64,000 nucleotides of DNA, from contig CBDBHB010000006.1 of NCBI GenBank assembly GCA_965205505.1, positions 224,001 through 288,000 of the forward strand, read 5' to 3'. Below, in pieces: positions 1-64,000 of this stretch. A model generated the notes under the pieces. The model was not told where the DNA came from. It did no database searches and worked only from the letters and a program-made list of their open reading frames with translations. Position 1 is the first letter of the stretch; each line of letters starts with the position of its first letter. The position numbers were made by a program, and so were the translations under genes. Origin of the DNA: Acidobacteriota bacterium. GTDB taxonomy: Bacteria; Acidobacteriota; UBA890; WLXD01.

Positions 1-2
1 AC

Positions 3-1301
3 ACCGATATCTACGTCACGAACCTCGGCCCCAATCAGCTCTTCCGCAACAACGGCGACGGCAGCTTCAGCGAGGTCGGCGCCGCCGTCGGGGTCGATGA
101 CCAGCAGTGGGGGGCCTCAGCAGCGTGGGGTGACATCGACAACGATGGTCACCTCGATCTGTATGTAACCAACTACGTCGACTTCGCGTGGGACAACCAC
201 AAGTTCTGCGGCAACCCGCAGCGCAACCTGCGCGCCTACTGCCACCCCGACGTCTACGGTGCCCTTGCGGATCGCCTGTACCTCAACCAAGGCGATGGCA
301 ACTTCGTCGACATCGCGGCGCAGGCCGGGGTTGCCGATACGGTCGACGGCAAGGGACTGGGAGTCGTCTTCGGCGACCACGACGACGACGGAGACGTCGA
401 CATCTACGTGGCCAATGACTCGACGCGCAACTTCCTCTACATCAACAACGGCGATGGCGTGTTTGGCGAGGATGGGCTGTTGGCCGGGGTGGCCTTCAGC
501 GCCGACGGGCAAGCGGAGGGAGGCATGGGCACGGACTGGGGGGACTTCGATGGTGATCAGCGTCTCGACGTCGTAGTCACTAACCTCGACCTGGAGACCA
601 ACTCGCTGTACCGGAACCTCGGCAGCGGAGTTTTTGCCGACGTGACCTTCGCCAAGGGCCTCGGGGAGCCCAGCCTGCGGCACGTGGGCTTCGGGACGAA
701 CTGGGACGATTTTGACAACGATACCGATCTCGACCTGTTCGTAGCCAACGGCCACATCATCGACAACATCGCCGAATTTCGCGACAGCATCACCTACGCC
801 CAACCCAATCATCTGTTCGTGAACGACGGAACCGGAGCGTTCACGGAGCGCAGCGCCGACGCAGGCAGCGGCTTCGAGATCGTTAAAGTGTCACGCGGTT
901 CAGTTACGGGCGACTTCGACAACGATGGAGACCTCGACTTGATCGTCACCAACAACGATCAGACGACGGACTACCTACGCAACGATGGTGGAAACGAGGC
1001 CGGCAACTGGGTTCAGCTACGCTTCGTGGGCCGGCGTGCCAATCGAACCGGCGCTGGAACGCGCGTCGTCGTTTCCGAGGGAACCGATCGGCCCCTGCTA
1101 CGCGAGCTACGCATCGGATCTTCGTATTGCAGCTCCGGCCCGTCAACGATGCACATCGGGCTCGGTGCAGCAACCAGCGTGACCCTGTCAGTGCGCTGGC
1201 CCGGAGGCGACACCGAGGTGCTCGGCGGTATCGATGCCGGACGTGCGTACGTGATTCAGCAGGGTCGCGGCATTATCGCGAGCCGCGCGGCCGCGCGCTA
1301 G
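3..1301 (+). CDS. CRTAC1-like FG-GAP repeat protein with C-terminal ASPIC/UnbV domain (5' partial)
   Basis: The frame of ORF 408..1301 is open back to position 3. It has repeated GDxDNDGxxDLxVxN motifs, a YCHPDVY motif and a C-terminal GSSYCSS...HIGLG...VRWPGG segment typical of ASPIC/UnbV. Confidence 0.9.
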   Translation, partial: TDIYVTNLGPNQLFRNNGDGSFSEVGAAVGVDDQQWGASAAWGDIDNDGHLDLYVTNYVDFAWDNHKFCGNPQRNLRAYCHPDVYGALADRLYLNQGDGNFVDIAAQAGVADTVDGKGLGVVFGDHDDDGDVDIYVANDSTRNFLYINNGDGVFGEDGLLAGVAFSADGQAEGGMGTDWGDFDGDQRLDVVVTNLDLETNSLYRNLGSGVFADVTFAKGLGEPSLRHVGFGTNWDDFDNDTDLDLFVANGHIIDNIAEFRDSITYAQPNHLFVNDGTGAFTERSADAGSGFEIVKVSRGSVTGDFDNDGDLDLIVTNNDQTTDYLRNDGGNEAGNWVQLRFVGRRANRTGAGTRVVVSEGTDRPLLRELRIGSSYCSSGPSTMHIGLGAATSVTLSVRWPGGDTEVLGGIDAGRAYVIQQGRGIIASRAAAR

Positions 1302-1338
1302 CCAGACAGCCCGCTATGCTTCCAACGTGGCCTGCTAG
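1298..1338. repeat. Degenerate CTAG-bounded element (family A) between two convergent stop codons
   Basis: CTAG(1298-1301)...CTTCCAACGTGGCCTGCTAG(1338). Each CTAG contains the TAG stop of a flanking gene, and the right end resembles TTCCACCACGGCCTGCTAG at 3661-3679. Confidence 0.6.
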
Positions 1339-3509
1339 CGCTCTTCGCCGGACGTAATTGCTTCGAGCAAGCGCTGCGTTTGCGGTTGGTCGGGATCGAT
1401 CTCGAGCGACTGCAGGAGCAGCTCGCGAGTGCGATCGACGCGACCGTCGGCGTAGTACTCGGACGCCAGCGCATTGAGCAGCGCGGGAGTCTCCTCTGCG
1501 CCGGCGATGCGGGCTCGCTCGTAGAAACGGATCGCGTCGTAGTGCTCGGCGAGCTGAGCGTTGACTTCACCCAGCAGAATCAACAGCTCGCTGTTGTTCG
1601 GATCGTTGGCAGTACGCGGCGTCAGCAGCGCGTTGAGCTCGCTGTAGCGTCCGGCGTCCTGGAGCAGCTCGATCTGTAGCTTCAATGCCGATTCCAAGTC
1701 GGGCTCCCGCCGTAACGCGTAGGCGAGCTCGGAGATCGCCTCATCCGTGCGGCCGACCGTGCGAAGCTGCTGAGCCCTCGCAACCCGAACCCGCGCGGCA
1801 GTGGCCGGCGGGTTAGGCAGCGAGTGCACGTGCGGCCGCTGGTACGACCCGGCATCGACGATCCGTAGCGGCATCGTCGAGCGTCGCTCGAGTCCCTCCA
1901 ACTCGGTCGTGAGCGAATAGGCTCCAGGAGGTAGCTGTCGCAGGCTGATCTCCGCAAAGTAGTTGATCACGCCGTGTTGATCGCGGCCGCCGGGATCGAC
2001 GCGGTCCACCTTCTCGATGAGCGTTTCCCCTCGGGCGCCATGCACTACCGTTCGCACCACGACAGGCTCGATTCGGTCCGGCGGCACGAACAACTGCCGG
2101 AAGACGGTCGCCGTGCCATCGGCAGGAAAGTCGTTGTCGATGGCCGGAACCATGCTGTGAGCGCCTACCTGGAACGCATAGTGCGCGCTGAAGGCATTGT
2201 AGGTATCAGGCGAGGTATTCACTTCGCGCACGAGCAACGGCTCGCCGGCCTCCAGGCGCTCGCCGCCGACTCCGGGAAACAGGAGCCTGATCTCGGCACG
2301 CCCGAACTCGCGAGTAACATTGTTCTCCACCATCAGCCCCAGCGTGTAGTCGCCGCTGATGGTCGGCAGCCGTTCCATGTAGGCCACCGGCCCACGGCGC
2401 AACCGGCGCGCCGTCTCGGCATCGATGTCGGCTTGCAAGGCTCGCGGTTCGCGACTGTGGAGGAACCGGGACTGGTCGTCACGAAGCGTGCTGCCGATCT
2501 CGAACGTGAAGTAGTACTTGTCCTCGTAGTTGGCCAGATTCAGTCGACTTCCCTCAGTGCGGAAGGCGTGATGAATAAACGGGATACCCGAGGGATCGAT
2601 GATGACGGCGGCGATAGCCTGCAGCGGCAGAGTTTCGAAGCGAACGTCGGACTCGGTCGACCCGGTAAGCACGTTGTAGGCCCATGTTGCCCGCGGCATC
2701 AGCTTGTCGGGGATCTCGAACACCTGCTGCAGGAGCATCTCTGATCGCAACGGCGAGACCACTCCTCCGAGGCCCTCCCCCGGCACCAGGCTGCGCGCGG
2801 CACTAGCCAGCTCCGCGTTTACCCCCTGCAGCATCCGAAGCGCCAGGCTGTCCTCGGTCGAAGCGAAGCCGCCTCGACCCCGGAACCGATCGGTATCGCC
2901 ACTCAAAACCTGCGACTGCACCGCGGGGTTCAGCAGCTTGACCAGTCCATCCATTGCCGGGCTCCACAGCCGATAGGCGCCGTAGCCACGCTCCTTGAAG
3001 AAAACAACGTAGAAGAACGGCGACGGGATGAGACCAGGATCAACGCTGTAGAACCACACCTCGGCGGGCACAGCGGCGTCGGTATTGGGCAATCGAGTAA
3101 CCCCCTGCGGCTTGCCCAACAGGATCCAGATTCGTCCCTGATCTGTCGACCATCCGGGCCTCGGTGTATCACGGCCGATGTTCCTGGCGATGTACTCGAG
3201 GCGCTCGTAATGCTGGTCGAAGTACTCGTTCTGCACTGTCCCCGGACTGGGATCTCGATGAGTCCAGAATTGTTCGATGAACCGGTCGCGGCGCGCGTCG
3301 GTGTCGAGTCGCTCGAAGACCTCGCGCTCGTCTTTGGTGATGATCCATACGACCTCCTCCTCGACCCACTCGCGATAACGCTCGTCGATATCGTCAAGGT
3401 CGTACTTCGGGAAACTGCGGAGGTCCACGTTCTGTGCGAACGCCGGTTGTGGGGCCATCGTGGCAGCAACTAGCAGGAGTATGAGTAAGGCGCGGTTTTG
3501 GGTCATCAC
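1335..3509 (-). CDS. GWxTD domain protein with signal peptide and C-terminal TPR repeats
   Basis: Signal peptide ending AFA. Motifs FIEQFWTHRDP and PGWSTDQGRIWILLGKP. C-terminal TPR-like helices. Confidence 0.9.
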   Translation of the reverse strand: MMTQNRALLILLLVAATMAPQPAFAQNVDLRSFPKYDLDDIDERYREWVEEEVVWIITKDEREVFERLDTDARRDRFIEQFWTHRDPSPGTVQNEYFDQHYERLEYIARNIGRDTPRPGWSTDQGRIWILLGKPQGVTRLPNTDAAVPAEVWFYSVDPGLIPSPFFYVVFFKERGYGAYRLWSPAMDGLVKLLNPAVQSQVLSGDTDRFRGRGGFASTEDSLALRMLQGVNAELASAARSLVPGEGLGGVVSPLRSEMLLQQVFEIPDKLMPRATWAYNVLTGSTESDVRFETLPLQAIAAVIIDPSGIPFIHHAFRTEGSRLNLANYEDKYYFTFEIGSTLRDDQSRFLHSREPRALQADIDAETARRLRRGPVAYMERLPTISGDYTLGLMVENNVTREFGRAEIRLLFPGVGGERLEAGEPLLVREVNTSPDTYNAFSAHYAFQVGAHSMVPAIDNDFPADGTATVFRQLFVPPDRIEPVVVRTVVHGARGETLIEKVDRVDPGGRDQHGVINYFAEISLRQLPPGAYSLTTELEGLERRSTMPLRIVDAGSYQRPHVHSLPNPPATAARVRVARAQQLRTVGRTDEAISELAYALRREPDLESALKLQIELLQDAGRYSELNALLTPRTANDPNNSELLILLGEVNAQLAEHYDAIRFYERARIAGAEETPALLNALASEYYADGRVDRTRELLLQSLEIDPDQPQTQRLLEAITSGEER

Positions 3510-3556
3510 AGGCCGGTCTTGTTTGGGCGATGCCGGTAGGGATCGCGCGATTAGGA

Positions 3557-3562
3557 ATTATA
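3557..3562 (-). promoter_or_regulatory. Candidate -10 element (TATAAT) for the GWxTD gene
   Basis: Perfect TATAAT on the minus strand about 50 bp upstream of the start, in GC-rich DNA. No clear -35. Confidence 0.45.
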
Positions 3563-3644
3563 CGCCTCGAGACTACCGTGGCGCCGCGACTGGCCCGCTC
3601 GCGACGTAGGCTGGACCGATCTTTCCGCCTCCTGGCGGGTGCGG

Positions 3645-3679
3645 GCCAGACCCACCACACTTCCACCACGGCCTGCTAG
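3645..3679 (+). repeat. Family A terminal-repeat copy
   Basis: GCCAGACCCACCACACTTCCACCACGGCCTGCTAG matches the reverse complement of 60178-60212 at 34/35 positions. Confidence 0.85.
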
Positions 3680-3689
3680 GATTGCGCAG

Positions 3690-4190
3690 ATGGGCAACGA
3701 GGGCCTCACGCATCTGGACGAGCAAGGTCGAGCTCGGATGGTCGATGTGGGCGACAAGCCCGCGAGTGAGCGGCGCGCCGTGGCGTCGGGATGCCTGGTC
3801 ATGTCAGCGAGCACGCTGGATCTTGTCCTCGCTGGCGAGGTGCCCAAGGGGAACGTCGTCGAGGTCGCCCGCATTGCCGGGATCCAGGCAGCCAAGCGAA
3901 CCGCCGAGCTGATTCCTCTGTGCCACACGCTGCCGCTGTCTTACGTCGATGTTGAAGTCGAACCCGACGCCAACGGATTGCGCGTCACTGCGACGGCTGC
4001 CACCACCGCCGCCACCGGGGTAGAGATGGAGGCGCTAACCGCCGCCGCGGTCGCGTTGCTGACCCTGTACGACATGTGCAAGGCGATCGAGAAGGGCATG
4101 CGCGTTGTCGATTTGCGCCTGGAGGAGAAGACCGGTGGGCGCAGCGGCACATGGGCGCGAACGAAAACAGGGAACCGCGGTTCACAGTAG
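3690..4190 (+). CDS. moaC: Cyclic pyranopterin monophosphate synthase MoaC
   Basis: Motifs LTHLD..G.ARMVDV, LIPLCH, TGVEMEAL, YDMCKA and EKTGGRSG. ATG 3690 is preferred over the upstream ORF start. Confidence 0.95.
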   Translation: MGNEGLTHLDEQGRARMVDVGDKPASERRAVASGCLVMSASTLDLVLAGEVPKGNVVEVARIAGIQAAKRTAELIPLCHTLPLSYVDVEVEPDANGLRVTATAATTAATGVEMEALTAAAVALLTLYDMCKAIEKGMRVVDLRLEEKTGGRSGTWARTKTGNRGSQ

Positions 4191-4191
4191 C

Positions 4192-4206
4192 GGAAAAGAT
4201 TTGCCC
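4192..4206. promoter_or_regulatory. Candidate bEBP upstream activating sequence (GGAAAAGATTTGCCC)
   Basis: About 95 bp upstream of the sigma54 site at 4299. Resembles the GGGAAA-N-TTCC sites at 8560, 8582 and 9672. Confidence 0.5.
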
Positions 4207-4298
4207 ACGGCGCGAGACTTCGTACTGAATGACGGCGGCCAGGCCCGGACATCCGGGGGCTGACCCGAGCGGCCAGCGTGCCGGGCCGCCGCCGCCGC

Positions 4299-4313
4299 TG
4301 GCACGCCCATTGC
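4299..4313 (+). promoter_or_regulatory. sigma54 -24/-12 promoter
   Basis: TGGCACGCCCATTGC matches TGGCACG-N4-TTGC, 60 bp upstream of ATG 4374. Confidence 0.85.
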
Positions 4314-4373
4314 TCCAATTCGGGGTAGCTGTGTACTCGCTGCCAGCCTCACGGCAGCCACCCCCGAGGATCG

Positions 4374-5897
4374 ATGGTCCAGCTCTTCCAGCGCTACGTA
4401 CCCTACAGTAGCGTCGTTCATTTCATGGTTCAGAGCTTGCTTTGCCTGACCGCGTTCACGCTCGTCGTTCAGGTAGCCTGATACACGCAGCTCGATCCGA
4501 CCCTACCGTCGCTGGCGGGTGTGCGCCTCGGCCGTATCGCGACGACCGTGGCCACGTTGGTCAGCGTCTTCTATCTCACCGGATACTTCGAGCGGCGCAA
4601 CCATCTGAGCACGGCGCTGTTCGTGCCGCGTCTTATTCAGGCGGTGCCACTGTCGGCGGCGACGCTCGCCCTGTTGTACCAATTCGTACCGTCGGTGGCA
4701 CTGGGCTGGGAGGTGGCCGGAGCCGGGCTGGGGCTGATGGCCCTGATGATGATCGCGTGGCATTGCGTCGCCCCGAGCATGGTGAGCGAGGATACGCTGG
4801 CCGAGAACATCCTCTTGATCGGCGACGGCGAGCTTGCCTACCAGGTTGCTGATCGCGTCGGCAACGCCGCCCCGTGGGGCTTCCGCCTAATTGGCTACGT
4901 GCCGGTGGACGATGCCCCGCCGTACGATGCGGCGCCCCACGAGGCCCGGGCATCGCCCAGCGCCATCGCCCATCGGCTACGCGGCGGCGGCGCTGTTGGC
5001 AACACCGCCCTGGCGCTCGACGCAGACTCTCGTGTGCTGCCGTTCCCGGTCCCTTTGCGAATCGACGCGCCGGCGCTGGGGCGGCTCCAGGACCTCGATG
5101 CGATTCTCAGTGAGCGCGACGTCCACACGATCGTCGTGGCTCTGAGCGACCGCCGCGGCAAGCTGCCGCTGGCAGCACTGATCCGGGCGAAGCTTCGCGG
5201 TGTAGCCGTGTTCGACGCCATCGAGTTCTACGAGCGGCTTACGGGACGGCTGCTCGTATCGCGGATGCGACCCAGCACGATCATCTTCTCCGACGGTTTC
5301 GCGCCCGGTCGCATCAGCCGCGCCATGAAGCGATTCCTCGACGTGGCTGTGGCTTCGACGCTGCTGGTGATCAGCGCACCCGTGCAGCTGCTCGTTGCAA
5401 TCGCCGTGGCGCTTACCTCGCGCGGTCCGGTGCTCTTCCGGCAAGGGCGCACCGGTATTGCCGGGCTGCCCTTCACGATCCTCAAGTTCCGCACCATGCG
5501 GGTCGACGCCGAGAGTGAAGGCCCCCGTTGGGCAGCCGAAAACGATGATCGCATCACCTCGATCGGCCGCTTCCTGCGCACCTCGCGGCTCAATGAGCTG
5601 CCGCAACTCTGGAACATCCTCCTGGGGCACATGAGCTTCGTTGGCCCGCGGCCGGAGCAACCGGCTTTCGTAAGGATGCTGCGCAATCGAATCCCCTACT
5701 ACGACCAACGTCACGTGATTCGACCCGGCCTAACCGGATGGGCGCAGGTCAAGTATCCGTACGGTGCCAGCGTGGAGGAGACGGTGGAGAAGCTCGAATA
5801 CGACCTCTACTACATCAAGCACAGCTCGATCGCCTTCGACGTCACGATCATGTTCGAGACGGTGCGCGTGATGCTGACCGGCAAGGGTGCGCGATGA
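4374..5897 (+). pseudogene. Priming sugar transferase (PEP-CTERM/XrtA-system EpsB-like) with an in-frame TGA at 4479-4481
   Basis: RBS GAGGA, then ATG 4374 (MVQLFQRYVP) in the same frame as ORF 4521..5897, interrupted by TGA at codon 36. The C-terminal Bac_transf motifs FTILKFRTM, GHMSFVGPRPE, RPGLTGWAQV and KLEYDLYY are present. Confidence 0.8.
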
Positions 5898-6118
5898 AGC
5901 CCGCTGCGCATACCAACTTGCTGACGATCGTCGTTGAGGACTATTTCCACGCTACCGGATTGGGCGGCACCAGCATACGGGACCGCTGGGATAAGCTGCC
6001 CGGCCGCGTCGAGTACAACACTCGCCGTCTGCTGCGAGTGCTCGACCGGCATACGCCTGCCGCGTCGCCGCGTCGCAGCCAACGAGGTCGTCCAGGTATC
6101 AATGGCGTCGGAGGATGA
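5894..6118 (+). pseudogene. N-terminal fragment of an XrtA-system polysaccharide deacetylase
   Basis: ATGA overlap with the transferase stop. NLLTIVVEDYFH...RVEYNTRRLLRVLDRH is followed by unrelated sequence after about 6052, and the expected ATFF motif is absent. Confidence 0.75.
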
Positions 6119-7080
6119 GAACCCAGGCGAGGCACCAGCGGTGCTCAGCGGATGGTTGCGCGCAAAGCCAAAGTGCCCAATCAGGTTCCAGCGGGCTGTC
6201 TGAGTGCCGATGCTGGCGGTGGCGCGATCACGGATCGTCGGGCGGCCGAGTCCGGTCGTGAATCCGACATCACGCTCTGCTAACAATCCGAGGGGAATTC
6301 GATCCAGCGTGTGGCTCAGGCGCGCGCTAGCAACGTAACCGGGCGAGCCGAGCGCGTCGGCAAACGCGACTCCGCCAGCTTCTTGCGTCTCCTGCAACCA
6401 CAACACGCCGCCTCGAAGGCGGAGCGTTGTGTGCCGCCGCACTTGATAGTCGAGTCCGCCGCTGGCGGATACCGTGCGGGCCTTCGACCCGCTATCGAAG
6501 CGACCGAGGCTGGCGCTGACACCGGCGAATAACGAGACGCGCTAGGTCACACCGTGACCGTAGCCGACGGACAACGAATAGCGATCGCTGCCAGCAAGCG
6601 TCTGATCGGTGCCCGCCTGATCGGGAAAGCGAAGACGGCGATATCGAGCCGTCATTGAAACACTGTCGCGGGGCGTTAGCTGATGCACGAGCGCAGCATC
6701 GACGTCGGCTCGCGCCTGTCGCGATCGCGGTACGATGATCTCGGTAGCATCGAGCCCACGCAGCTCGTTGGAAACATACGGCCCGACTGCTCGAAGCTAC
6801 TCGCTATCTGGCTGTCGCTGTAGCGCTGATAACCTGGCGTATAGCTGAAGTCGGCACTCCAGCGCGGTCCGCGGAGCCGGAACGGCAGATCCGCGCTCAC
6901 CGCCACGAACCCCGACTCGCGGGGATCACCGACGAGCCGTAGCGGGTTGCTGCTGAGGCTGCCTAGCAGGGTGAGCGAGGGCGCGAAGGTCGAGCGGCTT
7001 GTAGACTGCGCCAGCGCCACTCCGGACAGGCCCACCGTCACGAAGGCCATGAGCACGGCAACTAGCCGCGACACGGGCAC
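6055..7080 (-). pseudogene. Outer-membrane beta-barrel-like EPS export protein, disrupted
   Basis: Signal peptide and alternating beta-strand pattern in ORF 6676..7080. After a frameshift near 6778 it continues as YVSNELRGLDA..., hits an in-frame TAG at 6542-6544 and joins the frame of ORF 5810..6442. The 3' end runs into the deacetylase remnant. Confidence 0.6.
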
Positions 7081-7105
7081 CTGCGCGAGGGCGCGACGGC
7101 CGCAA

Positions 7106-7143
7106 TTCGCTAGGGCACATATATTTCGCTAGGGCACATATAT
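7106..7143. repeat. Perfect 19-bp tandem duplication
   Basis: TTCGCTAGGGCACATATAT twice (7106-7124, 7125-7143), covering the last codons and stop of the export gene. Confidence 0.9.
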
Positions 7144-8340
7144 GATGTCTCCCGACTGCAAGACGAACTCCCCGGCATCCGCGCGGCCCTTCATGACGTC
7201 GCCGTAGCGATACGGAATACGCACCCTCTGATTCTCGATGGTGCGGAGGATCGTGGTGCCGTTCTGGTCGGCGAACTCCGTCGGGCCGCCCGCCATGGAG
7301 ATCGCCTGCAGCACGGTGATGTTGCGATCGAGCGTCACCGGGCCTGGCGTGCCGACGCGGCCGAGCACATAGACCACCAGGCTCTTGATATCGGTGACCG
7401 TGACCGTAACGGTCGGCACCTGAACGAAGTCGCGCAGCAAGGTGGTGATCTCGGCCTCGACCTCTGCCGCTGTCTTTCCGGCCACAGCTAGCTCGCCCAC
7501 GAGCGGCAGCGAGATGTAACCATCGGGCCGCACCGGTACCCGGCGACTGAGCTGCGCGTTGCGCCACACGAACACGTCGACCTGGTCGCCGGGGCCGAGC
7601 CGGTAGTCGCCGCTACCGAACGACCGAGTGTGAGGCTGCCGCTCACCGAGTGATGAGCCGAATCCAACAAGCCGGTCGGGCGCCGGGTAGGAGCTCAGAG
7701 AAGGCTGCGCCGGCGACGGCGCCAACGCATTTCTCTGCGACTGTCCATGGCCTTGCGGTAGCTGACTTTGACCCCAGGCGGATCCGTTCATCGACGCGTG
7801 GCGCGGAAGCTGACGATTCCGGCTGGTCGACACCTGCGGTGGACCCGCCATCGTGGGTGTATCAGCTGCGTCACCAGTGGAGTCCGAAAGGTACGCGCGT
7901 ACGCCGGCCAGCTCAGCTACATCGGTCGACCGAGGACGCTCCACAATCGTCTGCTTGGACGGAGCAAGCCACTGCCCATCTTGCAGCGGAAGCCATGCCA
8001 CACCATCCTCGTCAATCGACGTCGTCTCACCACCCGGGAACGCGCCTGCGGTGGTGGCGTGAGACTCGACGGCAATTGCAGTCGGACGCACCGGAATGCT
8101 CGTCACCCGAGGCGATGCGGGCATGTTGGTAATGACGACGCCATCCCCACCGGCTCGAGTCGGAAGTTGCGCGGGAGCATCCGCCACATGCACAGTGATC
8201 GAGCTGTGCGAAGGCATCACGACGCGAATCGGGATTCGGGGACGATCGTGCTGCTGCGCTACGGCTGCTCCCGGGGCCATGATCAGGCCAATGAGACTCA
8301 GCAGCACGGCAGTGCGTCCAGTTCGGTGTTCGACTCGCAT
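7129..8340 (-). CDS. Polysaccharide biosynthesis/export (Wza-like, Poly_export + SLBB) protein with a long N-terminal extension
   Basis: YRLGPGDQVDV.VW..VPVRPDGYISLPLVGE, VYVLGRV..PG and LQSGDIIYVP. ATG 8340 precedes a signal peptide and lies downstream of the sigma54 site at 8410-8424. Confidence 0.85.
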   Translation of the reverse strand: MRVEHRTGRTAVLLSLIGLIMAPGAAVAQQHDRPRIPIRVVMPSHSSITVHVADAPAQLPTRAGGDGVVITNMPASPRVTSIPVRPTAIAVESHATTAGAFPGGETTSIDEDGVAWLPLQDGQWLAPSKQTIVERPRSTDVAELAGVRAYLSDSTGDAADTPTMAGPPQVSTSRNRQLPRHASMNGSAWGQSQLPQGHGQSQRNALAPSPAQPSLSSYPAPDRLVGFGSSLGERQPHTRSFGSGDYRLGPGDQVDVFVWRNAQLSRRVPVRPDGYISLPLVGELAVAGKTAAEVEAEITTLLRDFVQVPTVTVTVTDIKSLVVYVLGRVGTPGPVTLDRNITVLQAISMAGGPTEFADQNGTTILRTIENQRVRIPYRYGDVMKGRADAGEFVLQSGDIIYVP

Positions 8341-8409
8341 CAATGTCTCCGTGGACGCGCCTCTCGGCGTCGCCCCGTTAGGGCTCCGGTTCAAGCGAGC
8401 ATTCCATGT

Positions 8410-8424
8410 GCAATCGGCGTGCCA
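8410..8424 (-). promoter_or_regulatory. sigma54 -24/-12 promoter
   Basis: The minus strand reads TGGCACGCCGATTGC. Confidence 0.85.
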
Positions 8425-8559
8425 CCCCGAGCTTCGGTCCTGACCCTGAACAGAATGACGCGGCGTTGCGCGAGTAGCTTTGATCATTGGATTTTCAACG
8501 CACACCGGCACGCGCCCTCCGGAGGCATCGGGGCCTCGTAGGCGAACCGTCCCGTGGAA

Positions 8560-8596
8560 GGGAAAAAAGCTTCCGGGCGTTGGGAAAAAGACTTCC
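8560..8596. promoter_or_regulatory. Tandem candidate bEBP binding sites
   Basis: GGGAAAAAAGCTTCC (8560-8574) and GGGAAAAAGACTTCC (8582-8596), 22 bp apart, about 140-170 bp upstream of the sigma54 site. Confidence 0.65.
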
Positions 8597-8601
8597 ATCG
8601 C

Positions 8602-9525
8602 TCACCGCGCGGGGTGCAGGGACGCCATGGCCCGGAGCTTTGCAGACAGCGCCTTGTAGCTGATACCGAGCAGCGCCGCGGCGCGGTGTCGGTCACCCGC
8701 CACGAATTCGAGCGTACGAATCAGCCAGGAACTCTCGGCGTCGCGAACCACCAAACGACGCACCTCCTTGAGTCGCACCGACTGGCCTCGATGCAGCGCC
8801 TCGAGAGCAGCCATCTTCGGCTTCCTTCCCCAGTCGCCGGCAGCGGCGCCGGTAAGCCGACGGACCTCTTGGCGAGCCGCCACGCGTGCATTACGCTGGC
8901 GCACAGCGGCGGCGGCGAAGGAATCGATGTCGCCGAGCGCTGCCGGCCAACGATACCCACGCAGGTAAGTGAGCGCCCGCTCGATTCCCCAGGGCAAATC
9001 GAGCCGCTGATCACGAGAGTGCAGCTCCAAGTAGTGATCGAGAATCCTTGGAAGGTCTGCGTCCCTGGTGTGCAGCGGCGGAAGATCCACGGCGATCAGT
9101 CGATCATGGAGCGGGCGCCGCATCGGCCACTCGTCAGAGTCCGAGCTGACGACCAGGAAGCGCGTAGCGCAGCGTGATCTGAGGTCGATGCGCTCCGCCA
9201 CCTCGATCTGCACCGATGGCGCTAGGCGACCGGGCTCGTCGAGCAGGAGCGATCCACCTGCGGCCCGTTCGCAGGCAGCTCGAAGCTCCGCCCGCTGGTT
9301 CTCGGGTCCGCATTCCGTCAGCCGAGCTCCGTCGACTTCGACCAGCGGGGCGTTGGCTCGTCCGCCCCGATGTAAGGTCAACGCTACCCAGCGTCGGCCC
9401 CCTCCCGGCGCGCCCCTGAAGAGCACGGCGACGGGAAGGCCGGTCAGACGGGCGATCGTAAGCGCCAGAACGGAGTCGGGCGGCGCGGGGTATGCAACTC
9501 GTGAGCCATCTATCGGGGAACCCAT
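8602..9525 (-). CDS. Degenerate sigma54-activator-like AAA+ protein with a Fis-type HTH (no GAFTGA, Walker A Lys lost)
   Basis: GAPGGGRR in place of GxxGxGK, LLLDE retained, YRWPA for WPGN, and HTH AAALLGISYKAL. ATG 9525 lies downstream of the sigma54 site at 9540-9554. Confidence 0.75.
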   Translation of the reverse strand: MGSPIDGSRVAYPAPPDSVLALTIARLTGLPVAVLFRGAPGGGRRWVALTLHRGGRANAPLVEVDGARLTECGPENQRAELRAACERAAGGSLLLDEPGRLAPSVQIEVAERIDLRSRCATRFLVVSSDSDEWPMRRPLHDRLIAVDLPPLHTRDADLPRILDHYLELHSRDQRLDLPWGIERALTYLRGYRWPAALGDIDSFAAAAVRQRNARVAARQEVRRLTGAAAGDWGRKPKMAALEALHRGQSVRLKEVRRLVVRDAESSWLIRTLEFVAGDRHRAAALLGISYKALSAKLRAMASLHPAR

Positions 9526-9539
9526 GTGACGGTTGTGGT

Positions 9540-9554
9540 GCAAGCGATATGCCA
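9540..9554 (-). promoter_or_regulatory. sigma54 -24/-12 promoter
   Basis: The minus strand reads TGGCATATCGCTTGC (GG-N10-GC). Confidence 0.7.
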
Positions 9555-9671
9555 CGTTCGACGGCGAAGCTCGGGGCTCAGCAGCGCGCCGATGGCGCGG
9601 CCCACGTCGCCTCCTGGCGGCGCCTGTCCAACCTGGTCAGAGGACCGAATCCGACGATGGAGCGACTACAA

Positions 9672-9687
9672 GGGAAAGATTTTTCCC
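9672..9687. promoter_or_regulatory. Candidate bEBP binding palindrome GGGAAAGATTTTTCCC
   Basis: GGGAAA-N4-TTTCCC inverted repeat about 120 bp upstream of the sigma54 site at 9554. Confidence 0.6.
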
Positions 9688-9767
9688 GGTATGGGAACGC
9701 CGCGTACCGTCCGAGCCAATCGGCACCGTGGCGCACGAGCTGGAACGGCTGGCAGTCGCGCTCGCGA

Positions 9768-11117
9768 TCAGGCAGCGGTAATGCCGCAATTGCGGATCTT
9801 GTACAGCAACGCCTTGTAGCTGATATGAAGGAGATTGGCAGCCTTACGCCGGTTCCACCGCGTCTGCTCGAGCGCCCGGCGGATCAGCTCGCCCTCGACC
9901 TCTAGTGCCGCCAACCGCGACACTTCTTTGAGCGGCGGGATAGCGCCGGCGGTTCCAATCAACGCGTCGACATCGAGCCGGCCCGCGTTGGGGTCACGGT
10001 GCGACCCCAACGATTCGATGCTACCTTCGACATCTTCGAGCACTACCATGCGCCGGATCACGTTCTGCAGCTCGCGAACGTTGCCCGGCCATTCGTGGCG
10101 CGACAACGCGTCCAGGGTCTGCCGGGAGAGCAACCCCAGACTCCGCTCGTACTCGCGCTCGTAGCGGCGTACGAAATGTTGCGCCAGCAGCGGGATCTCG
10201 TCGCGCCGTTGGCACAACGGCGGCACCTCTACGCGAATCACGTTGACACGATAGAACAGGTCCTTACGGAACGAGCCCTCGGAGATCTCGCGCTCCAGGT
10301 CGCGGTTCGTCGAGGTCACGACACGGGCATCGATCTTGATCTCGCCTCTGCCACCGAGTCGGTAGAAGCTGCCGTCCTGCAGTACCTGAAGCAGTTTCGC
10401 CTGCGTACCGCCAGCGATCTCACCGATCTCGTCGAGCAAGATCGTGCCGCCGTTGGCGAGCTCGAACTTCCCCGGCTTGTCTCGATCAGCGCCGGTAAAG
10501 GCACCGCGCTCGTAGCCGAAGAGCTCCGATTCCAGCAGCTGATCGGGCAACGCCGCGCAGTTCACCTTCACGAAGGGGCCGGTCGAACGGCCGGAGACTC
10601 CGTGCAAGTGGCGTGCGACGACCTCTTTGCCAACACCACTGTCGCCGGTGATCAGCACGGGGACGTGGGTATCGGCCACCTGTCGAACCAGTTCGCGTAT
10701 GGCGCGCATCGGCGCCGAGCCGACAACCAGCTCGTCGGTATCAACTCCTCGGGCCGACTCGAGCAGCATGACCAAGGCTCGATCGATTGCCTCGGAAGCC
10801 CCAACGCGGGTGATTCCTTTCACACAGGGGCGCTCCAGGAGCATGCGAATGTTTGCGTCTTCGAGCTCGTCGCTCAGCAACAGCACCGGAATTGATGGCC
10901 CTGCCGCCTGCAACGCATCGAGGGCTTCCGTCAGTGGTCCCTCGCGCTGCTCACCCAGCACGATTGCTTGCGGTCGAAAGCCGTTGCGTAGCACATCGAT
11001 CGCCTCGTCCCGGCTGGCCGCAGCGACGACACGGTAGCCGCTTCCGAGCAACGTCGCCCGCAGACGATCACCGCCGGCGCTGCGGTCGACGAACAAGATC
11101 TTCTTGGGGTCGGGCAT
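9768..11117 (-). CDS. sigma54-dependent bEBP with an atypical receiver domain
   Basis: GDSGVGKE, ESELFGYERGAFTGA, LLDEIGE, FRKDLFYRVNV, WPGNVREL and a C-terminal HTH. RBS GGGAG before GTG/ATG 11120/11117. Confidence 0.9.
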   Translation of the reverse strand: MPDPKKILFVDRSAGGDRLRATLLGSGYRVVAAASRDEAIDVLRNGFRPQAIVLGEQREGPLTEALDALQAAGPSIPVLLLSDELEDANIRMLLERPCVKGITRVGASEAIDRALVMLLESARGVDTDELVVGSAPMRAIRELVRQVADTHVPVLITGDSGVGKEVVARHLHGVSGRSTGPFVKVNCAALPDQLLESELFGYERGAFTGADRDKPGKFELANGGTILLDEIGEIAGGTQAKLLQVLQDGSFYRLGGRGEIKIDARVVTSTNRDLEREISEGSFRKDLFYRVNVIRVEVPPLCQRRDEIPLLAQHFVRRYEREYERSLGLLSRQTLDALSRHEWPGNVRELQNVIRRMVVLEDVEGSIESLGSHRDPNAGRLDVDALIGTAGAIPPLKEVSRLAALEVEGELIRRALEQTRWNRRKAANLLHISYKALLYKIRNCGITAA

Positions 11118-11291
11118 CACGCCAGTCTCCCGGTACAAGGCGGCCAAGGTCGGCCGGCCCGAGGTGCGGACCGGTCGGTCGCAACTCAACCTATGGGAAT
11201 TGGATTGCTCACAGCAATCCAGAATGTTTCCCACCCTCGACACGGCCGCGATCGAGCGGACAGGAGTTGCGTTTGCTGTGCAGGCGTGCGC

Positions 11292-12332
11292 TCAGGCTGC
11301 GCCAGCGCCGCCAAGCAAACGCTCGACCACGCTCTCCCAGGAATGTCGCCGCGCTACCCCGAGGCCGGCTTCGCCCAGCCCCGCGGCCACCTCCGGTCGA
11401 GTCACTCGCTGTAGCGCGATTGCCACGGCGGCGGGCTCGGGCTGCACCACGAAACCGGTCTCGCCGTCGACCACCAGCTCGGCCGGCCCCCCCGAATCGA
11501 CGCAGGTGATCACGGGCTTGGCGGCGCTGAACGCCTCTAGCGTTACCAGGCCGTAGTCCTCGGCTTGGGCCCCATACCAGACCGCGGAGCATCGAGCGTA
11601 TTCGTCGACCAACTCTGCCTCGCTGAGGCGACCCAGGAACTTCACCCGATCGCCTATCTGCAGCGCCTCCGCCAACCCGCGTAGGCGTGCCGCCTCCGGC
11701 CCCTCACCAGCGATCCGCACCGCCAGGGTCGGCGCCTCAGCGACCCCCCTCAGCAGCAGCGCGTTGCGCTTTAGCGGCTGGAGACGCGCGACCGACAACA
11801 CCACACCGTCATAGCCGTCGCAGCGGTACGGACGCTGCGGGGCCGGTGGATGGAGAACTTCCGACTCGGTACCACCCCATCGCTGGAGTCGACCCCGGAT
11901 GGTTTCGGACTGCGCGAAGACCTTTTGACTGTTACCGAGGAAACGCCGGTCCAAGCTGTGTAGGACTCGCCGCCGCAACCCCTCCACGATACGACCGCGC
12001 AGCCCCAGACTAGCGCGGAAGGAATCCCACAGGTCGTAATACTCACGCATTCGGTGGTTGAGCCACACTACGTGATGCGGATGACGTACAGCGTAGGAGG
12101 GGAAGCGCAGGCTGACCACTACATCGACAGGCTTGCCGTCGCCGGTCATGCCGACATCGGTCAGCCAGGTGGCCAGGTAGGCGGAAAGCTGGCGTCCGAA
12201 GCGGTTCTGCGGCGTAGTCAACACCTCGGCGGCGTGACCCAGCTCGCGCAACGCGCGGACGAGCGACCGAGCAATGACACGGTGGCCGCCCTCGACCAAC
12301 GGTACGTCGGAAGTAACTACGAGGGCTCGCAA
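11292..12332 (-). CDS. Glycosyltransferase family 4
   Basis: SVARLQPLKR and EDYGLVTLEAFSAAKPVI..DSGGPAE. Confidence 0.9.
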   Translation of the reverse strand: MRALVVTSDVPLVEGGHRVIARSLVRALRELGHAAEVLTTPQNRFGRQLSAYLATWLTDVGMTGDGKPVDVVVSLRFPSYAVRHPHHVVWLNHRMREYYDLWDSFRASLGLRGRIVEGLRRRVLHSLDRRFLGNSQKVFAQSETIRGRLQRWGGTESEVLHPPAPQRPYRCDGYDGVVLSVARLQPLKRNALLLRGVAEAPTLAVRIAGEGPEAARLRGLAEALQIGDRVKFLGRLSEAELVDEYARCSAVWYGAQAEDYGLVTLEAFSAAKPVITCVDSGGPAELVVDGETGFVVQPEPAAVAIALQRVTRPEVAAGLGEAGLGVARRHSWESVVERLLGGAGAA

Positions 12333-12379
12333 AGCAGTGTCCTGAAGCTAGCAGAAGTGTGGCCGGCCTGGTGGCGGAC

Positions 12380-12392
12380 TAAGTGTTTGATT
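12380..12392. promoter_or_regulatory. Candidate IHF site
   Basis: TAAGTGTTTGATT matches YAA-N4-TTGATW. Confidence 0.5.
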
Positions 12393-12423
12393 TCGTTGCG
12401 TACCGCTTCCGCGCCGAGGCGAT

Positions 12424-12475
12424 TGTTGCAGAAAAACCACACCTGCGCGGGTCGAAATGATGCAAAAATGCCACA
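12424..12475. promoter_or_regulatory. Two 18-bp candidate enhancer sites upstream of lpxC
   Basis: TGTTGCAGAAAAACCACA (12424-12441) and TGATGCAAAAATGCCACA (12458-12475). Confidence 0.55.
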
Positions 12476-12550
12476 TATCGGCCTGACGACACGATGGACT
12501 CTTGGCCGAAGTCGCTGAAACCAAAGGGGTTCGTCAGTTCATAGCCATCT

Positions 12551-12565
12551 CGGCACGGAACTTGC
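12551..12565 (+). promoter_or_regulatory. sigma54 -24/-12 promoter of lpxC
   Basis: CGGCACGGAACTTGC, 33 bp before ATG 12599. Confidence 0.8.
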
Positions 12566-12598
12566 TTGTTCATAGGCGGGATCCAATCGAGAGCGCTG

Positions 12599-13507
12599 AT
12601 GACTCTGACCCAGAAAACGATTCGACGCGAAGTGAGTTGCGCTGGCATTGGCCTGCACTGCGGCAAGCGCGTCGAGATGCGGCTGCTTCCCGCAGCGCCG
12701 GACACCGGGATCCGCTTTCGTCGAGTCGATTTTGACTCGCACGAGATCCCCGCTTCGATCGAGAACCTGCACCAGACGAGCTTCGCTACTCAGTTGAGCC
12801 TCGGCGACGCCTCGATCAACACTGTCGAACACGTATTGGCAGCCGCTAGCGGGCTCGGCGTGGACAACCTTGTCGTCGAGGTAGCGGGTGAAGAGGTGCC
12901 CATCATGGACGGGTCGGCGGCGCCGTTCGTCTATCTGCTGCACGAGGCGGGCCTGCGGCGCCAGCAAGCGCCGCGCAAATTCATAAAGCTCGTAGAGCCG
13001 CTGCGCATTGACGAGGACGACAAATTCATCGCTATCTATCCGGCGGAGCGACTGAAGGTCTCATATACGATCGATTTCGACCATCCCCTTATCGGAGTGC
13101 AGCGCGAAACGTTCGTCATCACACCGCGTGCCTTCACCGAGCAGGTCGCGCCGGCCCGCACCTTCGGTTTCCTGAGGGACGTCGAATCTATGCGCAGCCT
13201 CGGCCTTGCGCTGGGCGGTTCGATCGAGAATGCCGTCGTGGTCGGCGAGAACTCGATCCTGAACCCGCAGCTGCGGTTCCCAGACGAGTTCGTGCGACAC
13301 AAGATTCTCGACGTGATCGGCGACCTCACTCTGCTGGGCCGGCCGTTGCTCGGCTATGTAGTAGCGTACCGCGCCGGACATAGTCTGCATGCCGCGCTAG
13401 TGAACAAGATCCGCACGACGCCCGAGGCATCACAGGTCGTTACCTGGGACGACATCGTTTACGGTCTCGCCGCCCGGAGACAGGTGTCGGCAACGTCCCC
13501 CGCTTAA
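12599..13507 (+). CDS. lpxC: UDP-3-O-acyl-N-acetylglucosamine deacetylase
   Basis: QKTI, GIGLHCG, TVEHVLAA, EVPIMDGSA, ARTFGF, EFVRHKILDVIGDL and AGHSLH. Confidence 0.97.
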   Translation: MTLTQKTIRREVSCAGIGLHCGKRVEMRLLPAAPDTGIRFRRVDFDSHEIPASIENLHQTSFATQLSLGDASINTVEHVLAAASGLGVDNLVVEVAGEEVPIMDGSAAPFVYLLHEAGLRRQQAPRKFIKLVEPLRIDEDDKFIAIYPAERLKVSYTIDFDHPLIGVQRETFVITPRAFTEQVAPARTFGFLRDVESMRSLGLALGGSIENAVVVGENSILNPQLRFPDEFVRHKILDVIGDLTLLGRPLLGYVVAYRAGHSLHAALVNKIRTTPEASQVVTWDDIVYGLAARRQVSATSPA

Positions 13508-13547
13508 GCAGCGCGCTCGTCCCCAAAGTTGCACCACGGCCTGCTAG
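13504..13547 (+). repeat. Degenerate family A element (TTAA...CACCACGGCCTGCTAG)
   Basis: 16-bp exact match to the family A end at 13532-13547. The left YTAR tetramer contains the lpxC stop. Confidence 0.65.
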
Positions 13548-13626
13548 CATTGGCGGGTACGATTCTGCAGCGACCCTCTTGCCGTAGACGGGCAGGCCTG
13601 CGCGCCGCCCCAGGTCCCACGACGCG

Positions 13627-15864
13627 ATGATTCACAGCACGCCAGCCGATCAACAACGTCGAGCGCGGCATCGCAACCTGATTGTTATCGGGCTGGTGCT
13701 GTTGGTGGCGACGTTCATCGCCATCGAGATCGCCCTGCAGCAATCTACCGATAGCTGGTTACCGGTGTCCAACAAGGTGCTGCTTCATGCGATTACGATA
13801 ATCAACATCGTCCTCGTGCTGGTGCTGCTGTTCGTGCTGGGTCGAAATCTCATCAAGCTGTACGTCGACCGCCGGCACCGGAAGCTGGGTTCCAGGTTCC
13901 AGACCAAGCTCATGGCCACCTATGTGGGTCTGTCGCTGGTGCCCACCATCATCCTCTTCTTGGTAGGCAGCGACTTCATCCAGAAAAGCGTTGATCGCTG
14001 GTTTTCCAAGGACGTGACGTCGGTCCACGAGCGCGCTCGCGACCTCGTGCGCGAGGCCTCCGAGGTCCAGCAACTGCAATTACTCGGGCTCGGTGCTGCG
14101 CTAGCCGCGGAGATCACCGAGGGACGCCTGTTCCCGAACGAGGCCTGGCAGCTCTTGAGCCGCGAGATGAGTCGCAAGCTCGAGCTCGGATACCTCGACG
14201 TCGACGCCGTGGCCGTCTATCGAGACCATGAGCAGCCACATGCACCGGTGCTGCGAATCGACAGCTTCCTGCAGGGGCGTGAGTACCTGCTCGACATACC
14301 GAGCACCTCGATTCTGATGGGCATGTCGGGACAGCCATTCCGCCACGACATGGAGATCGAAGGCGGCAATCGCCTGATCCTCGCAGGTGTACCCATTTAC
14401 GCGCCGGCGGACCGTGAGGTCGACGGCGTGCTGGTGGTAGCACGAGTAATCGACGGGGCGCTGGCAGCCGAGCTTGCCGCGGTGCTCGACATCTACGCCG
14501 ACTACACGCAGGGCATCGAGGAGAAGGAGCCGATCACCAACGCCTATATCCTGACCTTCCTGCTCTTGAGCTTGCTGATCGTGTTCGGGGCAGTGTGGCT
14601 GGGGCTCTATCTGGCGAAGGGCGTTACCGGGCCCATCCGGAGTCTGTCGGAAGGTACCCGCGCGGTGGCGGCAGGGAACCTCGACTATCGGGTCCAGGTC
14701 GAGAGCAACGACGAGCTCGGCTCGCTGGTGGAGTCGTTCAACCGAATGACCGAGGATCTCTCGGTCGGCCAGCGCAACCTGGAGCAGTCCCGAACGGAGT
14801 TAGAGGGCAGCATCTCCGAGCTCGAGGAACGACGCAGCTACATGGAATCAGTACTGGCGAACATCGCCACCGGGGTAGCCTCGATGAACGCCGAGGGGCA
14901 CATTACGACATTCAACCGAGCTACCGCCGACATGCTGGGCATCGACGCGGGCGCGGCCATCGGCAAACCGTATGGAGAGGTCTTTGCCGGCGATAACTTC
15001 GCTGAGCTGCGAACGCTCATACAGCACGCGCGTCCGCGGTTGGCAGCGCTGGAAGAAGAGCTGACGGTAGAGGCCGCCGGCCAGCGGCTGACGCTCGCCG
15101 TGCACTGCTCGAGCCTGCGCGACAAATCGAGTGGGTATCTCGGCACCGTCGTGGTGCTCGATGACCTCACCGGGCGAATCCGCGCCCAAAAGGTCGCTGC
15201 CTGGCGCGAGGTGGCACGCCGGATCGCCCACGAAATCCGCAATCCGCTCACTCCGATCCAGCTCTCGGCGCAGCGTATCGCCCGTCGCTACAAGCGCGCC
15301 GTCGGAGCCGAGGACGAGTACGCCGTAATCGACGAAGGGACCCGCACGATTCTGCAGGAGGTCGCCACGCTGAAGTCGCTGGTGGAAGAATTCAGCCGCT
15401 TCGCACGCATGCCGTCGGCCAAGCCTGTTTCGTCCGACCTTCACCGGATCCTCGAGGACAGTCTACGCCCGTATCCCGAGCTCCATCCGGAGCTCGAGAT
15501 CAAACGGAATTTGACCGCCGACGTACCGCCGTTGCAGCTTGACCCAGACCAAATGCGACGGGCGTTCACCAACCTGTTCGATAACGCGGTCAAAGCAATG
15601 CAAGGCAACGGGCGACTGAGCGTCACCACCGTGTTCGACTCTGATCTCGAGGTAGTTCGGGTGGAAGTCGCCGACAACGGCCCCGGAATCCGCCCGGAAG
15701 ACAAGGACCGGCTGTTCATTCCGTACTTCTCCCGAGAACACGACGGAACCGGGTTGGGCTTGGCAATCGTGCGGCAGATCGTCTCGGATCACCGTGGATA
15801 CATACGGGTCGTCGACAACGTGCCTCACGGCACTACCTTTGTCGTTGAGTTGCCGACAAGCTGA
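13627..15864 (+). CDS. NtrY-like membrane histidine kinase (HAMP-PAS-HisKA-HATPase)
   Basis: Several TM helices, a HAMP domain, AWREVARRIAHEIRNPLTPIQLSA, NLFDNA, DNGPG and GTGLGL. Confidence 0.92.
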   Translation: MIHSTPADQQRRARHRNLIVIGLVLLVATFIAIEIALQQSTDSWLPVSNKVLLHAITIINIVLVLVLLFVLGRNLIKLYVDRRHRKLGSRFQTKLMATYVGLSLVPTIILFLVGSDFIQKSVDRWFSKDVTSVHERARDLVREASEVQQLQLLGLGAALAAEITEGRLFPNEAWQLLSREMSRKLELGYLDVDAVAVYRDHEQPHAPVLRIDSFLQGREYLLDIPSTSILMGMSGQPFRHDMEIEGGNRLILAGVPIYAPADREVDGVLVVARVIDGALAAELAAVLDIYADYTQGIEEKEPITNAYILTFLLLSLLIVFGAVWLGLYLAKGVTGPIRSLSEGTRAVAAGNLDYRVQVESNDELGSLVESFNRMTEDLSVGQRNLEQSRTELEGSISELEERRSYMESVLANIATGVASMNAEGHITTFNRATADMLGIDAGAAIGKPYGEVFAGDNFAELRTLIQHARPRLAALEEELTVEAAGQRLTLAVHCSSLRDKSSGYLGTVVVLDDLTGRIRAQKVAAWREVARRIAHEIRNPLTPIQLSAQRIARRYKRAVGAEDEYAVIDEGTRTILQEVATLKSLVEEFSRFARMPSAKPVSSDLHRILEDSLRPYPELHPELEIKRNLTADVPPLQLDPDQMRRAFTNLFDNAVKAMQGNGRLSVTTVFDSDLEVVRVEVADNGPGIRPEDKDRLFIPYFSREHDGTGLGLAIVRQIVSDHRGYIRVVDNVPHGTTFVVELPTS

Positions 15865-15874
15865 GCGCGCGACG

Positions 15875-17251
15875 GTGCCCGAAGACGGCCGGATTCTGGT
15901 AGTCGATGACGAGCGCAACGTACGCGCTACGCTCGCAGGAGTGCTCGGCGACGAGGGTTACGAGGTCGTCGCGGTGGGCAGCGGCGAGGAAGGGCTCGAG
16001 GAGCTGCAACGAGGCGATTACGACCTCGTTCTGCTCGACATCTGGCTGCCGGCGATGGACGGCCTCGAGGTTCTCGAACAGATCGGCTCGACGAACATCG
16101 AGTGCGAGGTCGTCATGATCTCCGGGCACGGAAGCATCGATGCCGCGGTCAAGTCGATCAAGCTCGGCGCGTTCGACTTCATCGAGAAGCCGTTGTCGCT
16201 CGACCGGGTGCTCTTGGTGGTTACGAACGCCATACGGCAGCGGCGGCTCGTGCGTGAGAACCTGCAGCTACGAGCGCAGGTGAGCGGGCGGGTCGACATT
16301 GTCGGCCACAGCGAACAGATCGTGGCGCTGCGCCGACAGGTCGATCGCGCTGCGCCGAGCAACGGGCGCGTGCTGATCTTCGGCGAGAACGGCACTGGCA
16401 AAGAGCTCGTCGCCCGGAGAATCCACGCGCTCTCTAACAGGCGCGACGGCAGGTTCGTCGAGGTGAACTGTGCCGCCATCCCCGACGACCTAATAGAAAG
16501 CGATCTTTTCGGCCATGTGAAGGGGGCGTTCACCGGCGCCGTGGCCACCAAGGCCGGAAAGTTCGAGCTCGCCGACAGAGGTACGTTGTTCCTCGACGAG
16601 GTCGGCGACATGAGCCTCAAGACCCAGGCCAAGGTGTTGCGGGTGTTAGAGGAGCAGCGGTTCCAGCCTCTCGGCTCGAATGAAACGCTCGATGTCGATG
16701 TCCGCGTCATCGCTGCCACCAACAAGGACTTGAGGGCGGCGATCGTCGATGGGGCATTCCGGGAAGATCTCTACTACCGTCTCAACGTCATACCGATCCA
16801 CGTACCGCCATTGCGCGCTCGTCGCGAGGACATCCCGCTGCTGGCCGACCGCTTTCTGCAGGACCTCGGAGCAGAGTACAGACAACACCCCAAGAGCCTG
16901 AGCGAGGAGGCGGTCGCCCTTCTTGCGGCCCAGCGGTGGCCCGGTAACGTGCGCGAACTGCGTAACGTCTGCGAGCGTGCCGTGATCATGGCGGCAACCG
17001 ACATCATCACGGAGGCGGACATCGCGACAATGGTCGAAGCATCGCTCACCGCATCCTCGGCAATCGACCAGGACCTGTCACTTCGAGCCGCACGCGAGAT
17101 CTTCGAACGGCGATTGATCATGGCGAAGCTGCGCGAGTTCAGCGGCAGTGTTCGTAAGGCTGCCGAGGCGTTGGGCATCGAACGCAGCCATCTGTATCGA
17201 AAACTGAAAGCATACGGAATAGACCCAACGGATACGATCGCTGGTGGCTAG
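15875..17251 (+). CDS. NtrX-like sigma54-dependent response regulator
   Basis: ILVVDDE, LLDIWLP, MISGHG, GENGTGKE, GAFTGA and HTH IERSHLYRK. GTG start at 15875. Confidence 0.92.
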   Translation: MPEDGRILVVDDERNVRATLAGVLGDEGYEVVAVGSGEEGLEELQRGDYDLVLLDIWLPAMDGLEVLEQIGSTNIECEVVMISGHGSIDAAVKSIKLGAFDFIEKPLSLDRVLLVVTNAIRQRRLVRENLQLRAQVSGRVDIVGHSEQIVALRRQVDRAAPSNGRVLIFGENGTGKELVARRIHALSNRRDGRFVEVNCAAIPDDLIESDLFGHVKGAFTGAVATKAGKFELADRGTLFLDEVGDMSLKTQAKVLRVLEEQRFQPLGSNETLDVDVRVIAATNKDLRAAIVDGAFREDLYYRLNVIPIHVPPLRARREDIPLLADRFLQDLGAEYRQHPKSLSEEAVALLAAQRWPGNVRELRNVCERAVIMAATDIITEADIATMVEASLTASSAIDQDLSLRAAREIFERRLIMAKLREFSGSVRKAAEALGIERSHLYRKLKAYGIDPTDTIAGG

Positions 17252-17349
17252 TGCTCCTGATCATGAGTACGGTGCGTTTGCAGGAGCCCTGTGGTTTGCT
17301 CCCCACGGGAACGTGGGGCGTCGGTGCACATCTCATGCTCATGAAGGAG
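17248..17349. repeat. Family C CTAG-bounded element at the ntrX-like stop codon
   Basis: CTAGTGCTCCTGATCAT is the exact reverse complement of 20487-20503. A degenerate right arm TGCTCATGAAGGAG and an internal CCCCACG/CGTGGGG hairpin are present. Confidence 0.65.
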
Positions 17350-17479
17350 GCGTCGGAGCGGTGTCCGGGTCCCGGAAGCGGGGTGGCTCGAGGCTCGCGC
17401 CGACTCGCCTGGGCAGCAGAGGGCGGTCAGGCGGCTGCGCTTACGAAAGCTGTTTTGCACAACAATGCACACCCGTGCG

Positions 17480-17509
17480 TTGACCATACCGCGCTGCTAT
17501 TGCTAGCAT
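17480..17509 (+). promoter_or_regulatory. Candidate sigma70 promoter
   Basis: TTGACC-18-TAGCAT with a TGn extension, upstream of TTG 17572. Confidence 0.45.
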
Positions 17510-17571
17510 TGGATGTCTGGGGCGGACATCTTGTTAGCGGGGGGCGAGCGCTCGGGGTGGAGCGTTATCCG

Positions 17572-18282
17572 TTGAAGTGTCCGAAATGTGGTCTGGTCAC
17601 GTTCGATCACTTGCCGCAATGCCCGTCGTGCAGTGCGTCCTTTCGGCTGAACCGCGTGCTGACTCGACGGCGACGCGACCCGAGTCGACCGATCTATCTA
17701 CCGGCCGCGTCGCCGCCCGAGACGGACGGCGTTGTCGACTCGGCGGAACTGCCGGTCGAGACGAGGCAACGTGGTCCAACGGAGCCACGGCCGCCAGCCG
17801 CATGCACGCCACCTCCGGTCGTCGAGCCGGCGACGGTGGCCGAGCCGAGCCCTTTGGATGCTCAGGTCGCGCCGTTGGAACCGGCGCCGGCGGCGCCGGC
17901 TACGCTACCCGAAGTACCCGCTCCCGTCATCGCAGCCACGATGGCGAACAACGATGCGAATGGCGAAGGCCATCTGAGCCTGGGGCAGCTGGCGGCGGCC
18001 GAGCGGCGGCGAGCTCTTGCTGCTTCGGCCAACCGGCGAGCCATAGCGTCAAGCCCTGCGCCGTCGTCACCGCCGGAGGCCGCAGAGAACCCAGAGGATG
18101 CACACAGGCGCGATGCCCAAGCGCTGAAGGAACGCATGATGCGCGCCAGTCGGGCCAGGCGGAAGCGGCGACCCGATCTGGTCGCCGAGACAATCGACCC
18201 GGTGTTGCCAGGATGGTACGAACCAGGAATCGAGAATCCCGCCGCAGAGCCCGTCGCGGCGGGCCCGTCGTCGGACCGATGA
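17572..18282 (+). CDS. Hypothetical protein with an N-terminal zinc ribbon and a Pro/Ala-rich region
   Basis: GGAG, then TTG giving MKCPKCGLVTFDHLPQCPSC (CxxC-x10-CxxC). Confidence 0.7.
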   Translation: MKCPKCGLVTFDHLPQCPSCSASFRLNRVLTRRRRDPSRPIYLPAASPPETDGVVDSAELPVETRQRGPTEPRPPAACTPPPVVEPATVAEPSPLDAQVAPLEPAPAAPATLPEVPAPVIAATMANNDANGEGHLSLGQLAAAERRRALAASANRRAIASSPAPSSPPEAAENPEDAHRRDAQALKERMMRASRARRKRRPDLVAETIDPVLPGWYEPGIENPAAEPVAAGPSSDR

Positions 18283-18306
18283 AGAGCATGAGAAGGAGGG
18301 GTCCAG

Positions 18307-43681: not shown

Positions 43682-44486
43682 CGTCGCCCGATCCCCGCCC
43701 ACTGGACAGCATGTACGAGCGTGTCGGCGGCGCGCGCCGCGCAGTCGACTCGCGCGACCACGATCGCTGCTGGCAGCGACAGTGAGGCCGCGGCGCTGAG
43801 CGGAAGGGTGCCGGGATTCCCCATCAGACCATAATCGATTTCGACGCCCGCAAGACCGTCGACCACCGGCTGCCAGTTTCCGCCGTCGTCACGACGTATC
43901 AGCTCGTCGCCCGTCGTGGCAGGTCGAATCTGGTAGGTGCGCAGCATCAAGGGGACCAGTGCCCTCACGGGCCCGTGTTCCTGAAGAATGCGGAGCTGGC
44001 TAGCGTTCCATGCCACCTCGATGAGCCGCTCGGACGAGACCCGCACCGCCCTCACCACGGCGGCCACTGGCACCGCGGGGCTTGCATCGGTCAAGCCAGT
44101 CGCAGCTACCGCATGCCGACCGCTAGCGCCCCGGCCACGGCGACTCGATACCTACCGTTCGCCAGTGCGTCCACTTCCACGGGAGCCCCCACCGGTAGCG
44201 CCAGCGCCACGTTCACGCCTGCCGCGTCCGGCTCGACGACGCCGACGATGCCAGCGGAGGTGATCAGGGGTAGCCGCGATTCCAGCCCTCGTGCCGGGCG
44301 ACGGAGGTCTCCGGACAGCTCCTCGGCGCAGCGCACGGCGCGCATCGTGGCGTCGAGCCGCATCAACCGATCGTGGACGGTGCCGGCAGTGTTCACCATC
44401 AGGCCGAGCACTCCCGCCGCCAGTAGCCCGGTACAGGATGAGGCCACCAGCAGCTCAACGAGCGCGTGCCCCCCGTCGCTTCTCAC
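43678..44486 (-). pseudogene. PilW-like minor pilin, frameshifted near 44109
   Basis: GHALVELLVA N-terminus. Adding one G (ATG CGG GTA GCT) joins ORF 44106.. to ORF 43678..44094, which has the PilW-like LIRR...QPVVDGL....IDYG segment. Confidence 0.65.
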
Positions 44487-44896
44487 CGAGCCACCAGCAG
44501 CCTCGCGCTCGCCAGCGACTCGGGTCCATCGGAACGCGCCGCCACCCCACACCAGGCGCGGACCCAGAGCCACTGTGGTGAGAAACTCGCGAGTGCGTCG
44601 ACCTGTCGTTGGCAACCTGGCACCGAGGGCGGCGGGTCATCCGCAGTGCCCGGGCTTCCATCCGGCCCGGGCAGCGACACCGGGCGCCGGCCGATTGGAT
44701 AGTCGATGCCGGGCGCGGCCGGCTGCGCTAAGGCGCCCACGGCGTCGAGGGCCCTGCGATGATTCTCCGCGGCACCGGTCAGGTCGACCGCCGCGCCGAG
44801 GACGCGCACGATACCCAGCATGGTGATCGCCAGCATCAAGAGGGCGACCATCACCTCGACCAGGCTGAACCCGCCTCGATGCACCTGCTCACTCAT
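44483..44896 (-). CDS. PilV-like minor pilin
   Basis: GFSLVEVMVALLMLAITMLG prepilin motif. Confidence 0.8.
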   Translation of the reverse strand: MSEQVHRGGFSLVEVMVALLMLAITMLGIVRVLGAAVDLTGAAENHRRALDAVGALAQPAAPGIDYPIGRRPVSLPGPDGSPGTADDPPPSVPGCQRQVDALASFSPQWLWVRAWCGVAARSDGPESLASARLLVAR

Positions 44897-44966
44897 GCAC
44901 GGGTGAGACGGACGCGCAGATGGGGCTTCCGATCAGACGACCATTTCCACCTGGCGAAGACCGAAG

Positions 44967-45054
44967 CTAGCAGGCCAGGGACAGTGGGCCCGTGGGCCCG
45001 ACGGAGGCAGGAGGGTGCGCCGCCGTCGGGCTCCACGACCCGCTGGTGCGCTAG
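44967..45054. repeat. CTAG-bounded hairpin element (family A-like remnant)
   Basis: CTAGCAGGCC...CTAG. The right CTAG holds the fimT-like stop, and there is an internal GCCCGACGG/CCGTCGGGC stem. Confidence 0.5.
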
Positions 45055-45572
45055 TACGCGTAGCTGTGGTGCGCTACCTCTACCCTGCCGGTGGCTCGGT
45101 TGACCGTGACGGTGAAAACATCTCCAAGTGAGTTGCCCAGGAAGATCTGGTCGTCACTCGCAGTGCTGTCGTTGAGGCTGCCGTCGGAGTGGAATATGAG
45201 CTCGTCGTTGGGCGCGTCGACCGGATCGCTTTCGCCGGAATAGACCACTCCCATCGGCAGAACATGAGGCAGCGGATCGAGAAGTGTCCCCGAGCCGGGC
45301 GGGCCCTGGTATAGCGCGTAGGTACCGGCCCCGACGTCGAAGCCAATCGAGAAGTCGCCGTTCTGGCTAACCGCGCGCATGCGCTGAAGCTGCATCGCTG
45401 CAGCGATCTCCTGTGCCGCTGTACGCACTCGATAGCGCTCCAGCCATTCCTGCATGCTCGGCAAGCCGATCATCGCCATGAGCCCGATCACCGCCATCGT
45501 CACGGTAAGCTCGATCAACGAGAAGCCGCGTTCGTCACGCCGCCCCCGACGCCCTGCTCGTCGCACCCACAT
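45051..45572 (-). CDS. FimT/FimU (GspH-like) minor pilin
   Basis: GFSLIELTVTMAVIGL, R.RAV..N, F.SDG and V...TGRV. Confidence 0.85.
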   Translation of the reverse strand: MWVRRAGRRGRRDERGFSLIELTVTMAVIGLMAMIGLPSMQEWLERYRVRTAAQEIAAAMQLQRMRAVSQNGDFSIGFDVGAGTYALYQGPPGSGTLLDPLPHVLPMGVVYSGESDPVDAPNDELIFHSDGSLNDSTASDDQIFLGNSLGDVFTVTVNRATGRVEVAHHSYAY

Positions 45573-45862
45573 CGCTCGTTGCCCCCTCCTGGAGAATCGC
45601 CTCCAGAGCCCGGCTCGTCCGGGTCCCCGGTGGTCGAATCTGCTGCTGATAGAAGGCAGTCTAGGGATGCGATCGCCAGACTCAGCAGCCCGTTCGCGGC
45701 CGCGCGGGGATGTCCCCCGTCATGTACAGCACAGGCGCGGAAGCGACAGGTCTGGTGCGGCTTCCGCCGTCCTCATCAGGTCGCCCATCGACACGGTTGG
45801 CCAGGGGCGGCCACCCTTCAACCTCGGCGCGCCCGCTCGGCGCCAGAAGAAAGGGTCGGCCT

Positions 45863-46651
45863 CTACGGCGCGACGCCGAAGGTTCGCCAGTACCAGGCGA
45901 AGATCTCGGCGCCCCGGTAGCTCACCAGCACAGCGGCCGCGGCCAGGAACGTCCCGAACGGGAGCGCGTACTCCCAGCCTTTGCGCGAGAACATGATAAA
46001 CAGCGCCCCGACAACGCTGCCGAGCAGCGAGCCGATGAAGATCGTCATCAGCGCGCCCTGCCAGCCGAGGAAGGCCCCGACCAGGAGCATCATCTTCACA
46101 TCCCCCATGCCCATACCCTCACGACCGCGCGCCTTCAGGTACACGAAGGCGACCAGGTAGAGCAAACCGGCCCCCGCCAAGGCGCCAATCAACGAGTCGC
46201 GCCAGGCGACGCGCGGGTCGAAGAATGACAGCAGGAAACCGGCCACGGCGCCCGGAATGGTGATCACGTTGGGCAGGATTCGATGATCAACATCGATCAA
46301 CGCCAGTGCCAGCATGACGTAGGCGAACAACGCGGTCGATGCTGCGCTGGCGGTGAGGCCCGAGTACCAGACTGAGCTAACGAGGATGACGCCGCCGAGC
46401 AGCTCGACCATCGGGTAGCGCCATGGGATCGGTTCGCGGCACGTCGAGCACCGGCCGCGCAGAGCAAGATACGACAACAGCGGCAAGTTCTGGTACCAGT
46501 AGATAGGTGCATCGCATGCCGGGCAAAACGACCGGCGAAAGAGGTCAACGCCGATTGGTACCCGATACACGAACGCGTTGAGGAACGATCCAAAGGCGAG
46601 GCCGAGGGCAAAAGCGACGGCGGTCTCGAAAACCTCTAGTCGCATCTCCAT
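45863..46651 (-). CDS. pilD: Prepilin peptidase (A24)
   Basis: GSFLNA..YR.P, SFCPAC, NLPLLSY..LRGRCSTC, ID and GMGMGDVK. Confidence 0.95.
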   Translation of the reverse strand: MEMRLEVFETAVAFALGLAFGSFLNAFVYRVPIGVDLFRRSFCPACDAPIYWYQNLPLLSYLALRGRCSTCREPIPWRYPMVELLGGVILVSSVWYSGLTASAASTALFAYVMLALALIDVDHRILPNVITIPGAVAGFLLSFFDPRVAWRDSLIGALAGAGLLYLVAFVYLKARGREGMGMGDVKMMLLVGAFLGWQGALMTIFIGSLLGSVVGALFIMFSRKGWEYALPFGTFLAAAAVLVSYRGAEIFAWYWRTFGVAP

Positions 46652-46679
46652 CCCTCTCTCGGGGTGTCGCGTGGCGGTG

Positions 46680-46762
46680 CTAGCAGGCGGTGGTGGAAAT
46701 GTGGCGGGCCTGGTCGCGTCGTAACCCTCCGGGCCCGCCACACTTCCACCACGGCTTGCTAG
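46680..46762. mobile_element. Complete 83-bp family A miniature inverted-repeat element
   Basis: 31-bp arms (46680-46710, 46732-46762) match at 28/31 and both end in CTAG. The right CTAG contains the stop of ORF 46759..47631. Confidence 0.8.
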
Positions 46763-47631
46763 CGGCTAGCGCGCGACGAACCGTCTCGCGGATCGCGAAC
46801 GGTTCCCGTCACCTGGTCATACGTATATGGCTCGCCTGTAGGCGACGATGGCAAAGACACCATGTACCCCTGGCTCCGTAGCGCGTCGAGAACTCGAGGG
46901 GGCCTTCCGCGGTCGCGCCGGAAACGCTCAATCGCTGCGTGCAGGTGCTCGAGGTCAAGCTCGATCTTCAGGTCGTACACGTGCTGCCATGAAACCGCTT
47001 CTATCTCCTCGTCACCGTTGGCCACCGCCTGACCATGCACATCCACCCAGAGCGCCAGGGCGGCCTGCCGGTCGCCCGAGAGCTCCGCCATACCGGCGCG
47101 GACGCGACTCAGCAGCCGTGGGGTACCGGGGAGCTCCAGGGCGCGATCGAAGTAGTCTGCGGCGCGGCGATAGTCGTCGAGAGCGATCCAGGCATAGTGT
47201 CCTGCTTCCATGAGGTAGATCCAGTCGGCGGGATTTGCCTCCGCACCTTTGTCGAGCAGGCGGATCGCCAACTCAGCGTCGCCCATGTCGATCGCCATGA
47301 TCAACGCGCCCGTGAGGTATGCGTCTTGGTATCGCGGATCGAGGTCGGTGATCACATCGAAAATGCGCCACAGATGGCGACGGCCCTCCTGGCTTCGATT
47401 ATGGCCGTAATACTGGATGCTCCACAGGTAAAGTGCATCGGCAAGCGCCGTCTGGAAACCGAGGCTGGCGGCATCGAGATACTGCCCACTCGGAAGAAAC
47501 AGCAGCGCCTCGGGCTGCGACCATCGAGCTCGTCGGTAATCGACCGACACCTGCGGCATGACCCAGCCGCCAAGACACACGAGCAGCAGAAACCACAGAC
47601 CGGCGGTGTGCAAGAATTCGCTGCGGCTCAT
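46759..47631 (-). CDS. TPR-containing membrane-anchored protein of the pilus ABC module (PilG-like position)
   Basis: N-terminal TM segment, ADALYL..IQYYG, ITDLDPRY, TPR helices and a GspG-like tail (P.SPTGEPY). Confidence 0.7.
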   Translation of the reverse strand: MSRSEFLHTAGLWFLLLVCLGGWVMPQVSVDYRRARWSQPEALLFLPSGQYLDAASLGFQTALADALYLWSIQYYGHNRSQEGRRHLWRIFDVITDLDPRYQDAYLTGALIMAIDMGDAELAIRLLDKGAEANPADWIYLMEAGHYAWIALDDYRRAADYFDRALELPGTPRLLSRVRAGMAELSGDRQAALALWVDVHGQAVANGDEEIEAVSWQHVYDLKIELDLEHLHAAIERFRRDRGRPPRVLDALRSQGYMVSLPSSPTGEPYTYDQVTGTVRDPRDGSSRASR

Positions 47632-48398
47632 GTCAGATCTCGACGACGGAACAGGAGCGCCGCCAAGACGAGCATGCCGATGGTGTAGGCCGCGGCGTAG
47701 CCGAGAGCGTCGAACAAGTAGCCACCGCCGACCGGCAGCTCGTGAACCACCCTGCTACGAACGTTGAACGTCTCCAGGTCCGGGAGCGTGTAGTACAACG
47801 CACTGACCAGGATCCGCGCTGCGGTACCCGGAACGAAATCAAGGAGTGTGTTGAAAGCCCATGAGAGGTGCCCGACCACATACACGGCCACGGTAAACAA
47901 CGCCGCCAGCATCGGTGTGGTGAAGCTCGAGAAGACCAAGGCGACGGCCGTGATAATCGATAACTCCACGTAGCTGAGCATCACCGCCGGCAGCAGATGC
48001 GACGGGAAGTTGCCGCTCTTCCACCACACGAGCGCCACGTAGAACAGCGCCATCAGCCCGACTACCGCGGCGAGCGTCATCATCAGACCGAAGTACTTTC
48101 CGACCAGAAACTCCCATCGTGGAACCGGCTTGGCGAGGACAGCGTAGATGGTGCGCTTCTCTACTTCTTTGTGTACGAGCATGATGCCGATGAAAATGGC
48201 GATGACGGTGCCGAACGACGCCAGCGCGGCGAGGCCCAGGTCCGTAACGATCTTCAGCTCGCTGCCCACCGTGAGGAGCGACAGGATCGTCGACGATGCC
48301 ATCATCAGCAACGCGAAGGCCATGAACATCGCCAAGATACGATCGCGGATGGCCTCGCGGAACGTGTTCACCGCGATCGCCGTGACACGATCGATCAT
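47628..48398 (-). CDS. ABC transporter permease (PilI-like)
   Basis: IA.NTFREAIRDR, KEVEKRTIY.VLAKP..R.EFL.GKY and FRRRDL. Confidence 0.88.
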   Translation of the reverse strand: MIDRVTAIAVNTFREAIRDRILAMFMAFALLMMASSTILSLLTVGSELKIVTDLGLAALASFGTVIAIFIGIMLVHKEVEKRTIYAVLAKPVPRWEFLVGKYFGLMMTLAAVVGLMALFYVALVWWKSGNFPSHLLPAVMLSYVELSIITAVALVFSSFTTPMLAALFTVAVYVVGHLSWAFNTLLDFVPGTAARILVSALYYTLPDLETFNVRSRVVHELPVGGGYLFDALGYAAAYTIGMLVLAALLFRRRDLT

Positions 48399-49448
48399 CG
48401 CGCGCCGCCGGCTACCGCTCGTCGCGGCTCAGCGCTGATGTCGCTTCGGCAAGCGTCGGGATCTGTCGGCGGGTCGGCGCCGGTTTGCTCGGACAGGGGC
48501 TCGTGTTTCGATGAAGATTGCCGCGCGGCAACCGGCTGCCGGCCCTGCACTGTTGCAACGAAATACTCCTCGAGCGTGGGGCGGTGCGGGGCGACCTGAA
48601 CGATCCGTCCACCCACCCTACGGACGGTATCTACCCAGCGATCGAGTTGCGCCACGTCGTCGAAGCGAAAGTACAGACAACCACCCTGCTGCGTACGGTG
48701 CACGAACCCGGTCAGGACATCGTCGGGAACGCCCTCACACGCTGTGTCCCAGTAACTGACACGCTCCTCGAGAAGACCCTGCACCGAGCTCTCGGCGAGG
48801 ATTCGGCCCTCAAACAGCAGGCCGACTCGGTCGCACAGGGCCTCGGCGTCGCCGAGGATGTGGCTGGAGAAAAAGACGGTGGTCCCCTTTTCCTTGAGCT
48901 CGAGGATGATGTCCTTGATCTCCCGCCGCCCAATGGGATCGAGCCCCGACATCGACTCATCCAGAATGACCAATTCGGGGTCATTGATCAGCGCCTGTGC
49001 CATTCCGACGCGCTGCAACATTCCTTTGGAAGTATTGCTTGATCGGTAGGTCGGCACGGGCGGCCATGCCCACGCGCTCGAGCAACATCGCCGTCCGCTG
49101 GAGCCGTGTTGCACGGGGCACACCGAAGAGTCGGCCGAAGTAGTCGACCAACTCACGGCCGGTAAGGTGAGGGTAGAAGTACGGCTGCTCCGGCAAGTAT
49201 CCGAGCTTCTGGCGCGCCGCGGGCTCGAAGCCGCTGCGCCCGAAGATCTCGATGGTGCCCCGATCCGGGGTCAGCAGCCCGAGCAAGCACTTCATCGAAG
49301 TGGTCTTGCCAGCGCCGTTCGGCCCCAGGAAACCGTAGATCTCGCCCGGTTCCACACACAGGGAAACGTCGTGAAGCACGGGCTTGTGGCGCAACCAGAA
49401 CCCATACGGCAGCGACTTGGCGACGCCGTCGAACCGAACGATCGGCAT
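48395..49448 (-). pseudogene. ABC transporter ATPase (PilH-like), +1 frameshift near 49030
   Basis: Walker A GPNGAGKTT is in one frame, and SKGMLQR / LVILDE / SSH are in another. Removing one T restores KQYSKGM. Confidence 0.85.
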
Positions 49449-49570
49449 TGAGATCACCCCACTACGTCAGCACGGGGCACGCCGCCACCCGTGGTGCTGC
49501 GAACACACTCATAGTACCGCCCCGTGACCCGCAGCCACCTTCGCCCATCTAAAGACTATCAACCAGCAGG

Positions 49571-49610
49571 AAAAAAAACGAGCCCCCGTCGTTGATCCGA
49601 CAAGGGCTCG
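49571..49610 (-). terminator. Intrinsic terminator after pilA
   Basis: Minus strand CGAGCCC...GGGCTCG followed by T8. Confidence 0.85.
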
Positions 49611-49639
49611 GGTGGCCTGCGCCTATCTTGGTGCAGCGA

Positions 49640-50068
49640 TTATTGGCCGGTCGGGGCCTGAGTGAACTGGCCGTTGGTCAGCTCCAGGTCGATATCGTAG
49701 GGATCGTTGATCCACGGGGTCGGCGGAGCCGGGCCGTCCGCGGCGTCGGAAGCATACGACTCGAGGCTGTAGGAGCCGCTGGCCGTGCTGTACTGGAAAG
49801 CGGTTGCCCAAGCATCGTTCAAGGGCACTACCTGCATGTAGGTGGGCTGCAGGTCGGCGAGCGCCGAGGCATAAGCGCCCTGGTCGACACGGTAGGTACC
49901 ATTGGCGGTGGCGACGTTGCGCATGTCGGCCATCGTGCGGCGCTGGCGGCCGCGATCGATCGCGTCGAGCAACTGCGGAACGGCGATCGTCGCGATGATG
50001 CCGACGATGGCTACAACGATCAGCAACTCGATCAGCGAGAAGCCGCTTTCGTCGCGCTTGAAGTTCAT
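49640..50068 (-). CDS. pilA: Probable major type IV pilin with a GspG-like C-terminal motif
   Basis: AGGAGG RBS and GFSLIELLIVVAIVGIIATIAVP. It has its own sigma54 promoter and terminator and lies directly downstream of pilSR. Confidence 0.75.
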   Translation of the reverse strand: MNFKRDESGFSLIELLIVVAIVGIIATIAVPQLLDAIDRGRQRRTMADMRNVATANGTYRVDQGAYASALADLQPTYMQVVPLNDAWATAFQYSTASGSYSLESYASDAADGPAPPTPWINDPYDIDLELTNGQFTQAPTGQ

Positions 50069-50164
50069 GATGTTCCTCCTGGGGCTGCGACCCCGTTGCG
50101 GGCCCCAAGGTCGGCATCCGCCAGCCCCAGTAAACCCTGCCAATCATCCGTGATCGATGAGTGG

Positions 50165-50179
50165 GCAACAAACATGCCA
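50165..50179 (-). promoter_or_regulatory. sigma54 promoter of pilA
   Basis: Minus strand TGGCATGTTTGTTGC. Confidence 0.85.
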
Positions 50180-50251
50180 TAACTTATCAAAAGTCTCGAT
50201 CTAATGTAAAAACATTTAAAAATAGTTAAAAACACAGATAAACGCAGAGCA

Positions 50252-50264
50252 CAAGTTGTTGATT
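50252..50264. promoter_or_regulatory. Candidate IHF site in the AT-rich pilA upstream region
   Basis: CAAGTTGTTGATT matches YAA-N4-TTGATW and lies between the promoter and the putative enhancer. Confidence 0.6.
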
Positions 50265-50383
50265 GCAGGGTAATTAGAACTAATAATGATTTTAAGTGAC
50301 TAATAACATTGTTTTCTATGTTTTTTAATTAAATAACGAGTCTTATAGATTTATGAGACGAAATTATAACAGATAGTGTCGAG

Positions 50384-50400
50384 GTGTCGAAATTTGGCAC
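50384..50400. promoter_or_regulatory. Candidate PilR binding site
   Basis: Imperfect palindrome GTGTCGAAATTTGGCAC about 205 bp upstream of the sigma54 site. Confidence 0.4.
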
Positions 50401-50419
50401 CCATCAGTGACGCTCCGTG

Positions 50420-51838
50420 TCACTCGGGCCTCGACTCGTCCAGTACGAACTTCTTCGCGTAGTACCGGAACGAGCGAAATGACATGCCCAGGAGCTTCGC
50501 AGCACGAGTCTGCACACCGCCGCTTTGACTGAGCGCCGCTCGCATGTAGTCGCGCTTGACCTGATCGAGGTGAGCCTCCAGGTCTATCCCCTCCCCCGGG
50601 ATGCCACAGCTCACAGGGGAGCTGTCCAGCGCCGATTCGAGAACGGTGGTCACGTCGTCGACCCGCCTGGTACCCGTGACCGTCGGCGGCAAGCTCGACA
50701 ACTGGATCCTCTCTGTCGGCTCCATGGTCATCGCGTGGCGCACGGCGTTCACCAGCTCTCGCACGTTGCCAGGCCATGTGTACTCGCGCAGCGCTTGCCT
50801 CGCCTCCGGCGTCATCCCATCGATCTCTCGCCCGATCTCCGACGCAAGCCGTTCGAAGTAGTGGTCGGCTAGCAGCAATATGTCGTCGGGACGCTGTCGC
50901 AGCGGCGGCAGATCGATCTGGATCACGTTCAACCGGTAGTACAGATCCTCCCGAAACCGGCCGTCGACGAACGCGGCGCGGAGATCTTAGTTTGTCGACG
51001 CAAGAACCCGGACGTCAACCGACGTGTCGCGCGTTGATCCCACCTGTCGAACCATGTGGTCTTCCAGGACACGCAGAAGCTTGGGCTGCATCTCGAGCGG
51101 CATATCGCTGATCTCGTCGAGCAGGATCGTGCCGCCATCCGCGGCCTCGAATAACCCCTCTTTGTGCCGGTCGGCACCAGTGAACGCTCCCTTCACGTGG
51201 CCGAACAACTCGCTCTCCAAGAGCTGCGCCGGCAGCGCCGCACAGTTCACGGCGACGAACGGCGCTGCGCCGCGCTCGCCGTTGTAGTGGATCGCGCGTG
51301 CCACCAACTCCTTGCCGGTGCCACTCTCGCCGACAATCAGAACCGTGGAAGTCGAGTCCTTCACGCGCCGGATGAGATCGAAGACCCTGTGCATCGCGGT
51401 GGAATCGCCGACCAAGTTGCCGATTCCGTGCCGCTCAGTGAGCTCGCCGCGCAACATGACATTCTCGCGCTGCAGCGCCTGTTGCTCGAGTGCGTGTCGA
51501 AGCGTGACCTTGAGCTCCTCAACATCGAAGGGCTTGGTAACGTAGTCATAGGCACCTAGTCGAACGGCCTCGACGGCCGTATCAGTGCTCGCATGCGCGG
51601 TAATTAAGATGACCTCGGTATGCGGCGACTGCTTCCGCACCTGGCGCAGCAACTCCACACCATCGAGACCTGGCATGCGGATGTCCGAGACCACCACATC
51701 AACAGGTTGCTTGCCCAGCATCGCGAGAGCTTCCTCGCCGTCCCGCGCCGCACGCACTTCCCACCCTTCATCGCCCAAGGCGATCGAGAGCATCTCGCGC
51801 ATGCTCGATTCGTCGTCGACGATCAGCACCCGGTCCAA
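50420..51838 (-). pseudogene. pilR: PilR-like sigma54 response regulator with an in-frame TAA at 50987-50989
   Basis: Receiver domain, GESGTGKE and GAFTGA. It reads ASTN*DLRAAFVDGRFREDLYYRLNV in one frame through to the HTH MSFRSFRY. Confidence 0.85.
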
Positions 51839-51989
51839 TGCAACGATCCTCCGCAGAATGATGGCCGGGGGCGCTCAGATCCCGGGGCTGAAGCCCGGGC
51901 TCCCACAAGCCCCATCAACATATACGTAGACGGTCGCGGGACCGGCCAATACGGAAGGCGGAGTGCGCTGCAACTCAACGTCAGCGCCT

Positions 51990-53852
51990 TCACCCGTCGG
52001 AACGCACCGCTCGACTCAGCTCGCCGAACAGTCGTGCCTCGCGCTCGGACCGATCCTCCACGACGACCGTCGACTCACTAGTGGACGCCGCCTCGTTTTC
52101 GAATATCAGTACAAACCGTGAGCCCTTCCCGGGCTCCGACTCGACCTCGATGCGGGCGCCGTGCTGTTCCATGATGCGATACACCATCGCCAGGCCGAGG
52201 CCCGTGCCGGTCTCAACGGAGTCGGCTTGCTTCTCGGATACGACGGGGTGAAAGACACGATCGATGCGATCCGCGGCCATTCCCACGCCCTCGTCCTCGA
52301 ACACCACTGCGGCGCCCCCGCGGCGACGTCGTATAAGCACCCGCAGGCGCCCCCCGTCCGGCATCGCTTGAATGGCGTTGCGTGCCAGGTTCCAGAACAC
52401 TTGCTTCACCCTTTCCGGGTCGACCAAGGCGAAGACTTCACGGGCATCCGAATCTACCGTCAATGAATGGTGGCGGCCCACTTCCGGCGAGTTCTCTAGC
52501 AAATCAACAGTGTCGCGCGCCAGCGCGACCAGGTCAGTGTTGGCTGCCTCGAGTGTCTCGGGGCGAGTGTAATCGAGGAAGTCCTCGATGATCTTCGAGA
52601 CTCCCTCGGATTCTTTGGTAACGATGTCCATCAGGCGCTTGGCCCGTAGCGTATCAGTGCCCACACCGCCTCCGCGCAATACTTGGAGGGACCCCGAGAT
52701 CGCGGCCAGGGGATTGCGAATCTCGTGTGCCAGCGATCCCGCCATCTCACCGAGTACAGCCATGCGCTCACGCATCCAGAACATCCGCTCCATGCGCTTG
52801 ATATCAGAGAGATCCTGAAACATGAAGATGTAGCCGCCCGCCATCGGGCCATCGGACTCGATCGCCCAGGGGCCGGTGGGAAAATACGTGGCGACCTCTG
52901 TCGCGTTCGGTTCTGGACCCTCGTCCACCGCGCCGGCAGGCTCGACCACCCGAGTGATGCTCATCCCGATGGTGCGATACTCCCCGGACGGCACCTGGAT
53001 CTGGCGTTCGGTGCGGTAGATCTGCCGCTCGTTGAGACGCACGTCGAGGTCGCTCATGACGTCGTCTCCGAGACCCAGGACCTGCGCGGCACGCAGACCG
53101 ATCAGCTCCCGTTCCGACCGCTCGGTAATGCGTTCGGCGGCACGGTTGCAAGCGATCACCCTGCCCTCGGGGTCGGCCGCGATCAGGCCGCTGCTCATCC
53201 CTGCCAAGAGCTGGTGGTTGAGTTGCTGCAGAGCCTCAAGTGCCGAGCGCTCCTTACGCAGCGCCGCGCGCGCTCCCCGTAGCCGCTCGGTGTAGGAGCT
53301 CGCCAGGGCGACGATTATGCACGCGGCGAACAACAACATCAGGATCCTGAGATACATCTCGGGCGGCGCTACCGGTGGTCCCGCCTGCCCGAGCCCAAAC
53401 TCCCGCGACGGCAGCCAATCCACGGCCCGCAGGTGGATGAGCAGCCCGTAGCTGACCGCCGTCAAACACGCGATCGCCAGCGCCGTCTGGCGTCCAGTCA
53501 TCACCCCCGCGCCGATGGCGAGTACCAGATACAGAAGCACCAGCGGCGAACGGGCTCCACCGAACACATGTACCAGCAAGGTCACCAGGGCGACATCGAC
53601 CGTCAGCTGGAGCGACAACAAACGGGGCGCCGACATGCCCAACCGCTGTGCCAACACGTACAACAAGGAAACGCCGTAGATCACGGCGATGCTCGCGTGT
53701 ACGGGAGCAAGGGAACGCTGGGTGCCGACCAGGAACTGCGAGTACAGCACCGGGAACAATAGCGCCGTCGCCGTGACGACGCGGAACAGCAGCAGACGCC
53801 GCAGGTTGTTTTCGTGTTCGCGCCCGGCCCGCTCGGCGGTCATCCGGTCCAC
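51990..53852 (-). CDS. pilS: PilS-like sensor histidine kinase
   Basis: Multi-TM N-terminus, a PAS domain, LGEMAGSLAHEIRNPL, QVFWNLARNA, DEGVG and GTGLGL. Confidence 0.88.
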   Translation of the reverse strand: MDRMTAERAGREHENNLRRLLLFRVVTATALLFPVLYSQFLVGTQRSLAPVHASIAVIYGVSLLYVLAQRLGMSAPRLLSLQLTVDVALVTLLVHVFGGARSPLVLLYLVLAIGAGVMTGRQTALAIACLTAVSYGLLIHLRAVDWLPSREFGLGQAGPPVAPPEMYLRILMLLFAACIIVALASSYTERLRGARAALRKERSALEALQQLNHQLLAGMSSGLIAADPEGRVIACNRAAERITERSERELIGLRAAQVLGLGDDVMSDLDVRLNERQIYRTERQIQVPSGEYRTIGMSITRVVEPAGAVDEGPEPNATEVATYFPTGPWAIESDGPMAGGYIFMFQDLSDIKRMERMFWMRERMAVLGEMAGSLAHEIRNPLAAISGSLQVLRGGGVGTDTLRAKRLMDIVTKESEGVSKIIEDFLDYTRPETLEAANTDLVALARDTVDLLENSPEVGRHHSLTVDSDAREVFALVDPERVKQVFWNLARNAIQAMPDGGRLRVLIRRRRGGAAVVFEDEGVGMAADRIDRVFHPVVSEKQADSVETGTGLGLAMVYRIMEQHGARIEVESEPGKGSRFVLIFENEAASTSESTVVVEDRSEREARLFGELSRAVRSDG

Positions 53853-53927
53853 CCCTTACGCCCTCGATATCGGATTCTAGCAGGTTGTTGGCTTCATCCG
53901 ATCGTCTCGGAGGAGAAGCGGATGGCG

Positions 53928-53964
53928 AAAAAAGAGGGGCTGCAGTACAGCCGCAGCCCCTCTT
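53928..53964 (-). terminator. Intrinsic terminator between pilC and pilS
   Basis: Minus strand AAGAGGGGCTGC...GCAGCCCCTCTTTTTT. Confidence 0.8.
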
Positions 53965-54045
53965 GGTAGCTTTCGCCCCGCTACGATCCCCTGATTTTCG
54001 AAAGACCCCGTCTTGCACGTCTGACCGCCGGGTCGGCGGCGGCAC

Positions 54046-54079
54046 CTAGTTGTCCTGTAACAGAGGTTCGTTGCACTAG
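54046..54079 (+). repeat. Solo degenerate family B terminal repeat
   Basis: CTAGTTGTCCTGTAACAGAGGTTCGTTGCA-CTAG resembles CTAGTGGCCTGTAACAGATGATCGTTGCA at 60097. Confidence 0.7.
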
Positions 54080-54218
54080 AAGCTGTGTTCGGTTCCGACG
54101 GCTGGCCGAGAGTGTCCCCCTCTCTCGACCAGCCCCCGGCATGCTGCCTCCCTTGTTGCTGCAGCGTTCTCCGCATTGTGGAGCGACGCGTTGAGGCACC
54201 GCGAACATCGGCCAATCC

Positions 54219-55433
54219 TCAGATTTTGTTGACCAGCTCGAACATCGGCAGATACATCGAGATGACGATCCCGCCGATGACCACGCCGAGGAAGACGATC
54301 ATCACTGGCTCGAGCAGCGAGGTCAGGCTCTCGACCGCGGTATCGACCTGTTCTTCATAAAAGTCAGCGATCTTGCTCAGCATCGTGTCGAGCGCACCGG
54401 TCTCCTCTCCGACAGCGATCATCTGAGTGACCATCGGCGGGAAGGCTTTCGAGCTCGCCAGCGGCTTGGCGAGTGACTTACCCGCCTCGACGCTCTTGCG
54501 CGTTGCCATGATGGCGTCCTTGACAACGCGATTGCCCGCCGTCTTGGCCGTGCTGCTCAGTGCCTCGAGGATCGGGACGCCGGACGAAACCAGGGTGCCG
54601 AAGGTTCGGCAGAAGCGGGCCACCGCGATCTTGCGCGTCAGCAACCCGAAGACCGGCAGCTTGAGCACGATAGAGTCGATGAAGAGTTCGCCGGTGTCGG
54701 TCCGGTACCACTTACGGCCCGCATAAATTCCGACGATGATGCCGATGATCAGAAACGGCATGTAGGCGCCCACGAAGTTCGACGCCATTACTACGATGCG
54801 GGTGGGCAACGGCAGCTGTGCGCCCAACCCGGCGAACATGGTGGCAAAGGTCGGGATCACCTTCCAGAGGATGATCAGGACAACCACGCAGGCCACCGTG
54901 ATGATCACGGCGGGATAGATCGAGGCGGATTTCACCGCACGCTTCAGCTTGACTGACTTTTCGATGTAGTTCGCCAGGCGACGCAAAATGATGTCGAGGA
55001 TACCCCCCGCCTCACCGGCGGAGATCATGTTGCAGTACAGGGGGGTGAAGACCTGCTCGTACTGCGCCATGGCGGTCGCGAGGTTGGCGCCGCCCTCCAT
55101 CTCGTTTCTTATGCTTGCGAGCACGTCGCTGAACGCTTTGTTGTCGGCTTGCTTGGAAAGAATGTCGAGGCACTGAACCAACGGCAGGCCGGCATCGATC
55201 ATCACCGAGAACTGCCGCGTGAATACGGAGACCTCCTCCTGCGTCACTTTGGTCCGATTACCGATTCCGAACGGCAGCTTGAACGTACGCTGCTGTCCCG
55301 CGGGCTCGACCACGGTCACCCGGATACGTTGGCGGCGCAGCAAGCGCGCTACTTCGTCCGCGGAACCAGCCGCCACAGTGCCACTGGTCGCTTTGCCATC
55401 TCTTCCCACGCCCTTGTACTGGTATTGCCCCAC
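54219..55433 (-). CDS. pilC: Type IV pilus inner-membrane platform protein
   Basis: FTRQFSVMIDAGLPL, AGEAGG.LD, LPLPT, MIAVGEETG.LD and LLEP. Confidence 0.95.
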   Translation of the reverse strand: MGQYQYKGVGRDGKATSGTVAAGSADEVARLLRRQRIRVTVVEPAGQQRTFKLPFGIGNRTKVTQEEVSVFTRQFSVMIDAGLPLVQCLDILSKQADNKAFSDVLASIRNEMEGGANLATAMAQYEQVFTPLYCNMISAGEAGGILDIILRRLANYIEKSVKLKRAVKSASIYPAVIITVACVVVLIILWKVIPTFATMFAGLGAQLPLPTRIVVMASNFVGAYMPFLIIGIIVGIYAGRKWYRTDTGELFIDSIVLKLPVFGLLTRKIAVARFCRTFGTLVSSGVPILEALSSTAKTAGNRVVKDAIMATRKSVEAGKSLAKPLASSKAFPPMVTQMIAVGEETGALDTMLSKIADFYEEQVDTAVESLTSLLEPVMIVFLGVVIGGIVISMYLPMFELVNKI

Positions 55434-55435
55434 CG

Positions 55436-56721
55436 TTACCTCCTGCGACCGATCCGTCGCACGCGCGATCTCGACGGCTCGTTACCCTTGCTCAGACCTA
55501 CGCGTTCCGCGACTTCGCGGTCCAATCGCGTGCGTCCCTTTGATGCGTCGTTGAAACGCTCGAGCATGGCGATGAGTTCTTTCTCGTCGCCCGCGGCACC
55601 AAGCGCCACCTCAGCAGTGATCTTCTCTTCCATGACCAGGCGCGCCAGGTCTTGGCTATAACGTCGTCATCCCATGCTCGGCCTGACCGGATTGCATCGC
55701 CGAATAGATCTGATGGATCTTGGACTCCCTGATGAGGTTTCGGATCGCCAGGTTCGGAATCAGGATCTCTTGCGCGAGCACGCGGCCCTTGCCCGATGCA
55801 TGACGCACCAGCGTCTGCGAGATGGCTGCCAGCAGCGTGAATGACAGCTGCGTGCGAATCTGCGCCTGCTGCCCGCTCGGAAAGATGTCAATGACGCGGT
55901 TGATCGTTTGCACCGCCGAGTTGGTGTGCAGCGTGGCAAATGTCAAGTGGCCGGTCTCGGCAAGTTTCAGCGCCAGCTCAGTTGACTCCAGGTCGCGCAT
56001 CTCGCCGATGAGCATCGCAATCCGGATCCTCACGCAGGGCCGAACGCATGGCGGCAGCGAACGAGAGTGTGTCTGCGCCGAGCTCGCGTTGGTTGACGAT
56101 CGAGCGCTGGTGCGTGTGTAGGTACTCGATCGGATCCTCGATGGTGATGATATGGTGCGCCTTTTCACGGTTGATCAGATCGATCATGGCGGCGAGCGTG
56201 GTGCTCTTACCCGAGCCCGTCGGACCGGTCACCAGCACCAGGCCACGTGGCTTTCGGCAGATGTCGGCGATCACCTCCGGCAGGCCGAGAGCCTCGAACG
56301 ACGGGATGCACCACGGGACGAGGCGCAGCGCCCCGGCGATCGAGCCACGCTGGATGAAGACGTTGGCACGGAAGCGGGCCATGTCCTTGAGACCGAACGA
56401 GAAGTCCACTTCGAGGGTCTCTTCAAGCTTCGCTCGCTGTTCCTCGGTCATTACCGAGTACAGCAGCTCCTGCGTCTCGTGCTGCGCGAGCGGTGCGTAT
56501 TCCATCGGGCGCAGGTCGCCGTCAACGCGCACCTGGGGTGGCACACCTGGCGTTATGTGAAGGTCAGACGCCTCCAGCTCCAGAACCTGGCGCAAGAGCT
56601 CGGCCAGATCTACGGCCCTCTCCGTGCTCGGCGGTGAAGCGGCGTCTAGGACCGCTTCCAGCTGTGGCGCGGCTTCGGCAGGCGACGAGCCATCTGCATA
56701 GGAGGAGTCGGAATCATTCAT
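55436..56721 (-). pseudogene. pilT: Retraction ATPase PilT with two +1 frameshifts (near 56019 and 55658)
   Basis: ASDLH, GPTGSGKSTT, TIEDPIE and ALREDPD, then LIGEMRD, AETGHL, TLHTNSA and AIRNLIRE, then SQDLARLVMEEKI, spread over three frames. Confidence 0.9.
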
Positions 56722-56820
56722 TAAAAGACTTCAGAAGTAGTTCTTAATGTCAAAATCTCTGTATCAGAATGTATTGCATTGTTAAAATGTTTGTAAATCC
56801 TTTTTAAGATGATAAATTAT

Positions 56821-56870
56821 ATGTTTAGTTATTACGAGTTATTAAAAGTTATTATAACTTATCATAAGTA
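56821..56870. repeat. 10-bp-period degenerate tandem repeat in an AT-rich island
   Basis: ATGTTTAGTT/ATTACGAGTT/ATTAAAAGTT/ATTATAACTT/ATCATAAGTA. Confidence 0.65.
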
Positions 56871-56986
56871 ACAAAAATCTACCCGCGGCCGGTAATGGTA
56901 GCTTCAGTCGCTTTGCTGCCAGGTAGTTGAGACGGCCGCGTGAGCCGAACCTACGCACCGCGTCGATGGGCGATGCGGCGTGGCGC

Positions 56987-58000
56987 TCAGCCAGCCCGTG
57001 TGGCCGGCACCGCGGGACTCTGGAAGCGCTCGAGATACCAGGCCACCGTCTGCTCCAAGCCGGCGGCAAAGTCGACTCAGGGCAGATAACCGATGGCGTG
57101 CTGGGCGTGCTCGATGGCCGCCTGCGAATCACGCACGTCGCCCACGCGAGCAGGCGCGAACTCGGGCTCTAGCGAGGTACCGAGGATCGCATTGACAGCT
57201 TCGACGAGCTGTAGCAGACAATAGCGCTCGCCCACTCCGATGTTGGCCACGGTACTGCGACCGCTTGCAGCCGGCTCGCCCTCGCCAACGCAATCGATAC
57301 CGGCCGCCAACAAGTTGGCGCCTACCGCGTTCTCCACGAAGGTGAAGTCGCGCGACTGGCGACCATCGCCGTAGATGATGGGTGACAAGCCGTCGAGCAT
57401 GCGCTGGATGAACTTGGGCACGACGGCAGCGTAATTGGAGGTTGGGTCCTGACGTGGCCCGAAAATATTGAAGTAGCGTAGAGCCACCGTGCGGGTGCCG
57501 TACTGGCGAGCCCAAATCGCCAGCAACTCCTCCCCGACCGCCTTGCTGAGAGCGTACGGAGAGAGCGGCTCCAAAGGCATATCCTCGTGCTTCGGCAGGG
57601 TTGGCGAGTCGCCGTACACCGACGATGAGCTAGCCATAACGACCCGGTCCACCGCTAGCTTTCGGCAGGCCTCGAGCAGCGTTGCGGTGCCCTCGATATT
57701 GACTCGAAGCGTCGACGCCGGGTCGTCGAACGAACGTGGCACAGAAGGAATCGCAGCCTGGTGGAAGACCGCCTCGGCACCGTCGAGCGCGGTATGGATG
57801 GCCGTCTCGTCGAGGATGTCGGCGGTCAGTAGAGTCAGATCGCCGGCATGCTCGCCGGCCGAGGCGCGTGCGTCGTCGAGATTGTTGCGAGTCCCCGAGG
57901 ATAAATTGTCGACGACGACAACATCGTGACCACGCCGCAGCAGCGCTTCGGTCAGGTGCGATCCGATGAAGCCCGCGCCACCAGTCACCACGTACTTCAC
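56987..58000 (-). pseudogene. NAD-dependent nucleotide-sugar epimerase (WbpP/GalE-like) with a premature TGA at 57077-57079
   Basis: TGGAGFIGS, SSSSVYG, YALSK, LRYFNIFGPRQ and GDG.QSRDF. After GYLP* the frame continues VDFAAGLEQTVAWY, the family's usual last helix. Confidence 0.8.
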
Positions 58001-59757
58001 AACGCTGTCTCCCTCAACACTTCTTCGATCGATGTCACACCCTGCCAGATCTTCACCAATCCACTCTCGCGCAAGGTGATCATCCCGGCGCTTCGCGCCT
58101 CGGATCTGATCTCCTCGTTGGTCGCGCCGTTGACGATCATCTCACGCAACCTCGCGCTGATCCGCATCACCTCGAACAGGGCGATGCGACCCTTGTAGCC
58201 TGTCCCGAGGCAGGCGTCGCAGCCGACCGGGTGGAAGACGGTGACGGCCATCGCCTCCTCCGGCGACAGGCCGATCTCGACCAGCGCCTCCGGATCCGGA
58301 GTGGACACCTCGCGGCAATTCTTGCACAACCGACGGATCAACCGCTGCGCCACCACGAGCTGCACCGACGACGACACCAGAAAACGCTCCACGCCCATGT
58401 CGACCATCCGGTTGATCGTTGAAGGAGCATCGTTGGTGTGCAGCGTCGAGAGCACGAGATGTCCGGTGAGCGCGGCCTTGATGGCAATGTTCGCCGTCTC
58501 GGCGTCGCGAATCTCACCCACCAGGATCGTGTTGGGATCCTGGCGAAGGAACGCCTTCAGCGCGGTGGGAAACGTCAGCCCCACCGCCTCGTTGATTTGC
58601 ACCTGGTTGATCCCCTCGAGGTTGAACTCGACTGGATCTTCTGCAGTCATGATGTTGGTGTCGGCGCTGTTGACGGTCGAGAGCGCCGAATACAAGGTGT
58701 TGGTCTTGCCTGAGCCGGTCGGGCCGGTGACCAGCACGATGCCGAACGGAAGTCGTATCGATTGCTCGAAGCGCTCCAACGATGCCTTCTCGAAGCCGAG
58801 ATCGGCCAGGTTGAGCTTCAGTCCCTCGGGGTCAAGCAAGCGCATGACGATCTTCTCGCCCCAGATCGTCGGAAGCGTCGACACGCGCAGGTCGAGCTCC
58901 CGAATGCGCTCAGCAAGCTTGACGCGGATCTTGATACGCCCGTCCTGCGGTCGGCGACGCTCGGAGATGTCGAGCTCAGACATGATCTTGATGCGCGATG
59001 CGATCGCTTGTTGCAGATGTTTGGGAGGCTCCATCACCTCGTAGAGCAAGCCATCGATCCGGTAGCGCACGCGCAGCCGCTTTTCGTATGGCTCGATGTG
59101 GACGTCGGACGCCTCGCGGCGCAGCGCGTCAGTGACCAGTAGGTTGACGAGCTTGATGACAGGTGCGTCGCCGCTGGCCCTCGAGAGCGCCTCGAGGTCG
59201 ATTTCTTCCTCGTCCTCGACGATCTCCACGTCGCCGGGGTTGCGGATCTCTTCCTCGAGATCCGTCATCATCTGGCGCATCTTGGCGTCATCATGACTGC
59301 CGTAGAGAGCGCTTATAGCGTCGCTCACGGCGCGATCGGCGGCGACCATCGGCTTTACCCGCAGGCCGGTCGCGAACTCGATGTCATCGATCGCCACCAC
59401 GTCTGTGGGGTCGACCATGGCCAAAGTGAGGCTCTGTGAGTCGGCTGCTACTGGAACCGCGAGATAGCGTTTCGCCATCTCCTGTGGCACGAGGCTCAAG
59501 ACTGTGCTCGACACGTCCAGGTTCTGGAGGTCGGCGGCAGGAACGCCGAACTGGCGCGACAGCAGATCGATGAGATCTTCTTCGCTCAGCAGCTCCAGCA
59601 CTACGAGAATGTTGCCGAGTCGCTCGCCGGTCTCCGCCTGCATCTGCAGGGCGCGCTCGAGGTCGGCCTCCGAAACCAATCCCGACTCGACGACGATCCG
59701 GCCGAGTCGAACGGTCGCACTGGCCGCCTTACGACCCGCGGTCGCTCTGCTGCCCAT
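57997..59757 (-). CDS. pilB: Type IV pilus extension ATPase with an MshEN domain
   Basis: RLG..…GLV…L..AL..Q-RLG repeat, ASDVHIEP, PQDGRI, GPTGSGKT, LRQDP, TGHLV.STLH and tetra-Cys. Confidence 0.95.
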   Translation of the reverse strand: MGSRATAGRKAASATVRLGRIVVESGLVSEADLERALQMQAETGERLGNILVVLELLSEEDLIDLLSRQFGVPAADLQNLDVSSTVLSLVPQEMAKRYLAVPVAADSQSLTLAMVDPTDVVAIDDIEFATGLRVKPMVAADRAVSDAISALYGSHDDAKMRQMMTDLEEEIRNPGDVEIVEDEEEIDLEALSRASGDAPVIKLVNLLVTDALRREASDVHIEPYEKRLRVRYRIDGLLYEVMEPPKHLQQAIASRIKIMSELDISERRRPQDGRIKIRVKLAERIRELDLRVSTLPTIWGEKIVMRLLDPEGLKLNLADLGFEKASLERFEQSIRLPFGIVLVTGPTGSGKTNTLYSALSTVNSADTNIMTAEDPVEFNLEGINQVQINEAVGLTFPTALKAFLRQDPNTILVGEIRDAETANIAIKAALTGHLVLSTLHTNDAPSTINRMVDMGVERFLVSSSVQLVVAQRLIRRLCKNCREVSTPDPEALVEIGLSPEEAMAVTVFHPVGCDACLGTGYKGRIALFEVMRISARLREMIVNGATNEEIRSEARSAGMITLRESGLVKIWQGVTSIEEVLRETAL

Positions 59758-59920
59758 ATCCGACGTGCGCTGCTGCTTTGGCGCCAAGTTGACTCCCGAA
59801 ATGGCTCTACCGGGAACGACCCATGCCACTTGATAGACGGCCGGCGGACGTTCCCGTACTAACCGTTGAACGCTCGAGAACGTTATGACGAGATTACTTA
59901 GAATTACTATGCAACTCAAA

Positions 59921-59935
59921 GCACAAACATGGCCA
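59921..59935 (-). promoter_or_regulatory. Possible sigma54 promoter upstream of pilB
   Basis: Minus strand TGGCCATGTTTGTGC has GG-N10-GC spacing but deviates from the consensus. Confidence 0.35.
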
Positions 59936-60096
59936 CTAAAAGATAAAAAGAGATAGCTAGCGACCCTCCTGGACGTTCTAAGTCGCCCAGGGTCCCGTTG
60001 CGAGACTGTCGGTGTATCCTCGAGGAGGGCCGACGGCGGAGGCGGCCGGTCCCACAGCCACCCGTAAGGGCTGGGACGGATTCCCGACTCAGGACA

Positions 60097-60452
60097 CTAG
60101 TGGCCTGTAACAGATGATCGTTGCATATCGCAGATGGGATTTGCGGGTGAGATCAAGGCGCGGCGAGGAAGGCGATGCTAGCAGGCCGTGATGGAAGTGT
60201 GGTGGGTCTGGCAAATGGGACTCACGGGCTAGGGCAAGGATCGACGACGAGGCGATGTTTGCCCATCGTCGAGGAGGAGAGACGCCGCCATCGCCCGTGA
60301 CTCCCACTTACCCTACGGGTTACGCCGCCAAGGGCGCGTCTGCGGCGTTGCTCCTCCTCGAAGATGGGCAAACATCGTCTCGTCGTCGCGCCTGGCATCC
60401 GGACCCATTTCGCCACCACGATATGCAACGATCATCTGTTACAGGCCACTAG
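60097..60452. mobile_element. 356-bp family B MITE with perfect 34-bp terminal inverted repeats and a nested family A insert
   Basis: CTAGTGGCCTGTAACAGATGATCGTTGCATATCG at 60097-60130 and its exact reverse complement at 60419-60452. Internal 38-bp inverted repeat (60242-60279 / 60351-60388, 36/38). Family A end at 60178-60212. Confidence 0.88.
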
Positions 60453-61138
60453 CGTCGGGGAATCAGCCCCTGACCGGAAGGGGCTCGCGTGCCACCGTCG
60501 AGGGGTCTGGCGGCGCCGGCCGCGACCGCCTGCCCACCGACAAACACCCACTGGCTGTACTTCGTTCTGTCGCCATAGACGCGCAACGACGTCTCTGCGG
60601 AGTGCGAGACAACGCCGACGATAGCGTTCTCGCCTCCGGCCCCAGCGCTGGCCAGCCGCAAAGTGGACCGCCCTATCGTCGTCGCGCTCGATGCGACGCC
60701 GGTGGCGAGGCCCCCCCGATCATCGGCAGAGCCCTGATCGACTGGTCCAGCATTGCTCGCGAGCCCGGCTGCAGCGTCGTTGTCGTCCACCCCGGCGCCG
60801 AGTAGCGCGGCAATCGTCCCATCAGCGACATCCTGTTGGCGGAGGACGCGCCACTGACCGTCGCTCGCCATCGGGTCGCGGTACAACCGCCGTAGACAAT
60901 TCGTCTCCACCAACTGTTCGAACCGTGTCAACGGCTGCCCGGTGCTGGCTTGCTCATAGCACCCGACGGCGCGCGCGATCTGCTCGCCGCGCCATATGAG
61001 CTCGGCCTCGCGTGCCCGGCGCCCGAGGGTGCGCGTCGACGTAACCGCAACGGCGAGCGACACGTTGATCACCGCCACCGCCACCATCAAGCCGACGAGC
61101 GTGTAGCCGGACTCGCCTCCACCATCAGGTTGCTGCAT
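60449..61138 (-). CDS. Type II secretion-like pseudopilin (no E5)
   Basis: GYTLVGLMVAV, REAELIWRGEQI..A, LRRLYRDPM, IVGVVS and YSQWVF. Confidence 0.8.
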   Translation of the reverse strand: MQQPDGGGESGYTLVGLMVAVAVINVSLAVAVTSTRTLGRRAREAELIWRGEQIARAVGCYEQASTGQPLTRFEQLVETNCLRRLYRDPMASDGQWRVLRQQDVADGTIAALLGAGVDDNDAAAGLASNAGPVDQGSADDRGGLATGVASSATTIGRSTLRLASAGAGGENAIVGVVSHSAETSLRVYGDRTKYSQWVFVGGQAVAAGAARPLDGGTRAPSGQGLIPRR

Positions 61139-61141
61139 CAA

Positions 61142-61573
61142 CTACCACTCCCTGTACGGAACGCCGTTGAGACCATCCCCGTCGGCGCCCGAAAAGACGT
61201 TCCAGATTCCGGCCGGCTGCCCCTGGTCAATCATCATCCATGGGGCGACCTCGGTTTCCCAGGTGTCGTCCGAGCGGGTGAGCGGATCCACGGGCAGGCT
61301 ACGCAAGTAGCCGTCGCGCACCAGGTCGTCCAGCGCCTCCGGATAGGCACCCTTGTCGGTGAGGTACTCTTCGAGGCTGTCGCGCAAGCGCTGTAGATCC
61401 TCCTTGAGGACGGCCTCACGTGCACGCACCACCGCATCTTGGTAGGCTGGGAGCGCATAGACGACCAGGATACCGAGCACTGCCATCACGACGATGAGCT
61501 CCAGCAACGAGAAGCCGGGCGCGCCCACCCTACGATCACAGCACCGTCCGAAGAGCGTACGGAACTCACCCAT
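61142..61573 (-). CDS. GspG-like pseudopilin
   Basis: GFSLLELIVVM, AREAVLKEDL, YP..LDDLV..GYLR.LPVDP and G..YREW. Confidence 0.88.
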   Translation of the reverse strand: MGEFRTLFGRCCDRRVGAPGFSLLELIVVMAVLGILVVYALPAYQDAVVRAREAVLKEDLQRLRDSLEEYLTDKGAYPEALDDLVRDGYLRSLPVDPLTRSDDTWETEVAPWMMIDQGQPAGIWNVFSGADGDGLNGVPYREW

Positions 61574-62624
61574 CGACAGCGTCCTCGCCGGACCATCTCA
61601 GCACTGCAGTGCGTAGGCCCTCCTCGCGCGCCGCGATGCGCTCATAGATCTCGCCGATTCGATGCCACGGCACCACCGATGAGACGAGATCGCCGGCCGG
61701 CAGGCTACCGTCGAGAATCAGCTCCAGGAGGTATGCCGCGTTGCGGCGTATGGTGAAGCGAATATCGCGCGCATCGATTTCGACATCGGGAGTGTAACCG
61801 CACGAGATCAAGCTCAGCTGCTTGCGATAGAACCACTGCGGATCGAGCGGGTTGAACGGCGGCGTAGGATGGCGCCGCCCCGGGAAGCCCAACAAGCAAA
61901 TGCGTCCCCCGGGCCGCACGAGCTCGATTGCCAGTCGTAGATCGTCCCAGCTGCTGCTCGTGAGCACCACTATGTCAATGCCGGTGTTGGCCGTGTTGGC
62001 GGCGATGCGCCCCTTGGTGTCGTCATCGTACGACTTGCCGAACAGCATCCGAGCACCGACGTCGATCGCGATTCTCGCCGATGGAAGGTCGCTAAAGGCA
62101 AACACCCGGGCACCAAATCGACTTGCTACCGCGACGGTTGCCAGGCCGAGAGTACCTAGTCCAACGACGGCGACGTACTGACCCGGCTTCAGGTCTCCGC
62201 GAAGCAGAGCGCTGTATCCCTGATGAAACAGATACGTCGTCGTCGCCTCAGCCAGCTGTTGCTCTTCGTAGTCGCGATACGGCAAGCGCAGCAGGATCTC
62301 GTCGTCGTCGCAGACAAAGTGGCTCCGGTGCGACTGCAAGGTCAAGATCAGATCACCCACGCGAAAGCGCGTAACCCAATCGCCGACCGCAATCACCCGC
62401 GCCAGGTTGCAGTAGCCAACGACCTTGGTGAACTTGCGATCGGCTCGCAGAGGCTGTAGGCCCTCGTACACGGCAAGCTCGGTGCCGGGCGAGATCGCCG
62501 TGTAGAGGGTCTCGGCGGCTACCTCGCGCTGACCGATGCCCTCGAGGATCAGTGTCTCGCTCTCGATCCGGACCTCGCGTGGTCCGGCTATCTGGACAAC
62601 GTTGGTCTCTACGGTGGGTCGCAT
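61566..62624 (-). CDS. MDR-superfamily (zinc-binding type) alcohol/sugar dehydrogenase
   Basis: AISPGTE, VGY....V..VG..V..FRVGD and Rossmann VVGLGTLG. Confidence 0.82.
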   Translation of the reverse strand: MRPTVETNVVQIAGPREVRIESETLILEGIGQREVAAETLYTAISPGTELAVYEGLQPLRADRKFTKVVGYCNLARVIAVGDWVTRFRVGDLILTLQSHRSHFVCDDDEILLRLPYRDYEEQQLAEATTTYLFHQGYSALLRGDLKPGQYVAVVGLGTLGLATVAVASRFGARVFAFSDLPSARIAIDVGARMLFGKSYDDDTKGRIAANTANTGIDIVVLTSSSWDDLRLAIELVRPGGRICLLGFPGRRHPTPPFNPLDPQWFYRKQLSLISCGYTPDVEIDARDIRFTIRRNAAYLLELILDGSLPAGDLVSSVVPWHRIGEIYERIAAREEGLRTAVLRWSGEDAVDG

Positions 62625-62656
62625 GGTTGTTCGTCACGGATTGGCGCAGCCGACCG

Positions 62657-63607
62657 TCACCAGTCGCGGTACCGGGTGCCGTCGATCGCTTGCGCGAGGC
62701 TCTTGGAGTAGACATCGAACACGTCCTTGCCACACCACAGGCGGTCGTCGGGCGGCTCACCGTAGCAACGTAAGCCCCACTCCGCCGTGCCGGTGAACGG
62801 GTCCACCGGCAGCCGTCGTAGGAAGACCAGCATGACCGGCTGGCCATCGGGCCCGAGCAGCGGTTGCTGCTGAGCGGCCTGCGTTTGGCCCGCCCCGCCG
62901 AGCAGGCCGGACAGGCCTCCCGCTGCCTGCTGCCCTCCCTGTAGGTTGCTGCCCGGTGCGAACGCGGTCGACCCCGGTCGCTGACCCTGCATCACCGGCC
63001 CGCCTGTCGACCCCGGGGTCCGACCCCCGAGCTGCAGCCCCGACCCGGCAGCCGTCTGCTGTTGGCTGAACGGCCCGCGCCCTGGTCCGGCGGCCGGCCG
63101 CTGGGCGCCGGGAGGGCTCAGCGAGCCGAACCCACCACCGGGCTGCTGCTGTGGCTGGATAGTGCCAAAACCGGTCGGTTGACCCTGCGATCCGGGCAGG
63201 CCCTGGCCGGCGCCCTGGGCCTGCGCGTTGGCCAGCTGTCCTTGGATGCCGCCCGTCAGGCCGGGGCCAGTAGCGGTGTATGCATCGGACACCGCCGGCG
63301 CCAGCGGAGGCATCTGACCAAGCAGCGGCACGCCCTCGAGCAACTGGTCCAGGCTCGGCGGATAGCCTGTATTCCCCTCGTCCACCTGAATCAGTCCGGC
63401 GGCCGCGGCATCACGGTACTGGTCGATGGCGTTGCGCAGGACACGCAGGTTCTGTTGCAACTCGAACTCCCGATTGCGCTTCACGGTCCAGCGTGCGAGC
63501 GGCAGTGCCGCAGACGCAAGAATGCCGACGATGGCAACCACGATCACCAACTCGATGAGCGTGAACCCGCCGGTTGCGCGCGCACGCGTTCGAGGGCGGC
63601 ACCTCAC
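62657..63607 (-). CDS. GspG-like pseudopilin with a long Gln/Gly/Pro-rich insertion
   Basis: GFTLIELVIVVAIVGILA, REFEL..NL...RNAIDQY, GYPPSLDQLLEGV, the insertion, then FLRRLPVDPFTG, DVFDVYSKS and DGTRYRDW. Confidence 0.88.
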   Translation of the reverse strand: MRCRPRTRARATGGFTLIELVIVVAIVGILASAALPLARWTVKRNREFELQQNLRVLRNAIDQYRDAAAAGLIQVDEGNTGYPPSLDQLLEGVPLLGQMPPLAPAVSDAYTATGPGLTGGIQGQLANAQAQGAGQGLPGSQGQPTGFGTIQPQQQPGGGFGSLSPPGAQRPAAGPGRGPFSQQQTAAGSGLQLGGRTPGSTGGPVMQGQRPGSTAFAPGSNLQGGQQAAGGLSGLLGGAGQTQAAQQQPLLGPDGQPVMLVFLRRLPVDPFTGTAEWGLRCYGEPPDDRLWCGKDVFDVYSKSLAQAIDGTRYRDW

Positions 63608-63608
63608 G

Positions 63609-64000
63609 TCAATCCTCCTGTGCCTCGACCGCGGCGGCCCGGAACGCCACCGGTTGCGGACGCCCCTCGGAGTCGCGCAGCGCCGCCGAGATGATCTGCA
63701 CCGGCGTCTGACCCACGCCGACAACGCGGAAGTTGAGGGTCGCAAGCACGCCGCGCGCGCGCACTCCCCCCACCTGCCCAACGCGTCCGATCCCGATTGC
63801 CACCGTGCCCTGAGTGGCCGCGCTGCTCGAGAAGGTGGTCTCCGAGCCGTCGGAGCTCAGGAGGTTACCCTCCGTGGCTTCTACAAACTGCAGCACCTGC
63901 GGGTTCCAGTTCACCCGCAGCCCGACGTTGTTGATATCGCCGTCGCCGTCCGTCATGACATCAACGCTCAGCGTCTGGCCCACCTGCGCGTTCTGATCAG
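63609..64000 (-). CDS. C-terminal cohesin-like domain, probably of a secretin (5' partial)
   Basis: Beta-sandwich pattern V.WNPQVLQFV...EGNLL..DG, GVLATLNF.VVG.G, directly upstream of the pseudopilins. Confidence 0.65.
   Translation of the reverse strand, partial: DQNAQVGQTLSVDVMTDGDGDINNVGLRVNWNPQVLQFVEATEGNLLSSDGSETTFSSSAATQGTVAIGIGRVGQVGGVRARGVLATLNFRVVGVGQTPVQIISAALRDSEGRPQPVAFRAAAVEAQED

Follow-up and report, generated by a model that had tools for sequence, protein, structure and literature searches.

The ends of a short repeat, family A, coincide with promoter-like motifs of neighbouring genes in a 64,000-nt stretch of DNA from an Acidobacteriota bacterium (the window), which raises the question of how a mobile element and the promoters of its host come to lie on the same bases. 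An earlier note on this DNA had proposed that the element either inserts into -10 boxes or is retained where it supplies their TG extension, and may thereby be wiring core and pilus promoters. Extended -10 promoters read TGn-TAnnnT, and leaderless transcripts start at the ATG.

Family A is a non-autonomous IS5-type element that inserts at CTAG

Family A is a miniature element (MITE) of 279 bp with inverted ends of ~34 nt (CAGGCCGTGG…CCACGGCCTG), inserted only at CTAG and with duplication of these 4 bp. The genome that holds the window (G000) contains 343 recognisable ends, which form 83 inverted pairs; in 43 pairs, representing the 279-bp copies, the spacing is exactly 279 bp. The tip together with its target, CCTGCTAG, occurs 519 times genome-wide and nine times in the window, compared with an expected 1.39 and with at least nine in 0/100 shuffles. 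Duplication of CTAG was seen from empty sites, which hold one CTAG where the filled site is flanked by two, at pilD, a gatC-like gene, GT4 and the remnant at 1335. Furthermore, filled and empty sites show that the presence of family A differs among G000-G004 and G007, which indicates mobility, and the family was detected in 23 of the 41 genomes searched, with G000 counted in. The element is small and present in many copies, and has no transposase of its own; two longer stretches flanked by ends were tested and carried L-PSP and TonB_C genes, not transposases. Family A is a real repeat family, an IS5-type MITE probably derived from the IS5 subgroup, and the CTAG-targeting miniature element of the earlier note is upheld by the empty and filled sites and the copy counts.

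We also searched G000 for an IS with ends matching family A and found none, and the sole DDE_Tnp_1 gene in this genome has no MITE end nearby. In G007 there is a multi-copy 1.3-kb IS with CTAG duplications, a DUF772 + DDE_Tnp_1 transposase and a tip that begins CAGGC. It shares with the MITE ends only the tip CAGGC… plus partial similarity, and is a likely relative; a search for this 1.3-kb IS in G000 did not find it.

The host has a promoter-like motif class that often contains CTAG

The host genome has a motif class of its own, TG-C-TA-G/C-nnT, a putative extended -10 with CTAG built into many of its boxes. Using gene starts from a simple purpose-made gene caller, so that spacer counts carry some error, we found TANNNT to peak at spacers of 6, 7 and 8 nt before start codons (61, 45 and 30, respectively), with 4-20 at each remaining spacer within 0-20. 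Of the 136 genes with spacers of 6-8, 31 have TGn and 20 have TGC, and 44% have G as the third base of the hexamer. Likewise, element-free TGNTANNNT in co-directional spacers was found 206 times in sense and 69 times in antisense orientation, a 3:1 bias genome-wide, and among 406 upstream sites free of the element 48% have C after TG, with G (38%) or C (29%) at hexamer position 3. These counts show that the predicted sigma-70-type extended -10 of this lineage prefers TG-C-TA-(G/C)-nnT and that the class includes putative leaderless genes with the hexamer 6-8 nt before the ATG. The motif fits the general traits of extended -10 and leaderless promoters, having no evident -35, 6-8 nt to the ATG and a strand bias, but its preferred form, TGCTA(G/C)nnT with CTAG within the box, differs from the general TGn-TAnnnT. 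CCTGCTAG, which the element tip makes up with its target, also belongs to this host promoter vocabulary.

Element ends and native motifs in the window

The seven 9-mers listed in the earlier note are all present, at 3674-3682 (+), 13542-13550 (+), 12345-12353 (-), 41621-41629 (-), 44964-44972 (-), 53874-53882 (-) and 60175-60183 (-), each with TGn directly 5' of TAnnnT and with the final T, and at pilD, as it had stated, TGCTAGCAC lies at 46677-46685 (-) without that T. An eighth 9-mer, beyond that list, lies at 17501-17509 (+). True family-A ends are found at 3646-3679, 46680-46762, 60178-60211, the remnant 1298-1338, 13532-13547 and 12348-12371 (Table 1), and the final T is present at three of these six (p = 0.11 for a background of 0.212). 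The window holds eight copies of TGCTARNNT where 4.55 are expected, with at least eight in 12/100 shuffles. The sequences and the repeat family of the earlier observation were therefore borne out, whereas its promoter-like reading did not, as a count, rise above chance.

Table 1. Family-A ends, related elements and promoter-like motifs in the window
Position	Strand	Feature	Context or basis
1298..1338	.	MITE remnant between two CTAG copies	each copy is the TAG stop of one convergent gene
3646..3679	+	solo right terminal inverted repeat of family A, CCTG + CTAG at its end, facing moaC	33/34 match to end consensus
3674..3682	+	TGCTAGGAT, extended -10-like 9-mer in leaderless layout	7 nt before moaC ATG (3690)
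12348..12371	-	degenerate left end (CTAGCAG-AAGTGTGGCCGGCCTGG) with TGCTAGCTT formed at its tip	12 nt before GT4 start 12332
13532..13550	+	16 nt identical to MITE tip, then TGCTAGCAT	76 nt before ntrY-like ATG 13627
41621..41629	-	TGCTAAAAT, native promoter-like motif, not an element remnant	31 nt before purB start 41589
44964..44972	-	TGCTAGCTT upstream of minor-pilin cluster, meaning uncertain	sequence comparison with relatives
46680..46762	.	83-bp mini MITE, CTAG duplicated on flanks	between pilD (start 46645) and upstream stop 46759
53874..53882	-	TGCTAGAAT, native promoter-like motif	21 nt before pilS start 53852
60097..60452	-	family-B MITE, CTAG tips too, with nested family-A element	nested right end at 60178-60211

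At moaC, whose product was identified by Pfam MoaC, the hexamer is TAGGAT at the distance from the ATG that had been claimed, and the same end faces the gene in G004, with one hairpin module added, and in G007. TGCTA(G/C)GAT-N7-ATG is kept in G001, G002 and G003, and G005 has TGCTAGCCT-N6-ATG, all without the element body, while G006 has TAGACT-N6-ATG (reading TCTAGACT-N6-ATG) and G009 TACACT-N6-ATG, both with no TG. CCTGCTA… is found in every g1, g2 and g4 genome, where 8-12 nt equal the element tip, and the g3 genomes have the hexamer and no TG. This pattern would fit an old insertion of which only the tip was retained, as the retention idea of the earlier note supposes.

The short matches to the element were of several kinds. 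Upstream of ntrY, G001, G002 and G003 share an invariant GCCTGCTAGCAT, which is also present in G006 and G010, with variants in G009 (GCCTGTTAACAT), G005 (GCCTGCTACCAT) and G007 (GGCTAGCAT); G006 gave no hit to either the MITE query or the exact end. The 16-nt end-like stretch at 13532-13547 in G000 is longer than this conserved core needs. At purB, within a spacer that is otherwise variable, AACCTGCTAAAAT is kept in G004 and G002, G001 reads AACCTGCTAAGAT and the G003 row starts at TAGAAT, and upstream of pilS, identified by Pfam, AACCTGCTAGAAT is invariant in G001-G004. Since they are conserved in relatives without an element at the site, the ntrY, purB and pilS motifs are native, and we rejected an element origin for the ntrY motif and for the purB and pilS 'remnants'. 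Most of the short window 'remnants' (purB, pilS, ntrY core) are, from these alignments, native promoter-like motifs shared with relatives whose sites are element-free. Of the four remnants whose ancestry the earlier note had considered uncertain, the one at 12348 is a degenerate end, those at purB and pilS are native, and that at 44967 has no end-like sequence upstream. The last of these, the minor-pilin motif, reads TGCTATTTT in G004 and is not kept in G001 or G002.

At the remaining loci the element itself is recognisable. In the pilD alignment a 79-bp insert is absent from 4/4 genus relatives, the empty sites holding one CTAG (a stop codon) in G001, G003 and G004 and CTAC in G002. The remnant at 1298..1338 lies between convergent genes at 3-1301 (+) and 1335-3506 (-), and its site has a single CTAG in G002 and G003 and a different short remnant in G004. 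The empty GT4 site in G001 reads CACTAGCTT on the gene strand, without TG, and the TG therefore arrived with the element; the GT4 junction motif is a candidate promoter, with a role that conservation does not back. The nested right end at 60178-60211, which gives TGCTAGCAT at 60175-60183 (-), lies upstream of pilB, ~390 nt from its start at 59787. Its flank, CATCGCCTTCCT, is seen again at 12 family-A ends across the genome, so the T on the pilB side is part of a copied composite and does not mark an insertion of its own.

Junctions with putative leaderless genes lie on pre-existing boxes

At four loci (moaC, the gatC-like gene, a HAD-like gene and C9:2686735) a true end is followed by an ATG at exactly 6-7 nt, and at each the element end and the flank together lay out a putative junction promoter. 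No Shine-Dalgarno motif was present in the displayed flanks of these close-spaced ATGs. The HAD-like gene without element reads TGCTAGGCT-N6-ATG in G001-G003, G006 and G009, C9:2686735 has CCTGCTAGACT before the ATG in G001-G003 (N7) and G006 (N6), and the empty gatC-like site in G004 reads GAGCTAGACT-N7-ATG. The empty gatC-like and HAD-like sites carry one CTAG inside TAGnnT, 6-7 nt before the ATG, which supports the proposal that the element inserts into -10 boxes. Full TGCTAGnnT exists without the element at two of the four junction loci, the HAD-like gene and C9:2686735 (putative leaderless genes beyond the window), as the same motif does at ntrY, purB and pilS. TG is absent from the empty gatC-like site, as from that of GT4, and present with the element. 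In two genera the element occupies the boxes of moaC and the HAD-like gene.

Neither occupancy nor flanking bases show selection for promoter function

Element ends were found at 175/2058 intergenic CTAGs (8.5%), at 62/752 stop-codon CTAGs (8.2%) and at 9/2989 in-gene CTAGs. Leaderless -10-box CTAGs hold ends no more commonly (4/23 versus 8.5%, p = 0.13), and landing in -10-box CTAGs is about as frequent as in other gene-sparing CTAGs, stop-codon TAGs included. A modest preference of the element for -10 boxes may exist, because a cruder test in which both CTAG orientations were counted gave 4/179 versus 19/3828 (odds ratio 4.6, p = 0.0175). The ends that had been noted on stop codons (1335, 46759) were confirmed, and the coincidence arises because the CTAG target contains TAG.

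The third base after CTAG, where an excess of T had been anticipated, was T at 55 of 249 ends (0.22), compared with 0.212 for 1,914 intergenic CTAG sites lacking the element, at 37/203 after removal of copied flanks and at 118/642 in ten relatives, with no enrichment in G000 genome-wide or in the relatives. The final T was also no commoner at ends facing gene starts (32/110) than at those facing gene ends (18/69, p = 0.73). In co-directional spacers, family ends with T lie 18 sense:7 antisense and those without T 57:40 (p = 0.26).

Discussion

We see no sign of the element rewiring genes, and consider the coincidence of MITE and -10 box to be a target-site effect, with a probability of about 0.7: the element is often found on -10 boxes because putative host promoters read TGCTAGnnT and the element needs CTAG. 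After landing in the CTAG of a box, the duplicated CTAG would rebuild TAGnnT on the gene side and the tip …CCTG would set TG at the extended -10 position, so the putative promoter would survive, and would sometimes be upgraded from a plain to an extended -10. Tolerance of such insertions would follow from the ability of extended -10 promoters to work without a -35 box. The position and orientation of the motifs fit driving of the downstream gene, given the strand bias, the 6-8 nt peak and the conservation at moaC, ntrY, purB and pilS. Of the two proposals in the earlier note, insertion into -10 boxes is therefore supported, but we found no support for retention as a means of wiring core and pilus promoters, there being no T excess, no start-facing bias and no over-occupancy of -10 boxes.

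It is possible, though rather unlikely, that the tip (…CCTG beside CTAG) is tuned to the host extended -10, with promoters, often those of leaderless housekeeping genes, serving as safe and reused landing sites and plain boxes being upgraded at gatC and perhaps moaC. If so, the rebuilt TGCTAGnnT would be half mobile and half host DNA, and the element would have joined, not created, core-gene promoters.

We consider it unlikely that selection kept ends where they supplied TG or a whole extended -10 and that the MITE in this way rewired core and pilus promoters. Arrival of TG with the element at the gatC-like gene and GT4 points in this direction, as does moaC, where the full end is present in G000, G004 and G007 and only the last 8-12 nt of end-like sequence are kept in G001, G002, G003 and G005. 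At ntrY, likewise, the match to the tip in G000 extends over 16 nt, and a mini element sits at the CTAG in G002, the sequence pushed upstream no longer being CCTGCTAG; the 18:7 orientation of ends with T also favours selection. However, ends without T show no different bias, the T excess is missing in G000 and ten relatives, the HAD-like gene, C9:2686735, ntrY, purB and pilS have a native TG without the element, G006 included, and the pilD end has no final T, while the pilB-side end is inside a copied composite. Pure chance, in which nnT follows ends at ~20% by base composition and no end motif works as a promoter, the genes being transcribed from elsewhere, is improbable, since T at background frequency and an unexceptional window count of TGCTARNNT agree with it but the four ends 6-7 nt before ATGs lacking a Shine-Dalgarno in the displayed flanks, the same hexamer position kept between genera whether or not the element is present, and the 3:1 strand bias do not.

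Among known systems, family A comes closest to the 'Black promoter' of Correia repeat-enclosed elements (CREE). CREE of Neisseria, as the cited accounts describe them, are short and non-autonomous, have inverted ends, lie just upstream of genes and carry part of a sigma-70 promoter in their end, the flank completing the -10 only at some sites (PMC2649163, PMC10969869). Family A has this layout too, its end and flank together giving a putative promoter as judged from sequence. In those accounts CREE supply a -35 and a partial -10 and their promoter activity was shown experimentally, whereas family A supplies the TG extension only and its promoters are putative; its hexamer, unlike that of CREE so described, is made up of duplicated target (TAG) and flank (nnT) and pre-exists at empty sites. 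IS5, in the account cited (PMC5493358), duplicates YTAR, most often CTAG, and uses other routes to activate operons of E. coli. The 4-bp YTAR duplication and insertion into regulatory spacers are common to family A and IS5 of E. coli or its subgroup, and the likely relative in G007 has the DDE_Tnp_1 + DUF772 transposase of that subgroup, although family A, at 279 bp and with no transposase, is unlike IS5.

If the rebuilt boxes are active, several essential or core genes (gatC-like, moaC) would owe the upstream half of their promoters to mobile DNA, and the filled and empty alleles would form a natural series for measuring gain of the TG extension and loss of the -35 at a leaderless promoter. 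A further lesson is that short matches to a repeat tip may be native regulatory motifs.

Structure and target of the family A element

We found 519 copies of CCTGCTAG in the source genome (G000). Ends of the family A MITE, defined by at most six mismatches over the final 26 nt of the end consensus, number 343; there are 83 inverted pairs, of which 43 have a spacing of exactly 279 bp, and 182 solo ends. The full element has inverted ends of ~34 nt (CTAG-CAGGCCGTGGTGAAAGTGTGGTGGGTCTGG ...) that enclose two long internal hairpin modules, and as RNA it is predicted to fold at -178 kcal/mol (z = -13). An Rfam search gave no family for the MITE, with rRNA and tRNA genes the only matches in the window, and its small ORFs were only the frames usual for GC-rich DNA. 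The complete rRNA operon of the window accounts for its lowered GC content at 28-32 kb.

At family A ends in G000 base composition is already back at background right after the CTAG. Orthologous sites at pilD, the gatC-like gene, the GT4 gene and the 1298-1338 remnant contain one CTAG when empty and two when filled, therefore the element proper is CAGG…CCTG with a 4-bp CTAG duplication, which is an IS5-subgroup signature. The target of this subgroup is described as YTAR, most often CTAG (PMC5493358).

The family was present in 23 of the 41 genomes searched, G000 included, and its range covers the order's two families plus another two in the phylum. Copies from two families of the order are just 72-76% identical and still have the same 279-bp length and two-module layout, which is unusual for a non-coding mobile element, and subfamilies exchange internal modules with the ends and total length remaining constant. 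Upstream of moaC, comparison of G000 with the genus relative G004 (L007) showed that one whole hairpin module is cleanly gone in G000, with the palindrome CAAGTGGGAC…GTCCCACTTG precisely absent there and present in G004, which suggests that the module may have been lost through hairpin excision or replication slippage.

Coordinates of mobile elements and associated features (C2, C8 and C9 are G000 contigs)
Feature	Location	Description
Family A MITE copy (L001:201-479)	G000:C2:21471-21749	Compared with copies in G007, G011 and G012
Family A copy with exchanged module	C8:237035-237313	Ends and total length constant
moaC upstream region	window 3620-3646	Hairpin module absent in G000
TGCTAGCAT	window 17501-17509 (+)	TGCTARNNT site
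rRNA operon	window 26575-32181, minus strand	5S, 23S, two tRNAs, 16S
Family B MITE	window 60097-60452	Perfect 34-nt inverted ends (CTAGTGGCCTGTAACAGATGATCGTTGCATATCG), CTAG tips
IS5-family IS (L034)	G007:C1:164142-165454	358-aa transposase, DUF772 + DDE_Tnp_1; CTAG duplications
Recurring flank CTAG-TGTCCTG(A/T)…	G000:C9:1914706, C8:177799, C9:2498460	Adjoins family A ends

Element ends are not enriched for a completed -10 hexamer

An earlier note had proposed that ends of this element, read with their flank as TGn-TAnnnT, may wire core and pilus promoters. All 9-mers it listed in the window (G000:C6:224001-288000) are where it had placed them and its gene names were broadly correct, with Pfam matches to MoaC, a GT4-type glycosyltransferase, LpxC followed by an NtrY-like kinase, adenylosuccinate lyase, prepilin peptidase, a PilS-like kinase and a PilB-type ATPase. 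The window has nine copies of CCTGCTAG where 1.39 are expected, a count reached in 0 of 100 shuffles. TGCTARNNT occurs eight times against 4.55 expected, with eight reached in 12 of 100 shuffles, and this count is therefore unremarkable; one of the eight, TGCTAGCAT, had been missing from the earlier list and lies within 17252-18306, a stretch without any gene from our in-house caller.

The wiring idea predicts an excess of T at the third base past the CTAG, and genome-wide there was none: T was found at 55 of 249 ends finishing in CTAG (0.22), against 0.212 for 1,914 intergenic CTAG sites free of the element and an intergenic T content of 0.186. Taking one end per flank cluster gave 37/203, and singletons only 34/176. 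Using 5,084 genes in G000, called together with their starts by the home-made caller, T followed 32/110 ends aimed at a gene start and 18/69 aimed at a gene end (p = 0.73), and 5/70 ends classed inside genes, a class that includes ends with a stop codon in their CTAG. Likewise, T followed the exact string CACGGCCTGCTAG in 51/234 cases in G000 and in 118/642 cases pooled across ten relatives, which are few and mutually dependent (G004 62/310, G002 12/57, G003 11/90, G007 10/45, G008 20/119, G001 1/7, G005 0/7, G010 2/4, G009 0/3 and G006 0/0). Promoter-forming ends were in no excess among family A ends.

A putative extended -10 class of the host encloses the target

TANNNT hexamers before predicted starts were concentrated at spacers of 6, 7 and 8 nt (61, 45 and 30, respectively, against 4-20 at other spacers from 0 to 20), which is the signature of leaderless genes. 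In G000, ~136 genes form a predicted leaderless class in which a -10 box of the TAGnnT type precedes the start codon by 6-8 nt; across the 136 genes with this layout, hexamer position 3 is G in 44%, and TGn is present in 31, TGC in 20 and CTAGnnT in 23. In co-directional spacers, element-free TGNTANNNT was found 206 times in sense and 69 times in antisense orientation, with TGCTANNNT (105:29) and TGCTAGNNT (39:10) biased in the same direction. Among 406 element-free upstream instances, TG is followed by C in 48%, the third hexamer base is G (38%) or C (29%), and the most frequent 9-mers are TGCTACACT, TGCTACGAT, TGCTAGAAT and TGCTAGGCT. These base preferences thus define a native extended -10 consensus of TGCTA(G/C)nnT, which encloses the MITE target, and given their position, strand bias and conservation we regard these motifs as putative promoters.

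Most motifs are present in relatives without the element

We compared the individual sites with those of the genus relatives (G001-G004) and further relatives (G005-G010). At purB, AACCTGCTAAAAT is kept in G004 and G002, with AACCTGCTAAGAT in G001 and a G003 row that starts at TAGAAT, and upstream of pilS AACCTGCTAGAAT is identical in all four genus relatives; in these alignments both spacers are variable around the motif and free of end-like sequence. A motif related to that of pilV was found only in G004 (TGCTATTTT). At ntrY, GCCTGCTAGCAT is unchanged in G001-G003 and recurs in G006 and G010; G009 (GCCTGTTAACAT), G005 (GCCTGCTACCAT) and G007 (GGCTAGCAT) have variants. Neither the 279-bp MITE query nor the exact end string matched anything in G006, and in G002 a mini element sits at the ntrY CTAG itself. 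At moaC, whose ATG is at window 3690, an element end is present in G004 and G007, and G001, G002, G003 and G005 carry TGCTA(G/C)nnT-N6/7-ATG without the element body, the 8-12 nt in front of it matching the tip exactly; the TG is missing in G006 (TCTAGACT-N6-ATG) and G009 (GCTACACT-N6-ATG). The history of moaC and ntrY can be read either as an old insertion that has decayed to its tip or as a native CCTGCTAG that has been struck repeatedly.

Three more true ends, outside the window, have the leaderless layout, at the gatC-like gene (C9:1225359), the HAD-like gene (C9:516626) and C9:2686735. The HAD-like gene natively has TGCTAGGCT-N6-ATG in G001-G003, G006 and G009, with element ends in G000, G004 and G007, and at C9:2686735 CCTGCTAGACT is native before the ATG, with a 7-nt spacer in G001-G003 and a 6-nt spacer in G006. 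The gatC-like gene has a full 279-bp element in G000, and the empty site in G004 reads GAGCTAGACT-N7-ATG, with the hexamer but no TG; the former is thus native and the latter an addition. The empty GT4 site of G001 (CACTAGCTT) also has no TG, which therefore arrived with the element; this added TG aside, nothing there argues for promoter function. At most loci, relatives thus carry the TGCTA motif with no trace of the element, which contradicts the wiring idea, but this is not the case at the gatC-like and GT4 genes.

Two further insertions involve stop codons. The 79-bp insert at pilD is absent from all four genus relatives in the alignment, which have one CTAG (G001, G003 and G004) or CTAC (G002) at the site, and this G000-specific element, with an end that lacks the final T, lies at the upstream gene's stop codon. 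At the 1298-1338 remnant, only one CTAG is present in G002 and G003, and it may hold the stop codons of both convergent genes, one TAG per strand; in G000 the remnant doubled the CTAG, giving each gene a TAG of its own.

Distribution of insertions among CTAG sites

Family ends are located at 8.5% of intergenic CTAGs (175 of 2058), 8.2% of those that hold a stop codon (62 of 752) and 0.3% of those inside genes (9 of 2989), which is most simply read as uniform insertion at CTAG followed by the loss of gene-breaking insertions. On this reading, insertion at a CTAG within a stop codon or -10 box is tolerated, since the duplication puts the site back. Of the 5084 genes predicted in G000, 1827 end in TAG. 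Occupancy of CTAGs in leaderless -10 boxes was 4/23 (17%; p = 0.13 versus 8.5%). An orientation-level Fisher test of these boxes gave an odds ratio of 4.6 (p = 0.0175), but because this test was picked post hoc and its units are orientations instead of sites, we set it aside for site-level occupancy, and this excess is only a hint.

Related mobile elements

The relative G007 contains a multi-copy 1.3-kb IS with the same CTAG duplication and a tip starting CAGGC, and CCTGCTAG pairs ~1305 bp apart recur in this genome, which suggests many IS copies. This IS is the best candidate relative of the enzyme that mobilises the MITE. Searches of G000 for the G007 transposase and DUF772 gave no match, and there is no MITE end close to the single DDE_Tnp_1 gene of G000. 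As possible autonomous partners in G000, end-flanked stretches of 1371 bp and 1465 bp were rejected, as they carry L-PSP and TonB_C genes.

A family A element, with its end at 60178, is nested inside the family B element of the window, and part of the family B span has many matches in genus relatives at 76-82% identity. The flank CATCGCCTTCCT is common to 12 family A ends because this nested composite has been copied as a unit. The recurring flank CTAG-TGTCCTG(A/T)… adjoins several family A ends and looks like the tip of a possible third CTAG-tipped repeat family.

Predicted consequences of insertion into a -10 box

The element targets and duplicates CTAG, TAGnnT boxes pre-exist at empty sites, and the element tip puts TG at the extended -10 position. 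After insertion, the -10 hexamer would be formed from the gene-side CTAG copy and its flank, with TG contributed by the tip. Extended -10 promoters are independent of a -35 box. Since the tip supplies the TG and a -35 box is not needed, the predicted promoter would stay active despite having been moved 279 bp away from its former upstream DNA; at a 17-nt spacer the element consensus offers only ACCACA versus TTGACA (3/6 match). As the start of a leaderless gene must remain at its ATG, element DNA probably belongs to the working promoter at the gatC-like gene and moaC.

The closest precedent for this junction is the Correia 'Black promoter', in which the element has a -35 and a partial -10 that is completed at some insertion sites (PMC2649163), and a review lists several other bacterial MITEs with sigma-70-like promoters (PMC10969869). 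Unlike Correia, the family A MITE contributes TG only, its hexamer is the duplicated target plus flank, and the putative promoters predate the element at several loci. For family A, an IS5-type MITE, the target happens to fall inside the host -10 consensus.
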